A DNA stretch of 64,000 nucleotides from NCBI GenBank assembly GCA_977016875.1, contig CDRNST010000214.1:2790001-2854000 (forward strand). Reading direction: 5' to 3'. This document shows positions 1 through 64,000 of this stretch, in pieces (positions within the stretch are counted from its first letter, which is position 1; each line of letters opens with the position of its first letter). The stretch is from Pavona decussata (Eukaryota). The notes beneath the pieces are model-generated. The model did not search any database, was not told the origin of the DNA, and saw only the letters and a list, made by a program, of their open reading frames with translations. Position numbers and translations under genes: made by a program.

Positions 1-154
1 GATTTATAATAACAGTAAAATCGGTTTTATACTTCAAAAGCAGTGGAAAGGTAAAAAGTAAGTGACAAATTGGCGGGCGGCTCTGAATTTTATTTTTATC
101 GATTAAGCTGAAAATCAAAGTTATTGTTTGTATAATGATCGTGACATGAAATAG

Positions 155-249
155 TTAATTGCCCGCTGGCGACCAGTTGTGAAATTCTGGTCGCCAGTGC
201 AAAATTTTTAGTCGCATTGGCGACCAGGAAAGTGCAATTTCGGACCCTG
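155..249. mobile_element. End of a putative hAT-like non-autonomous DNA transposon
   Basis: Ends ...aatttcggaccctg (CAGGG-type terminus on the reverse strand) with subterminal repeated tggcgacca motifs; the other end is not in the window. Confidence 0.45.
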
Positions 250-562
250 GACAGAATACATGTACAATTCATTTTTCATTTTTTACCTCTGACCTCTGTT
301 TGATTGCCCATAATCGACAGGAGCCTTGAGCCAGATACAGGAATCTTTCTTAAGTTTACAAGTGCAACTTTATTCATATAGGACTATTCAAACAATATAT
401 AGTTCTCCTGACACTTTCATGGCATAATTTTTATCATTGATTCAGGTCTGAAGATTGGATTGTGAATCTGGTCCCTTTTTATAGGGCACCTACATGACTT
501 TATTATTTTACGAAGGAGACATGGGCTATATTTTGATCTGTACCTTATTTTGCGCCTTGTAG

Positions 563-3500
563 GATCAACCAGAAGATCTGTCTGCTATCGATAGCTGTGA
601 ATATATCTGGTAAGAGTGCTTCATTTGTTTTGCAGTAGTATTATACCATAATTTAAATGCAACAAGCAAATTAATATCACCATCACCCACTATTGATTGC
701 TTGAATGTGTGGCATAAAGAGTGCATGGGTATCAAAAGTGATTGGCCACTTACATGTTTACAGTGCAAGTCAGAATTTAGCGAACTAGGCAGACGTGTTC
801 TTGACGAAGCAAAAAATAATTAATGCGTATACATGCGCATATTTTCAGACTCATCTTAAACTAAAAGTGCACGTTTTTGCCATTGTTCTTCATCATCATA
901 AGTTCTGTTTGTGTGGTATTGTGAAATAAAACAAAAGAATTCAACGGGTTGCCGACAAACACAACATTCGTATTTTATAAAATCAGCCAACGACAGCTAT
1001 CGTATATCGAATCTTATCCACTTTGTAAATACTGGCGACTTTAAAAACAACTCTTAACCGGTATTGAATATTCAGCGCATGTGGTAGAAGACATAAATCT
1101 AAGCTGATTAGTCGAGTAGTACATGTGCTTCTTCGAAATCCACGAGATCTGAGTGCCAACTCTTGATTTGCTCAACAATGGCATTTTATTTCCAGGGAAG
1201 CTGGTGTAGGATTTGCCACATCTCCACCTGCTAACCCACAGTTTGATTGCGCTAGAACAGAACTGCTTAAACTGCTCTTGACTTGTTTTTCTGAAGCAAT
1301 GTACCTTCCTCCAACAGGTGAGGTTTTTTCCCTTTTTATCATTTGCAAATCTCAAAAGACATTTGATTTACATTGCACACCGTGTTTGTGTTGGGGTTTC
1401 ATTTAGATTTGGAACAGGCAAGCAAGAAATTAGTGTACTCGGGCAAGATTTATAGCTAACTTGGATATATCAATTAATGGAAAAAGTTGGCTGAGATGTT
1501 AAAAGAAACTAGGCATTAAGTTGTGTTCACAGGTGGTCATTTTGCCTGGTGCCCGGCCCTTGATGAAGCCCCTGTTTGTGTACTGTATGTATGGCTGTAT
1601 AGCAACAGTTTTAATTAACTGTATGTAAAATAGCTATTAAATTCAGCTTTCCTAGATCAGCTTGTAACTATAATGATTATTAATGTGTTATTACATTGCT
1701 TTGCTTTTGGACAGCTGAGAACCACTGCAGACCAAATAAGTGGCTTTCATTTTTCTCTTCCTCTGGGAACAGGTGAGAGATCACTGACACGGTTGTATAA
1801 AATTATATATTAAATACATGTATCTGTAATGTTTAAAGTACTATGCTGCCAGTCCTTTTAAATTATCTGGAAATGCTGAAAGATTACAATGTACTTTGCT
1901 ACATGTACTTTTTATCAAGGGCAATCATGTACAAGTACTGGCCTAATATTGGCCATTAAGCATGGGCCTAATGGCTTAAATGCAGGATACAGTACCGCTC
2001 GAAACTATGGGACCATTTGCACGCGGTAAAACCTCGTCTTTGCCGAACGTGTTTGCTGCGAATTCACCGCGGTGGGACGAAAACCACAACCGCGGCAAAG
2101 ATGAAAGCAACCGAAAGCCGCGGGGAATTAGACGCGGCAATGCCTCGGTAAAAATACAATAATGACTAATTACTATTGTCAGGGTATTGTCAAACATTAT
2201 CTCACCTTTCATCCTAAAGAAGCCCTCAAACAAAAGAATTTGTAAAGACTCACCGAGTCGGAAACCGAACGACCGATAACAATTCGTTTGGCAGTCACTG
2301 AAGAAAGTTTCTTTTCTGCATTTGGGACATGTTCAGTTTTTGTCACGCTACAGGCAATAATCACAGAGCAAAAGACATATTTTCAGTTTCATTCTTGCTG
2401 TTTACGCCACACAGTCAAGAAAGATATTCTATTCGTTTGATAAACCTCCTGATAACCCTTCCTACTGATGTAAAGTGCGCAACAAAGTTCAACCGAAATT
2501 AAGCGACGCTGAATTCAAAATATGCAATCGGATTTCAGTACGGACGCGGAGAAAAGCAAAGTGAAAATCCCTCCAGATGCATTGCCAATGTAATCCGGAT
2601 TCGAAAAACTAAAACTTTGTAATAGATTTGATTCGGTATCGAGTGTGAGCGATAAGATCGATTCACTTGGAGCAAACGCAAACGCGGAAAATTACCGCAA
2701 CGCTTAACGTATTTCTATTAATATTTACTTTGGATAAAATGAAAACAGCAACTTTAGCAAAAGTGAAAAGCCCCTTCCGATGTTTTAAAACGTTGAGAGA
2801 AGCCGTCGTTTGGATGTAGAAAGGACCGTGCCATGATGAAAACACCGGGAAGATTTCAGTCACGTGCTAGGCAACGGAATTCTTTCACGTGTATCAAGTT
2901 TCATTCCGCAACAACACAACGCGGAAAAAAATTATAGTAAGTTAATTTACGGCGATTCTTGGTAGGAAACCTGGACTCTTGCAGTTTGTTATTCAGCCAC
3001 AACGGGAGTAGTAGTGCCTTTTCACTTATGCCCAACTAGTTCCATTGTAATTCCTTCAAAAAGACCTGGAAGCGCTCTCTTCTTTCGTCGACTAGCATTT
3101 GAGCTTTCACTGACCTTTTCAGTTTGCGTTGCTTTGCGTATCGAAAGGAATTGTGCAAGTGAAGTTTAATGAATTGTTTTGCACGTTAAGCAAATAATTT
3201 TTTGCATAATCCGAAATATTATTACATTTACCAATTCAATTCACGAGTTCGCTCACAGAACGCTTTGATTATTTCCCTTGAGAGCGAGTGCGCTTCCGTG
3301 AAATTTATCACACCTAAAACCCGACAATTCGCTTATTGTCCTCGAAGAAGATGAAAACAAAGCGAACAATAGCCTATTCAAACCCAACCGCGTCCTGCCT
3401 TTCACCGCGGCTTAAGTCAACCGAAAAAAACCTAGGTGAAACCGAGGTTTTTATTGCGGTTAGACGAGGTTTTGCCTAGGTGAAACCGCAGATCAAAACC

Positions 3501-6500
3501 GCGAATCGACCGAGGCAAATTCGCGGCAAATGGTCCCATAGTTTCGAGCGGTACTGTAGATGCATTGTTCATTTTTTTTTAAACTTAAGCCTAGGAATAT
3601 GAAGTTGCTTTTTATTTTAGTTAAAGCCAGCAAAGTACTTGACAGTACAGTACATGTATGTGTATTTGTGTATGTGCTTGAGATAACACTCAGGCAATGC
3701 CACCGATCAACAAAATTAATTAAACTGGAGAAAAGACTTAAGACAAGTGGTAAAAATAGTGATCTTAGAGAACTGTAGTTTCAAAGAGTTATTAACAACA
3801 ATAATAATTATTTTGATATAATTAAATGATGATTGTGTTTAAAATAAAATAATAAATGTAGCTCTAGCTTTGTACAGAGAAGTGACAATTGATGTCAGGG
3901 AACTAGCTGCTACACTGTAGTTACAAAGATTTTATTGACAATTTAAAAAGAAAATGATGTGTTAAAATAAAACATTTGTAACTCAAGCTACATGCAAGTA
4001 CTGCCCCCTCATCCAACTTAAATGGTAAAAGACGTAAGATGCAAAGTTACCAAGAAATGCCCCTGTTAAAAATTAATATTTCCCTTACTTCTTAAAATTT
4101 GACCCTGGTAGGGCCTAATACTGATAATCATTCAATATTTTCCTTTTGTATGACAGACATGCCCTTCCAATATTTACCTCTCTGTTAAATATGGTCTGTT
4201 CTTATGACCCAGTTGGATATGGAGTGCCGTAAGTATAGAGTTTACATTCAGTCAACTAGTCTTGTTGTTACTTATTGAAATGACATGTTTTTAATACAAT
4301 TTTAAAAGTCACAAAAAAATCACTGTGACAGTATTTGTGGCTGTCATTTAGTGATTATGTTAAAACCTGGCTTTACAAACCAAACCTCTGGACCACACAA
4401 AGTCAAGAGTGTTAGAGATGACAAGAATATTGTTAAATCAAAAGATTCTGTTGTTGAGCAAGGGAAAATTATAAGGTTTATTGTATTCAGCAACTCGGAA
4501 TTGCACCAAACTGGCCCAAAAGATAAATTATTTGAAAGGGACATTTTCATGCAATCCACTTCAATCTTCAATAATGCACTCTAGATCATACACTGTAGAA
4601 GAGATTTGAAAACCCTTGGCAGTCACACTGTAACTCTTACCTATATAGCTTTAGTGGATCTTGGTAAGCCCTAGCAGTTTGTAATGGAGATACATTATAC
4701 ACTTCATGTATGGTCCCGAGGGAAACAGCTAGTTTTGTTTTCCCGAGAGTCCTGGACTCCAGGGAAAACAAAACTATCTAGTTTCCCGAGGGACCATACA
4801 TTAAGTGCTTTGTTATATATTTAGACTTTCCCTTCAACAATCACAGCATTTAACAAACAAACAAACATCTGAGAGGGCAATAACTGCGGAATTGTATTGT
4901 GGTCGGGATACATTTGTATTTGATCAGGGGCACGTGACCAAGAATCAACCAATCACAGTGCTTGTTTCGTTGAGTGAAAGTCTAGGTATATAACAATGCT
5001 ATATGTTGTGCCATTCCCTGTAGGTATAATCACCTTATGTTTGCCGATTATCGTGAACCCCTGGTGGAAGTAGCTGCTCAGTTGCTTGTAGTATTACTGG
5101 ATCATGAAACAATGCAACAGGCATCAGTGGCAATGAATGGTGGCATTGATGCTGAACATTCCTTTGAGGTGAGCTGAGTCATGACACATACACTGTAGGT
5201 GTGTCCCCCTTTTCTGGATGATGTTGAAGGGTTTGTTATGACTATCATATGTGACCTTTTTGCCTTGAAATTAAAATTGCTGCAGATAAACTCTGTTTTC
5301 GCCCAGAGACTGGTTATCATGTCAAACACTTAGTTGCATACATTTGTATTTTGCACAAAAGAGTAACAAACAATAACAACAACAACAACAAGAAACAGTT
5401 TTGACTCATTATACATGCATTTTTATTGTTTACCTATCAACTTTAGCTAGCTAGTATTGAGTGCAGACTTTTTAAAAAACTGTGTTTTATACTGTCATCG
5501 TAGGAACCTCCAGTTGATAACCTGTTCTGCAACTATTTGTCAAGAATACACAGAGAAGAGGTAAGACCTACATGTAATTTTAATTAAGTGTTCTATGGTA
5601 TGACCTTTAAGATGCATAAAAGTGCTTGTAAAGGTGTGTGAGCAAGTATTATTGATACCACTCTGATAGCTACTTTATTATTGTCGTGGAATACATTTTA
5701 CCAGGCAGAAAAAAAAATCGCTACATGGTAACATTGTGCTCTCTTGTAGGATTTCTACTTCATCCTTCATGGTGTTGCAAATCTGCTCAATAATCCACTT
5801 ATTCAAGTGAGTCCATTGAATTTGATCTGTAATAATTTTTAATTAATAATTTGGATATAATTACTGTATACTGTACATCACATAGTGATTTCAGGTACTG
5901 CAACTGTAATTTTAAGTAACTGTACATGTACCTGAACTTGAATTATATTTCATGAATGAACAAGCGCATGCATAGAGATGAGAAACTATCGCCAAGTAAA
6001 CAGGATTGATATCAGAACGTGTAAGAAATTACAGTTTGAATCCATATTGTTCCACAATGAAGATGAGTGTAAAGACATAAATAGAGGTTTGTTGATACTA
6101 TGAATATACTCAGATTTTGGTTGAATATTGTTAATGATTTTTTTAGCACTTAACACACATGCAATAATGCTTTTGTATACAGCTGTTTCAAAAAAGGTTG
6201 TCCAAAACAATGCGGAAAGGTAGTCTGGGGAGTGCCCAATAAATTTCTATAAAATGTCAGAATCCATATTGCTTGCCATCTCAGGTCTTCGCTGTACGGT
6301 CAAGGCATTATGGGTTGTGAGCTTTTCTTCAAATTAATTTATTGGGTATTTCAAGACTTTCGGCCTTGCCATGTATGCTTTTACACTTTTTTTGGACAAC
6401 CTTTGTCTTAACACCTGTACATGTGTGTAATGATTGGAGCGTTGCCTGTGTAATGTATATGTGTACAATTTTAATTTCAGACGTACCTTCCAAATTCATG

Positions 6501-9500
6501 TAAGAAAGTCAGTTTTCATCAAGAATTGCTGGTTCTCTTCTGGAAGATGTGTGACCAAAACAAGGTACGCTACCTGTGTATTTATTTCAGTGCAATTTTA
6601 AATTTTAATATTATGAGAACATCTGTCTATCGAGTTATCAACTGAAGGTTCAATTCTATTAATCATTTGATTCTTCTTGTTCAATTTGTTTGCAGAAATT
6701 CTTGTTCTATGTGCTGAAGAGCAGCGATGTCCTGGATATTTTGGTTCCAATACTGTACCACTTGAATGATGCACGATCTGACCAGTGTAAGTATGGCAGC
6801 ACCTCTTCCTTAGAAGGGGTGGATTAAAGACCCTAAGGGAAAATTAACATTATGGTTGCCTGCACATGTTCTGTAAGTAACCTGCAGCACAGGAACTGGT
6901 AGTTTAAAGCAGGTTAATAAGCTAATCTGGCAAATAAGTAACTATCAGCTTTTCAATCCTGGTTTACTGCTCAAAGTTCTGTGTTCTGTAAATTCCCTTA
7001 GCAGACACTAGTCTTTTTCTACGGCCCCTTTAAAACTCCAACTTTTGTTAATAAAATTAGCATTACAAACTCTTTTCAGCCAAAGAAACAGAGCCCTTCA
7101 GTTGGCGATCTTTAATTCTGTGTAACATGTATTGTAGCTTTGGCTGCCTTTTTTTTAACACATTGGCCAAGAGTCTTTTTTTGTTTGGTAAATGAGTGCT
7201 GTAAATTGATTGTGATTATGTTTAGATACCATCTTGGATTTTCAAAATGTACATGGAGGAGTTAAAGAGGGTGGAAAGGGACTGCGAAAGAGGGGTACCC
7301 CCCCCCCCCACCCCCCTCCATCATTCTGCAACCTCAAGCTGGATTCTTACTTCCTTGGGTACTTTTTTCACTTGCCCCAGCTCTCTTCTGTCTTCCTAGT
7401 CGAAGATGGCAGCTTTCAAACACATTTTCAGTGGACTTTCTTCCCCCCAAAATACACAGGTCTGCTTGTATAAGTATCTCACAGCCTGTGAACTCCTTTT
7501 AACAATTTTTGTGAAAATCTTTGTTTACATGTAGCACGTCTGGGTTTGATGCACATAGGAGTGTTCATATTGCTGTTGTTAAGTGGAGAAAGGAATTTTG
7601 GTAGGTGGAGAACGTGCATTTTATTGTTACATGTATACAGATGCCAACAAGTTTTTTGTTTCTCTTTGTAAAATTATAGTGCGTCTGTTAATTTCAGTTC
7701 TTTTTCTGTTTAGTGTGTTTGCATCTGATACTGGTGAAAACCAGCCTCTCTAGATTAGTGTGACACATCATCTCTTACTTGGAACACTGAAAAAAAAGTT
7801 GCCTGGCAAAAATTACATGTAATCCAAAACAAATGTGAAATAGCAACAGTATGATGAGTAGTACTGTAAATTGTCCAGTGTATTTATTTGTTGATTTCTA
7901 ATATTCCAATGTTATCATCTAGGTGTTCGTCTGAACAAGCCCTACTCAGTGAGGGTACCAATGGACATCCCAGTCTTCACAGGCACTCATGCAGATTTCC
8001 TAGTCATTGTAAGTACTTTGCTAATTACAAAGGGCTCTTTATGGCATGTGTGCATACAGTAAAGGCTCCCTTCACACTGGGTGTGTCACATTGTTGGGAT
8101 TCTGGAGATTGTGGTTTAAAAATCCTGTATTAGCTGGGGCCTCAGTCCTTGGTACCAGGACACAGGTTCCCCCTCCCACTTCCCCCCAGTTTCCTGTGGT
8201 AAAACATTTTCCAGATGACAGAAAACCCTCGCATGTAACTGTTACTTTAGATTGTCTGAAATGATAGAAGTAACTTGAGGTCAGCGGTGGTGAAAAACCT
8301 ACACGTAAGATGTTCATGTATCTTTAAATAATGCAGGTCATGTACAGCGTAGATGCATCTCCTCCACAATAATTATCTTGGGGAAACTTGGGAGTTAAAA
8401 TCAGTACATGGCTTCCAACTGGAAATACACTGTATAGGATCTTAGTTTTATTTATTCTTTACATCACAAAATATGTTAACATACTCAGCATAATGGCTGT
8501 TTGGACATAATTAATATTAACTTTAATTCATGTGCCATTCACGCAATAGAGATCTTTTGGTACAATTAGCTTCCAGGATCCAAATTACAAGTTATAGATT
8601 TGAATTCTATAAAATAACCCATGTTGTAGGCATGTACAGTGTATGATGGTGTCGTGTGACATTGTTAAGTAATGTTTAAAACACAAGCAGCCTTGTTTTA
8701 TCAGGATTTAAAACCACGAGGCGCAGCCGAACGGTTTTAGACCCGATAAAACATGTGCTGCAAGATTTTTGATGGCTTCAAAAACATTCCTGGAAAAGCG
8801 TGTGTCAAGAGAGTTCATAACAATGATGTTTTTGTGAACATTGGAAATTAGCATACAAGAAAAACATTAAACACCGCATACTAATAAGGAAGAGGTTTTG
8901 TCGGGTTTTGAAACCAGTGCATGTGATGTTTTATCAACCTTTTGATAGGACAATGGCTTATGAATTATTAATGAGTTTTTGAAGGTCTCAGTAAAGGTAG
9001 TGACATGTAGCATTTAACTTACACAGTGTGCTGACTGATGTTTATATTATTTCAAGCTAAGTTAGATTCTTTTGTAAATGGTTTGAACCCAGGAGTCATG
9101 TCATAAGTACGTAAATTATGATCATCCGGGTGAGTGTAGTCCTGAGAAGGACTGTTTGTGGTGACTTTGACGGATGATCATAATTTACGTACTTATTAGA
9201 TTCTTTTCTTTACTTTGTTTCCAGGTTTTTCATAAGATTATCACCAATGGCCATCAAAGACTGCAGCCACTGTTTGACTGTCTTTTGACAATTATAGTAA
9301 ATGGTAAGAGTTTGAGCCAAGCTCGAAACATGATTTATGCTACTTTATCATTTCTTGTCATAATTTATAGTTGTCATGTATTGAACACCATTTTAGGTTC
9401 CAACGTACATGCAGCTTTAATCAGTGTGGGATGAGGCTTAAAATAGCCTTAGCTACTGATTCTTTTTCCTCTTCTTCTTCATCATTGTCTTCATCTTTGT

Positions 9501-12500
9501 ACTTGGTCCTTGTCTTTGTCTTCATTTTGTTCTTCATTTTTTTTCTAGAGAATTTGCTTTCACATCATTACGATTTCCCATTCTTTACGTGCTTCTTGAC
9601 ATCATAGTTCTTCATGTAAAGTGTAATGTATGATGATAGTATGAGGAAATTAATGATCAGTCATCTTTACACTCATCTCATTTGTTTTTTAGTTTCTCCT
9701 TATTTAAAATCCCTCTCCATGGTGGCTGCAAACAAACTGCTTCACCTTCTAGAGGTAATTATGCATTGCTTTTTAATAATCAGTTTAATCACATCAAAGA
9801 TAATTTGTAAGGGAATGAGTTCCAATACTAAACTACTTATCTTGCAGGCATTCTCTACTCCATGGTTCCTGTTCTCTAATGCCACCAATCACCACTTGGT
9901 ATTTTTCTTGCTGGAAATCTTCAATAACATCATCCAGTATCAGTTTGATGGTAAGAAACCAAATTGTTGTTTCAAGGTAAACATGTTTGATAGGCTAATT
10001 CATTTTCCAAGGGGAGGGGGTGTTGGGGGATAGTCAGGTGTATTACTGATGGAGAGGTTTGACAACTTTTTTGAAATAAGTTGTTGGGGACTTTTTTGGA
10101 GTTTGAAATTTCCTGTGCCCAGTTGTTCAAAGAATGGATTGCTATCCAGCAGATACAATGAACACCAACTAATACATTTTATCCACTAGATAGCGACTTA
10201 TCCATTGGATAAAGTTATCCAGGACTCTTTGAACAACCAGCCTGGTGGATTTTCTTTGAGTGGAAAGGTTTTACCAGGAACTTTCTTGAGGTTTGATCTG
10301 TTCACAGAAGAAGGGGCTTTTTTTGGGTTATAATTCTGGTCTGTTGGACTTTATAAGCTCTCTCCGATCCCCAAAGGGAAGTAGAATCATGAAGAACTCA
10401 CCCCCACCAATCTGTCTCAAGTTTAACTCTTTTTGTGTTCAAGTTATCTTTGCTGTTGTTGTCTGTGTTTCTTTGTCTAGGTTGTGCAGTTTTTTCCCAG
10501 CTCCTCAACTTCCTAATAATCATTTCTAAATTCCAATTCAATCCCGAATTTGTTGGATTTTCTTTCAGTTTGGGTGGAAAGTTTGATGCTACAGGTGTGT
10601 CAGTCATGAAGTCACACCCTTGTTAAACAAAGATATGAAATGTACTGGTTAATATAATTATCCTGAGAATGAAAATAATGTTTGATGCCTTCTTTCTTTC
10701 AGGGAATTCCCATCTTGTGTATGCAATTATAAGAAAAAGAAATATCTTTCATCAGGCAAGTTTAAAAGTATTTCTGTACAATGACAGTCCTTAAACAAAA
10801 ATAATGAACATTTGAACCAAAGCTTCATGTTTTGTAGTTGTGGTGTTACAAACATGTATGTAGAATGCGTGGAATTAAAAAAGGATTTGTTTCTCGTGTC
10901 AGTGTAAAAAAGCTGGATTTTAATCTGGGAAAAAAGATTAAGGGCCTGTGTATTGTGGGCAATATCTATATAATTGCACATACAGTATATTTTCTTTAGC
11001 CCAAGATTAAAGAGTGTTTGTCTTACTTTATTCGCTTGTCGTGTCAATATTATTTTTTTATTGTTTAGTTGGCAAACCTTCCAACGGATCCTGCAACTGT
11101 TCAAAAGCCAAGGCGAAGACTTACTTCTCAGGGTTCTGACAAGTAAGAAACTTCATTTCAAAATAACTCTACTGTTAAACACAGTCTTGCAGAGATTCAG
11201 GGTGCATTCCTTTGGTGTGATCCAGTCCAGGATTTTTGATCCAAGTGATGGTGCACCAAAGGAACCGTTTTTAGTACAGTTACTCTGACAGCAGGCTTGA
11301 AATTCGCATGCGTCAGTAGAAACCCAGTGGGAAAAGATCTATTTTCAGATTACTCAGATCAGTGATCTGATGAATCCTTGTCCAGAATGGATTCAACAGA
11401 TCACTGATCTGAAAATGGATCATCCCAAAGGAACGCAACGGAGCAGAAATCTGATCCCGATCACCCCAAAGGACCCTCAGTTTTCAGCAACTGAGTATTA
11501 ATTTGGATAGTGTCATTTCCAGCTATGCTGGTTTTTGCATTGTTTTCTAACTCAACTCCACCAGCTTCTCTGATGGATGCTAAAACTCACTTACATGCAC
11601 CTCCATAATTGTACATGTACAGTAAATGTTGTTGACAGTCGCTGTATAGCTGACGTGATGTCCATGTGTGGTGTCTCTTCCAGGGATGGACAAACATCAA
11701 GCAGTGAAGGAGAAGAAAAGAAGCCTGCAGCTACAGCCTCAGCATCTGGAGGAAGTATGCCTGAGATGTCTGCTGATAGTAAGCAATGCTTTATTCCATT
11801 GTACCACTTTGTAAGGCAGTGATTATTGAGATCACAGCCAGAGTTTTATGTACTGTCTGGAGCTTAGGCAACTAGGGGTATTACTAATTGATAAGGGGAT
11901 TACATGTAGTTTCTAAAAATCTCAACTGGCTGGAGGAAGACCAACTTGCTATTTACACTAACACGCTCGCCGAGGAGTTGAGCTCGGCATTTTCAAGAAT
12001 CAGCTCCACTGTACATACTGTCTAGAGTGGGGCTTGAACCCTTGTTTTCAGTACCCTTACCACTCAGCCATGCTATCTCTGGGTGAAGCCAATCTATGGT
12101 TGCCCCAGCATTTTCTATGGGTATCCTAAAGGTTCCTGGTGCCCATCTAAGGCATCTATGCGGCTGGGTATGGAGAGACAATATAGCGTACTTGTACATG
12201 TAATGTAGTGACAAGAGGTTGACAGACATCAGCCTGACACACTTTCAACTAGACCACCACAGTTCTATGTCAACTGGATACTACATGTACCTGTGAATTG
12301 AGGAATTGACCATATGGTCAAAATTTAAGATTAACCGTCTTCAGCTGGTTTGCCTGAAGATAAATTTCATTCGTTTGTGCTTTTCTTTTAGTGTCCGTAA
12401 AAGAGGTTCGTAATCCTGCCAGCGAGTCAGAGTCCAGTGATGTTGAGGCGCGGTCCACTGGGGAAGTGACCCCACCCAGTACCCCTGGAACATCACGCAC

Positions 12501-15500
12501 AGAAAAGAAGGCCATTGGACGATCTGCCTCTATCAGTAGCTCAGGGCCTTTTGTTGCCACACCTGAATGGGTGAGTCTCGGAATTTCCCTCTTAAAGGGG
12601 CACTGTCACGGAGATTTCTCTGTGTTTTGGTCAAACTGCTCAAATATTTGACAAGGTACCTTTTAGCTAACAACAAATTGCTCTTAGAGTAGCGATAAAA
12701 AAGATGAAGTAATTTCTGCGGGGAATAACAAACTATAATCAGATTGTTGAGCGATTTCTCCAAAATACACTGGAAGAACTTGAAAAAATTGACCAATTTT
12801 TTTCAAGTTTCAATCCATTTCAATCTTGTCCATCCGCGACCATCTGCGACAATTAGCACTAGTTTCTATGCATTAGTAGGGTTATTGTTAACAAATGTGA
12901 ATCATTGTTTTAACAATTCAGTCGATACAAACATGTTTTTTTCGCCATTCAAAATGAGATCACAGTAGGTGACACTGCCCTTTAACATACAAGAAAGACA
13001 CTTGTACATTCATATAAAGGAAAAGTGCCCGGGAGCATCTGACCTCCATGTTCTCTGTTAAAGTTTCTTCTTTTTTGGTGAGTTACAGTGTACTTTTGTT
13101 GTAGTAACTGGGATCCATCTTTCTCATGTGGTGTCTTCCTTATATTTGCAGGTTCAATCTTGGAAACAGAAGCTCCCTCTCCAGACTATAATGAGAATGC
13201 TTCAGGTCCTGGTTCCTCAAGTGGAGAAGATTTGCATTGACAAGTAAGTTAGACTCGGACTGTACATACATGTACCTGATGGAATTTCTGCAAGCGAAAA
13301 ACAACAACAACAACAACAAATAACAAACAAAAAAACAACAACAATATTTCGCATTTCATATCGCGTCAAATGCAGTTAAGAGTACAGATGAGAATCGATT
13401 CTCTACTCTGTTCTGGCAACTTTTGTGCCATTCACCTCTCTAGGGACCGTGTACTTCTTGCGATTTTTGCCATTTTTTCTGGGGATTGAATAACATTCAA
13501 CAAAACTTGCCAAGCCTAAGACTGAATGTGAACGTGGAAGTTGACAACTGCACCTCAATTCGCTACCTCCTTCATTTCGATTTGCCAAGTTGAACTAGCA
13601 GTAATTAGTGACCGTGAACTTCCGAATATAAGCCGTGGGTTTACGCGCCTATTTTCGGGGAGGGCTTTTGTTTTCGGGGGAGGGGGTTTGTTTTCCGGGG
13701 GGGGGGTAGGGTTTTGTTTTTCGCGGGGAGAGGCTTATTATTGTAGGAAATTTTGCGTTTCAAAATTGGTTGGTTGGACAATTAAAACAGCTTGTTGTTT
13801 ACGTCATCAGGGGTTTGACGGATGAGTCGGAGATTATCAAGTTCCTGCAGCATGGTACCTTGGTCGGCCTTCTACCAGTGCCACACCCTATACTCATCAG
13901 AAAGTACCAGGTAAACTAGTGATAATCAAAGATTAGGGAGTGCGTTCGATGTCACCATATTCGATATTCTCTCCGAGTTGGTGATGATGTCATCCGCCCC
14001 TGTAACATCTGCCAGATACGCGTCCCAAGATCCATTCATTCAATCAATATTGTCTTATACAATCTCGACTCCAATCTGTATCAGGAGTGCGTTCTTTCTG
14101 CGTCGAACCCCAATTATATCGTGTTATGTGCATGCCCTGAATTTTTCCATTGTAGTTGATTGCACATCTTAAAATAGTGCCGTTTTCATCCTGTGCACAC
14201 GTTATACCGTTTGTTTTCCGGCAATCAACCTGATGCCGCGAAACGCTGTTTACTCGGAACAGAAATGACAACTTGACAACTTTCTGGCGCAGACGTTCAT
14301 TGGTTATGATGCTACAATTAAATAAACAGAAACAGAAAGAAACTTACTCATTTCCCACGAGCGAGTGGGTAGGCGTGTGTGTCCAGCCCACTGAACGTCT
14401 CCGATGAATGCTGGCGAGTTATGGCAAATCAGAGAGAACCTTCCCTTCAAAAAAAAAAAAAAAAAAAAAAGCAAGTTCGCGCGTTCGCTAGTTGAATGGG
14501 AGATCTGGAACCGAGAAACCCTCGAAAACCAACTGTAGCAATAACAACCGGCAAGTCTGACATCATAGTGGATGACGAACTGCTTATTTGGCAATTTTAG
14601 TGTCGTGCTTTGTTATTGGCGCGACAAATAAAAAAGAATGGAAAGTGAAGCACTTAACCATTATCCTCTGCTCAGAGCTACATACTAGTACAACTCTTTG
14701 CTTTGCGACGATGGTCCAATTTAGTAATGCTTCTTACAAACTCTGTCAAACGTTTTCTTTATTGTAGGCAAACAGTGGCACACAAATGTGGTTCCGGACT
14801 TACATGTGGGGAATCATTTATCTCAGGTATTAAACATTTCCTTTCATTCTCCTCTCAATTGTTCCTCTTATTGCTAAATTAATTCTGTTTTGTGGTTCAT
14901 GAAAACAGGGAAGGTCTTGTAAATTCATCAATCGAGTGGTCAAACTTTTAGCTAGGAAATTGTCAGTAGTAACTTAAAAATGACGTCACAAGAGTATCTG
15001 TCAGTTATCACATCACACACTCTGATGCGGGAATGTTTCTTGTAAAAACTTCAATGTTTAATGGCGTAGTTCTCACGAGTCTCCTGTAGCCCAGTAGTAG
15101 AACATCCAAACTAGGAACCCGAAGGTCATAGGTACGAATCCAGTTGGGAAAACTCGGATTTTCTTTTTCCGAGTATGTCTGTAAATGCATATTCACGACG
15201 CCTAAAACAATGTGATAAAGCTCCTGACGGTAGTCGCACAACGGTAATAGCTTACGGCCTCGGGGATGTCATGAAATTTTCATGGCATTTACCAATTATT
15301 ATCAATTAACGATGACGACAACATATAATCGAGAATTTAGAGCTAGTTGTGACTATTTGTTGTGACCTTCTCATGTCTTGCTGTTCAAAACATGTTAGTA
15401 CGTAAATGATAATTTTTAGATAGGCAGCGAGTAGTCCTGTTGTGGAGAGGATAGTGCCTCCTTTGTTACTGCGCATACGCTCTGCGCATGTTGGAATGGA

Positions 15501-16152
15501 CCGATTCAAATGTATTTTTGCAGGGTTTTGAATATGAGGAGAAGGGCAAAACGTGCATTGATTTCGTGCGTAGGGCGATGTGCTTTGCAGTTCAAAACAA
15601 TACAAGGGTGTCGGGCGCGAAAATCACCTGTCGCTCGGTGGCTTTCTTTCTCGTCAATTCCTCAAACGAAGAATTCCGGCTCGTATTCTTTCTTGAGAGA
15701 AAAGACTACTGCACGTAGTCTTGTATAGATAGTTCAGTTCGGAAGTTACAAATTTGCGCGCTCTTTAGAGCGGTTTCCAATTCAGTGTCGTAAAACCAAA
15801 ACCAAAGTAATTACGCTGACCAATCGTAACAGATGTAAAGAGCACGATGAACCAATCAGAATTCGAAGCAAATACGTGTAACCGGCGACAAGCGCGGGAA
15901 AACGCGTGCGGCCAAAACACGATTGGTTTCGGTTTGGTTTTCCCATTGGTTGAGAAAGTGGCGCGGGTTGCTTTTAACCAATCACAGAACGTAGTAATGC
16001 AAAACCAAAGCAATCGCAAAATTACTTTCGACACTCAATTCAAAACCGCTCTAATGTGCAATTTATGTTTACCTTTTTATCGTTTCAGAAATATTGACCC
16101 TCCGGTCTGGTACGACACGGATGTGAAACTGTTTGAAATCCAGAGAGTGTAG
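563..16152 (+). CDS. HID1: HID1 domain-containing protein (Golgi/dense-core-vesicle biogenesis factor), 5'-partial, 22 coding exons
   Basis: Exons assembled by hand: 563-609, 1196-1317, 1715-1772, 4157-4228, 5024-5168, 5504-5560, 5750-5806, 6481-6564, 6696-6786, 7535-7600, 7923-8008, 9225-9303, 9693-9754, 9848-9950, 10703-10755, 11069-11142, 11684-11778, 12392-12570, 13152-13243, 13811-13910, 14768-14826, 16089-16152 (1845 nt, phases consistent). Peptides match recalled HID1 motifs: DSCEYIWEAGVGFA, ELLKLLLTCFSEAMYLPP, NYLSRIHREEDF, LLLLSGERNFGVRLNKPY, VFHKIITNGHQRLQPLFDCLLTI, KLPLQTIMRMLQVLVPQVEKICIDKGLTDESEI and C-terminal DPPVWYDTDVKLFEIQRV*. Confidence 0.96.
1990..3556. mobile_element. Non-autonomous Tc1/mariner-pogo-like DNA transposon (1,567 bp) in HID1 intron
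   Basis: Perfect 31-bp TIRs cagtaccgctcgaaactatgggaccatttgc (1990-2020 / 3526-3556), TA on both sides, subterminal ccgcgg/accgagg motifs, no transposase ORF. Confidence 0.9.
4706..4995. repeat. Double-hairpin interspersed repeat (MITE-like)
   Basis: Inverted arms atgtatggtccc...gggaccatacat (4706-4801) and tgttatatatttagactttc...gaaagtctaggtatataaca (4811-4995). Confidence 0.6.
6180..6417. mobile_element. MITE with TA target duplication
   Basis: Imperfect TIRs cagctgtttcaaaaaaggttgtccaaaa / ttttggacaacctttgtcttaacacctg flanked by TA. Confidence 0.65.
9074..9195. mobile_element. Inverted-repeat fragment, probably Penelope-like retroelement terminus
   Basis: Perfect 25-bp arms 9104-9128 / 9171-9195; the family assignment is from recalled similarity only. 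Confidence 0.5.
10117..10242. mobile_element. Harbinger/PIF-like MITE
   Basis: TIR gcccagttgttcaaag...ctttgaacaaccagcc; same terminal family as the elements at 47265 and 57762. Confidence 0.65.
11198..11480. mobile_element. Degenerate MITE
   Basis: gggtgcattcctttgg...ccaaaggaacgca inverted ends with internal gatc-rich repeats. Confidence 0.5.
11915..12075 (-). mobile_element. Degenerate tRNA-derived SINE
   Basis: The minus strand reads atggctgagtggtaaggg (A-box-like) and gggttcaagccc (B-box-like), followed by a SINE-like body. Confidence 0.55.
12596..12981. mobile_element. Non-autonomous Kolobok-like DNA transposon (TTAA target)
   Basis: ttaa|aggggcactgtcac ... gtgacactgccct|ttaa: TTAA duplication with AG...CT termini. 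Confidence 0.7.
15077..15240 (+). mobile_element. tRNA-derived SINE
   Basis: tagcccagtagtag (A-box-like) and ggtacgaatcc (B-box-like), then a palindromic actcggattttctttttccgagt; no intact cloverleaf. Confidence 0.55.
15765..16054. mobile_element. MITE in last HID1 intron
   Basis: TIRs ttagagcggtttccaattcagtgtcg / cgacactcaattcaaaaccgctctaa. Confidence 0.75.
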
Positions 16153-16684
16153 TTCGTCAACTACGAACAGAATGGGATACGATGAAAATCTCAACAGTCT
16201 GCAAAATATTATCATTCCTTTGCAAGTTATCAGTGTTATCTTGCGTCAAATAACAGGAATTTATTTTACGTTTCAAACAGTCCAAAATGGATGTATTTGA
16301 AACGCTATACGAGACGTTTCGTTTATGATTCAAGTTATCGCGAAAAGTGTACAAAGGTCCTCAACGGTACACAATACGCGGTATATCCTGACTGTGAGTA
16401 TATAATTACGTATATTTATAAAGTTATATTGCACTGGCACTGCAATGCTTTAATTTGGCAAGTTGTTAATAATCGCTTCATTTAGTGTCATTACGTTGCA
16501 GATGTGCAGTGCATTCGCGATAAAGGCTCCGGACGATGTCTTTATAAACCGCCTTTTCCACGGTGATTAGCTCATTATATTGGCATTGTTGTTTTATCGG
16601 GGTGGAATTGTTTATACAAATTCATTATTGAAGTTTTGTCCTTAACCTGCATTTGGTTCGAAAGTACACCCGAAACCTCCTTGA

Positions 16685-16888
16685 CACTGGTACCAAGCGC
16701 GAGAAGCATGCTGGCAACTGGTACAAAGCGCGGGAAAACTTGCAACCGGTGCTAAGCGCGGGAAAACATGCAACCGGTGCCAAGCGCGGGAAAATATGCA
16801 ACCGGTGCCAAGCGCGGGAAAATATGTAACCGGTGCCAAGCGCGGGAAAATATGTAACCGGTGCCAAGCGCGGGAAAACATGTAACCG
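16685..16888. repeat. 28-bp minisatellite (~7 copies)
   Basis: Unit aaccggtgccaagcgcgggaaaa(t/c)atg(c/t) starts at 16716 (degenerate), 16744, 16772, 16800, 16828, 16856. Confidence 0.92.
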
Positions 16889-18045
16889 ACCGCGTTAATG
16901 GGAAGAAACCAAATTACTGTTGGTTTAGTTTGTTCCTGTTGATTTTAGAATGTTTTACGATTTTACCGACCATGGGGCCCCGATAAGTCTTCAAACGGAA
17001 AGAGAAGAGAAGGTAATCGAGACAGCCATTGTTTATAATTTTCTTTCACGATATTAGGTTAGTTTTTCTAGTATAGCTTTGATTATTTACTTTAGCAGCA
17101 ACTCGTTGGCTGCGTCTACTGTTGCAGTGTTTCGTACTTGGCAAAGTCTTTAATCAAACACGATATATTCTTAAGTACACACTCTGAGACGAGTACTTTT
17201 AAGTATTTTACGTTAACGGATGTTGAAGTACCTTTTTTTTATTCTGGTTTATGACTTTCGTCTTAGAAGTATACCACCGCAATTTTACGTTATCGGATTA
17301 GGACTGTATCTTTAGAAAATATGGATCTTAGCCAACCACAACGGTATTGGCAACGAGAACGTCACAAGAAAACGTTTAAATGGGCAAAAATGACCCTGGA
17401 CGTGCATCATCGTGACTACAGCGTTAAATGAACAAATTCAGGGCTTTACGGAGAGCATGGACATAGAAAGTCCATTCTCTTTGTATCAGTCATTGATCTT
17501 GAAGATAATTCAGACAGGTTAATACATTTAAGACTGAGTGTAAGAGAATTGCCGCTTAAAGCTATATCCTTCAGAGCTTGAACGGGAGTGACTGTCTTTC
17601 TCGTGTAAGGCGAGCCAAAGTGTACATAGTGAATGTTAATTTAAAAAAATATAGATGCGTTTGAGCGATTCGCTCTGTTGCTACACCGTAATAACTTTAA
17701 TTCACTCTTTTAGGGTTGTTAGTTGTATCTAAATTGTGGCCCATTAAGTTATTTAACGAGGAAAGGGGAAACTCTTAAGTGTTTCTTTAGTGAATTATTT
17801 AGAGTAGGTGTAGGGCACAGTCTACGTTAGAGTTTAAACTACCCCTCGATAATTATATTACTAATGATAGTGATGAAGAATAAGCTTGCTGCAATAAACA
17901 GGCAATCAATTCATTTGTCTGCTAGGATTGCGTCTCTCTCCATACCTTTGGACCCTTCCCTACAATTTTTTCTAAACTTTGCAAGACGTTGCGTCTTGAC
18001 ATGCTGATTACAATTTCATGGTAAACGATGGGGGTTACTGAGCTA

Positions 18046-18340
18046 AAATCTTGGACAGAATAAAGAAAGAGATTAACCCCTCCCCTCCCCGCAAAATCAA
18101 TGATGATTTCATGCGCAAGGCAAAACGCGTCATTTTTCCATCGTGAGGGGGAGATGTGGTCTTAATTTTTCATTTCAATTGTCCAAGATTGCAATCTTGA
18201 ACAGAATAAATAAAGAAATTAACCCCCCTCCCCCCAAAATCTGATAAATTCATATGCAAAGCAAAACACGCCATTTTTCCATCATTGAAATGGTGGGGGA
18301 GGGTGGTCTTAATTTTTCATTTAACTTGTCCAAGGTTGTA
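18046..18340. repeat. Two head-to-tail copies of a ~145-bp MITE
   Basis: Each copy is bounded by aatcttg(g/a)aca...tgtccaag(a/g)ttg, with similar internal sequence. Confidence 0.7.
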
Positions 18341-18628
18341 GCTTTTAAGTTAAACTCATCGAAAGCCAAAATTGGGGCTTTTTTAACAGCTTATGTCGTT
18401 TTAAGTCGACGAAATGTCCACAACTTGTTCACAAATGTTTCGCATGTTTTTTTCTACCAAGTATCCACTGATCGATGTATTATCCTGGTCCATGGTAGGA
18501 TCGTTTGCCTGGGTGGCAATACAATGCTTTTCGCTAAAGGGGAGGTGGGGGTGTCAATCTTAGCAACAGATCTAGAGTCGCAGTAAGGGATTGTTGTTGT
18601 TATCTATTTTACGCTTTTTCTGCGACTA

Positions 18629-18772
18629 CAGTGAAACCTCTCGTTACAGACTGTTCACTTGGTCCCTGAGAGACCGAAATCCATATAAAGCCTACTTCTC
18701 TAAAATGAACAACTCTGCAATACGGACACTTCTTCCTGTTCCCTTCTTGTCTGTAATAAAGAGGTTCGACTG
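18629..18772. mobile_element. Tc1/pogo-type MITE
   Basis: ta|cagtgaaacctct...agaggttcgactg|ta. Confidence 0.7.
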
Positions 18773-20864
18773 TAACTCGATGAAATGTAAAATGGGCAAA
18801 CATCTGAATATTGCACCCTACGTAACTAATGCCAGTGCCGAACGTTCATTAGAACGGAAAAGGCTCTAAGACTCGCAAGAAAGAAGGCAAGGGTGTTTTT
18901 CTTTTACTAAAATCGGAGATAGGCCAGCCTTGTTTATAATGTGCCGATGAACTGACATAAGCAGTTACTGTTTACACACACAAACATTATGACTTCATAA
19001 CTTCTATAGTAATGCGAATTTCAAGACAGAGATTCGTAACGGTTTGCATCTGGTATCGGCTCAATATTTAACATTCAAAATTTTACACTTTTTGTTGTTC
19101 TGTTCACCAAAACAACAAAATCTGGCTGTGACTCGAAACTCAAGAAAACCTTTTCAGTAGAGCATACATAGCCAAACAGCTAATCTGTAAAAGTTAGGGT
19201 TTCCAAGGTATGATGGCGAGGAACGTTCCGTAACAACAAAGTGGTAGTTTATTATGATTATCCCCTCTTCATGTTCCAATTTTGCCAGTAAAATGATGGT
19301 CTTACGCAGAGGGGCAGTAGAATGTTCAGAAAAAAGCGTTTTATTTCTCTGAAAAGTTTCAAATATCAGGCAAGAAGCCAAGTAAAAAAGTATATTTATA
19401 CTACTAGCCGCATGCCCAAGTAAAATGCTCAAAACCTGCGGCATAATAAATCCACAAAAGCCTACTGAGCGGAAAGGGATAACATGGAAAAGAGTTAGCA
19501 AATGACACGATATAGATTCGAATCACTGGACTCACCCTCAAGTCGAGCTCAGGTTTTTTCTCTTGGAGAGCGAAAACGACAACCAAACAAAACGCTTGGA
19601 AAGCATGGAACGCGATTGAGCCACGTGGTGATGCCACCTCGCTCCAAAGGCCTCACGAGCGAATGTCGGAGGTCTGGGGCTGGGTGGGATGGCCTACCTC
19701 CCAAATCAGCTGGACGAGTGACGCCCAACAGCTAGGGTCTTTATATATTCATAATGGCAGACGGCGGTGTCTGCCATTTTGAAGATCGCCAAGACCTTGG
19801 GGTCGAGGTTGAGTAACGTCAACAACGACTGCAACGAGGATAGACGAGGCGAGCTCTTCTGATTTTCTGGCGGAAAGTACATCGTGCTAAGCTTTTCCAT
19901 CTCGCTCTTACTGCCTGTTTCTTGACAAGGTAGAACTCCAAACCAGATAAAGCACACATATTTTTATTGGAAAAATTCATCAATTAACACCACACTTAAG
20001 CTTACTTTAATTTTACGTAAAAATGTATCTCATGCAAAGTTCCAATGAACACTAACTCACTGGAATTGTAATATGTGAAAGCGGTATACGTGAATAAGCA
20101 CAATAGACCAAGCGCACACAATCTTGTTAGTATAGAACGAACTGTCTCAAAAACTGTGGCTTTCTATGTGCTTATTGGCTGGATTAGGTCCGTAGGATAT
20201 TGCTGTGGTAAAATGTATAGCCGCCATGTTTTTCCATATGGTGGATTGAATGACACACGGCATGGATTTCTTGTAGTAATTTTAATCTTTAAAAAAAGCT
20301 CTCAAATATGAATGTATGTTGCGCGAATTAGCTTCATACAAATTGCTTTAAGCTTCCTACTTCTTGGTTATATACTTAATATTGTGAGAATTATGAGCGT
20401 TTCTACAAAGTTATGCAAATCTGAGCAGTTTCCTAGCAAACGATAACAGAAATACGTTAATAATCTAAACACATAACTCGCTGCTCTAGTTAGCCGTTCG
20501 TAGACGCAAGCCGTCCAAAAACGAGATAATAATTTAAAGTTTAAAATAGCATGAAGGTTGTAACGAGTTTATTACATAACGGCGACATTCTTTCGTCTTC
20601 CTTTCTATTGATCTACCCAAAATGTTTCATTTTGGTCAAGCTTCCGATTTATTGAATGCGTTTCTAACAGCTGTTTTCAGTAGCTCTTACAAAAAAAGTA
20701 TATATTCAAAAACACTCGCATAAAATATATAGTGTTAGAACACTTCGCGGTAATATAGTCAATTCTAAATAAACTTAACTTAAGAGCACTCATTAAAATC
20801 TCTTTAATTACATGAAAAATTACTTTTAACTCGTTAACTTGTGTCTGCTTTGTTACTTTTGATA

Positions 20865-21797
20865 TTACACCGCGGTTTCTTCATCCTCTTCATCCCGTGC
20901 TACTGCACCCGCAGGGTTTCGTATCAGCGGTTTGCGCGGGAGTGTAGGCGTTGCACCCGGACTCTGTTCGTCTTCTGAATCTGTAACATACACATCCAGC
21001 AACTCCTTGAGAGGCCTCATGGCATGGGCATGGGGATGGTCAGCCTGGTCTCCAGGGATGTACTTGTTGGACCGCTCTCCATTGGTGTCCTCAATATAGA
21101 TGCGCTCTACCTGGGATTTTCTCTTCTTTTTCCGTCGGCAAAACACGATTAATATGAGGAGAAGAAACCAAAGAAACACGAATGATGAAACGCTGATGAC
21201 GATGATTTCTGTTGGAGTTAGATCCTCCTCTTTCGTTTCTTCTGTCTCGGTGGGGCATGTAAAAGCGTCGTAAGTCCCGAACAGCTTACACTCCGAGATG
21301 TTGAGCACTTTATGGCAGTAGAAGCCGAACAAACTTACCGAGAGCTTGTAGTGTGCAATGCTCCCAGAATCGGCCACATCGGCAAGGCAAGACTCGTAGT
21401 AAAACAGAGCTTGAGACACCAGGGCCTTACTGCAATGCTCTTGGAGCACTCCTTCGTAGAACTGTTTATAACACAACGTCAAAGCTAGCTCTTCAAGAGT
21501 CGTGTTTCTAAACGCCAGGCTGTAGTTTGCTAAGGGTGTCATGTGGACACCTGACGGGGCCCATCCTGGGGACTCACCGGAATGGACCAGGAACTGCACA
21601 GTGGTGACATTAACGGATGGGGGGTTCTGAAGGGCACTTGTTGTGTCAACCGGAAGGAGGGTGTAAAAGCGACCCACAGTTGTCAGTCCCATTCCTTCGT
21701 CAAGGGGCACACTTAGCACCAGTCCTTCACGGTAATCATCGAACTTTACGGTCATCGAGGCGTTGAGTTGTTCCAAGTTCTTGGCATACTGCCACAC
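20865..21797 (-). CDS. Giant gene terminal exon: C8-like domain, TM helix, cytoplasmic tail
   Basis: VWQYAK... continues the LDEFK LamG motif of the previous exon; IIVISVSSFVFLWFLLLILIVFC TM followed by RRKKKRK; ends EEDEETAV*. Confidence 0.92.
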   Translation of the reverse strand: MWQYAKNLEQLNASMTVKFDDYREGLVLSVPLDEGMGLTTVGRFYTLLPVDTTSALQNPPSVNVTTVQFLVHSGESPGWAPSGVHMTPLANYSLAFRNTTLEELALTLCYKQFYEGVLQEHCSKALVSQALFYYESCLADVADSGSIAHYKLSVSLFGFYCHKVLNISECKLFGTYDAFTCPTETEETKEEDLTPTEIIVISVSSFVFLWFLLLILIVFCRRKKKRKSQVERIYIEDTNGERSNKYIPGDQADHPHAHAMRPLKELLDVYVTDSEDEQSPGATPTLPRKPLIRNPAGAVARDEEDEETAV

Positions 21798-24700
21798 CTG
21801 TTGGAAATAAAGACAATTGGATTTTTTATGATATGCGCTTTCGAGAAATAGTCCTACAGAATATAGCTGTGCCTGAGAAATTGTGTTCATTCTTCTAATC
21901 GAACAAAATTATCTCCCTTCTTGGTCGCCAGAGGTACCAAATCGAGTTGCGTGGAAACACATTGTAAAGGAACGACCTGTAAGAAAAGGGTCAGGGGGGG
22001 GAGGGGGGAAGGGAAGTGTGTGGAATCAACGTTACTTCAGTTTGGGGCGACTTAACTTAAGTTTAGGGGTACCGCGATGGTGCGACTTAGCAAGTGATAC
22101 ACATGCCTGCATTCCATGGTTCGACGGTGGGTTTCTTAACAATGATAGTTACATGGTAGCAGTTCTGAACTTTACTTTATTTTTGTGTTGGCTCGGAGAT
22201 GATCAGTTAATAAGTGTCTGGTTTGCTAATCTTTCATAAAATTGTTGTTACCTTAAATTCGTCCAGGGCACCACGCATGTCGTACTTGCTGTCCATCATA
22301 TATTCTCGAATGTACCGTCCGAGAATCAGCAACCCGTCGAAAAAGAACTGCTTTCCTATCTTTACACCAAACGTCGTTGATTGTCGATGCTCGCCTTGTG
22401 CGTACGCAAACGCTTGCAGTCGGCCATCGATTCTTCTCCATGTCACTGCTAAATGGGTCCATACACCTTCGTGGATGTTAATACCAGTTACAAGTTTATT
22501 CTCATCCCAGTCAACTTGTATTCCATCTTTGCAAATGATAGCGAAGTTCCCACCACTTGTCGCAGCAGAGAAGATGGCGTGCATCCCGACGATCCGTTCT
22601 GTAGAGTGTTTCTGGCTCGACGAGCAAAGATGGGCAACACTCGATCCCTTGTTGACTAAGCATACCCATATTTCAATGGTAAACTCGTCGAGAACGGGTA
22701 AGCTCGAGTTACCACCGTACATGACAGCTGTGTTACTGGAAGAAAATTCCAACATGTAACCTGCGCCAGAAAAGCTACGCCAGGCGTTCTTTGTCGTTAA
22801 GAAACTGTCCTTTTCTCTTATTTGAAATTGGGTGCCGAGTTTAAGGTCAAGTGACTCTTGACTTAGTACACGCTGGTCTCTTGTTTCACTTGAAGCGTTT
22901 GCAGCTGGTTGTTGAGTGGGATCGATTAAATGCATCGCAAGGCTTCTGTCGTTGTACTCCTTTATCCACTTGCTCTCTTTCGCTCCACAAACGCCATCTG
23001 TATCGTTTCTCATTGATTGTGGCATTTGGATTGCAGTTCCAAGAGTACCATTGTAGGTGAGGACGTTCAGCTGAACTCCTTCGTACTCTAGGAAAGCTAC
23101 CTCTAGAATGGTACTTTTGACCCAACGGTACTTGATGTCAGCAACCTCTACCCATTCATCAGTCTTTTCAAGCTTAGAAGATTTGTTAGTCGCAAAGGTA
23201 ACTGTTCCACTTTCGAGTGTCTCGAGATCACTATAACGAACAAAGAGCATCACTTGAGAGGTACGTAGTGCGACTTCACTGATTCGTCGGCAGCTCATTC
23301 TGTTATTGCAAGGAACTATCAACACTTGTGCCACGACTGCAGATGAGTTGATGAGCTGGAAAGCACCGGGCGCTTCGAAGTGGAAGTTCACGCCCGTCAC
23401 ACTGGTAAAATGAGGATCGCCAAAGGTAAGGGCCATTTGGGTCTCAGAGGAGTCGACTACAGAGGATTCGTCTGCGATTGCGCAGTCTGTCCCCATCCAG
23501 CCATCCGTGCACCTACTGCAAGGTAATGCCGCGTTATCTTCATCAGATAGATTAGTAATATTACCTCTCCAGTGTGGCTCGCACTCACATGTACCATTAG
23601 TTACACTACACACACCATGCCCGTTACATGTTCCCCTCAGTCCACCCGGGCAAAGTTTTGAACAATCCTCACCCCAGTAGCCTGGTTGACACTTACAGGA
23701 GACACCATCTGTTGCGTTGACATCGGTGATGGCATAACCAAAGACGCATCGTGTCGTGCATCGCGAACCAATCCAGTATGGAAATCGCTGAAGCACAAAG
23801 TGATGACACAGTTCCTTTGCTGGCCACTCAGTTAGATCTACAGTGCTCTGGCAATAGTCGGCAAAAGTAACCACGGCGTAAACGGCAGAGTGTAAATTCA
23901 GTGACACTGAAATGTCGTGAAGGCAGACTTTGTAGTAAAACTGGGCCACCTGCAGAGTGAGTGCCTGGCATCTGGCGTACAAGGTTCCACTCAGAACAAG
24001 ACTGAAACAGAACGACTCTGCGTCTAGTTGCAGCCTTTCATTAACAAACGTAGTGGCCTTTAGTTTCAAGCGAGGAATGTCAGCATCGGAGAACGACCAA
24101 CGCGGTTCATGAAATTTGATTGTGAACAGGTCATTTTTCCCTTGTAAATCACGAATGACTCTTCCCTCGGCCTGGTTGAACTTCCAAAGGTGAAGCAAAT
24201 CTGGGTAAGTGTCAACTTGCACATTCAACCGCCAGTTGACTTTCACAAGGTCCGGATTCGTCCGTCTTTTCCATATGCGCATTTCGTCGATCTCGCCAAC
24301 AAAGGTCGATTCAGGAAGCAGATTGTCTGAGCCAGGTGAAGGCTGCCATTGCCCTAGCACCAAGACCCCCCCGTTTCCGAAAACACGGCTGTCAAGCTTG
24401 AATACGCGAACTCTGACTTCTCCGGTAGAGGTAAAAAAGTAGAAGTGAAGGATTCCAACCAGCCGTTTATAGACCAAGGTGATTTGATTCCACTGATCGA
24501 TCTCGAGTGTGAAACCAGTGTCATAAACAGATCCGTTGTAGATGATTGTCAATGTCACATTATCAACCACAGCAAAAATGCTCTGGCTTAAGTAGGAAAT
24601 GATGACCCCTCCCGATTTGTGCGCCTTTATGAGCAGTTCAACTGTTAGGATATCGAAGGTAGGAAAATTTATGGGCCCTGATCGAACTGAGTGATCCACG

Positions 24701-27700
24701 AAGAACAAGTTGAATCCGCCACCAGTGGGAACGCGGTGTTCTAGGTAGTGCAAGAACTTATACATGAATAAAGTCTGAGAGCCGTTAACTATTGAACTGG
24801 TCTTCAAAGCAGTGATGTATGACTCAAGACTGTTAGATTCGTTAAACGAATGATCTTTGCACGCCCCGAGAAGGCCTGTGGAGTCCTGGCAGAAGATAGC
24901 TGGCATATGAACCGTCACAGAAATGCTATGTCCAATAGTTAGCACAAATTTAATTCCTGTTGGACCGAAGATGTGAAAGGTGACCGTGGAAATGCGTACC
25001 ATGACAAAATGCACCGATAGCTGGGTTCTGTGATCAACTAGAACCACTTTTCCATTTAACCAAACAAGAGGAAAGATGGGAACCGTCGTTGAAAGCGTTG
25101 TGATCGGTGCACGGATGACAACATGGGTGTTATGGTAACCGAACGAGAATCCTGTGGTGCAAAGTGTGGTGTAAGTACCATCCGTTACACATGGAGTTTG
25201 TCGAAGCTGGATGACGAAGTTACGCTGAATGGATCGAAGAAGGTAGAATTCGCCAACTACTCTGTAAGTGAAACTCACACCGAAGAAAGTTGTGAAGTAG
25301 CCAAAACCACCAATCGATGCAACCACGATATTGGTTGATGATATGCCGGTAACAAGCTTAACAGCAAATTGACAGTTTGTTCCATTCCATCCAGGACTAC
25401 AACTGCTGCAGTTTCCATCACCTGCCCAATTGGCTTCACATTTGCATTCTCCTGTGGTTCTGTCACACACTCCGTGTCCTCCACATGTGTTCAAAAGACC
25501 GCCTAGACATAACTGGGAACAATCAGTGCCCCAGTATCCCTTGGTACAGACACAAAGGTTATGGTCACTGGGATCTGCCGCACCAAAGACGCATTTCACG
25601 TGACATTTGTCTCCTATCCATACAGGAAAGTGAACTCCAGGAAACTTGTTGCAAAGCGACTGAGCTGGCCACGTGGTGAGGTTCAGGCCAGCTTGGCAGT
25701 GGTCAGAGAACGTAATTACAGCTGTCAGGGCTGCACTGATATAACCAGTTGTTGCTATGTCTTTTAGGCAAACAAGGTAATGGAATTCGAGCTCAGCCTT
25801 CAAGCCACCATAGCAGAGGTCATAAAGTTGACTCTTGTAGAAGAGTTCGAAGCAGAATGACTTTGCGTTCTTTTCCAGTGTCTTATTGGGAAAATATATT
25901 TCAAATGGTTTGTCAGTGGATGTAAAATTTGCCTTCACGTCCGCATCAGAAAATATCCATGAAGGTTGTTCCCACGGTGATCTCGGCAGGTAGATGTGCT
26001 CGTCGGTTGCGAGATTTTTGATGACATCACTCTCGCCTTCGTTGATCTTCCAGAGTCCTGTGACGTCAGGATGCGTTGGGAGAACATTCATGCCCCAGTT
26101 TTGCTGTATGAGAGCTGGATTGAATGCTCGTTTCCACACACGGAATTCATCAATGATACCCACAAATGATGTTACTGTAAAGTTTTCGTTCTCTCCGGGC
26201 GAGAGCTCCCACTGGCCAAGAGAGAGGATACCACCAGGTAGGAACGGATTGGAGGATAACACATAGGACCTGCGCTGTACCTTACCCAAAAAGTCAAAGT
26301 GATAGAACTCCAGCACCAGAGTCTTGTGATGCCACACAAGCGATATGTGACTCCACTTCTTAATTGTGACCGGAACACTAGTATTTATGATGGTTTTTCC
26401 AAAATGGATAGTGATAGAGTTCTCAATCATTATTGCGAATGACTGTAGGACTGCGTACGAGAAAACCGTTCCACCTAATCCGTACGGTTTGACGAGGATT
26501 TCAATTGTGATATCTACGTTATTAATAAATGTTTTCGTGAGCGGCTTGGACGAGGCTCCTGTGTGGTTGAAGAGGAGGGCATAAATTCCTCCAGCTGGCA
26601 ATCGCCTCTCTTGGAAGTGTTGGTACTTCAAGATGATTAAGCTTTCTATCTCAAGCACAAGAGCGTGGATTCCAACCCCTGCATTCAAGACTGACTGAGA
26701 GACGTTTCCAGGAATGACACTTGTGTTGGAACTAACCGTAAGATCATTGTTGGGATCGCTGTCGCAAGAACCAAGCAGCCCCGTCGAGTTTTGGCAATAC
26801 GCTGGCTTCACATCCACCTTAAAACTCAAGTACCGTCCGTCGATGCGAATGTGTATGGCAAAATTGTCTTGCCAACTGATTTGATAGTGATTGTGTCCTG
26901 TGTACTTCAGATGAACGCCAAGTTTAATGTCTCCAAGACTGGTGATAAGTCCCGACAGAAGTATAAGCTTTCCGTTGACCCAGATAACTGGAGCTCCACC
27001 AGTGATGTAGGGGGCGTGGAATGAGATCACAGCAGAAAAAACTCGTATTCCTATCGCGTTAACACAAACGGACTGTAATCTGCAAGGCACGTGACGAACT
27101 TGGACTTGGAATGACAAGGAAGGCACATGTATAAGGTAATATTCGCCGACAGCCACAAGAGTGAAGCTGTAGCCATCAAAGGTAACGTAATGGCCTCCAA
27201 TAGATGATATCGCGATTGATACGTGTAACTTGCTAAGCGTAACAAGGGCAAGGGAGCAATCGGACCCAGTCCATCCCGAGGAGCACCTGCCACAGTCCAC
27301 TGTTCCGTTGTAATTAGCGTGACACTCGCAGTTGCCTGTCACGCTATCACACACTCCGTTGTTGTTACACGGTCTGTCCGCTCCGCCAGGGCAAGGGCTT
27401 GCGCACTCCGGACCCCAGTAACCACGGTAACATACGCATGTCTCAGAGTCAATCTTCTTACCGAACACGCATTTTTGATCGCAGTCTTTTCCGAACCAGA
27501 TAGGGAAATCCCTGCTAGGGAATTCATTGCAAAGTGGTTTGGCTGGCCACACAGTAAGATTGTTGATAGCCTGGCAATAGTCAGCGTACGCTATTATCAC
27601 TTCCATGGACATGTACAAGGAGTTGAAACTTGCAATTCTTCGCAGGCAGGATCTGAAGTAAAACGTAGCCACGCCTGGGCCCAAGCTGTTACATTTTGAA

Positions 27701-30700
27701 TACAGTGCCCCCATTAATAGTGTCCTATTGCAGAATAGTTCAGCTTCTACTTGGAACGTTTTGTTCTTAAAAGGGAAAGTTTGTTCTCGATCAAAAAATG
27801 GCATTTGCAACACCACGTCTGAATATCTCCATTCAGGCTCCTTCCATGGTTTGAAAGGAAGTTCCAGCCTCATTCCTGTCACTTTATCAACCGCGACGAT
27901 TCCTTCACCTTCGTTAAACTTCCATGCGTGCGCGATGTCTGGAGTGTCTACACTCACCGACCTGTTCCAGGTCTGAAGGATGAACGCTGGGTGAAAATAG
28001 CGCGTCCATATGCGAAGTTCATCTATAAAACCAGCAAAGAACTCAACAGGCTGAATTCCGGATCCATCTAGGGATGGCATCCAACCAGCCAAGGCGATAA
28101 TTCCTCCGGGAACAAAAACATCCACGCCAATGTTAATGTCGAGGCGATGTAACTGTCCACCAGATGCGAAGTAATAGAATTGTAACACCGTGGTCGATTT
28201 TCTGAACACGAGACTTAGCTGGTTCCATTCGTTAAGCTCCGCAGCGATATTTGTTGGGTAAACGTTGTCTCCGTAGTATATAGTGAACTTTCCTCCCTCG
28301 TTAGTGACAAAGAATGTCTTGCTTGTGGTATAAGAAAGGATGACGCCGTAACGGATTGTTTTGAACATGATTTTAATAGTTATGTCCGTGGACACGAACG
28401 CCTTGTAGATTACTCCAGAAACGACTGTTGTGTGTTCAAAGTAAAGCGCATAGCCAGCGTTTGCGTCTCGATATTCAACGACGTCTTTATACTTGTACTC
28501 GAATAAACTATGGCAAGCCTTCACTTTGAGTTTTGTGATAATAAGCGATGTTATAAGTTCTTGGGTTTTGTTCTTCCTACTGGATGCATTTTGCCCCAAG
28601 GAGGATGCAGAATCGTCTGCTAGGCGGAAACTATCTGGTTGGTTTGTTACGTTGAACGTAAAGCTTCCTTCAGAGCAGTTTGTATTCGGATGGTAAGACA
28701 CCAGTAATTCTAGCAAACCCTGGTTGCAAGAACCAAGTAGACCGATCGCTGATTTGCACACTGATCCTGCTGCGTTTGTGCTTAGGCTCAAGTACCGTCC
28801 CGTGACTCGTATTTTCAGGCGCAGTCCTGTGTATTTCACTTCCCACAAATATGCTGTGATTTTGGTGACTTCGAACCCGTAGGTTTGCAGAGTTATTTGA
28901 TGCACGTCAATATCAATGACTTTCCCGTTTAACCAAACTACCAGATTTCCACCAGACGTGTACGGTCCGTGCAAGACAACATTGTGCGAAGATATTTTCA
29001 GCGCAATGGAATTAATGCAGGTTAACTGTTGGAAGCACGACACCAGTCGAATCTGCACGACCACGGAAACATGTATGGAGTATATGAGGTAATATTCACC
29101 GGTGACGTGTAAGCTGTAGCTGATGCCACTTAGCGATGTAAAGTGCCCTCCAAGGGACACTGTGCCTACGCCTACTAAGACACTGCCAGGTGGCCATCGG
29201 GTGACTGCCGTTGAACAGTCCGTTCCAGCCCAACCAGTTGAACAGGTTGTGCAGTTTTCATTTCCTTGCCAGTTTAGCTCGCAGAGGCATTTTCCTGTCA
29301 CAACATCGCAGACTCCGTGGTTGTTACAAGCGCGTCCTTTCCCTCCAGGACAAATGCCCGAGCAGTTTTCTCCATAGAAACCTGGATCGCATACACAAAC
29401 ATCACTGTTGTTTGAGGCTTTGCCAAAAATGCACGGGATTGTACAGTTGGTTCCTATCCAGTTGGGGAAACGCTTTCCGGGGAACTTGTTACATAGCGAC
29501 TGAGCTGGCCAGTACGGCAAACCAAGAGTTTTCTGACAATAATCTGATATTGTTATCACGGCATCGATCGACTGAATTGTTATTCCAGTGTCCACTACCG
29601 CTTGTACGCAGGCGCGGAAGTAAAATTCTATTGTTACGTTGCCCAGCGATTGGCACGCAGCATGAATTGGCCCTTTAAATATGAACTCGAAACACACCTC
29701 TGTAGCGATGCCCTGCAAAGTCGCGTTGTTTTCGTTCGGATTCACTGCGACCACGGATGCGATGGGTGCATCAGAGAACACCCACTTCGGCTTTCCTAAA
29801 GGATATTTCGGGAATGACAACGTAACACCAGAAACAAGGTCTCTTACTATGGTATTTTCGCCTTCGTTGAATTTCCACAAATTCAAAAGTGACTGGGCAT
29901 TAGGTTGAACATTTGCTCTCCAACTTTGTTGAATCAGTGAATAGTCAAAAGGTATGCTCCATACACATATCTCATCTATTTGTCCGTAGAATACGTTAGT
30001 TGGCTGAACGCTGATAGAACCAGAGGCAGGTTGCCACATGCCGATGGCAAATGTCCCTTCAGCAAGGAAAGGGTCCACGCTCACACTGAACTTTCGTATC
30101 TGCACAAGCCCCGAGGAGAACGTAACAAAAACAAACAGTTCCAGCTTTGCACGAACGAATACAACAGAGATTTGATTCCACACATTAGCTTCAGTGGCAA
30201 TTCCGGTATCGTAGACATCTAACCCAATGACAACTTTAACTGTTACGTGGTTACTGATGTAAACTGTCACATTGGACGTGTACGAGATCAAAGTACCTCC
30301 ACAAACCTGAGGATCACATGATTTCACCAGCAGCTGGAAGGTTACTGTTTCACTCACAAAAAGGCGAACTAGGCCCTGTGTCACTACTGCCGTAAATCGA
30401 TAATAGAGACTGTAGATACCACCGTAAATAACCCTAGTCTCCTTGCGAACCTCTTCGTCGATGACAATAACTGATCGGGTTTCTTTTCTCACGGAGAGTT
30501 TTTCTTTGACAAATCTATTCACGTCACCACTAGATTCGGTTGCTCCTCCAACCCCTTCTAAAACTGTCGTTGGCCGGTTTCCAGAGAACACAGAACTGTC
30601 ATTTCCTTGGGTATCGTTTTGCCCCAGCTTAACTTCAGCACAAGAACCGCAAAGGCCATCAGCAATTTGGCAGAAGCTCAAAGATACCGTGGATTCCACA

Positions 30701-33700
30701 GTCAAGTATCGATCCGTGAAGACTGTTCGTATGGACAAATAGTTTGAAATAACTATCCTGTAAGCAGTGTTTGATATTGGCTGAATGCTCACATTGTTTG
30801 CCAGCATGTCTTTAGTGGGCTCTCCGCCAGCACTGATGTCTTCATTGTTGGCGTACACAAGTGGTTCTGAGTTACTCTCGTATGGGGCATGTACGCTGAC
30901 GGACAATCCATTGAACTTCACACCAATCGCATTTATACAAACGGAGCTAATCTCGCATGGTACTTGTCGAACTTGTGCTTGAAGGATGGAAGAATTAATC
31001 ATCATAAACTCTCCTACTGTTGTAAATGTGAAGAGTGCGCCATCAAAGCCAGTGACGTAGCCTCTCTCTGAAATGGTACATATTTTGAACGTATTGTTTG
31101 CAACGGATGGATCTCTTGTTGACATGGCGACAGAGCAGGAAGGACCTCTCCAACCCGGAGTGCATGTAGAGCAGTTTTGGTCTCCTTGCCAGTTGGGATG
31201 ACATCTGCATTTGCCGGTTGCAATATCACACTGGCCATTGCCGAAGCAAGGGTTATATGCACCTCCAGGGCACACATTGGAACAATTTACGCCCCAGTAT
31301 CCGCCATCGCACCTGCAAGCTCCATCAGAGTACCATCCGATTAGGCACTTCGTTGTACAGTTTATTCCAACCCAATCATCAAAGCGCCCTTGGGGTAGCA
31401 CATTGCAAAGATCTTTTCCAGGTAAAGTTGAGAGATTAAGGGCAGCTTGGCATTCTTCTCCGAAAGCAGTTGCTGTTGTTAAAGCTGAGTCGAGACTTCC
31501 CGAGGAAGACACTTCTTCGATACAAGCTTCGTAATAGAAATCAGATCCTCCCGTCGCGTTGGAACATTCGTCATAGAGAGGACCTTTGAGGAAAATCTCT
31601 GAACATAGCTTTTCAGTTGAATTGTCGACGACATCCTCAGAAGGCTCTGGTACTTCGAAGGCAGACGTTTCTATAAGTGCATCTGAAGGATACCAAACTG
31701 GACCTCTAAAGGGAGGGGCTGCAAGATTGAAGTCAAATGATCCTACGGTCGCACGGCAAACGAAGCCACGTCCTTCGTTGAACTTCCACAGAAGGGAAAT
31801 TCCTGGTGTGTTTATCTGCAAGTTGGTATTCCAGATTTCCTGAATCATAACAGAGTCAAATCGCTTGTTCCAAAAGCTTACTTCGTCCACCCAACCCACA
31901 AAGCCGGGTACCGAGAGAGAAACTGTGGTAATCTGCCAGAGAGCGATGGATAATGTACCACCCTCAGGAAATATCCCAACGCCAACATAAAAGACGCGTG
32001 TTTGAATGACGCCTATGGAATTGATCAAATAGATCTGTACGAGACCTGAAGTGCGCTTGTACACGAACGAGATGTGATTCCAAAGTTCAGTTTCTAGCAC
32101 GAGTTTGGTGTCAATGACAATGGGACCAAAGTAAATCCGGATCGTTCCATTCACTGTTATTGCAAATGTCTTATTGAGGGCGTATGAGATAATAGTTCCT
32201 CCGTAGAGTTTTGGGTCCTTTGCCTTGACAAAGAGCTGAACCGTGATGTAGTTACCGCTGAAGACATTGATTATGGGTGCCGACACGACTGACGTACCAT
32301 TGAAGAAAAGACAGCTTCCTCCTCCGTTAACGGATGGTGATTCACCAGAGATGTTTAAAATGGGACCAAAAGAGCTTTCATTACGCGGGATAGTCCACTT
32401 GTTCACGTAGGAAACCAGTATATCTTGAGTTACAGTTGTAATGTCAGCATAAGTATCTAAGATTCCCCCTCCAGTAGGGCAGTTTGAGGGGGCCACGCTT
32501 AATCCAGGATCTCTGCATCTTCCGAGCAGGCCGCAAGCTTCTCGACACAGCCATCTGTCCATAGTGATGGAGACATCAAAGTGTATTGCGAGGGAGTTTA
32601 TAACAAAATGGAAGCCTCCTGGACCCGTTACGGTATAACTGTTAAGTGACATCCGTTGAAACACAAACCCTGAAACTCCCAACGAAATAAGAGTTTTGTA
32701 ATTTATAGGAAAACCATTCATTGTAATCAACACTTGACCCACGATTCCGATGCTACTGTGAACTGCGATAACATTTTCCCTTACACGTACAATTGCACAT
32801 CTTAAACGCACATATCTACCGATTCTCACTTGGCGGAACTGGATACTGAGTCCATAGCGAGACAGGGCCAGCACGTTGAATTCGCCTGCTACGTTTACAT
32901 TGATTTTAACTCCGTCCAAAGTCACATAATAACCAGTTCCAAAGACCGATGTTATCGGGAGCTCTTCTGTTGGTGATGTTATAGCAACTGAACAATCTTT
33001 GCTTACGTATCCAGGGGTGCACTTACTGCAGTCAAGTGCTCCTCGCCATTTTCTTTTACATCTGCATGTTCCCATACCACTTAAGCAACGTCCATGCCCA
33101 CTGCAGACATTCACGGGCCCACCAGGGCAGGCTCCGTCACACCGCGGTCCCCAGAAACCTCGGTCACACTTGCATCTTCCGTACAGTCCTCGAATTTGGT
33201 ATCCAAAGGTACATGGAATGTCACAGCTCACGCCAATCCAGTTAATGAGTCTTGAACTTTGGAAGACTTCATACCTATTCACACAAAGGAGTATAAAATT
33301 ACTACAGACCACCATTTCCACGTTCAATCACAGGCACGCCCGTGTTCGTAAGGAATGTTCCGAATCTACCAGGATTTCTTTCAAATTGTGAACCGGATGA
33401 ATGACTCAGATAACTTCGATGTTTACTTTTACCCAGTGGATAGATTTCATAACCATTTTCCCCTTATCCCTCAGCCCCACCCCTTTGGAACGCACGACGA
33501 CGTTTCCTGAATATGCAAGCAATATGGTATTTCAGTAAAATTCGAACGTCCGGAAATGGAAGGCTACAAACTGGTACGGATTTTCTTATTTTTATAAAGG
33601 TACTCTATTACAAACATACTCAGATGTATACTCAATTCATGAAAGTTGTACATACAATTTCCTGTGTATTTTAATCTTTGGCGAATTACTTAAGGCGCCA

Positions 33701-36700
33701 TCAAATGCAAATTAATTTTGCAAACTTGAGCGGGCCAGTAGTGAGCGAAAGCAACAATGGTTGGAGCAATAGTTGCAAAACATGTTGGTAAACTATTGGC
33801 AAGACTCAATCTATCCGCGCCATGTTTTTCAACTACAGTTTTAAATGTTCACACACTCAAACTTGGCGTGTTAATGTTTGTCAGATATGCGTTGTTTACT
33901 GTTATTGCCAAATTATTCTATGCTATTAATAGTAGCCTGGTCCTTAATGCACATTTGGCATGTGAAAACACGAATTCCCTAATGTTTTGGAGTTTGTTAA
34001 CTTTTAAAATTGTGGTGGGAGCGCGTTTAAAAAATACCATTACTATGAAAAAAGCAAAATACCTGCACATCTGTCTCGCCGGCCAAATAGCCAAATTTAG
34101 TTGTAATTGGCACGTGTCTGCAAAGGCTACAACAACGCTGACTCCCAGTGACACCTGGCGACTTGACGCAATCACCCTTAAACACGCCCTAACATAGAAA
34201 GATATCGTTCCCCCGCCCAGAGCTCCACAAGCGTAACTTGGGGACGACGTTTTGATGTGTTCATCGCACCAAGTTTCTGCTTTGACTCTGAGTTCAGTCG
34301 TATGGAAGGTGATTTCAGTGGTTACGGGAAGAACCTTGATATTAGCGTAACTGAAGATCCACCGGGGTGCTCTGCGTACGGATGGTATGTACAAATGAAC
34401 GCCACTGACCAAATCGTGCACAACGTTACTCTGTCCTTCATTGAACTTCCACAAAATAGCGATGTGGCGTGCGGTGGAAATCACGTTTATTCTCCAACTA
34501 GTCTTAACATCATGTAAACTGAATTCACGATTCCAGAAGCGAACTTCATCGATCAATCCAAAGAAACCCGGCAAACGATCGCCTTCCTCGGTGATGGTTT
34601 CCAGAGCTGGAATCCATTGCCCTATTGAGATGGTACTGCCTCCTTTTTTAAATACTCCAGGAATCATAGTGCGGGTAGCTTGACGAACAACACCAATGGA
34701 ATTAATGTGGTAGAAATAGATTGCGCCGGTGATGTTATGGTACACGAGGGTGACTTGGTTCCAGGTGTCGATCTCAGGAGTAAGCCCAGTGTCCCAGATC
34801 TCCAACCCAATTCGCACTTTTAAGGTCACCTCAATAAACACCGTCAATGTTATGGCTTTGCTGTAAGTGAAAAGGACCCCTCCAGGATTTGACCTAGAAA
34901 TCACGTTAAACAACATTTCAGTTGTGATAACAGGGGCATTTAACACATCAGGCATAAGATCCGTAGACACGCCAACTCGCTTGAACTTTAAGGCGTATTC
35001 GGCGCCAGTTACGACTCTTTCTTCTTTGTAAATTCCATAGTTGTACACGAAAAGGCTATCAGCAATGGAAACTCGCCACGTTTCCTCCAAAGACCCACCA
35101 GCAGTCACATTGAAGTCGTTCTCTCTGTTTCCGTCGCAATTTCCGCACAATGCGTTTGTCCCATCACACAAGGACTGATTAGTATGACCAGCGATCACCA
35201 GCCCTCTTCCTACTACACGCAGTTGGAATTTGAGATCTTTACTCAGGCTACTTAGTACATAAGTAGTTGAGGACGTCTGCTCCAGCGACATTTCACTGGA
35301 AATGTAGATCTTTGTTGAACTGAATTCTGCTATGCTTCCATTCACCCAAACAACAGGCCGGTCGGTTTCTTCATAAGGGGCGTGGAACGTGAGCTTCCAT
35401 CCAGAAATGAAAGAGAATGCTATTGCGTTTATACAACGTGTTTCGCCATTGTGACACGGCACTTGCCTGAACTGTCCATTAAAGCGTGCACTTCTCACAA
35501 ACCAAAACTCCCCAACTCCAAAGAAATTGAAGTGAGCACTGTCAAAGTTGGTGAAATGTCCTCCGAGGAAAGCGGAGCACGTTGGTAACTGTGTTGTCGC
35601 AACAGCTACAGAGCAATCAGATCCGGTCCAACCAGGAGTGCAGTTACTACAGTCGCCATTTCCTCGCCAGTTAAGATCACATTCACACATTCCGCTGTTG
35701 ACGTCACAATTGCCATGGTCGTTACAAGGGGAGTTTCCGCCTCCTGGACACTCACTGGCGCAGTCTTTGCCCCAGTATCCTCGTGTGCAAACACACAAGC
35801 TCGCGTTACGTGCGTCGGGATTTCCGAATATACACTTGAAGGAACAGTCAGTACCGATCCATTGCCGAGGAAGTCGTTTAGGAAATTGTTGACACAGAAG
35901 TTGAGCAGGCCAAGAGGGAAGGTGAAGCACAGTCTGACAGAAGTCTGCATAAGCTGACAATACAATATAAGCGGTGTCTAAGGAACCAGAGGAATGGATG
36001 TCAGCAAGACATGCCTGATAGTAAAACTGAGGAACAGTCGTGGCTAGTTGCTGTCCGCATAGAGTTTGCAGTCTTGTGTCGTAGATAAGTTCGAAGCACA
36101 GCTTGCTGGCAAGCGACCCGAAAGTGGCATTTCTATATTGGACTACCGCACTTGTGACTACCGTTGGAAACACATCTCGGATATAAGAAAAGTGCCACAC
36201 AGGTCGACTGCTGATCACTTGAGGCAGGTAGATATTTGATGAGCTAGCTATACGATTAATCACCTCTCTGCCAACCCCCTCGTCAAACTGCCACAGGGCA
36301 CTTAAAGTTGGTTGGTTGCCTGTGACAACAATAACGAAACTCTGACGGATGAGCACAGTGTCCAGAACAAAAGTCCAGATTCGCAGTTCATCTATGCTTC
36401 CAAAGAATGGCTGCAATGGTACACCTGTGATGTGCTGCTGTGTTATGTGCCAGCGACCAAGCCAAAGAGTACCACCAGAGGTGAAGAGGTTAGGTCCGAT
36501 GTAGATCTGTTTGGTGGAGAGATCGCCTTGTGAATCGAGCTGATAGTAGGCTAGGACTCCTGAAATAAAAAGGTAGACATCGTTGTAAGGTTTGTTGCTT
36601 TGGCCTGCGTGTAAAAATTGCAGCTTTCGTTTATCTGTAGTTTTTTGAAAATGCAAGTAAAATAAACAAAAACAAAAAAATGATAAACGTTCAAAGTAAC

Positions 36701-39700
36701 AACTACTGGCAAAAAAATGTTATATCCCCAATACTTAAGTCTAGTACTACAGTGTAAATGTACACTTTATAATGTGCAACTAATACTCAAACAAACTTCT
36801 AAATAATGTTAACAGATCTGTCTCCGTGGATTGGCACTAGCCGAGGACTGCATTTGGCTACGGCAGGTTTAACTGTCCAACCTTTCAGTGGGTATCGCAG
36901 TTTCTTCTTCCGCCGTTGGCTACTAGGAAGAATTGCCTCTCCTCTTGTATTATAGTGGAGCTACGTTCTAAGGTTCGAACACTGCGATCCTCTCCATCAA
37001 TTGAACTGATTTCATAAACAACAGCGCAAATAATTTAATCATGCATTGAAGGGTTTTCATTGGTAACAAATTTACAGGAGAAAAATGTTTGTTGACTCCC
37101 CTAAACAAATTCGCCAGTTGTAAGTCCCAGTGTGTTTGCCTTAATGCTATCGTCATTTGGCATTCCCCAACTATCAGTTTGGACAATCGTGATTTCACTA
37201 AAGAGAAGTGAAAATTCAAACTGTCGGACCTAACAAAGGAACAAGTACAAACAAGACACGTAACAAATTCAAGCCAGCTTCACTTACCTGTAGCCGAACT
37301 GTATGCAATGGACACTTGTACCCAGGTTGCCAAAGGAAGTGTAATTCCTACGTCATACACAGTTCTGCCCACGTGTACTTTAACCTTGACATCATTCACA
37401 ACGGCGAAGGTAAATTCTTTGGCATAACATAAGATCGTACCTCCATAAGCATGGACTCTGACAAACAGCTGAAGTGTAAAGTCTTTTCCTTTGGTGAAAG
37501 AGGTGTGTAGTGTACCACTGGATGCCACTGTACCATTAAACTTCAATGCATATCCATTCGAGGTTATTTCTCTTCGCTCTTTGTAGCTGGTGTAGTCGAA
37601 TAAAAACAGTGAGTCAATGACGGAAACTTTCCATTGGGAGCTGAAGATGTCGATGATTACCCGTTGTGAAATACTCTGCCCCCAGAACACTGTACCCGTG
37701 CTGTTTGTAAAATCGTTTTCGATGTTTGAATCACAGGAGGAACAAAGGCCCGAAGCTACGGTGCAGAATTGAGAAACAGAAGTCATCTCGAATGATAAAT
37801 ACTTTTGCGAGGCTTCCACTCTAAGTGTTATCGTTCCAGCCGCTTTATTTACAATTTCATACCCCTGTGGAGATGTTTTGTGAAACCTAAAGTCATTTTC
37901 CAAGTCAAAAGTGGTGGTGTCCGTTAGCCTACTGTTCAACCACACCAATGCTTTTCCACTACCATCGAAAGAGGCTCTTATCACCAGACTCGTGGAACCG
38001 GTTTTTACTGCCAACGACGAAATACAAAACGAACCACTAATGCAAGGGATTTGACGGATCTGCGCGGTGAAGTGATTGCTCTTTAGTAGGTAGAATTCTC
38101 CGTAAGTTCCAAAGGTGTATCCAACGCCATCAAATGTTGTGTAATGTGCTGCACCAAAACCTTGACAAGTAAAGTTGTCTGGGCGGCTTCTATTTCCTCC
38201 GAGTGCGAGAGAACAATCAGCTCCAACCCATCCTGGACTGCACAAGCTGCAATCGCTGGTGACATTTGACGGAACTGGGCAGTTACATTTTCCAGTGATG
38301 TTATTACATGACGCTTGGCCGCTACAAGGTGAATAGTATCCGCCAGGACATTCTTGCGTGCAGTTACCACCGAAAAACCCTTTCATGCAGACGCAACTGT
38401 CACGTTCTGGAAGGCCAAATCTACAGAGTTTCGCACAGCTCTGCCCGTACCATTGTGGGAAGTTAACAGCAGATACATTGTCACATAGGCTCTGAGCATA
38501 CCACGACGATTGTTGGTGGAACAATTGATAGAAATCCGAAACAGCCATTACTGACCAATATGCATAACTATCATGATTGCCTCGCGTTACAGATGCCACA
38601 CACGACATGTGATAGAGCCAGAGAGTTTCGGTGTTTAGCATGGTGTACTGTGCTCTTAACGAAGAGTGGAAGATAAGGTCGTAGCATTTCAGCTCTACAT
38701 TCATCCAGTTGCTGCCAAATCTGAAGCTGTACGCTTTAACAACATCAAATGAAAATTGCTGAATTTGAGCCGTCGAGAACAACCATGTTGGTCCATGCCA
38801 AACGCCCGATTGGAATGTTATGTGGGCGCTCGAAACGCAGTCATACGCCACTGTACCGTAGCCTTCATTGAACTTCCAAAGACTCGCAAGATTTTGAACT
38901 CGTGTGGTGCAGTCCAAGTTTCTTTTCCAGTTGGCCGAAATCGATAACGGGTCTAGCTTTTGGTTCCATATTCGCAGCTCGTCAATTTGTCCAATGAATC
39001 CTTCTTTGAGTGGTATTCCTAGTCCAGAAGGAGGGGGCAAGCAATAGCCTAGGGCCAAGATCCCTCCAGGTTGAAACACGTTCACACTACTCGTGATTGG
39101 AAAGTTCCGACTGTGAGCACGACCAGCGTCGTCTATGTGGTAGAATTGAAGGATGCGCGTTGATTTAGACCAAACGAGAGCAATTTGATTCCATTTGTGT
39201 ATTTCAATTACAGCCAAGGTGTCCAGAATGACGTCTTCGTACCGTAGTTTTATCTTCCCAGATTCCAAAACTATGGCAAACATCTTTGTGGTCGTGTACG
39301 AGATGAGAGTACCGTTTTGGCTCTCTGCACGAACCATAAATTCGATAGTGATGTCTGAAGCGGAGAAACTGAAGATGTCCCCAGTTTGGGCGCCAGCGTT
39401 GTTGAAATACAGAGCGTAGCCTCCACCGTAAAGATCTCTATGCTCATGGTAGATATTGATGTCATAGAGGAACAAACTGTCTCTAGCCCACACAAGCCAG
39501 GATGGACCATAGAATTTATGCAAGTACGACTGCGTGACATTTTGCGCTGTAACTACTTCACCATTTCTGTTGGTTAAATCGTCAAATGGGTTGACATTGC
39601 AGCTACCCCAGAGCCCCTGAGTGGTCTGACAATACGTTTGGTTGTCAACACGCAAATGAATATCGAGGTATCGGTTGTACAACCGAACAATAAGCTGAAC

Positions 39701-42700
39701 ACCATAAGTCGAGGAGAGAACGAACTGCAGGCGCGAGGTGCGTTTAAACGTAAACTTGTGATTTGCTGGTCCAAAGTTAAATTCGAGAGAATATTTTATT
39801 TTACCGTTGACATAGATAACAGGTTCGTCTTGGGTTGCAAACCTTGCATGAACTAGTAGAGTATGTTGTTCGACTCTCACTGCTACAGCGTTGAAGCATG
39901 AACTTGATGAAAAGCATGTCACCATGCGAGCTTGGACTTCAAAGGACGAGGACAGTATCAAGTGATATTCACCATTTCCCAAAAACCTGTATCCAGTTCC
40001 GTCGAGCGTAACAACGTAGCCATGCCCAAATGCCGCTGCAGTACGGTTATTTGGACTTTGAACGATGACAGAGCAATCAGCACCGTGCCAACCTGGTGAG
40101 CATGTAGTACAGTTCACGTCGCCTCGCCAGTTAGGATCACATAAGCACAAACCTGTAGTCTTGTTGCAGAGGCCGTTGTTAGAACATGGCGCTGATGGCC
40201 CACCCGGACAGTCATGCTGACATGCTAAGCCCCAGTGTCCATCGCGGCATGAGCATGTGTAGGATTCGCTTGACACCTGGAGTGGGAAGACAGGTATATT
40301 AACTATTGGGGACCTCAGTGCATACCATATTTATCCCACAACATATAACTATACGGATGAACAGAAATTTCAAGAGCTGGTGTTTATGCTCTGAATTTTT
40401 AATCTATTCCACGGCCATCGCAATCACGTTTGTAGGCCCTCGTCACTGCAGTGTTTCATAGCATAGGTATGACAAAGTGGACTGGTGACCTGGGCTTGAG
40501 ATTTTCCAGTCTTCTACGGAATCTTCGGACTTTTTTAACACTTTTCGGAAAAAAAAGGAAAAAAAAAAAAACAAGACCAGAAACGTTAAAAGAAAAACCA
40601 TGCTGGTCTGCAGCCTCATATGCACTTAATCTTAAATTCGACAATACCTAACGGAACCTAACGAGTTTGATTGTGATTTCATAATCACTTTAATACAGCG
40701 ATTTTCACTTGACCTTGAAATGACTCCGTGCGAACAAAAAACTGTGCGTTTAACTTTCCTTTTGGTTTGTTTCCATCTCGATCTCGATATTCCTCTTGGA
40801 CGTTACTCAGTTTTGGCAATCCTGTGATCTGTCTTGATCAATCTAACAATCTGTTTTATATTAGAGTGTTCTTTAGAGAGAAAACGTACGCATGCAGTTT
40901 TAATTCGATTTGTTCATTTTACCTATCTTGTGGCGGATGAAACAAAACGCGAACAGTCACGGAATTTGCCAGAAACCATTTTTCAAGGTCAAACGAAAAT
41001 CGCGCTGTTAATTGTTGGTTCCTGCTTTCAACTTTAGAGTGGTTTTCAGACGTTAGCTTTGTTGAACAAAGTAACTACTCTGGCTGATCATATTAGTCGT
41101 AAATAACACAATGAACCAGTCAAGATATGAAGTGAAACACGACACGGAAAAATGCGTGCGAGCAAGTCCCGATAGATTTTGGTTGTACTTATCAGGAGCA
41201 AATATTTTGAAAAGTATAATGAAGCTAACTCAAAGCAAATGCAAATAAGATATGGCTAAAGGCAATTTAGGCAAGGTTAACCTCGTGACAATGCAGCACT
41301 GGTCAGTGGTAGATTCCCTTGAAAACATGCGATGTTTGGGGTGGCCCTTGGGGTTTTCAGAGGCTGATCAAGTATCGTGTTTTGCTGACCAGCAAGTCAC
41401 GTTGCTGGTCTTTGCGGTTCATGCAAGCCAGTTTGAGATCTTTAATCTCCACATTCGATTGACAATCGCTCTCTGAAATAAAACAGTTCCAACACTAACA
41501 CCAAGATACTCCCACTTACATTGTTAGCCGGAGCTGAGCTGTCCGTGCATCTCATAGAGTGAATCAGTGATGAGTCCACCACCGCTGCCTTTCTCTCATT
41601 GGATACTGGAAAAGCTAGAACCCAGGCTATCGGGTTGGAGTCTTGCAGTCTGTAAGAACAAAGAAAGAAAAGGTAGCTACAGTCTTAAAGGTGAAATTAT
41701 ATTAAAAACTTTATCTTATTACAAAGTAAACGAGGACAACACTTTTTTTTTTTTTTTGCTCGCAATTATTTCAACTATATGGTGTGCAATTACTTTAGTG
41801 ATAAAGTTGGAGATTGCTGTTCATTTATTGTACCATTAGGTTGTTTAATTTACAGAAAAGCACGCACGTATACAAAGGTTTGTGAAAACGGGTAAAGTCA
41901 AAGTTCAAGACGCATTTGTATACCATCTTTGATTACCGATGGATAATTAAAGTAGATTACAAACGTGTTTCCAAAGTTTTAGTTCTCATATAAATGGAAC
42001 ATTAGGAATTTATCTTCTGCTCTCATCATCTTATTGGCTTTTAAAAAAAGTGTAGGTGAAAACTTGGAAATTAGCTAAATTGAATTATTCTCGCACCTCA
42101 CTCTGAAAACCTTGTCGTGCCTCCCAGGAACAAACTTGCTCGGTTGCCCATAATTTTCAGTTGCTAATGGTATTAGGTTACTAGTTCCATTTTCCGATCC
42201 GCTTAATTTACGAACAAATCCAGCCAGTCCACCAGGAACGATCTCTAGATAAGGTCTGGCGAAGAAATTGTCTGGTCCCACTTCTAGGTACACGTTGTGA
42301 GGATTTTTGTTGTTGTATCCAAACCAGGCGAACACCGCGCCTTGATCAGTGCTGTTTATGCAGTTGACGATTGGTTCAATTGGTATTTTTCCCCCCTCCC
42401 CGTCAAGTTCATCACGGTATTGAGCATGCGCAGTGACACAGTCAATGTCACATCTCTCTCCTACGTGCGCGCCGTCGCAGGAAGTACAGGTTGGTAATCC
42501 CCAACCGAACACACAACGGTCGCAGGCTGATCCATTCCAGTAACCTAAGTTGGAGTCATAGTGACACGTGCAGATATCTTTGTTTTGCCCTGTTGCGTCG
42601 CCATGGACACAATAAACGTTGCAACCGACTGGCCAGCCGATGTAGTTTGTAATGCATTTATCACATTCAGATCCTGTAAACTGCGGTAAACACCGTTCGC

Positions 42701-45700
42701 ATGAACGCCCGTCAAAACCATGGTTACACTTACAGGCTGGTAAGTTGCCTTGTAACGTACAGTACCCTCTGTTGCTACACATAGGCTGACCAGGGCAAAC
42801 GAGTTTACTGCAGTCATCGCCGTCAAAGCCTTGATTACAAAGGCACACAGCCTTTGCGGGGGATCCCTGCTGAACACAGGCGCCTCGTCCGCTACAGTCT
42901 GGTTCACCTGGGCAGTTTAAGGTTTCGCATGTCTGGCCCTTCCATCCTGCATCACATTGGCAAACATCCTGGCTGCAAGTCCCCTGTCGAGAGCATTCGA
43001 TATCACAAGCTAATCCACTGAAACACGGGTCACACTTGCAAACCACACTGTTCGGAGGATGTTCATGGCCGTTTATACACGGAAATTCACAGGCAGGACC
43101 CATTGTATTACTAGTACAGTTCACGCAGATCGGTGGATCAACCCCTCCATAACAGGTTCCAAGTGCATTGCAATCTGGCACTCCGGGGCAATCGGGAATA
43201 TCACAGCCAGCTCCTTTCCATCCGTTAAAGCAATCACACTCTTGTGTAACAAGTAGACAGACGCCATGTCCAGTGCAGTCGACACCTATGCCTGGACAAC
43301 CCACTGTTTCACACTTAGGTCCTCTCCATCCGCTATCACAGACACACTTACCCTGGTCACACTTGCCGTGACCGTTACATTCCGTACCACAGTCCACTCC
43401 AGTGTGGCAGCTGTCACAGCTGCAAGTATCCCCAGAGGGTGACTTCACGACTGTGCCATTAATGCAGCGTTGCTCACAGCCTTCTCCCATGTAACCAGCA
43501 TCACAAGATGCACAAACCGGAGGATCGTGAGAGATTCCATCGCACAAACCATGGCCACTACAGTTCCCACCTCCTGCACATTTAGGTATATGGCAGCCTC
43601 TTCCAGACCAACCAGGTCGGCAGTAACAGATGCCAAGAGCAGCGATGCAAGACCCATGTCCTGAGCAGTCAGAACCCCATCCAGGGCAACCCTTGGTGTT
43701 ACAAGTGGGACCCCGCCACCCTTCAAAACCACAATCACAGGCATCATTTGTGCAGTTACCACGTCCAGAACATTCTACTTCACACGTTACTCCACTGTAG
43801 CATCCATCACACCGGCAGAGATAAGAACCATCGGTTGTTTTCTGGGGCGTACCATGTTCACATTTGGTCTCGCAAGCTCGACCCATCCATCCCTTGTCGC
43901 AAGTACAGAACGAGGTAGACCCAATGGTGTCGCATTTCCCATGTCCACTGCACATTGGCGTACCAGGGCAAGCTGGCTGTTCACATCCCCGTCCAGCCCA
44001 ACCTGGGTTGCAGTCACAAGTCTGAGTAGCGCTGTTACAGGTGCCACGCCCAGAACAGTCTGTATTGAAGAGACCAGGACAGCCTTTCTTTTCACAGTAT
44101 TTTCCACGCCATCCTTCAAAACCACAGTAGCAATGACCCTTAGAGCAAGTAGCGTTAGGCCTATTGGAACAGAACACATCACATCCCAGTCCAATGTAAC
44201 AGGGGTCACAATCACACACGGTTGGATCGTCTTTGTTTTGAGTACCGTTCACGCAAGGCAGTTCACAGGCTCTTCCTGCCCACCCTGCCTGGCAGTTGCC
44301 GCAGTAAGGGACCTCTGCTGGGATGCACTGGCCCCGGTTGTTGCAGTCTGGGTCACCCGGACAGTCCGTTTTCTCACAGCCAATACCTAAACCAAGAAAA
44401 AGTTTAAATCAACTAGGTTTTCCTAAAATTTCTACAGCCTGCAATAACGTTTAATTTTGCAGCCTCGCCACTTCCACGAGATACCAAAACATTTCATTAT
44501 TCGTAGTTTAGTTTACTGTTTCTCTTTAGTATTTGATAGCAAGTGACATGTGGCAAGTGACGGCGTGAAGATAGTAAACCAACCCCAATTGCATTTTAGG
44601 AAGTTCCTATACCCTTCCTACCGTATTAGCCAAATTAACTGTAAGCCAACAAATCTTGTCAAATTAAGTAAAGTATGTTCGACTACAAAAACAAGAACGC
44701 ATAGACCTACATTAAGAGATAACTTGACACAAAAATGACTGTAGAATGACTAGAGAACGTCCAAAAAAAATTTCTTCAAAATCATGAAATCTTTTTGTAA
44801 CATTTGAGTCTATGAGTAAAGTCAAAAATGTAACTATCATTAAGCAGAACGTTCCCATGATACCGTTACTCCTTACAGTGAGATAGTAGTTAAATATCAA
44901 GTAATTACACTAACCACTCCAGCCTGGATCGCAGATACACGTTTGTGATGCAGTCAGACATTGTCCATGTCCCGAGCAATCTTTCTTGTATCCAGGGCAC
45001 CCTTTCTTCTCGCAGAAGGGTCCTCTCCAACCCTGAAATCCGCAGTCACATTTTCCATCCACGCACAACGAACTATGATTTGAGCACAGCATGTCACAGG
45101 CAGCACCATTGTAGCATAGATCACACACGCAAATATGGTTACTAGTTGGAGTCCCAAATTGGCATGGAAGCTCACAAGCAACACCCATCCATCCTTTGGA
45201 GCAATTACACTTGGGTGCTTCATTGTCATTGGTTGGTGCAATACACGAGCCACGCCCATTACAGTCAGGCGTACCGGGGCAGTCTGGGATGTCACACGCA
45301 GGACCAGACCACGCAGGATCACACGTGCACTTTAAGTTGGCTTTGTTGCACGTGCCATGATTGCTGCAGTCCTTAGGCCACCCGGGACAGCTTGGGATTG
45401 CACACACGGCGCCTTTGTATCCTTGAAGTTTGTCACAGACGCACGCGTCGTTGACGCATGTGCCGTGCAATGAGCACTCCAGGTTACACCCAGATCCAGA
45501 GAAACACGGATGGCAGATACAGCCTGAAGCGTTGCCATAGTTAGTTCCATTCACGCAGGGAAGCTCACACATTTCCCCTGCCCACTGAGGCTCGCAGTTA
45601 CACCTGTCATTAAGGAGAATTTAGTTACTAATATTACTTTGCAAACCCGAAAAGCGTCAACACTTTCACATTCTCGACCAAATAGATGAGAGCTCAAACT

Positions 45701-48700
45701 GCATGCACAGGGACAATTACCATTTCAACTTGCCGTCGCATCTGAATGTCTTTCCCTCGCAACTCAACAGCAACAAAAACGTTTGTTTACCCATGAAAAA
45801 AACTGTGATTTACCACAGAATAAAACAGCGTCCTTAACAAGGAAGGAGGTCATTGCATAATCTAGAAACGCACCTGGTTTTTGGATATTGGAGTTTTGGA
45901 GGAGGTAAAGGAAACTACGTGACTTAACTCGCTTTTAATTCATCTTTTTGTTTTAAGCATGCTTTGAAGCTTTACCGCTATTGCATTAACATGGACACAC
46001 TAATCATCTCGCTCGACTGGCCAGCCGCCGATGTAGTTTGTAATGCATTTATCACATTCAGATCCTATAAATTCCGGTAAACACATTCACACGAACGCCT
46101 GTCGAAACCATAGCTACACTTACAGGCTGGTAAGTTGCCTGGTATTTAAGTTACGTGACTTGCCTCGATCTTAATTCGACCTTGCTTTGGAGTTTGCTGT
46201 GAAGCTTAACCACTGTCGACAATAGTAGGTACAGACAATAGCTAAGTATATACTATTTGTTAATCATATTTCACCTTCTTGGATTGGTATTGCTGCAGCT
46301 TCCATGGCCAGAACAGATAGGTTCTCCTGGACAGTCAGGCGTACTGCAATCATCCCCAGCCCATCCTTGGGCGCATATGCACCTCTGAGTATCCGTGTTA
46401 CAGAAACCGTTTTGAGGACTGGTGCACTGCCCTGGGCATCCCGGAAGCTCACAATATTCTCCCAGATGAGCATTACCTGGCTCCTGGCCGCACTCACACT
46501 TGTTGTTGACACATTCGCCATGCCCGGAGCACTCACTCTGGCAACCACTCCCTGTGTAGCAGGGATCGCAGAGGCAAATGCCATCTTCGGCGCGGCCGTG
46601 AATGCAGGGGTCATTACAAGCGGGCCCCATCCACCCTGAACTACAGTCTGTGCATTCCGGAGTCACGCGGTTAGTTGCGTTACAGTGTCCACGACCAAAG
46701 CAGTTTGGAACGCCGGGACAATCCGGGAGGTGACATCCAACACCAGTCCAGCCTGATCGGTAAAAATATTTTATGTCACCGATTACATTTATGTTTCAAA
46801 CCTCCAATCAACAGTTCTATAACACCCAACGCTTTATCAAAGTAAAATTCCTTTTTTGTGTTCCCCATATGTTAAAAATTATTACAAAGACGAGAGAGCA
46901 TAAGAAAGTCTCAGGTAATAAGTTCCTGAGGCATATATCATTGTAAAGGTAACATCTTAAGAATACTCTTTCTAAGTAGTAGCTTTTTCCTCACTGTTTC
47001 TCTTTGACTGAGTATGAAATGATACAATTAATGACATAGACAAGTTTAATTTATTCCAAAAGGAAGATTGTTAGAGTAACCCACCGAAAAACAAAACAAC
47101 ACCTGTAGCAACTGTTACTTTGAACCAGTACTTAACTGCTTTCCGGATTAGTCTGAATGCTTGGAATGACTCACAGTTACCCTCCAGCATTAACTTGTAC
47201 TGACGCAAAAGGGGAAACACCCTACGGTGTTATTTTTAACGAAAGTTAAAAGACTGATTTCCTGGGCCGGGTTGTTCGAAAGCCGCGCTAATCCACGATT
47301 AGAAGTTAATCGAGGCTTTCATCTCGCTCATTAAAAATGGTTTTTAAAGGCTAATTTCGAGCTTAAAGTAAAGAAAAATCTAAGTAAAAACTGTCGGCCA
47401 AAAATCATTTGGAAGAATCTTTATTGATTAGCAATTAAATTCGAGTCAAAGTTTGCGTTAATCCAGGATTAGCTTAATCGGGCTTTGAACAACTGGGCCC
47501 TTACAACTTAGCCACTGTTAAATTTATCTATTTCATTTGAACAAATTTGAAAACTTTTAATCGGTTTTAACAAAGGTTTAAGTTAAAATTCTGTTCATTG
47601 CCCTTCATGTGTAAGCCTAGTTTAAACCGTTTCTTCCTCACCTGGTTCACAAATGCACTTATGGTTTGAGCTGTCACATTTTCCATGCCCACTACAATCC
47701 TTCCCATCGGATCCAGGACATCCGGGCACTTCGCACAGGGATCCCCGCCATCCTTGAATTGGATCACACTTGCATTTATCGTTGACGCAAGTTCCGTGTC
47801 CTGTGCACTCCACATTGCATCCGCGACCTGTGTAGCATGGATCACATACGCAGTTTCCACTGTCCATGGGTACCTGCCGTCCGTGCGTGCAGAGGTCCTC
47901 GCAGGCAGGACCCATCCAACCAGATATACAGTTGGTGCAGACGGGAGGGTCAGTAGTTGTGTTGCAGTGACCTGGAAATAAAAACCCGTGTCGTATTAGA
48001 AGGATTTAGTATCATGTGAACATTTTCAACGATCGTGGACTGTGAATGTGTCTTTACTTATCTTGTCTTTACTTATCTAATTTATTGTGGGGAGGATCGT
48101 AAAACATCCTCCCCCACTAGGCGTTCTCTCAATTCCTGAAACAGGCTACTGAGATGTGAATGGCTATTTTGGACGTTTTCTTACCCCTGTTTGCACAGTT
48201 AGGGTTCCCAGGACAATCCGGGAGGTGGCAGCCATCGCCAGCCCATCCATTCTTACAAATACACTTGTGCGTAGCACTGTTACACACTCCATGCCCAGTA
48301 CAATCTTTTCCAATCCCTGGACAACCAGGATTTTCACAATATGTTCCACGCCATCCAACGTCACACTGACACACGTCATTGACAATCGTTCCATGTTCAG
48401 AACACTCGCTGTCACATCCTACACCGACCCAGCCTGGTTCACAAACACAGTTACCGCTATCCATTGGAACTTGTTGACCGTTTGTGCAAGGATCGTTGCA
48501 AGCCGGTCCCATCCACCCCTTGGTGCAGTTCTGACACTTGGGAGGATCCACAGAGGCGTTGCATATTCCTTTTTGAAAGCAGTTAGGGGACCCTGGACAG
48601 TCGGGGATTTCGCAGCCACTGCCGGCCCAGCCTTCGTTACAAGTGCAGACGTGAGTCGCAGAATTGCACACGCCATGGCCTGTGCAGTCTGAGCCGTCGC

Positions 48701-51700
48701 CAGGGCAACCAGGATTGTCGCAAAGATCTCCTCTCCATCCCACGTCACAGACACATTTGTCGTTTACCACCTTACCATGTTCAGAACACTCGCTATCGCA
48801 ACCAACACCTGAAGAAAAAACAAGAACAAAATAATGGTAGAAGCAGTATAAGATTAAGGCAGAGCATAACTAGATAAACTTATAAAAACAAGCGAGTTAC
48901 AGCATACGCCGATTTACAAGAGAAGTGTCTGTTCCCACGACCCACGATACACTAAAAATACCTACTGAGTCTCATGTTTAAGTAGAGATTCTTTAAATAA
49001 CCTGTTCCCTACTATGAAGCGATTAGATAAGCTAAGGGGTATCGTTATTTCCCCCTGCATTAAATGTTAGTTCAGTGCAGGCTGTTCAAACATTTCTCTG
49101 TGTCCCCATTACAACTTGCCGGTCCCAGCGTTCAGTCCTATTTATAACACTTCAAAAAGGGACGCTTTTGGTACGGTCTTTAGGGTGGCTTTGTAGTCGT
49201 TGTTGTTGAAATTTTAGAGAGGAAGTCAACCTAGCAAATTACTCACTTATTGATTCAGTCAATCCGCAATTATCGCCCGTTCAACAGTCCAAATCTTCAT
49301 TGGCCCAGAAAATATACTCGTTTTTATTGGCTCGGGAGATGAGTTGTTCATGAGATTATATATTGACCGGTACTGTTACATTGTTTTTGAGCGAAATAAA
49401 CATTTGAGTCCCCCAAAATCATTCGAACCTGCCAAATAAGCAAGAAAAATGTAAAAGCATGTATTGATAGTCCAAAATTATGGTTTGTCTCACGATTGTG
49501 GATCGTTATAGTTCTATTACCTGAGTAACCAGGCCAACACTTGCACTGCCCGCTGTCCATGGGAACCTGTTCCCCAAACTTACACGGATCTGCGCATGCG
49601 GGACCCATCCAGCCTCGACTGCAGTTTTGACACTGAGGAGGATCAACAGAAGCATTACAGTATCCACGGTTATAACAGTTCGGTGCACCGGGGCAGTCTG
49701 GGATATCACATCCTAATCCAGCCCAGCCTGGGTTACACGTGCACTTGTGTGTAGCGCTGTTGCAGGCACCATGTCCCGTGCAATCAACACCTACACCAGG
49801 ACACCCAGGAATTTGGCACACATCACCACGCCAGCCTTGTAGGGGATCACAATTGCAGATGCCTGAATCTGAACACGTTCCTCGACCCATGCAAAGAGAG
49901 TCGCAACCTTGACCAGCCCAGCAAGGATCGCACTTGCAGAATCCGCTGTCCATGGGTTGTTGAACACCATGGACGCAAGGATCATTGCATGCTGGGCCCA
50001 TCCAACCAATAGAGCAGTTAACACACTTTGACATCGTGGCGTTTATCACTGCGCATGTGCCTCGGTTGTAACAATCCGGTTTACCTGGACAATCAGTTTG
50101 GCTGCAGTCATCTCCGGTCCAACCAGGGTTACAGAAGCACGTTAGGAGTGCGCTGTTGCAGATACCATTTCCTGAACAGTCGTTTGGACACTTGGGAACT
50201 TCGCAGAATTTACCCTTCCATTTGCTTTCACACACACAGGTGTCATTACCGCACGATCCATGTCCAGAGCATAACGAATGGCAGTGCGTCCCAATGTAGC
50301 AAGGATTGCACTTGCACTTTTTCCCGATGCAGTCTCCATTTCCAGAACATTCGTACTTACAGTCATCACCGGTAAAACACGGGTCACACACGCACTTCCC
50401 AGTCACGCTACACCGCCCGTTTCCGTGACAGTCACTTGTTGCGTTACAGCTATGTTCGCATCGATATCCAACATAACCAGGATCACAGATACATCCTCCA
50501 CTCTCCGAGCACTGCCCGTGACCAAGACACGTGATTGATGGGTCACATTTGTACGCACAGTTCACTCCGTAATACCCTACATCACACGTGCATTTCCTTG
50601 TTTGTGACAAAAATGATCCGTGTCCACTACAGTGAAGATCGTTTTGACAAATCTGCCCAGATCCTCCTCTGCCAGCACTCCCGCTCCCTGCCGCACCCCC
50701 GGATACATCCCTGTTCCGTACGATGTCCCTTCTGATGTAATCAGGGGAGAAGTGACCAAGGTGCCCACCACCTCCTCCGCCGCCATAGTAGTACCGATGA
50801 CTGATGCAATGCACAGTGCAGCATTCAGACCTATAGCTGCCGGCACCCCCTTTGGCAGTAAGATGGCCGTGTCCTGCAAAGTGAAGGAGAAAAAAATTGA
50901 TTGTCAAATTAAGAGTCCGTAACTATTTGATTGTTTTAGTACACATGTAGCCCAGCTCCTTGAATTTTTGCAGGCTTTTGAATTAAAGTTGTCAGGTTCT
51001 TTCGCTGAATAATGTCTTGAGCGTGTAATAACGTCCCCAACAAATTGCCCAGTTGTGTAGTCATTTTGACCCTTAGGTTGTGGTTTTGTTTTTCATTTAT
51101 TTCACTATTTTACCTCTTCTAAAACATTCTCGCTTAAGGAGAGAAAATGCGCGGCTATTTTCAACATGGCAAATGTTCTCAAAATTGACGCTTTCTCCAC
51201 GCTACTGCTGTTCCTAGGGGAATATTAACAGTACTGAGTGCAATTAAATGTTAATTTACCTTCTGTGAGCCAATCAAAATCATGTTATTTTTCAGTCATA
51301 TAATGAAGTAAGTTTTTTCCATTACCTTCGAAGTGTCTTCCAGCAACACGCACGGTTCCCCCGCTCGCTCCTCCTCCACCACTGTCGCCATTAGATCCAT
51401 CTGATTTGATCCATCCATCAAGGTCTAAGAGTTTCTCCACGCTAACGTACAGGACGCCTCCACCAGAAGCAGAACTTTTGCCTCCGCCACTTCCGGCCAG
51501 CACAGCGGTACAAGGATGTTCGTAAGAGCTCCCTGAAATTAAAAAAATTGACAATCGTTTTCGGGGAATTTATTAGTTGTTTATTAGTTAACAAGCTTCT
51601 CAAACTTATTAATATTTCACTAGCGTGATGAAAGTTTGTTAAATGTGATCAGCGTAAAAAGCTTTAAGGACTGCAGATTTTTGGAATGAAAATGACACGT

Positions 51701-54700
51701 ACACTACTGTTATTCGATGGCAGAGCCCGAAAAAAACTTAAGTCTGGGTCCACCTGAGCGTTCAACAAAATTGTGTACAACAACCTATACATGATATTTT
51801 GCACGACAAAACGTGTGGAGATTCGCCAAAAAAAATCGGTTCGACGTTACGTACACAGTAAAATGTGCTGTAATCAGTGTTGACCCATTTCAGAATATTA
51901 CTTCGTAAATAGTAAAAAAATAGTCGGTCAAGTCCAGGGACCCACACCCAGTTGATCTGTAGTTAAATGCGTTTTACTGTGCAGTATTACTCCGCAGTTT
52001 GATGCTGGGCATCAAACAAGGCGGCCGTAAGGAATGGGAACGAAACACAAGTCCTTCTACCTCCATAGCTGCTGGAACAACTGCTACAGCCAGTGTAGTA
52101 TCCCATGCCGCCACGTCCGCCATGGCCCGCCCCGGCTTGACCAGAGCAAGTTGTCCGGCTCCCAGGCCCCTGCTGAGCTGGCCAGCCAAGACCTGTTCCA
52201 TCAGTGGTGGAGTCAAACTCAAGACTGAAGTAGTCTGTGTACACATTAACAGCGTCGGCTTTGAGTGAGCCAGTGTACTCCAAGGCGGTTTCAAACATGT
52301 GAAGATGCACTGCTTTGGCTGAGACGTTCTGGGTTGAGCTTTGGATCTTAAGAGTCCCACCCAGGGAAACTTGAAGCTTTTTAAACCAGTAATGGCCGAC
52401 GTAAGGTGTGATGAGACCAACGCTACACGATGAACAAGCCGATGCACCCTTTTCGGTCATAAGCGCATACACATTTGAAGAGATTCTTAACACCTCAATG
52501 CCATGGATTTCACCGTTCACTGTCAATGCAGGTGACCCAGTACCGCGGATGGTGGTATGAAGCGGAAGTAAAATCTGTCCTCCTGTGTCTATTTGGTAGT
52601 TTACTCGGGCCTCGGTGCGAATACTGTGCGTCTCGACATATATTCTGGTATTTGGTAATGCATGCAACTTGCCAGTCTTGTCACCCGTAACTTTTTTGGC
52701 GTACAGCTCGACAACTTTTCCAGAAATCTAAAACAGAAGTACTGACCGTTACCGTCAAATACTGGTAATTGGCCGAGTAGATCCTGAAGAGCAGATAGCA
52801 GTATCTATACGGCATAGGTAAAAACTAATTTCTAATCAACATTCTATTTTCATACAGCACTTTTCATGCCAAACGATGTTAGATCTTTCAAATCTACATA
52901 ATTACCTTACTAAGCTCTATGATTGGCTAAAAGATGTGTGCCACTTAGACGTAGCATAGCATTTTTTGAGACATGGTCTACAAGATGAAGCAGCTGAGTT
53001 GATGTTGCCGTGTAAAACCAAACTCAATCTAGATTTGCTCCTATCCGTTTCCCCCACAAGATGTTTCAGCAACATGCATTTTCCAGTCGAATTCGGATTT
53101 TAGTCGTCTTTTTTTTTTTTTTCATTTGTTTCTCTGTGAGTATTATGTTTGGCGAGAATGATCACCGCTCTTACCCAACACGATTTTGGGTGCAAATGCT
53201 TCATCGTTTGGCTCGGCCAGAAACGTATGTTTTCTAAAATAAACGCCTTCCTTACCTGTTTCAAATTCAGCGTTCCTTGTCTCACTAGATGAACTCTTTC
53301 AAAATCGTAAAATGCAGTGTTAGTCTCAGCTAGAGTAACCGAAAGAGTTCCTCTGTTGTTGTTATCAATCTGCAACAGTCGATATGGCTCTTCGCCCACG
53401 GTTACATTAACAAACACTGTCCCTGGACTGCCATGGTAACTCCTACCACTTGCGCCCCCTAGCGCACTCAAGGTACCTCCAAAAATGAAGCGCTCTGTCA
53501 GATACACTACGATGCGCCCTCCAGAACCAGCTCCTTCGTTACTGGGGCCTGAAACGGTAAGCGGACCATTTAGTTAAAGCTACTGCCGTTAGTTGCTTAT
53601 GGTACTGTTTTTAAAATACAATTATACTGTACAATGTGTCTCTAACTTAATTTTTTCAGTCTGTGGTTGACGTCCTAAATTGTTACCATTAAAATAAAAG
53701 CTGGTCATAGTACTTCTAGTTGGTCCTGTTTGTTTCTCAATATTTTAGTTGCAAAATTAATCTAGACCCATTTTTTTGCGCATTCTCGGACACTTTAAGA
53801 TAATTAAAAAACTTGAGAACAAATTACAAAGGTAGTGCCGTTAGGTTCCTATGGTACTGTTTGTTATACTGAGCAATGTGTTTCTAATGCTTTCAGTCTG
53901 TAGTTGACATCCTAAATTGTCAGCAATAAAATGAAAGCCTTGTTTATTCTCAATTTTTTATCATTTTTATCATTACTTCAGAACCTTTGTTTCTTTTCGT
54001 TCTCGCGGCGTTTTAGACAACGAAAAGACTAAGAATATTTAACTTTAAGGGCGAAAGAAATTACTTAACTTAAATCTACGGCACCAAACCTAATCTACGG
54101 TAGCAAAAAGTACCAAAATCTACGGTTGGATTCAAGCACTAAATCCTTCACGTTTCAACAACCTCTCCCTCTTAAAAATCTAATTACCAGAAGTAGGACA
54201 AGTTTTTCAGCTTGATCCAGTTACAACGCTGAAAAACGCTACAATCACAGCATTATTAAGAGACCCTAACTCGGGTATGAAAAACTTTGTACCCTCGCAC
54301 AGCTAAGGACAACTCCAAAAACTCTTCGGAATCTCTTTTTCTTTTGGATCTACCAAAATTCAATTGTGATTCATTTGTTTTAATGTCAGCAAGCTTAGCC
54401 AAGCTTGTGTTATGTACGCACGCTTGCAATAAGAGAAAAAAGGAACATATTAAGCATATAAAGTGGAACCTCTCTTAAACCACTAGCCAAAACGCCCGGA
54501 GAGATGCCTCAAAGGGGAAGTTTCACTTTATTTACGTTTAACATTTAAACACCAACCTCCGTGACACTCAATGGTTCCATATCCTTTGAGGAACAAACTT
54601 TTCACAATAATGGCTCCACCGCTACCTCCACCAGAGGAGCTTGATGATGATCCAACACCATTGGCTCTGATTGTTCCTTCTACAATCACGTGACCGCCCG

Positions 54701-57700
54701 TGACAATATAGAGCCATCCACCCCCAGCGCCGTAGCCGCCACCGCTTCCTGGTTTGTCAGGCCAATAAATAGACCCATACTGAGTCCCTGAGGCTGCTCT
54801 CCCACCCGGTGAGGCGTGGCTGCCACCTGTATTTCCCGAACCACTACCAGGACCACTTCCGGCTGAGTAACCAGCGCCTGCTGAGTCTATCAAGCCTCCA
54901 CTCTCTACAATGACGGAGTCGGCTTTCATGGTCACGTGATTTGTTGCCAGGACGAGTTGACCGCCTGTTGATAAATAGAAATTTGAGAAGAGAAATGCTA
55001 CGTAAAAGGTTCCTTTGCAATGGGTCAATAAAATGCCAACACACCATTCACTGACTCTCGTCATAACAACAATTAAACCATAATCTATTTCGAGTTTTCT
55101 GAAAAGGAAAGGATCAGAAAATACCAAGAGAAACGAAAATGAACCCCGGGTTGTCGGTTAATGTCAAGAACAGAGTTAATTGTTGTACAGAATTAATATG
55201 TTGTACATGCCGAATCATTATCTGTTTTTAAGAGTAGACTTAAAATTTATTTGAATATTTATTGAATCAGTAGCCATCGAATTTTATCTAGTTCTAGAAA
55301 TTTTAAAATATTTTGCAAGTTTTTAGTTATGGAAATTGCTTTGTACAGGGTTAACCTCACGATTTCCCTTTTCAGGATGTTTTTTTTGTATTGTGTTGTA
55401 GCCTCCTGAATAAAATGTTATGTTATGTTATGTTAACACAAGAAAGAGTTCAGCCAAGTAGAAGAATAAAGACAGAAATGACATGAAAATGCGCCAACCT
55501 TTCTTAACTGTTGTGTCCGCGATATCAAGCACAACCTCGACAGGGGTCATTTGTATCCTAACCACGCCGGCATTATTAACGATAAGCAGTGGAATAATTA
55601 AAAGCCCAGGTGTGAATGGATCAAATGGATTATCAGCCAGCCATTTAGACTCCTCAGGCAGCTTAGCGCTGTGAGCTGTCCCACCAAACTGTACCAAACC
55701 ATTTCTTTCAAGAACAAGCTTTTCCACTCCGGTCATTCGTCCGTTGATAGTGGAGCTCTCGCCTCGTAGGATTACCTCCGTGGGAAACACGATCTCGGCG
55801 TACTCGTCCACGTGAAAGCCGCACGGAGCATCCATGTAGGTGTGAGTGGACTCCACCACAAATACGAACAAACGCTGGCGAGCCATCAGCTTAATAATTC
55901 CCGTTTTATCGCCGGTTACTTCGTGGGCGATGGCGGTCACATTTCTTGCGTTTTGTGGATGGTAGAAGATGACGGTGGAATGACCTGAGAAGACGAACAA
56001 AGTGACACTTTTAATTTATCTCAAAATGTCATGACAAGCAATTCGAACGTAGAAACCTCTGCTATTTGGATGGGGAAGAGGACAAGCACAAAGCAAACAG
56101 TTTTGAACAGTCATTTATTAGCTCAAAGAAATGGAAAAGAAGCTCTTGTACCCATTCATGGAGCTGTTAAGAAAATACACAAACTTCAGTGCCACGAAAT
56201 GTAAATTTTCCACGTTTATCTAGGGAGCTTGGCTTTAAGATTTATAATCACACGGATTTCATGACAGAGCAACTCATTGCGGTTCATGTTAAATGTAATC
56301 TTAATTATTTTCCAAGAAGCGAGTGATCTGTTGGAGACCATTTGAAGCCGTATTTAACAATGTCACCAAACGGAACAAGCCCTGTTTTTTTTTTTTGGCA
56401 AGCCCTACTTTGCCATTTCTCAAATTAAAAGTTATCAAATTTGTTACGAACTTTGTCTCCAACGAATTTGTGAACTACGTTTCCCAGTTGGCAGATTGAT
56501 TGGTTGAATGAAAATGCTAGCAGTTCTGAATTTCCCAAGTAACACTTGAAGCGCACTTAAACAGGATCTGGGAAATCATACCTTCCACCTGCATCTCATC
56601 AAACTCGTAGAAGACTGTCTGGTTCTCCATGATGACTGTTGGTGTTGCGACATTGTTGTTCTCATTGTCGACCTTCACCTTGGCATGTTCTGGTTTAAAG
56701 GAAGTTAAGTTTGCATCCGGGTTGTACTTCAGATCACGGTACTGCGGTCCGCGGCGACTCTCGTATTTGTAAACAGTACCTGCCGCGCCTGCGTTGTTCT
56801 GGTAGCCAGAAACGCTACCACCAACGGAACGAAATTTACCTGAAAAACGCCAACAAAAAGACATCAAATGATTTTCTCAAAGGGAGAACAAACAAAGACA
56901 CAGTGAAACGCCTGGAACACCTTGAAAATTTTAGTCCATCTTTTTTCCAAGTTGAAAACATTTCCATACAATAACAACTGAACTATTGTTTTTCGGTTTC
57001 CTTTGATTCCAATGTCTTTTAGCTTTTAAAGTAATTTCCGAAAATAGGTCACAGCGAATAACATCAAAATTTGTCTTCCATTATCAATGCGAAAGACTGT
57101 TATGTACATGACATTTTTTCACCTTAACAATGTACTTTCCGATCTCGCGTTCAAATCGCTAACGCTCTTCAAAATACTATATCTAGAGTGCACATTTAAC
57201 TCTTAATTAAACCTTTCTAGGTCTAAAGCTGATGAAAGGGACTGCATACCACCAAAATTATTCTGGAAGTCAACATGAACTCCAATCCTGCCGCCTGCGC
57301 CTGCTCCACCACTGCTACTGCTGTCCCCACCATTGACATTGATCTCTCCATGTCCAGTAGCGTTAGTTGTCTCCACGAAAACACTACCCCCACTACCTCC
57401 TCCACCGGAACCACTTCCGCTCGTTCCTTTAGCGGAAATGAGGCCGTCAAGATGAATATTTTTGCCGACTTGCCACCACAAGGAGCCTCCACCTGACGAG
57501 CGATAAGGAAAAATAATGAAAGGTAACTTCAGCATTTAAAACATCTTTACCATATTTACCTTTAAATACGCTAACGCATTATTTTTTGTGGACTTTAGAT
57601 CTCGCCAAGCCATGTTAAAGTTTTGCTAGTAAAATTCTTGCGACATGCTTTGATATCTGTACAAAAATTGACCAAACGAGAAAATTACAGAACACATAAC

Positions 57701-60700
57701 ATAGTTTTATCGCCAAAAATTCACCAGATCTTCATCGCCCCGTGGGGTAGATACTACCCTGGGTCGGGTTGTTCGAAAGCCGATTAGCACTAATCTCTGA
57801 TTAAAAGTTAACCGAGGTTTTCATCTCGCTCGTTAAAGATGATTTTAAAGGCTCATTTTAAGCTAATTCTAAAGAAATGTCTTGGGCAAAACTAAGGGAA
57901 AAAAATCTTTTCGACGAATCCTTACGGATTAGTAAATATACTCGAATCAAAGTTCACGTTAACCCAGGATTAGCGTAATTGGGCTTTGAACAACTGGGCC
58001 CTGGAGTTTTGGGATGGCATACTCAGTGGATCCATTTTTCGTAACCCATTAATGCGCAATAAAGCAACATAAACGGCATTAGAGTATTAGAGATATGGCC
58101 AAAATTCAAACACTTTAGGAACATGGAAGTATTCTACAAATTGCAAGCCATGGTCGTCTTTTTTCTATTCTAAATTTCCCGCGTGCCAGTTTGGGATCTG
58201 ATAACGTTACACGGTTATTGTTAGAAAAGCAAGGACTGTTTGTGTTTATTAATTGGACATAATAGTTTTCAGTTAATGACTTGTTAAAAATACTCGGAAT
58301 ATGTGAAGAAATTCGGCTTCAAACTAAATCTTCTGTTTAAGTAACAATTCTATTTTCTGGGTGTACATTTCCTGAAAAGTGATAATCGATTCCGATAATA
58401 TCTGTCGTAAATAAATGAATTCAAACTTACCTGCTCCGCCGCTCCCAGATCCCTGTCCTCCGCCGCTGCCAAGAGACAGCGGTTTATACACAGAGCCATA
58501 AGCACTACCGCCACGGTGATTATTGTAGGATGTTCCCCCTTGACCACCAAATCCAGCGCCCGATCCTGTGCTTGCTGCAGAGGTCGACCCCGCACCAGGA
58601 CCAGTGGCAGCCTGGTGTCCTGCACCATCCAGCATCACTACACCTTTAGTTTCCACCTCAGCAAAGGCAGAGTAAAACACCCCATGATTCACCTTCACGG
58701 TTCCTTTGTGGAGGACTTCAAACAGGGATGACGTCATTGAGACGATAACGTCATGGACACGGACAAGGTCCAATAGACCACCTTGTTTAATTATGATGTG
58801 CGCGTAAGAAGAGTTGCCTGGTTTTGTGATGTCAACATAAGTGCGGTTTTCTGTAATTGCTGTTTGCGCAGTTGATGCAATCTTCAGGGTTGCTCCGTCC
58901 TCGAGGAATAGAAAGTGTACACCAGTCATTAGGCCGTAAAGCTCGGATCGGACACCGTGGACGTGGAATTCCGCCGGAAGGACGATCTCCGCTCCCTTGT
59001 CGATGCGATAGCTGCAAGGAGCTTCCGTTCTGTTGGTTTCGGATTCGATGACTTCCACATAGATTGTCTGGTTGACTTTCAGATGGAACTGCCCTGTTTT
59101 GTCCCCAATGAACTTGTGAGCTATCACTGTAACTTTGGTTTCGTTTGGATGGTATACGATGAGTCTTGAGTAACCAGTAAGCTCCACCTGAGTAGCAAAA
59201 AAACTAGAGTCATACTGGAGTCATCTTGTGCTCACGAGTGCACATAACAAGACGATGGAACCAGATTAAAATATTTATCGCTCTATGACAAATGAAACAG
59301 CATCGGTTTCAAAGATTATTTAACAATTCTGATTTTAATATAATACAAATATTTTATGTCCATCAACACTTGAATCTCTTGACTCAAACCGCGAATTATG
59401 TGACGGTTTTTTCAAAACCGCTTAATGCTGTGAACGAAAACTTAGTTTGACAGTTCTAATTTAAGTCATACATTGATGAGTACTGTTTTAAGCTATGTAG
59501 AAATGATCGTTATGGTGACAACTTATTTTTAAGATAGGGTTCAACACTATCTCAAATTCGCTCTCCTACTCGCTCGAGCTCTCATAAGCGCCTCGCGCTT
59601 GGTTTTTTACCCACCCGAGAAAAAATATCCTAAGCTCGACATGAAATGAAGTCTAAAGGGGGCCTTAAGTCTGTGAACGAAAACTCAGCGTGACGGTTTA
59701 AAGGAATGCTCTATATTTACGAGTACTTTTTTGTGGTTCTTTGCATTACACTGAACAGCATATATGAAATGTTCGTTAGGGTGACGTGCCTGGCCTTCAC
59801 AAGTATTTTGCTACGAAGTTATTTTTAGATGACAAATTTGTTCTTTGGCGCTCTAGATCTAAGACCCTGTTCACGAGTATATGTTTCCGACTTCAACAGT
59901 TTTTGCTTTAAAAGGGAGATCACTAAAGAGTTTGCACGGTCCTCGGTCCAGACTTGAACGATCATGGGAAATATGGCAAAAAACGGAGGGTTTGGAAATT
60001 ACGTTGAAACATCGGGACAGGTCGTTATAAAAATAGTTATATCGTTGTAAAGTAAGGATTTTCCATAGCTTTCGGGTTGACAGTGAAACGAACGAAGACA
60101 AATACCAGTAGAGGAAACACTTTTGGAAAAGTATTCTTAAAAATCTTCGTTTTCAAGTGAGAATGGATGTTAAACATTTGGATGAGGCCAAAGAAGGGGT
60201 CTGATTTAATAAAGTCAGGGCCCCTTTGTAAGCCACTTTCGTGAAAGGACTTCCTTCCAAAATATTAGTAAATAAGTTATTATTATAATTTGCTCTAACC
60301 TCATCAAACTCGTAATCTGTTGTCCCTTCTTCCATCAAGACTGTCGCCTCTGGAACATCCCTTCCTTCATTGTCCACGTGCAAGTAAGTGTGATCTACAG
60401 CCAGGAAAGTAGTGTTTGTCTCTTTCATGTATTTCAAAATGCGGTATTCAAGTGGACGGTAGTTCTCCTCTTTGTAAATGGTCCCTGCCGGTGCGCTATA
60501 GGTGTTACTACTGGGATTTATTCCGCCACGATCAGTAAACTTTCCACCGTACGTATACCTCCAACGGCAATGTATTCCCACTCTACCCCCGGATCCCCCG
60601 CCTCCTTGGTTACTAGCATCTCCCCCAGTAACAGCGATTTCTCCATGTCCAGTCATATTTGTTGTTTTGATAAGAATACTTCCTCCGCTGCCGCCTCCAG

Positions 60701-63676
60701 CATGGCCACCTGTTCCTTTGCCACCTTGAGCTGAGATAAGACCATTTAATTCAAGTCGTTTTCCAACTTCCCACAGGAGTTGTCCACCTCCGGTACCTCC
60801 TGTTCCCCCACCATTTCCGCCTCCGCTGCCAAGAACCAAGGGGCGATAAACCGAACCATACGCTGGACCACCTTCACGGGCACCCCTCCCACCGTGTCCT
60901 GCACCACGACCAATCCAGTAAGAAACAGAAAAGCTGTTTCCTGCCCCAGGCCCTTGCTCGGGCGGATGGCCTCCCATGTCCAAGTTGAAATGACCTTGAC
61001 TGTCCAACCAAGCAAACGTGGATAGCATCTCGCCGTGATTCATGCTCAGCTTTCCTCGATATTTTACTTTCAAAATATCGCAGGTTATTCTCAAGAACCC
61101 CGTGTTTTTACGAAACTCGACATCGCCACCTTTCTTGACAACAATAACGGCAAAGGAAATATTACCCGGTTCCGACACTGCAATATAGTTTTTGTTTTCT
61201 ATCAGGGCCGTTTGCACGGTTGAAAAGAAATCTGCTACAGCGCCCTCCGAGACCAGCAAATCCCGCACACCAACGATCATTCCTTCATAGATAGACCGAG
61301 TACCATGCATATGAAACTCAGAAGGTAAAATGATCTCTGCTCCAACATCAATCTTGTAGCTACATGGTGCTTCAGTTTTGTTAGTTTCCGACTCTATGTA
61401 CTCTACAAAGACCTTCTGATCTTGGCGGATGTGAAACTGCCCACTCTTGTCGCCTATAAACTTGTGCACTACAGCCGTGACATTGACATTTCCTGGGTGG
61501 TACACCACAAGACGTGAATTTCCGGTTAGTTCCATTTCATCAAATTCGTAGTAAGTGGTGTTTTCCTCCATAAGTACAGTGGCCCCTGGTACAAGCAAGC
61601 CGTCATTGTCGATGTGCACGTAAGTGTGATCAACAGCCAACATGGTGGTGTTTGTTTCCTTCATGTACTTGCGGTGACGGTATTCAAGAGGCCTGAAGTT
61701 CTCTTCTTTGTACACCGTACCAGCAGGCCCACCATACTTACCACTCTTGCCTCCGTGATCTGTAAACTTCCCACCGTATCTATATCGCCACCTGCAATGA
61801 ATTCCAACTCGTCCACCCGATCCTCCACTTCCAAGGCCAGTGCCAGAACCGCCCGGGACAGAGATCTCCCCATGACCAGTCATATTCGTTGTAGTAATTA
61901 AGATGCTACCTCCACTTCCACCACCTGCGCTCGTTCCTTTTCCGTCCGTTCCTTTTGAAGAGAGGAGCCCGTTTATCTGAAGTCTTTTGCCAACAATCCA
62001 GAAGATGGACCCACCACCGGAGCCGCCTACTCCTTGTCCATTCCCTCCCCCGCTACCATACATCCGAGGGGTGTAAACAGAGTCATACGGGATCCCACCT
62101 TCACCAGAATCTGTCTTTCCACCTTCTCCACCGTGACCAGCTCCGGAGCCAACATTGTTTTGCGTTATTCCACGCCCTACACCCTCTTCTGGTCCAAATC
62201 CTGTGCCGTCCAGAATAAGACTGCCTTCGCTTTCAATCCAGCCAAACGCCGAGTAAATATATCCATGATTCATGTTCATCCGCCCTTCATACTTGATCCT
62301 AAACTCGGAACATCTTAAGCTTAACGTGTGGTTAAGAATACGGCTGAAGGTCATTTGCGAGTTTCTTTCCACGGTAACTGTAGCAAACGAGAAGTTGCCT
62401 TTCTCGTCTATCTCAACATAACGGCGATTCTCGACTCTAGCAGTCTCAGCGGTGGAAGAAAACTCAACAAAACCACCACTTGCGATGATCAAGTCTTCCA
62501 CTCCAGTGATACGTCCCTCAATAATGCTTCTTGTCCCGTAAATATTGACAATAGCCGGAAACACAACTTCAGCTCCTTGATCAATCTTGTAACTGCATGG
62601 TGCCGTGGTCTCGTTGGTTTCAGACTCGACGACTTCCACGTATATCGTCTGATTCACTCTGACGTGAAACCTTCCCGTGCCGTCACCAAGGAAATGGTGA
62701 ATGATAACAGTGACATTAAGACCTCCCGGTGGGTGTCTAACCTGCAGATTAGCGTGTCTCGTCAAGAACAGTTCATCCAGCTCATAGAACAAATGCTCGC
62801 TCTCCAACAACATCGAAGACATGTCGGTTTTACGATCTTCGTTGTCAACTTGCATGTACCTGTGAGTTGCAGTAACGTACGTCTTATTCGTGCTTTTGTC
62901 ATACTTCAAGTCAGCATATTGTGGTCCACGAGCAGTTTCTTCAACATACACCGTACCCGCTGCAGCGTAGGTTTTTCCTCCACCTCCGTAAGCTTTGAAC
63001 GCGCCTGCATACTTATGCCTGAACCGCACATGCGCAGAGATACGACCACCTGAGCCACCAGATCCACTCGGACCCGAACCATCTCCTCCCATGACATTTA
63101 CTTCTCCATAACCAGTAAAGTTTGTTGTCTCGATGAGAATACTTCCTCCACTACCCCCGCCAGCACTCGTACCAGAACCGTCTCTACCTCGCAAGGTGAC
63201 AAGTCCATCCAGCTCTATCTCCTGTCCAATTCTCCAATGAAGCATCCCTCCCCCAGAGCCCCCCTTTCCTTGTCCATTGCCTCCACCACTACCAAAGTGA
63301 AGTGCGCGGTATATGGAACCATATGGTTCTCCTCCAAGCTGCCCCGCCTGATAAACACCACCTTCACCACCATGGCCTGCTCCAGAGCCAATCATGTTCT
63401 TCGTATTGCCAGAACCAGGGCCCAACTCTGCTGGGTGGCCAGTGTAGTCCAAGACAAGTTTGCCTTCGCTTTCGACCCAAGCCCATGAAGAATCGATCTC
63501 ACCGTGATTGATGTTAACTAACGCGTGGTACTTAAGCCTGAAAATAATCGCAGTAAAGACAAGCGTGTTGTTGATTCGTGAAAATTCCAATCGCGAGCCT
63601 TTCTGGACATAAACTTCAGCAAATGTGATGTTACCAGGTGTTGTGAGGAAACGAAATTCTCTGTTTTCTTTAATAC
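20865..63676 (-). CDS. Giant (>10,000 aa) single-pass membrane protein: Gly-rich repeats + EGF array + 9x(EGF/VWD/LamG-pentraxin/C8) + TM + PDZ-binding tail; 5'-partial, 20 exons
   Basis: Exons (minus strand, 5'->3'): 63676-60300, 59187-58431, 57492-57250, 56839-56582, 55984-55499, 54964-54557, 53548-53256, 52727-52061, 51532-51326, 50873-49521, 48808-48185, 47971-47642, 46752-46275, 45603-44915, 44386-42097, 41649-41520, 40276-37288, 36559-34063, 33274-22252, 21797-20865. All introns are GT-AG with matching phases; the total is 30,032 nt (2 nt + 10,010 codons including stop). Confidence 0.88.
22252..33274 (-). CDS. Giant gene 11,023-bp exon: cassettes 4-9
   Basis: Within the 3697-aa ORF; six ~630-aa EGF-VWD-LamG-C8 cassettes (the last completes in the next exon); acceptor aatag|G and donor AAG|gtaaca. 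Confidence 0.93.
34063..36559 (-). CDS. Giant gene exon: cassettes 2-3
   Basis: Within the 912-aa ORF; GHFTNFD, ALCGNCDGNREND, LIDEVRFWN. Confidence 0.92.
37288..40276 (-). CDS. Giant gene exon: cassettes 1-2 (EGF, VWD, LamG/pentraxin, C8-like)
   Basis: 998-aa ORF. VWD (AHYTTFDG...GLCSSCDSNIEND); LamG (WNQIALVW...GGILALG...FIGQIDELRIWN...WKFNEGYG). Confidence 0.92.
41520..41649 (-). CDS. Giant gene small exon (not in ORF track)
   Basis: ttacag|A CTG CAA GAC ... AAC AAT|gtaagt encodes (R)LQDSNPIAWVLAFPVSNERKAAVVDSSLIHSMRCTDSSAPANN and bridges phase 2 to phase 0 exactly. Confidence 0.8.
42097..44386 (-). CDS. Giant gene exon: EGF/laminin-EGF array and start of orphan domain
   Basis: Overlaps the 725-aa ORF; EGF repeats followed by PIVNC...AWFGYNNKN...GQPSKFVPG. 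Confidence 0.9.
44915..45603 (-). CDS. Giant gene exon, EGF array
   Basis: EGF repeats, phase 2-1. Confidence 0.9.
46014..46143 (-). pseudogene. Frameshifted intronic duplicate of EGF-coding exon segment 42626-42753
   Basis: Same orientation with long identical runs (gatgtagtttgtaatgcatttatcacattcagatcct; acacttacaggctggtaagttgcct); carries a 1-bp deletion and a 3-bp insertion. Confidence 0.85.
46275..46752 (-). CDS. Giant gene exon, EGF array
   Basis: EGF repeats, phase 1-2. Confidence 0.9.
47265..47499. mobile_element. Harbinger/PIF-like MITE
   Basis: ggccgggttgttcgaaagcc...ggctttgaacaactgggcc; homologous along its length to 57762-58000. Confidence 0.8.
47642..47971 (-). CDS. Giant gene exon, EGF array
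   Basis: EGF repeats, phase 1-1. Confidence 0.9.
48185..48808 (-). CDS. Giant gene exon, EGF array
   Basis: EGF repeats, phase 1-1. Confidence 0.9.
49521..50873 (-). CDS. Giant gene exon: end of Gly-rich region and start of EGF array
   Basis: CSGHGxC...CxCxxGxxGxxC tenascin-type EGF repeats. Confidence 0.9.
51326..51532 (-). CDS. Giant gene exon, Gly-rich repeat
   Basis: AGSGGGKSSASGGGVLYV...GGGGASGGTVRV. Confidence 0.85.
52061..52727 (-). CDS. Giant gene exon, Gly-rich repeat
   Basis: ISGKVVELYAKKVTGDKTGKLH...GAGHGGRGG. Confidence 0.85.
53256..53548 (-). CDS. Giant gene exon
   Basis: GAGSGGRIVVYL...HGSPGTVFV...YDFERVHL; CAG|gtaagg donor. Confidence 0.86.
53580..53960. repeat. Two degenerate copies of a ~105-130-bp satellite-like unit
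   Basis: tgccgttag...tatggtactgttt...ttcagtctgt.gttgac.tcctaaattgt at about 53583 and 53836; a related diverged pair lies at about 59428 and 59671. Confidence 0.6.
54557..54964 (-). CDS. Giant gene exon, Gly-rich repeat
   Basis: GSGPGSGSGNTGGSHASPGG...PGSGGGYGAGGG...GGGSGGAI. Confidence 0.87.
55499..55984 (-). CDS. Giant gene exon, Gly-rich repeat spacer
   Basis: HSTVIFYHP...GDKTG...VVEST...APCGFHVD; phase 1-1. Confidence 0.87.
56582..56839 (-). CDS. Giant gene exon, Gly-rich repeat spacer
   Basis: GAAGTVYKYESRRGPQY...VIMENQTVFYEFDE, paralogous to the repeat segment in the 60300-63676 exon. Confidence 0.87.
57250..57492 (-). CDS. Giant gene exon, Gly-rich repeat
   Basis: GGGSLWWQVGKNIHLDG...GGGGSGGSVFVETTN...GAGGRIGVH; phase 1-1. 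Confidence 0.87.
57762..58000. mobile_element. Harbinger/PIF-like MITE
   Basis: TIR ggtcgggttgttcgaaagcc / ggctttgaacaactgggcc with 3-bp CTG target duplication. Confidence 0.82.
58431..59187 (-). CDS. Giant gene exon, Gly-rich repeat
   Basis: VELTGYSRLIVYHP...GSGAGFGGQGG...LGSGGG; cag|GTG acceptor, G|gtaagt donor. Confidence 0.88.
60300..63676 (-). CDS. Giant gene exon: about three ~410-aa glycine-rich repeats
   Basis: Lies within the 1200-aa ORF. GxGAGHGGxG / GSGGGNG / GGGSGGSILI / GGSGGR motifs recur about every 1230 nt. Acceptor ttttag|GT at 63676; donor GAG|gttaga at 60300. Confidence 0.88.
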
Positions 63677-63879
63677 CTAAAACGCAATTTTGAAAAAGAT
63701 AATCACTCGGTAAAGAAAAGACCTCAAGTTTGATATACTTTTTCTCTACACGCAAAACTTTTAAAGGTTTAAAAGTGCTGGTTTAATACTGGCCTTGCCA
63801 ATTAAGCCCCAAAACAGTCCCTGGAAGTTGTTACTCAACACTAGTTTAACATTCTTGTAATTAAATTGGAAAGAAGAAA

Positions 63880-63958
63880 TAGATTGATTGATTGATTGAT
63901 TGATCGGTTGATCAATTGATCGTTCATTTGGTTGGTCGATGAATTGATGTATTGATTG
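63880..63958. repeat. (GATT)n tetranucleotide microsatellite, degenerate
   Basis: gattgattgattgattgattgat... Confidence 0.8.
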
Positions 63959-64000
63959 AAAAAAAAATGTAATTTTGTTCACGTAGACAAGGAGCACCAA

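Follow-up and report, generated by a model that had tools for sequence, protein, structure and literature searches.

The window analysed here, 64,000 nucleotides of stony coral DNA from Pavona decussata, raises the question whether a long series of Gly-rich, EGF and VWD/LamG coding pieces belongs to one gene, how far that gene extends, and what kind of protein it would encode. A preliminary description had joined the pieces into a very long, tethered and sheddable surface protein that fitted no known family. We followed this proposal through the gene model, the domains, the available transcripts and the homologues.

Gene extent and exon model

The gene lies on the minus strand and spans ~124.6 kb, of which the 3' 43 kb are inside the window. 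The in-window coding pieces (n=20, between 63,676 and 20,865) were recovered as first described, and heuristic calls reproduced the exon ends at 63676, 51326/50873 and 41520/40276. The N-terminus had been placed upstream, and its continuation was indeed found in DNA fetched from there. The size, however, had been much understated, as ~10,700 further residues are encoded upstream of the window and the total is ~20,800 aa. The full gene model (~68 exons, 67 introns, ~31 Gly-rich units, ~20,800 aa) is heuristic, its 47 upstream introns and most of the in-window introns being placed from open reading frames, unit phase and splice heuristics. As a 68-exon chain it gives 20,582 aa, to which the RNA-confirmed donor at 42097 adds 199 aa. 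Sequence and structure searches were run exon by exon, and scripts gave exon ends, lengths and composition.

All matches of the reference Gly-rich unit within this genome are at one locus, and the gene is single copy. The window is free of N runs. An assembly artefact or collapsed repeat was considered and rejected, since the units are only ~30–58% identical to the reference unit and the open reading frames are intact. Candidate polyadenylation signals are found beyond the stop codon of this minus-strand gene at 20808, 20653 and 20573.

The predicted product is a type I membrane protein, ~20,800 aa long and with a mass of ~2.3 MDa before glycosylation; the very long tethered ectodomain of the earlier proposal is upheld, with the upstream array added to it. 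N-glycosylation sequons, described as dense, are moderately so (1.25 per 100 aa versus 0.78 expected from composition). From tip to membrane the order is probably signal peptide, discoidin-bearing unit, ~30 further units, ~45 EGFs, a small module, nine VWD/LamG units, transmembrane helix and tail. If made at full length, the product would be among the largest animal proteins, in the size range of Drosophila Dumpy and human MUC16 and below titin.

The beta-helix array and the distal tip

The in-window part of the Gly-rich array (51326..63676, minus strand, delimited by the unit HMM and heuristic exon ends) comprises units ~26 (partial) to 31. It is encoded by nine exons with heuristic ends, the first five at 60237-63676, 58431-59187, 57250-57492, 56546-56839 and 55685-55984, and the remaining four at 54557-54964, 53175-53548, 52061-52727 and 51326-51532. 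The approximately six repeats reported earlier are correct for the window, but they are the tail of a longer array of ~31 units that runs 82 kb farther upstream to the start codon, at ~145,438 in window numbering. Matches to the unit HMM are ordered and in phase across exons, and their HMM coordinates carry on across introns through all ~31 units. After the first unit the array consists of ~30 contiguous 410-aa units, ~12,700 aa altogether, and the rod of ~31 units would take up the outer two-thirds of the protein.

One complete unit of 411 aa (61371..62603, minus strand) served as reference. Its AF2 model is all-beta with a pLDDT of 91.7. In an exhaustive VIA structure search the model was a right-handed beta-helix, with Z-scores of 15.2 to EtpA, 13.7 to HMW1 and 13.6 to Candida Awp3b; Foldseek returned weak rows (E above 1e-3), all of them beta-helix proteins. 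As modelled, then, the unit folds as a beta-helix most like those of bacterial and yeast adhesins. Gly makes up 17% of the repeat region. The idea that a Cys conserved where the units begin might serve as a cross-link site was rejected, as only 5 of the ~31 units have it.

Neither Pfam nor NCBIfam holds a family that matches the unit, and 3,587 relatives were found at E<=1e-3 among the 1.84 billion representatives of the protein library; an abundant module (more than 3,500 relatives of the reference unit) thus stands in no curated family. The module appears to be otherwise common in large bacterial proteins, and the Gly-rich core of the coral unit (residues ~123–300) is ~40% identical to their repeat modules. 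The bacterial range is known from one contig context and from Atlas taxa, and a bacterial module used as query found no confirmed related locus among genome contigs. We found no description of an animal surface protein in which beta-helix units form a long array; the coral product, if made, would be one, with units of the bacterial-adhesin type.

At 145,438 (window numbering) a start codon opens a sequence that, judged by eye, resembles a signal peptide, MSGNQLPRRSIILFVLLQAVSDLVQAA. A discoidin (F5/8 type C) domain sits in a loop of the first unit, where pieces match consecutive parts of PF00754. The same arrangement occurs in an acorn worm protein (Saccoglossus XP_077861759.1, P0010), in which FA58C covers residues 256–386, inside the first unit and between the motifs 'GRIS..GG' and 'GGPGTIY'. 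The preliminary description was without the beta-helix fold of the Gly-rich repeats, their number of ~31, the length of ~20,800 aa and the discoidin domain at the distal tip.

The EGF array and the orphan module

The array is followed by ~41–48 EGFs of teneurin/tenascin type (42480..50873, minus strand), recognised by Pfam EGF_TEN, EGF_Teneurin and EGF_2. They are encoded by exons 49494-50873, 48185-48808, 47642-47971, 46275-46647, 44915-45603 and 42097-44386 (EGF to ~42480), with heuristic ends except for the RNA-confirmed donor at 42097. The estimate of ~1,900 aa of EGF was accurate: the block has 1,895 aa and 291 Cys, and matches EGF_Teneurin/EGF_TEN at E-values of 1e-20 to 1e-47. The first Cys-rich module also scores above the Pfam DSL threshold (29.2 versus 24.2 bits). 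A Notch ligand, suggested by DSL/Jagged-type matches on the first EGF exons, was rejected; such matches are absent from the Branchiostoma and Diadema homologues, and for this reason the DSL match is probably EGF cross-matching.

Between the EGFs and the first VWD/LamG unit lies an orphan module of ~150 aa (41520..42480, minus strand), encoded by the end of exon 42097-44386 and a 130–132-nt exon at 41518/41520-41649. It had been called an orphan domain, and it found no Pfam match at E<=0.1. The module is kept at the equal position in Actinostola P0210 and Branchiostoma P0187. The coral gene thus has both features of the family, discoidin in the first beta-helix unit and the orphan module before the first VWD/LamG unit.

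The VWD/LamG units and the GDPH motif

Nine units of the order helical C8-like module, EGF, EGF, VWD and LamG/pentraxin-like domain (units a–i, 22252..40276, minus strand) are encoded by three giant exons with heuristic ends (37284-40276, 33953-36705 and 22252-33266). The number nine, given in the preliminary description, was borne out by a self-HMM, unit alignment and Pfam (VWD E 1e-38, Laminin_G_3 E 5e-24, with EGF also matched). The AF2 model of unit c (pLDDT 77.5) matches in Foldseek the D assemblies of VWF, MUC2, MUC5AC and FCGBP (E ~1e-10), laminin LG and pentraxins. The label C8 stands by fold and features, namely these Foldseek matches, Atlas C8 clusters at a feature similarity of 0.87, and PF26129 on homologues; by sequence family it does not, as neither Pfam C8 nor TIL matched the large in-window open reading frames of the protein. 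By sequence, the PDB gave nothing for unit c; for unit i it gave a tubular mastigoneme protein, matched only at the level of the EGFs. Homologues of the units (28–97% identity) carry precomputed matches to PF26129 'Vwde' together with VWD and EGF_Teneurin.

The ninth, membrane-proximal VWD begins with a GDPH motif (23410..23421, minus strand, by unit alignment; context LTFGDPHFTSVTG), and the other eight VWDs are without Asp-Pro at that position. Autocleavage at GDPH is established for the VWD domains of MUC2, MUC4 and RGM. In the coral protein the motif, FGDPHF, lies ~590 aa before the transmembrane helix. Exactly one GDPH was present in 13 of the 17 homologues checked, ~570 aa before the helix where there is one, and homologue P0188 carries a precomputed RGM_C match. 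GDPH was absent from the Branchiostoma, Diadema and Actinostola proteins checked, possibly because parts of these models are missing, possibly because not every member of the family has the motif. The suggestion that the ectodomain is sheddable has thereby gained a concrete basis in a single FGDPHF that recurs in cnidarian-type homologues, cleavage itself being predicted.

Membrane anchor and cytoplasmic tail

A hydropathy scan found a single transmembrane helix, IIVISVSSFVFLWFLLLILIVFC (21138..21206, minus strand), at an equivalent relative position to that in homologues. It is followed by a basic stop-transfer sequence, RRKKKRK, and is C-terminal in the protein, hence type I. The cytoplasmic tail of ~90 aa (20865..21137, minus strand), acidic near its end, terminates in E-T-A-V (20868-20879, minus strand; stop codon 20865-20867), a class I PDZ-ligand pattern. 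The helix and PDZ ligand were thus correctly recognised at the outset. Homologues end in ESAV, ESAL, ESHV, ETNV, DSFL or ESSI, and a [ST]-x-[VLIM] C-terminus together with one GDPH ~570 aa before the helix recurs in the cnidarian-type homologues that reach the membrane. A Cadherin_C_2 match in the tail (E 0.0098) was weak, below cut-off, and was set aside.

LamG, EGF repeats, a single transmembrane helix and a C-terminal PDZ ligand are established hallmarks of Crumbs and neurexins. Together with the teneurin type of the EGFs and the DSL score of the first Cys-rich module, they would fit a receptor whose main task is adhesion and signalling, between cells or between cell and matrix, at junctions, at synapses or in the apical polarity complex. 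Such a receptor would use the EGF/LamG ectodomain and the PDZ-binding tail, like Crumbs, neurexin/Caspr or teneurin, and would not be a glycocalyx or mucin-like filament. We regard this as unlikely: the ectodomain, ~20,000 aa in length and including ~12,700 aa of beta-helix rod, far exceeds any junctional cleft, the combination of VWD and GDPH is characteristic of mucin-like proteins that are shed, and the DSL match has no counterpart in Branchiostoma or Diadema.

Transcript evidence for a single gene

The RNA comparison covered positions 38,500–44,400 (5.9 kb of the gene, with two introns). The GT..AG joints 42097|41649 and 41518|40274 are present in RNA-type contigs of two studies, and the intervening introns, 41650-42096 and 40275-41517 (GT..AG on the minus strand), have no depth in these contigs. 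An exon from the same region also occurs in a coral metatranscriptome. The RNA contigs stop at the exon boundary 44387. The gene is continuous at the tested junctions, and since the contigs splice across both joints, the EGF half and the VWD/LamG half belong to one gene and not to two, as the preliminary description had asserted. The beta-helix units can be placed in the same gene as the VWD/LamG units because a sea anemone (Actinostola) gene model carries both.

Internal promoters or alternative polyadenylation could nevertheless give shorter products. With exon skipping added, the locus might make several proteins, such as a beta-helix protein that is secreted alongside a membrane protein with the EGF/VWD/LamG part, and the full-length chain of 20,800 aa would then be rare or absent. 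The RNA junctions cover two introns only, and the public gene models of the relatives, all <=6,400 aa, show one part or the other: the beta-helix units in Saccoglossus, the EGF/VWD region in Branchiostoma and Diadema. Short models are, however, expected when giant repetitive genes are annotated automatically, and the Actinostola model combines the two parts, just as the RNA contigs join the EGF and VWD halves. Moreover, nearly every exon begins and ends mid-unit, the first exon of the window starting at unit position ~52; because the introns cut through the beta-helix units, single exons cannot stand alone. The one signal-peptide-like start that came to notice, by eye, was that at 145,438. Several products in place of one chain are thus decidedly unlikely.

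Distribution of the family

The protein occurs in reef-building corals, with named relatives in a sea anemone, a sea urchin, amphioxus and an acorn worm, and a mollusc cluster shares the Gly-rich unit. In the Branchiostoma and Diadema proteins, 8–9 VWD/LamG units come after an EGF_TEN array. We found no named family that has the architecture of the coral protein; the homologues that carry a source name are all labelled 'hypothetical' or 'uncharacterized', in agreement with the original impression that the architecture belongs to no known family. The literature within our scope, which left out most subscription journals, held no paper on this architecture. The relatives' public models, fragments under such names, make the family a case for annotators.

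A wider proposal is conceivable, if somewhat unlikely. It holds that a previously unrecognised giant surface protein of ~2 MDa is common to cnidarians, echinoderms, hemichordates, cephalochordates and probably molluscs, that its stalk of ~30 bacterial-type beta-helix units possibly came from bacteria before the cnidarian/bilaterian split, and that it forms rigid, lectin-tipped epithelial filaments of sub-micrometre length. If this is true, the protein could account for some of the fibres at the surface or in the glycocalyx of marine invertebrates that have as yet no molecular assignment.

The same distribution bears on a role in calcification. Transmembrane proteins of EGF/LamG, VWA, ZP and mucin-like type, the ectodomains of which are occluded in the skeleton, are among the components of coral skeletal proteomes (PMC3748352, PMC4890752), and by analogy the product might be a component of the skeletal organic matrix, or anchor calicoblast cells or desmocytes to the skeleton. 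The family is, however, also present in animals that lack such a skeleton (sea anemone, acorn worm, amphioxus), and its occurrence in non-calcifying animals speaks against a role confined to the skeleton. The published 'EGF and laminin G' skeletal proteins, compared by description, are neurexin-like, with 1–2 LamG, one EGF and no mention of VWD. We consider a calcification protein highly improbable.

Proposed function

We lean towards reading the protein as a surface filament, tethered, probably self-cleaving and ~0.4 µm long, that would serve in adhesion, as a barrier or in mechanical coupling. It would follow the logic of transmembrane mucins such as MUC4, with a beta-helix rod where these have a glycosylated mucin domain. 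According to this reading, the beta-helix and EGF arrays would form a stiff stalk of ~0.3–0.5 µm (roughly estimated from the usual rise of a beta-helix and the usual size of an EGF), with the lectin-like discoidin domain at its tip, well away from the apical membrane. Near the membrane, the nine VWD/LamG units may make lateral contacts, possibly dependent on Ca2+ or glycans. The single GDPH in the last VWD would self-cleave at Asp-Pro, as in MUC4, MUC2 and RGM; the cleaved ectodomain would stay on a short transmembrane stub, non-covalently or by disulfides, and could come off at low pH or when pulled, and the PDZ ligand would fasten the stub to apical scaffolds. A tip lectin domain, nine VWD/LamG units and a self-cleavage motif make the protein a candidate for action at the interface of epithelium, mucus, microbes and substrate.

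Comparison with known systems

Only the EGF_TEN/EGF_Teneurin models connect the coral protein with teneurins and tenascins; the type II membrane topology, YD-repeat shell and Tox-GHH of the former, and the FN3 and fibrinogen globe of the latter, were not found. It has EGF, LamG, a single transmembrane helix and a PDZ ligand in common with Crumbs, neurexin and Caspr, the last also with an N-terminal discoidin domain, but these proteins lack VWD and a beta-helix array and are ~10–20 times smaller. The FGDPHF context matches the cleavage site of RGMs, which are small and GPI-anchored.

To judge by the PF26129, VWD and EGF_Teneurin matches of its homologues, the repeating unit probably resembles VWDE. 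VWDE is a protein of ~1,600 aa that is not known to have a transmembrane helix. Descriptions of it give a matrix protein of the secreted type, in which one VWD is combined with an EGF array, and mention neither ninefold repetition nor LamG; it has no beta-helix array either, whereas the coral protein has nine VWD units, LamG, a transmembrane helix and 31 beta-helix units. With the D assemblies of VWF, MUC2, MUC5AC, MUC5B and FCGBP it shares a VWD beta-sandwich and a helical, Cys-containing C8-like module. Unlike their VWD-C8-TIL-E order, it has no TIL or E module; a LamG/pentraxin-like domain separates the C8-like module from VWD, and next come two EGFs.

The stalk units share the right-handed beta-helix of the two-partner-secretion adhesins EtpA, HMW1 and FHA, of the autotransporter passengers Ag43, UpaB and IcsA, and of the Candida glabrata Awp A-domains (Z 11–15), a likeness of fold, and the coral array may likewise be a long rigid extender with a binding tip. 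It differs from these adhesins in its ~31-fold units, its place in an animal type I membrane protein and its spliceosomal introns; no TPS domain or autotransporter translocator/autochaperone was found by sequence, the unit matching neither Pfam nor NCBIfam.

The overall plan resembles that of MUC4 and SUSD2, in which an extended N-terminal stalk precedes NIDO-AMOP-VWD with GDPH autocleavage, EGFs, a transmembrane helix and a short tail. The coral stalk is a folded Gly-rich beta-helix array, not a Pro/Thr/Ser-rich O-glycosylated tandem repeat (with 17% Gly and a beta-helix fold it does not qualify as one), nine VWD units with LamG inserts replace one VWD, a PDZ ligand is added, and Pfam scans of all large in-window open reading frames detected neither NIDO nor AMOP. 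What the coral protein has in common with MUC4 and SUSD2 is a huge extended N-terminal region, EGFs, a membrane-proximal VWD with GDPH followed by a single transmembrane helix, found in the coral protein and in homologues alike, a short tail and, as predicted here, a two-subunit, sheddable design.

Results

The minus strand carries a series of very long open frames from 63,782 to 20,865, in a window free of N runs, and the preliminary description of a surface protein of more than 10,000 aa is confirmed in its overall observation: open frames, Pfam domains, repeat units, transmembrane (TM) helix and tail are all present, and the twenty coding pieces sum to the length it gave. An independent splice heuristic recovered the junctions at 63676, 51326/50873 and 41520/40276. 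Pfam gave no match on the Gly-rich frames (63,782 to 51,288), teneurin/tenascin-type EGF arrays on minus-strand frames between 50,922 and 42,078, and VWD (E 1e-38), Laminin_G_3 (E 5e-24) and EGF on three giant minus-strand frames (37283-40330, 33921-36719 and 22237-33327), the last an uninterrupted frame of 3,697 aa. All sequence searches and structure predictions proceeded one exon at a time. Self-built profiles resolved six Gly-rich units in the window and nine VWD/LamG units, a to i. The last exon encodes a clear TM helix, a basic stop-transfer sequence (RRKKKRK) and a tail ending in EETAV. Two labels need tempering: the "dense" sequons are 1.6-fold over compositional expectation, which is not extreme, and "C8" holds as a likeness of fold, with no Pfam match. 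An orphan module of ~150 aa between the EGF and VWD/LamG parts likewise has no Pfam match and is kept at the equivalent position in Actinostola and Branchiostoma.

Past the beta-helix array, the first Cys-rich module (49351-50922, minus strand, frame residues 113-157) scores 29.2 bits against DSL (Pfam cut-off 24.2), and the next exon matches EGF_DL_JAG and JAG1-like_EGF2 above cut-off. These are probably EGF cross-matches, since the Branchiostoma and Diadema homologues show none of them. The 20.8 kb beyond the stop codon (1-20800) contain no open frame longer than 135 aa in either orientation, have a lower G+C (0.36-0.42) and look like 3' UTR and intergenic DNA; several AATAAA/ATTAAA signals lie within 300 nt of the stop.

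The N-terminus had been placed upstream of the window, and the 110 kb examined there bear this out. Gly-rich units extend to ~145.3 kb in window numbering, on the minus strand throughout, with one frame of 2,544 aa, and number ~31 in the whole gene. Unit-profile coordinates continue across exon boundaries (in one example 2-196, 192-277, 275-341, 339-401); introns thus cut through units, and most exons could not stand alone. The first frame begins MSGNQLPRRSIILFVLLQAVSDLVQAA, which by eye looks like a signal peptide, and is followed by a truncated first Gly-rich unit. Next come three small exons that align with successive stretches of the F5/8 type C (discoidin) profile. Two give hits at positions 39-82 and 84-126, each sub-threshold alone, as expected because each is a piece of the domain; the first unit picks up again with GGPGTVY.

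The heuristic splice chain comprises 68 exons and 20,582 aa; exchanging a wrong donor for the RNA-confirmed one at 42097 adds 199 aa, giving ~20,800 aa, within bounds of 20,174 aa (summed aligned spans) and 23,027 aa (summed open frames). We infer 47 upstream introns. All unit matches across the 602-Mb genome fall within this single locus, and the next gene upstream, at ~158-168 kb, is CCDC40-like. Within an intron of the giant gene, outside the window, lies an antisense CCDC40-like exon copy (plus strand, positions 2303-2635 of the fetched locus L007, ~95,303-95,635 in window numbering). The minus-strand CCDC40-like gene (loci L013/L014) encodes a near-identical peptide, LVENKLK..DLLVDRLTQTVDRLREEIDM.., and the antisense copy resembles a duplicated fragment of an exon. 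Immediately upstream of the first in-window exon, the intron holds an ~80-nt element (63879-63959) that matches at least 83 times across many contigs, frequently in tandem, and, adjoining an exon, a long microsatellite reading (SINQ)n in several frames (~64,390-64,680, locus L004); exon ends around both are uncertain.

The preliminary description had also considered that the two halves might be separate genes, with a promoter or polyadenylation site somewhere from 40.3 to 42.1 kb. Contigs from four sequencing runs align to 38,500-44,400, RNA status being a guess for three of them, and intron-shaped gaps argue for RNA origin. The joints 42097|41649 and 41518|40274 occur in two runs from different studies, with GT..AG borders on the minus strand and introns without depth, so that a 132-nt exon links the EGF and VWD/LamG halves in the spliced product. 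The EGF exon is covered by a coral metatranscriptome; the exon boundary at 44387 is an end point in all runs reaching it, and one contig runs 3 kb past it toward the upstream EGF exons. Independent support for one gene comes from a protein of the sea anemone Actinostola sp. (QZH41_005193, "hypothetical protein", 5,796 aa) in which 14 beta-helix matches precede VWD/LamG units and a TM. We consider it quite unlikely that the locus yields several shorter products.

At E<=1e-3, 3,587 of 1.84 billion cluster representatives are related to the reference Gly-rich unit (61371-62603, minus strand), which has no family in Pfam-A or NCBIfam; in the newer precomputed Pfam annotation, the sole entry on the beta-helix-rich Actinostola protein is PF26129. 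From an alignment of seven units of the giant gene and 22 unit-length segments of database homologues, AlphaFold returned a confident all-beta model (pLDDT 91.7, pTM 0.90). An exhaustive structure search placed right-handed beta-helix adhesins on top (EtpA, Z 15.2; HMW1, Z 13.7; Candida Awp3b, Awp14 and Awp1, Z 13.1-13.6), above autotransporter passengers, tapirins and tailspikes. The best ESM Atlas match was a mollusc cluster (TM 0.86), followed by bacterial and plant beta-helix clusters.

Matches over the full unit length are eukaryote-type sequences. The Gly-rich core (residues ~123-300) shares ~40% identity with repeats of large proteins (~2,000-2,500 aa; P0021, P0015 and similar proteins), six to eight repeats each; the large bacterial ones belong to no Pfam or NCBIfam family. 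One is judged bacterial because its neighbours encode a ribosomal protein, a sigma-54 activator and lipoprotein signal peptidase (signal peptidase II). This sharing may reflect transfer or deep ancestry.

Among animals, Saccoglossus kowalevskii XP_077861759.1 (4,555 aa) has discoidin at 256-386 and then beta-helix units, Branchiostoma belcheri Bbelb_427260 (6,372 aa) and a Diadema antillarum protein (6,247 aa) have an EGF_TEN array and then 8-9 VWD/LamG units, and the mollusc-dominated Atlas cluster shares the Gly-rich unit. Many coral-type sequences match at 50-97% identity, one from a Tara metagenome. All relatives with source names are labelled "hypothetical" or "uncharacterized", and our literature search found no description of this architecture. 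The homologue P0011 (4,695 aa, intronless, on a 14-kb metagenome contig) passes directly from beta-helix units to Laminin_G_3 and EGF_TEN with no VWD match, and is the same modules differently arranged.

Unit c, modelled at pLDDT 77.5, has in this order two EGFs, a VWD sandwich and a LamG sandwich, with a helical bundle at either end. Foldseek matched it to D assemblies of VWF, MUC2, MUC5AC, MUC5B and FCGBP (E ~1e-10), laminin LG4-5 and pentraxins; as modelled, the unit is therefore a D-assembly-like module with LamG inserted and EGFs in place of TIL/E. Precomputed PF26129 ("Vwde") matches in its homologues link it to vertebrate VWDE (PMC7390686).

Only the last of the nine VWDs contains FGDPHF (23410-23421, minus strand); at this position the other eight read G-[HAGTF]-[GHY], without Asp-Pro. 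Exactly one GDPH is present in 13 of 17 homologues checked, 555-575 aa ahead of the TM where the model includes one, and one homologue has a precomputed RGM_C match. Autocleavage of GDPH at Asp-Pro in VWD domains is established for MUC2, MUC4 and RGM, and we predict it for the last VWD here. In the PDB, the last unit (22249-24021, minus strand) has a single match by sequence, to the EGF part of 9ufe (E 0.004), a stramenopile "tubular mastigoneme protein", another extracellular filament protein of tenascin-type EGFs. Homologue C-termini read ESAV, ESAL, ESAM, ESHV, ETNV, DSFL and ESSI.

Discussion

We are highly confident in the anatomy described. A tethered, self-cleaving surface filament is a tentative mechanism, and anatomy and mechanism taken together make a reading that we moderately favor. 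At the base a TM stub, anchored via PDZ, would bear the nine VWD/LamG units, then an EGF rod, then a beta-helix rod; as Gly-rich units are contiguous and without linkers, the latter is likely a continuous or segmented rod. The filament might span perhaps 0.3-0.5 µm, by rough estimate, with a lectin-like discoidin domain at its far end. A TM and a PDZ-type tail could also belong to a Crumbs- or neurexin-like receptor of junctions or cell polarity, which we regard as unlikely for this protein.

Specialists would be surprised by the size of the protein, by a bacterial-type stalk in animals and by its occurrence in several phyla; the building blocks are familiar and the function is inferred. The "EGF and laminin G" proteins of coral skeletons have been described as neurexin-like and small, and the giant protein is on those descriptions probably distinct; a role specific to calcification appears very improbable.

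The giant protein lacks the defining features of teneurins/tenascins and of TPS/autotransporter adhesins. It differs from VWDE in its nine units, TM and extra modules, from VWF-type D assemblies in lacking TIL and having C8 only by fold, and from MUC4-type mucins in lacking NIDO, AMOP and a PTS domain. We would describe it as a giant adhesion or mucin-like protein of the cell surface, built on a beta-helix module that belongs to no curated family; it would work like MUC4-type mucins and TPS/autotransporter adhesins while belonging to neither. The proposed design pairs the anchor, extender and tip of giant bacterial adhesins with cleavage in the manner of MUC4.

What the first reader, a model, noticed from the sequence alone, without database searches (positions are those of the whole stretch)
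21300..40276. Nine-fold cassette with a LamG/pentraxin domain inserted between VWD and C8
Canonical D assemblies are VWD-C8-TIL-E. Here each ~630-aa unit is EGF/laminin-EGF pair, VWD (GLCGxCD..ND-type motif), LamG-like jelly-roll (W.x.I.LV, GG.L.LG.W, F.G.IDE.R.W, W.FNEG.G), then a helical C8-like Cys motif (C..L...FY...C..D...Y.D.CQ), with no TIL. A lectin-like domain periodically looped out of a VWD-C8 scaffold would give a multivalent array of nine divergent binding heads.
Basis: partly seen in the sequence, partly recalled or inferred. Interest (0 to 1): 0.7.

Follow-up and report, generated by a model that had tools for sequence, protein, structure and literature searches.

The report
Nine LamG-bearing D-like assemblies, coral protein
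This stretch encodes nine tandem ~630-residue units of a giant, transcribed coral membrane protein. Each unit is a von Willebrand/mucin-type "D assembly" with a laminin-G jelly-roll inserted between its VWD and a degenerate C8-like helical module, and this design recurs in uncharacterised proteins of several invertebrate phyla.

Summary
On the minus strand, 40255 to about 21290, lie nine in-frame cassettes of 619-653 aa. Each has an EGF pair, a VWD, a Laminin_G_3 domain and a five-Cys helical module. A transmembrane helix and a cytoplasmic tail follow.

Transcript contigs from four studies splice out two GT-AG introns exactly and keep the frame.

The helical module fails Pfam C8 (17 bits or less, cut-off 23.7). 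Four other results place it with C8:
- A profile comparison with this genome's own C8 domains gives 80% probability (E 1.3e-5; shuffled controls 6% or less).
- An exhaustive fold search of 48,161 PDB chains returns only VWF, mucin and FCGBP D assemblies as its top 13 hits.
- The whole-cassette AlphaFold model superposes on VWD-C8-TIL of mucins and VWF (Z 21-25, 270-317 residues) while skipping the LamG.
- A few relatives have VWD followed directly by the helical module.

No TIL is present. A teneurin-type EGF pair sits in its place.

The cassette is not unique to this coral. It repeats in hemichordate, echinoderm, mollusc and annelid proteins, all unnamed. Precomputed Pfam hits call the helical module "Vwde" (PF26129).

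That the LamG domains bind ligands is untested, and they are not the most divergent part of the unit. I rate this a new variant of a known kind, of moderate interest.

The parts
38471..40255 (-). Cassette 1: EGF pair 40052-40255, VWD 39554-40066, LamG 38750-39472, helical module 38471-38728. This helical module has lost two of the five conserved Cys.
35880..38395 (-). Cassette 2: EGF pair 38192-38395, VWD 37688-38194, LamG split by an intron (37288-37606 and 36162-36559), helical module 35880-36140. This helical module gives the best sub-threshold Pfam C8 hit (E 0.0066).
36560..37287 (-). Intron (GTAAGT...TTTCAG, phase 1) inside the LamG of cassette 2.
   Evidence: A joint is seen in transcript contigs of 4 runs from 4 studies.
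34063..35795 (-). Cassette 3: EGF pair 35592-35795, VWD 35091-35606, LamG 34326-35051, helical module 34063-34310.
33275..34062 (-). Intron (GTATTT...GAATAG, phase 2) in the linker between the helical module of cassette 3 and the EGF pair of cassette 4.
31393..33174 (-). Cassette 4: EGF pair 32971-33174, VWD 32458-32979, LamG 31660-32370, helical module 31393-31647 (Pfam C8 E 0.046).
29479..31317 (-). Cassette 5: EGF pair 31114-31317, VWD 30571-31107, LamG 29749-30468, helical module 29479-29736.
27517..29397 (-). Cassette 6: EGF pair 29194-29397, VWD 28648-29193, LamG 27793-28503, helical module 27517-27774.
25639..27438 (-). Cassette 7, the unit that was modelled: EGF pair 27235-27438, VWD 26716-27240, LamG 25921-26637, helical module 25639-25896.
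23794..25554 (-). Cassette 8: EGF pair 25351-25554, VWD 24811-25344, LamG 24064-24768, helical module 23794-24051.
21288..23697 (-). Cassette 9, next to the membrane: EGF pair 23461-23697 (with an 11-aa insert), VWD 22915-23460 carrying the only GDPH (23410-23421), LamG 22252-22806 continued after a predicted intron (21798-22251) from 21797, helical module 21288-21515.
20865..21206 (-). Transmembrane helix (21141-21206), basic stop-transfer sequence CRRKKKRK, an acidic cytoplasmic tail of about 90 aa, and the stop codon at 20865-20867.
   Evidence: The only Pfam hits are weak ones to TM and juxtamembrane families.

Best explanation
The region encodes the membrane-proximal ectodomain of one giant type I membrane protein of a stony coral. 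It consists of nine tandem modified D assemblies. In each, a VWD beta-sandwich packs against a three-helix, five-Cys module derived from C8 (Pfam 'Vwde'). A teneurin-type EGF pair takes the place of TIL/E. A Laminin_G_3 jelly-roll of about 235 residues is inserted in the VWD-to-C8 connection, so it projects from the VWD/C8/EGF core.

Shown here: the domain identities, their order, the nine-fold repetition, transcription and splicing, the C8-like fold and profile similarity, and conservation of the cassette across phyla.

Inferred: the cores stack into a beaded stalk that displays nine LamG domains as ligand-binding sites for glycans or matrix. Only the last assembly, which alone keeps GDPH, autocleaves like MUC2, FCGBP, MUC4 or RGM. 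That cleavage would allow shedding or covalent anchoring of the ectodomain at the cell surface.
For: - Nine units in frame.
- Pfam VWD, Laminin_G_3 and EGF_Teneurin above cut-off, and no TIL.
- Spliced transcript contigs in 4 runs from 4 studies, with GT-AG joints that keep the frame.
- AlphaFold model of cassette 7 plus the next EGF pair: pLDDT 82.7, pTM 0.75.
- VIA-align places that model on MUC5AC, VWF, MUC5B, MUC2 and FCGBP D assemblies at Z 21-25 with 270-317 aligned residues over model residues 69 to about 650. That is about 110-150 residues more than a VWD alone, and the LamG is skipped.
- The helical module modelled alone (pLDDT 84) has only D-assembly proteins as its top 13 of 48,161 chains: Z 6.5-9.0, rmsd 2.0-3.4 A (2.0-2.4 for most) over 78-101 residues. 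Foldseek's top 13 are also all VWF or MUC2.
- hhalign against 10 bona fide C8 domains of the same genome gives probability 80%, E 1.3e-5, with four Cys in register. Thirty column-shuffled controls and a reversed control reach 5.8% at most.
- Sub-threshold Pfam C8 hits occur in 2 of 9 modules.
- In 257 retrieved relatives, 548 of 556 internal helical modules follow a LamG. Six follow a VWD directly, with gaps of 97-141 aa.
- GDPH is kept almost only in the last VWD of homologues, 51 of 647 VWDs in all.
Against: - The module does not reach Pfam's C8 cut-off in any unit.
- A profile of it finds no VWF or mucin sequence in the PDB.
- Z 6.5-9 is within the range that small helical bundles can reach by chance, according to the tool's own note. 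The argument rests on all top hits being D assemblies, not on the size of Z.
- The packing of VWD against the helical module is a prediction from a 22-sequence alignment. I could not inspect coordinates, PAE or disulfide geometry.
- LamG ligand binding, stalk geometry and GDPH cleavage are all untested.
- LamG is less divergent between units than VWD, which does not favour nine different specificities.
Confidence: 0.75

Rival explanations
1. The helical module is an independent small helical domain (the Pfam 'Vwde' family) with no common origin with C8. On this view the cassettes are plain beads on a string (EGF, VWD, LamG, helical), and the resemblance to D assemblies comes from the VWD alone.
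For: No unit passes the Pfam C8 cut-off. The PDB profile search is blank. Pfam curators made a separate family. Only 4 or 5 of C8's 8 Cys are present. The Foldseek E-values for the isolated module are not significant, 0.15-1.5.
Against: hhalign gives 80% against 6% or less for shuffles, with Cys in register. The top 13 of 48,161 chains are all D assemblies. The whole-cassette alignment covers 270-317 residues, more than a VWD can supply. In some relatives the module follows VWD directly, exactly where C8 sits.
Confidence: 0.15
2. The nine-fold array is an annotation or assembly artefact, or a decaying pseudogene array, rather than one functional coding region.
For: ORFs A, B and C are separated by stops in the raw frame. 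Unit 1 has lost two conserved Cys.
Against: The breaks are GT-AG introns that are removed exactly in transcript contigs from four studies, with the frame kept. There are no stops inside 3,697 aa. A 58%-identical homologue has nine VWDs, eight of them in complete cassettes, and a hemichordate protein has nine cassettes. Homologues at 49-97% identity occur on many other contigs.
Confidence: 0.02
3. The cassette is simply the vertebrate VWDE architecture repeated. On this view VWD-LamG-Vwde-EGF is already present once in VWDE, so nothing here is architecturally new beyond the copy number.
For: The precomputed Pfam family that hits the helical module is named Vwde. NCBI names some coral genes 'VWDE-like'. 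The order of hits (VWD, Laminin_G_3, Vwde, EGF) matches the cassette.
Against: None of the 20 relatives I could look up by name is a VWDE; all are 'uncharacterized' or 'hypothetical' invertebrate proteins. The only functional VWDE paper found lists just VWD and EGF domains. I could not obtain a vertebrate VWDE sequence to test for a LamG.
Confidence: 0.4

Closest known systems
D assemblies (VWD-C8-TIL-E) of VWF, gel-forming mucins (MUC2, MUC5AC, MUC5B) and FCGBP
   Same: A VWD domain above the Pfam cut-off. A helical Cys module in the C8 position with a C8-like fold. The model superposes as one body on VWD-C8-TIL (Z 21-25). The assemblies are arranged in tandem, as in FCGBP. GDPH is present in one assembly.
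   Different: A LamG of about 235 aa is inserted between VWD and the C8-like module. The C8-like module keeps 5 Cys rather than 8 and fails the Pfam cut-off. A teneurin-type EGF pair replaces TIL/E. The VWD keeps only 4 conserved Cys. The protein is membrane-anchored.
[quoted passage not shown]
   Same: Homologues of this gene carry precomputed PF26129 hits at the position of the helical module, together with VWD and teneurin-type EGFs.
   Different: The one VWDE study I read describes VWD plus EGF-like domains. Here there are nine cassettes, a transmembrane anchor and a very large N-terminal extension. Whether VWDE has the LamG insertion could not be tested.
LamG/pentraxin-type jelly-rolls (PAPP-A N-terminal LamG, PTX3, CRP, SAP, BACOVA_03559)
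   Same: Pfam Laminin_G_3 and structural Z 18-20 over about 190 residues.
   Different: There are no conserved Cys, so the pentraxin disulfide and signature are absent. The domain is embedded inside another assembly rather than terminal or free-standing.
MUC4, SUSD2 and RGM, membrane-tethered proteins with a GDPH-cleaved VWD
   Same: A single membrane-proximal VWD with GDPH in a type I membrane protein.
   Different: Those proteins lack C8-like and LamG modules next to the VWD. Cleavage here is only inferred.

Membership tests
Pfam VWD (PF00094) | Score above the gathering cut-off (22.9 bits) | tested here: met
   130.4, 33.3 and 78.8 bits in ORFs C, B and A.
Pfam Laminin_G_3 (PF13385) | Score above the gathering cut-off (27.6 bits), and a jelly-roll fold | tested here: met
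   85.6, 30.9 and 30.9 bits. The model's LamG block matches PAPP-A LamG and pentraxins at Z 18-20.
Pfam C8 (PF08742) | Score above the gathering cut-off (23.7 bits) | tested here: not met
   The best scores are 17.2 bits (unit 2) and 14.5 bits (unit 4); the other units give nothing. Genuine C8 domains of the same genome score 47-75 bits.
Pfam C8 (PF08742) | Eight conserved cysteines | tested here: not met
   The module has five conserved Cys. Four align with C8 Cys, and the central C8 Cys cluster is absent.
C8 fold / D-assembly scaffold | A helical module with C8 topology that follows VWD and packs on it | tested here: met
   This was met on predicted models only. hhalign gives 80% against 6% or less for controls.
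Canonical D assembly (VWD-C8-TIL-E) | A TIL domain after C8 | tested here: not met
   There is no TIL hit at E 0.01 or better. Teneurin-type EGFs occupy that place.
Pfam Vwde (PF26129) | A hit of the family model on the helical module | not testable with these tools
   The family is missing from the local Pfam copy. It is known only from precomputed hits on homologues, in the order VWD, LamG, Vwde, EGF.
Vertebrate VWDE orthology | Reciprocal best match to VWDE, with the same domain order | not tested
   No vertebrate VWDE sequence could be obtained. The 20 relatives I looked up carry no VWDE name, and those that are named are invertebrate 'uncharacterized' or 'hypothetical' proteins.
Pentraxin (PF00354) | The pentraxin signature with its conserved Cys pair | tested here: not met
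   There are no conserved Cys in the LamG block. PF00354 does not hit the window ORFs at E 0.01 or better.
GDPH-autocleaving VWD | A GDPH motif at the start of the VWD | tested here: met
   The motif is present only in unit 9 (23410-23421). Units 1-8 have GHGY, GAAH, GTGY, GFGY and similar at that position. Cleavage itself was not tested.

The most novel reading that the evidence does not exclude
The LamG-inserted D assembly is an ancient, unrecognised class of extracellular module shared by cnidarians and bilaterians, and possibly the ancestor of the single cassette in vertebrate VWDE. In it, C8 shed half its disulfides, EGFs replaced TIL, and a lectin-like LamG was grafted into the VWD-C8 hinge. 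In corals, nine such units plus a self-cleaving GDPH unit would form a multivalent, sheddable or covalently anchoring adhesin, for example at the tissue-skeleton or tissue-mucus interface.
Probability: 0.25. Interest if true: 0.65.

Novelty: new variant of a known kind. Interest (0 to 1): 0.5.

Why it matters
D assemblies are the polymerisation and cargo-binding units of VWF and mucins, and are usually treated as a fixed VWD-C8-TIL-E block. This result shows a conserved lineage, present from cnidarians to hemichordates, echinoderms, molluscs and annelids, in which that block carries a whole LamG domain inserted at the VWD-C8 junction. The same lineage has a relaxed C8 and has swapped TIL for EGF.

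That gives a structural reading for the otherwise unexplained Pfam 'Vwde' domain. It also gives a testable hypothesis for VWDE, a gene required for limb regeneration in axolotl whose biochemistry is unknown. For coral biology, it annotates a large part of one of the biggest expressed cell-surface genes. 'VWDE-like' proteins have been reported in coral skeleton proteomes, although identity with this gene was not shown.

Tried and rejected
- ESM-Atlas feature searches gave no usable hit for the helical module, and only generic Laminin_G_3 and NELL clusters at 0.80 for the whole cassette.
- The Atlas fold search with the helical model gave TM 0.44 or less, with unrelated families.
- A profile hmmsearch of the helical module against PDB sequences returned only chance helical hits.
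- Three word-index protein searches found many cnidarian and one echinoderm homologue, but no named VWDE.
- Cluster look-ups returned no names for most relatives.
- PF26129 cannot be run locally.
- Paper searches for VWDE with LamG, pentraxin or concanavalin, and for PF26129, found nothing relevant.
- I rejected the pseudogene or artefact reading because of the spliced transcripts and the conserved homologues.
- I rejected a pentraxin identity for the LamG because it has no conserved Cys.
- Exons were never joined for any search or fold. Cassettes 2, 3 and 9 were analysed as separate exon pieces, and frame continuity was checked by arithmetic only.
Full report
**1. What is there**

The window comes from a stony-coral genome, according to the scan's own notes. 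The gene runs on the minus strand. ORF listing shows a 3,697-aa open exon (22237-33327) flanked by ORFs of 998, 912 and 341 aa. The EGF motif C.C..G[YFH][WFY]G..C recurs nine times, at 40255, 38395, 35795, 33174, 31317, 29397, 27438, 25554 and 23697. The LamG motifs WKFNEG and IDE.R.W keep the same period. The six units that lie within single ORFs are 619-653 aa long and align end to end, and the exon pieces of units 2, 3 and 9 fit the same alignment.

Pfam gives VWD, Laminin_G_3, EGF_Teneurin, EGF_TEN and EGF_2. It gives no TIL and no C8 above threshold. After unit 9 come a transmembrane helix (21141-21206), the basic stretch CRRKKKRK and an acidic tail.

Upstream, at 42078-50907, lie teneurin-type EGF arrays. 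I did not retest that.

**2. The gene is real and spliced**

Contigs of four runs from four studies lie on the exons and are absent from 33334-34001 and 36674-37174. They carry two joints with CT..AC ends on the plus strand. With the ends placed exactly, the introns are 36560-37287 (GTAAGT...TTTCAG) and 33275-34062 (GTATTT...GAATAG).

The runs are only guessed to be RNA. However, precise removal of GT-AG introns is what spliced transcripts show and what genomic DNA does not. Phase arithmetic shows that both junctions keep the frame: phase 1, then phase 2. A third intron, 21798-22251, is predicted from AAG|GTAACA ... CAACAG|GTG in phase 0. It restores the LamG motif LDEFK|VW, but no reads were laid on it.

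**3. Is the helical module a C8?**

By sequence threshold it is not. Scanned alone, two of the nine modules give C8 hits of 17.2 and 14.5 bits, against a cut-off of 23.7. The others give nothing. Ten genuine C8 domains elsewhere in this genome score 47-75 bits. A profile of 19 modules (alignment A2) finds no VWF or mucin chain among PDB sequences.

At greater depth the answer changes:
- hhalign of A2 against an alignment of the ten genuine coral C8 domains (A3) gives 80% probability, E 1.3e-5, over 57 columns. Four Cys and the FYY..C, Y/D.C and W(P/R)....C landmarks are in register. My re-run gave 76%. A reversed C8 alignment gave 4%, and 30 column-shuffled versions gave 5.8% at most.
- AlphaFold of the module alone (pLDDT 84.1, three helices) was compared with 48,161 representative PDB chains without any Foldseek pre-filter. 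The top 13 are all D-assembly proteins: MUC5B, VWF, MUC5AC, MUC2 and FCGBP. They score Z 6.5-9.0, with rmsd 2.0-2.4 A over 78-88 residues for most. For FCGBP D10 the aligned chain range is a stretch of C8 size (4264-4349).
- Foldseek's top 13 are likewise all VWF or MUC2, though with non-significant E-values of 0.15-1.5.

**4. Is the LamG 'looped out' of a VWD-C8 scaffold?**

I modelled cassette 7 plus the next EGF pair (708 aa) with a 22-row alignment of cassettes from this window and five related loci. The model has pLDDT 82.7 and pTM 0.75. It contains:
- EGFs at residues 1-68
- a VWD sandwich at 74-235
- LamG strands at 286-500
- helices at 519-598
- EGFs at 600-690

VIA-align puts the model on MUC5AC D2, VWF D2 and D3, MUC5B, MUC2 D1 and D3 and FCGBP at Z 21-25. 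The alignments cover 270-317 residues, span model residues 69 to about 650, and span chain ranges that cover VWD through TIL, for example MUC2 856-1182 and VWF 862-1195. A VWD is about 165 residues, so 110-150 further residues align across the 235-residue LamG, which is skipped. Those further residues are the helical module and part of the EGF region. The LamG itself matches BACOVA_03559, the PAPP-A LamG domain and pentraxins at Z 18-20.

I could not read coordinates or PAE, so the packing is a prediction and not an observation.

**5. Relatives**

An exhaustive HMMER search of 1.84 billion representatives with the helical-module profile finds only 154 proteins at E 0.001 or better. Those that carry a name are all 'uncharacterized' or 'hypothetical':
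- Ptychodera flava, a hemichordate: 6,778 aa
- Nucella lapillus, a gastropod
- Argonauta hians, a cephalopod
- Owenia fusiformis, an annelid
- Amphiura filiformis, a brittle star
- Actinostola and Desmophyllum among cnidarians

.

With block HMMs I tallied architectures in the 257 retrieved proteins. EGF-VWD-LamG-helical is the repeating unit throughout: nine times in Ptychodera, six in Amphiura, five complete units plus two that lack a detected helical module in Nucella, and eight complete cassettes among nine VWDs in a 58%-identical coral protein. Of 556 internal helical modules, 548 follow a LamG. Six follow a VWD after only 97-141 aa, which is too short a gap for a LamG. This LamG-less form places the module exactly where C8 sits. 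One relative (P0167) has a bona fide C8 (37 bits) and this module in the same chain.

The sample was collected with these same profiles, so the counts describe the family. They are not an unbiased census.

**6. Relation to VWDE**

Homologues carry precomputed hits to PF26129, which the gene tables name 'Vwde'. The hits fall in the order VWD, Laminin_G_3, Vwde, EGF. The family is absent from the local Pfam copy, so I could not place it on the window directly.

From memory only, this family was built on vertebrate VWDE. The one functional VWDE paper found lists VWD and EGF domains and no LamG. Corals have genes that NCBI labels 'VWDE-like', and one was found in a skeleton proteome. Identity with this locus was not tested. 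Whether vertebrate VWDE contains the LamG insertion remains open, and it is the main unknown for novelty.

**7. Function**

Shown: a transcribed, conserved, membrane-anchored array of nine modified D assemblies.

Inferred: the VWD/C8-like/EGF cores form a beaded stalk and the LamG domains are the ligand-binding parts.

The LamG block is better conserved between units (33.7% mean identity) than VWD (25.3%) or the helical module (30.1%). This argues for a shared role rather than nine different specificities.

Conserved Cys counts are 4 in VWD, 0 in LamG, 5 in the helical module and 13 in the linker plus EGF pair. These numbers suggest one disulfide between the helical module and the EGF region.

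Only unit 9 keeps GDPH (23410-23421). Among homologues, 51 of 647 VWDs have it, and it is nearly always the last one. I infer autocleavage next to the membrane, as in MUC2, FCGBP, MUC4 and RGM, but I did not test it.

**8. Verdict**

The structural interpretation is supported at the level of fold and profile. The idea of nine divergent binding heads, and uniqueness of the architecture, are not supported. I file this as a new variant of a known kind: a D assembly with an inserted LamG, a degenerate C8 and EGF in place of TIL. It belongs to a catalogued but undescribed metazoan family.

Noticed in passing
window 23410-23421, and homologues P0001-P0025: GDPH is kept only in the ninth, membrane-proximal VWD. 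In homologues 51 of 647 VWDs have it, and in nearly every protein it is the last VWD (for example the 9th of 9, 7th of 7 or 6th of 6).
   Followed up: partly
window 38471-38728 (helical module of cassette 1): Two of the five conserved Cys (alignment positions C50 and C89) are both replaced by Tyr, while the other three stay. Losing both together suggests they form one disulfide. Homologues of this exon also lack the precomputed PF26129 hit.
   Followed up: no
P0248/P0256, P0244, P0235/P0251, last unit of P0031: In these relatives the helical module follows VWD after only 97-141 aa, with no LamG. In P0248 that VWD has GDPH and is followed by an EGF and a TIG domain. This may be the un-inserted form of the cassette.
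   Followed up: partly
P0167: One metagenome-derived relative carries a bona fide Pfam C8 (37 bits) after its first VWD and the Vwde-type helical module further on in the same chain.
   Followed up: no
window 41600-42390 and the N-terminus of P0024: The cysteine-poor module just upstream of cassette 1 (DGEGG...AWFGYNNKNPHNVY...) also opens the brittle-star homologue, directly before its first cassette. It is therefore a conserved cap of the cassette array.
   Followed up: no
window 49351-50907: Inside the teneurin-type EGF array there is a Delta/Serrate-ligand (DSL, PF01414) hit of 29.2 bits, above its cut-off of 24.2.
   Followed up: no
window 33000-38000: Transcript contigs from different studies differ from the window at many single positions (for example 35046 C>A in all four runs, and 36117 C>T in all four). 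This is probably allelic or population variation.
   Followed up: no

Follow-up and report, generated by a model that had tools for sequence, protein, structure and literature searches.

The membrane-proximal one of nine VWD domains in a giant coral protein carries a GDPH motif that is in register with experimentally cleaved sites and invariant among orthologues, and the domain lacks the usual disulfide staple. The motif was found in a window of 64,000 nucleotides of Pavona decussata (contig CDRNST010000214.1), the window being the whole stretch of DNA analyzed. According to the explanation we favor, which from sequence and structural models we consider fairly probable as a whole, the window would contain most of a single-copy stony-coral gene for a giant, VWDE-like type I membrane protein. 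A cut at the GDPH motif of the ninth domain (VWD9) would convert this protein into a MUC4-like, unbridged two-chain receptor with a detachable outer chain.

In this proposed mechanism the GDPH of VWD9 is functional, and the Asp3304-Pro3305 bond in the turn between beta1 and beta2 would break during secretion. The Asp side chain would attack its own carbonyl with the His assisting, as in FCGBP, MUC2 and RGM; alternatively, a protease might act at the same GDPH site, as proposed for MUC4. The cut would yield a giant outer chain that ends in ALTFGD and a membrane chain that starts with PHFTSVTG, joined solely by the beta1 strand remaining in the VWD9 sheet. The outer chain could then detach through force or loosening of the domain, and the stub would stay in the membrane, where its tail might recruit PDZ scaffold proteins. 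Vertebrate mucins, FCGBP and RGMs are well-known examples of proteins with GDPH cuts, the purpose of which is still debated. An uncharacterized invertebrate family with eight motif-less VWDs versus one GDPH VWD offers a natural contrast.

The gene is located on the minus strand. Its product consists of Gly-rich repeats, teneurin-type EGF arrays, nine cassettes (each of a Cys-rich linker, EGF, VWD and LamG), one transmembrane (TM) helix and a tail of 90 aa. Upstream exons of the same gene (42078..63782) encode the teneurin-type EGF arrays at 42-51 kb, including one DSL match, followed at 51-63.8 kb by Gly-rich repeats of ~400 aa without any Pfam match. Cassettes 1-3 are encoded by two exons (37283-40330 and 33921-36719; together 33921..40330). 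An open exon of 3697 codons (22237-33327, here referred to as the big exon) carries cassettes 4-8 and the Cys-rich linker and teneurin-type EGFs of cassette 9 (23428..33327), followed by VWD9 (residues 3299-3450; 22978..23433) as delimited by Pfam, Foldseek and VIA-align. The Laminin_G_3 (concanavalin-like) domain of cassette 9 is located in the stub part (22249..22710), with its best Pfam stretch at residues 3540-3693. The big exon ends with DEFKV (22249-22251), a junction set by orthologue alignment. The last exon (coding part 20868..21794) contributes 309 aa from WQYAKNL and comprises a Cys-rich juxtamembrane module, the TM helix IIVISVSSFVFLWFLLLILIVFC (21138-21206) and the cytoplasmic tail with its C-terminal ETAV (20868-20879). 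Every search, fold and count used single exons, which were never joined. The VWD9-LamG9 segment had one matching place in the 602-Mb genome.

All nine VWD start strings quoted in the sequence-only reading of this DNA were recovered on the minus strand. VWD1 (39998-40030) and VWD2 (38126-38158) start in exon 37283-40330 and VWD3 (35538-35570) in exon 33921-36719. The remaining starts are located in the big exon: VWD4 (32911-32943), VWD5 (31039-31071), VWD6 (29125-29157), VWD7 (27172-27204), VWD8 (25279-25311) and VWD9 (23392-23427). Scanned singly, all nine segments matched the Pfam VWD profile (PF00094) with 59.2 (VWD7) to 20.7 bits; VWD9 scored 23.9, and VWD4 (21.6) and VWD8 (20.7) were just under the cutoff of 22.9. 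Read directly, the reverse complement of 23410-23421 is GGC GAT CCT CAT, encoding G-D-P-H as residues 3303-3306 of the big exon. In a MAFFT alignment the equivalent columns were GHGY, GAAH and LGGH in VWD1-3, GTGY, ERGY, LGGH, IGGH and GFGY in VWD4-8, none of which has Asp-Pro at the motif position, and GDPH in VWD9. The sequence and the alignment thus agree with the earlier statement that only the membrane-proximal VWD of nine carries the motif.

The stub was estimated before at ~700 aa, and adding the separate counts for its two exons gives 698 aa. The outer fragment, given there as >9,000 aa, is probably far longer, since the gene extends at least 50 kb past the upstream side of the window with similar repeat exons; a VWD profile search of 50 kb upstream revealed no additional VWD. 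The distance from GDPH to the TM helix was conserved at about 550-585 aa, and ~585 aa of extracellular stub would be left after the predicted cut. The number of Cys in this extracellular part was odd in many orthologues. A tail ending in E-[ST]-x-[VLMF] was kept in 16 of the 19 GDPH-bearing TM proteins among those listed, and from its sequence the conserved end ETAV appears PDZ-ligand-like.

Comparison with orthologues confirmed that the motif is restricted to the last VWD, as the earlier reading had expected. It was present in 31/31 orthologous last VWDs, which shared 33-97% identity with the window sequence, and in none of the 136 other VWDs of those proteins. The same four columns held between 5 and 16 different tetrapeptides in each of VWD3-8. 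Only 17 of 146 columns were invariant across the 31 VWD9 sequences, and GDPH was the sole run of four among them. Since VWD9 is among the least canonical of the nine domains by Pfam (23.9 bits versus 59.2 for VWD7), this conservation is specific to the motif and not domain-wide. The GDPH-bearing relatives include Oculina patagonica and Pocillopora meandrina. A word search with VWD9-LamG9 alone yielded three short matches only.

The position of the motif in the fold was analyzed with an AlphaFold (AF2) model of VWD9 (m9c6ae9710bb3), in which strands were assigned by DSSP. Beta1 (QMALTF; 23422..23439) comprised model residues 75-80, GDPH residues 81-84 and beta2 residues 82-86, which puts the motif into the beta1-beta2 turn, with a pLDDT near beta1 of just 56-73. 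Besides the Pfam match, the VWD beta-sandwich fold was evident from Foldseek (E 8.5e-9 to the MUC2 VWD) and from VIA-align, with Z 17.6 to the VWDs of VWF and MUC5AC (156-164 residues aligned), Z 13.9 to FCGBP D10 (rmsd 2.8, 147 residues) and Z up to 14.5 to RGMB. A profile search of solved structures found EGF modules only. The post-cleavage chain of FCGBP D10 (8qci_B, from P4081) aligned from model residue 83, which is the Pro of the motif, with Z 13.9. Likewise, the RGMB post-cleavage chains 4bq8_C, 4ui2_D and 4bq6_F (from P169) aligned from Pro83 with Z 12.6-13.1. In this model the motif is therefore in register with sites known to be cut, a feature of the GDPH-cleaving class of VWD domains (MUC2 D4, MUC5AC, FCGBP, RGM, BMPER), and across the predicted cut site the sequence reads ...ALTFGDPHFTSVTG... 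A complex prediction with the would-be fragments (23416-23661 and 22888-23415, minus strand) gave a score of 0.01, which speaks neither for nor against binding.

The canonical Cys position in beta1, four residues before the motif Gly, is occupied by Ala in VWD9. Its usual partner is present as the orphan Cys3447 in GVCG (22987..22989), at the position pairing with the beta1 Cys in other VWDs. The two Cys covaried among 176 VWDs: 40 had both, 109 had none, one had only the beta1 Cys and 26 had only the GLCG Cys. Every domain of this last class was a GDPH-bearing VWD9, the sole systematic exception to the covariation. The segment preceding VWD9 matched those preceding VWD6-8 in both the number (18) and the spacing of its Cys, and this comparison with cassettes 6-8 revealed no spare Cys upstream of VWD9. 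Except for one distant orthologue (P0091), the beta1 Cys was absent from all orthologous last VWDs found. The inter-fragment Cys characterizing the disulfide-bridged subtype (FCGBP, RGM, SUSD2) is thus lacking in VWD9. Without a beta1 disulfide, cleavage could fragment the protein (PMC10880436), and its absence strengthens the case that a cut would truly divide the chain. As neither a beta1 Cys nor a spare upstream Cys is available, the products would be held together solely through beta1 in the sheet. However, the fragments might still be linked through the orphan Cys or a different non-canonical disulfide, as in SUSD2 (PMC6696261).

Such a link leads to a different explanation, in which the GDPH cut stabilizes the VWD9 fold while both chains stay firmly joined, by the beta-sheet or by a non-canonical disulfide, and the ectodomain is not released. 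We regard this as rather unlikely, although cleavage made FCGBP D10 more resistant to protease and heat, with many hydrogen bonds formed by the new ends (PMC10880436), the SUSD2 fragments remain on the cell surface (PMC6696261), and VWD9 does have an orphan Cys. Against it, the canonical staple is missing precisely in the motif-bearing VWD, no spare Cys was found upstream, the extracellular stub has an odd number of Cys in many orthologues, and MUC4, the closest membrane-bound analogue, releases its outer chain after the cut (PMC6696261). The recurrence of GDPH in 31/31 last VWDs together with the absence of the staple Cys from all but one of them suggests that chain separation is what selection has favored, and makes stabilization of the domain alone appear less likely.

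Mutagenesis of FCGBP D10 demonstrated that cleavage needs both the Asp and the His of the motif (PMC10880436). Both residues are present in VWD9 and invariant in all 31 sequences. Counted from the sequence, the residue 14 after the motif Asp is a Glu (NFHFEAPG), where FCGBP has Q4094, a Gln hydrogen-bonded to the Asp. The exchange Q4094E permitted partial cleavage only (PMC10880436). Since some cleavage was retained, the Glu in VWD9 is not decisive. GDPH alone does not guarantee a cut, because recombinant MUC2 with this motif stayed uncleaved in one host (PMC10880436). The sequence-only reading described the reaction as acid-promoted self-cleavage. This holds for MUC2, but cleavage of MUC5AC and FCGBP was reported at about neutral ER pH (PMC10880436), and a serine protease has been suggested to make the cut in MUC4 and SUSD2 (PMC6696261). 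Any pH sensitivity of the coral VWD9 cut would be pure conjecture.

It is less probable still that GDPH has been kept for the geometry of the turn or as a binding surface and that the VWD9 chain is intact in vivo. The recombinant MUC2 D4 that retained an intact GDPH (PMC10880436) and the Glu in place of the cleavage-aiding Gln of FCGBP would fit, as would the distant homologues: these have no GDPH in their last VWD, so the family is able to function without the cut. However, the turn accepts 5-16 tetrapeptides in other VWDs and SGAH, GYFH and FNSY in the bilaterian last VWDs. Asp-Pro is therefore not needed for turn geometry, and the invariance of exactly the two residues used in the cleavage chemistry also argues against retention without scission.

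Inter-alpha-inhibitor heavy chains are known to form an ester cross-link via a C-terminal Asp. By analogy, once the Asp-Pro bond of the coral protein is broken, the outer chain might end in an activated Asp, which could form an ester to a glycan of the surface matrix, the mucus or the skeletal organic matrix, while the freed stub could bind PDZ proteins. The heavy chains have a DPHF site within a VWD-like sandwich (PMC10880436), and the orphan Cys, exposed next to beta1, would offer another reactive group. We consider this proposal improbable; if true, the outer chain would be covalently bound to the matrix and the cut would not merely be a release point. That GDPH is an unselected leftover of chance or inheritance, in favor of which only its resemblance to the ancestral VWD consensus can be named, is hardly credible, since the motif falls exactly on the canonical column and is kept in 31/31 sequences down to a pairwise identity of 27%, while 129 of the 146 columns vary.

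Among known systems, the favored two-chain arrangement most resembles MUC4/sialomucin complex, likewise a type I membrane protein, whose outer part is very large and whose membrane-side VWD has one GDPH. There the precursor is divided at the motif into an outer and a TM chain, the former being releasable afterwards (PMC6696261, PMC10880436). In contrast to MUC4, the coral protein has no NIDO, AMOP or mucin repeats by Pfam in any exon, and carries eight further motif-less VWDs as well as LamG and teneurin-type EGF cassettes. By analogy it may work like MUC4, and the lack of NIDO and AMOP matches places it outside the MUC4/SUSD2 family.

The resemblance to FCGBP (8qci) comprises the VWD fold, GDPH in the beta1-beta2 turn and the alignment of the post-cleavage start with the coral Pro. 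However, FCGBP is secreted, has C8-TIL-E partners and carries GDPH in 11 of 13 VWDs, each cut being bridged by a beta1 disulfide (PMC10880436), whereas the coral protein is membrane-anchored, lacks C8/TIL and the staple, and has the motif in one of nine VWDs. In RGMA, RGMB and RGMC the only VWD-like domain contains FGDPH and is cut autocatalytically near the membrane anchor, but these proteins are small and GPI-anchored and their fragments stay disulfide-linked. The RGM_C Pfam match of VWD9 was weak and below threshold (E 0.072); a precomputed RGM_C match was present on the orthologue P0023.

SEA and GAIN modules, as in MUC1 and adhesion GPCRs, cut themselves within a folded domain close to the membrane, and the outer chain is held by one beta-strand until this is pulled out. 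The logic of a juxtamembrane self-cut with a strand-held outer chain would be the same in the coral protein, although fold and chemistry differ, neither SEA nor GPS was matched by Pfam, and the extracellular stub is long. For coral biology, the favored explanation predicts that far more than 9,000 aa of protein would be displayed as an outer chain able to detach from a stub whose tail is PDZ-ligand-like; this would be relevant to shedding at the surface, in mucus or in the skeletal matrix.

With VWDE and VWDE-like proteins the coral family shares VWD and EGF domains, and orthologues of 97% identity and lower carry precomputed Vwde matches (PF26129); in the window sequence itself, VWD and EGF_Teneurin were confirmed by Pfam. 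A literature search revealed no paper linking GDPH with VWDE or with cnidarians. One candidate related protein was set aside as neurexin-related (PMC4890752, PMC3748352).

The last VWDs of coral, sea urchin, amphioxus and one further homologue formed a clade of their own (support 92/92; 94% of bootstrap trees), so that the last VWD represents an ancient lineage apart from the others. Unlike the GDPH-bearing orthologues, the homologues in Lytechinus, Branchiostoma and other distant taxa had GDPH in no VWD, the orthologous last VWD included. The motif was previously regarded as lost in eight copies. With bilaterian members of the last-VWD clade devoid of GDPH in any VWD, a lineage on the coral side that gained or retained the motif would explain the data just as well as such a loss. 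Full-length-like homologues have nine VWDs as well, and the nine-cassette architecture is also found in Lytechinus pictus (LOC135154217) and Branchiostoma belcheri, so that the motif-less bilaterian homologues are a ready comparison.

Window positions 23410-23421 on the minus strand encode Gly-Asp-Pro-His (GDPH; reverse complement GGC GAT CCT CAT), residues 3303-3306 of an uninterrupted exon of 3697 codons (minus strand, 22237-33327; residue numbers refer to this exon). All nine motif strings quoted in the sequence-only reading were found on the minus strand, and GDPH was present in the last, membrane-proximal domain VWD9 only. VWD1 and VWD2 are located in the exon 37283-40330, VWD3 in the exon 33921-36719 and VWD4 to VWD9 in the big exon (all minus strand). 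The corresponding alignment columns of the other eight domains read GHGY, GAAH, LGGH, GTGY, ERGY, LGGH, IGGH and GFGY. Each of the nine segments, scanned singly, gave a Pfam VWD match, with VWD7 scoring highest (59.2 bits) and VWD8 lowest (20.7 bits). VWD9 was among the least canonical with 23.9 bits (curated cutoff 22.9).

Base composition and long open frames alternating with closed stretches identified a eukaryotic, intron-bearing gene. According to Pfam, cassettes of teneurin-type EGF, VWD and Laminin_G_3 (LamG) recur, with teneurin-type EGF arrays at 42-51 kb (minus strand). One such array (49351-50922, minus strand) contained a single match to DSL (Delta/Serrate ligand, PF01414; 29.2 bits, cutoff 24.2), which gives the giant ectodomain a Notch-ligand-like module. 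The exons at 51-63.8 kb (51000-63782, minus strand) encode Gly-rich repeats, each about 400 aa long and without family match. With sequences such as GSGAGHGGEGG...GGGSGGSI..., they resemble a parallel beta-helix. Exons of this type extend at least another 50 kb upstream (L002-L006, G000:C214:2854001-2904000) and include an open frame of 2544 aa (L003:1226-8857, minus strand). These 50 kb contained no VWD detectable with a profile built from the window VWDs and no Pfam match. The gene appears to continue for at least 50 kb beyond the window and may encode more than 15,000 aa in total. An outer part of more than 9,000 aa had been proposed; the true figure is probably far higher, since the Gly-rich exons, assumed to belong to a single gene, continue so far upstream. 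An intron (63800-64000 and L002:324-864) contains a tandem repeat of tetranucleotide type, which in translation reads SINQSINQ..., and similar 80-base stretches occur at at least 80 places in the genome.

In the last exon (20868-21908, minus strand) a Cys-rich module is followed by a transmembrane helix (21138-21206) and by a tail of 90 aa with ETAV at its end. Alignment to orthologues placed the end of the big exon at ...DEFKV and the coding start of the last exon at WQYAKNL. Searches and folds were run exon by exon with the exons unjoined, and the length of the membrane chain C-terminal of the Asp-Pro bond is the sum of two exon counts: 389 aa from Pro3305 plus 309 aa, or 698 aa, with an extracellular part of 585 aa. 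This agrees with the stub of about 700 aa suggested earlier. The window occupies G000:C214:2790001-2854000 of a 602-Mb assembly, in which the VWD9-LamG9 segment had a single match. The terminal ETAV (20868-20879, minus strand) resembles a class I PDZ ligand. A C-terminus E-[ST]-x-[VLMF] was kept in 16 of the 19 listed GDPH-bearing proteins with a transmembrane helix, and the distance from GDPH to this helix was conserved at about 550-585 aa among the listed GDPH-bearing proteins.

Precomputed annotations on orthologues include Pfam Vwde (PF26129), which makes the protein a probable member of the VWDE-like family. The protein belongs to a scleractinian coral; relatives comprised a 78%-identical orthologue, whose cluster contains Oculina patagonica proteins, and a 63%-identical fragment from Pocillopora meandrina. 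In 49 relatives from two word searches every VWD was located with a profile from the nine window VWDs and assigned to the most similar of these, and the GDPH-equivalent columns were read. All 31 orthologous last VWDs carried GDPH, compared with 0 of 136 other VWDs, so that the proposed restriction of the motif to the last VWD withstood the comparison across orthologues named as its refutation test. The 31 domains are 33-94% identical to that of the window and, compared pairwise with one another, at least 27% identical. At positions 3 to 8 the equivalent columns held 5-16 different tetrapeptides. As VWD9 is among the least canonical VWDs by Pfam score, the conservation is motif-specific.

An AlphaFold2 model of residues 3223-3503 (20-row alignment; mean pLDDT 72.9, VWD core >90) predicted beta1 at model residues 75-80, GDPH at 81-84 and beta2 at 82-86. 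The top Foldseek matches were VWDs of MUC2, VWF and MUC5AC (E 8.5e-9 and up), ahead of RGMB and FCGBP, and VIA-align gave Z 17.6 against VWF and MUC5AC. The crystal chains of FCGBP D10 (8qci_B, from P4081; Z 13.9) and RGMB (4bq8_C, 4ui2_D and 4bq6_F, from P169; Z 12.6-13.1) align from model residue 83, the coral Pro. Since these post-cleavage chains start there, the modelled motif shares its register with established cleavage sites.

VWD9 differed further in its cysteines. We scored 176 VWDs (the nine of the window and those of orthologues) for two Cys, one in beta1 at four positions ahead of the Gly and one in GLCG near the domain end. Both were found in 40, neither in 109, the beta1 Cys alone in 1 and the GLCG Cys alone in 26; all 26 of the latter were GDPH-bearing VWD9s. 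The two Cys thus covary almost perfectly, in the manner of a disulfide pair; the exception is VWD9, which has lost the beta1 partner. In the window VWD9 keeps only Cys3447 (22987-22989, minus strand), an orphan. One distant orthologue, P0091, still has the beta1 Cys and reads CVAFGDPH. The 18 Cys of the LamG8-VWD9 segment recur, identically spaced, ahead of VWD6, VWD7 and VWD8, which leaves no spare upstream Cys to bridge the cut. The extracellular stub of many orthologues has an odd Cys count. The closest relatives of the window have an extra Cys in LamG9 (IICK), which may have become the partner of the orphan. We infer that two cut products would lack a covalent link. The same has been reported for MUC4, in contrast to FCGBP, RGM and SUSD2 (PMC10880436, PMC6696261).

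On balance we favour a functional cut of the Asp-Pro bond in VWD9. The precursor would yield a giant outer chain, attached solely through its beta1 strand in the VWD9 sheet and capable of release, and the 698-aa membrane chain, which would retain the conserved tail. A cut serving domain stabilisation only, with the two chains staying together, is a possible but clearly less probable alternative. In FCGBP D10 the scissile bond separates strands beta1 and beta2, and the cut makes the domain more stable; if no disulfide anchors beta1, a cut might break the protein into fragments (PMC10880436). That the motif is conserved and never cut seems unlikely. A change of Asp or His abolishes cleavage in FCGBP D10 and a change of Gln4094 makes it partial (PMC10880436); the coral site has the required Asp and His, and by sequence count Glu at the Gln position. 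A leftover under no selection is very improbable, being contradicted by the 31 of 31 GDPH motifs and by the 17 of 146 VWD9 columns invariant across the 31 full domains, among which GDPH is the only run of four.

The GDPH motif and its chemistry are textbook knowledge. Acid-promoted self-cleavage, as previously assumed, applies only in part: it is documented for MUC2, but for MUC5AC and FCGBP the cut takes place in the ER at roughly neutral pH (PMC10880436), and a serine protease was proposed for MUC4 as well as SUSD2 (PMC6696261). The preferred reading resembles MUC4 in a single cut in the membrane-side VWD and a releasable outer chain. The scanned exons contained no NIDO or AMOP domain (Pfam), which separates the protein from the MUC4/SUSD2 family. 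In sequence and fold it groups with the GDPH-cleaving VWDs, outside their disulfide-bridged subtype.

GDPH was absent from every VWD of Lytechinus pictus LOC135154217, Branchiostoma belcheri Bbelb_427260, a Lamellibrachia protein and several other distant homologues. A maximum-likelihood tree of 43 VWDs united in one clade the last VWDs of the coral, a 52%-identical relative, the urchin, the amphioxus and the homologue P0030 (support 92/92, found in 94% of bootstrap trees); branches were long and deeper forks poorly supported. This marks the membrane-side VWD as an ancient module of its own, in which bilaterians have SGAH, GYFH or FNSY at the motif position. The data do not establish the suggested loss in eight copies; they do establish that the coral-side lineage has strictly kept the motif in a single module. 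Comparison with P0025 (Lytechinus pictus), P0026 (Branchiostoma belcheri), P0030 and P0015 showed that coral and deuterostome homologues share the nine-cassette architecture, with nine VWD matches each in urchin, amphioxus and P0030. Several cassette positions cluster by position across phyla in the tree. Because of these shared domains and groupings the array looks older than the cnidarian-bilaterian split.

The VWDE-like family is little studied, and our literature search found no paper treating GDPH in this family or in cnidarians. New and directly testable are the restriction of the motif to one VWD in nine, the strictness with which it is conserved and the accompanying loss of the disulfide. 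A VWDE-like entry, a putative orthologue, is listed in a skeletal protein table of Stylophora pistillata (PMC7115838); if it is an orthologue, the outer chain would reach the skeletal matrix.
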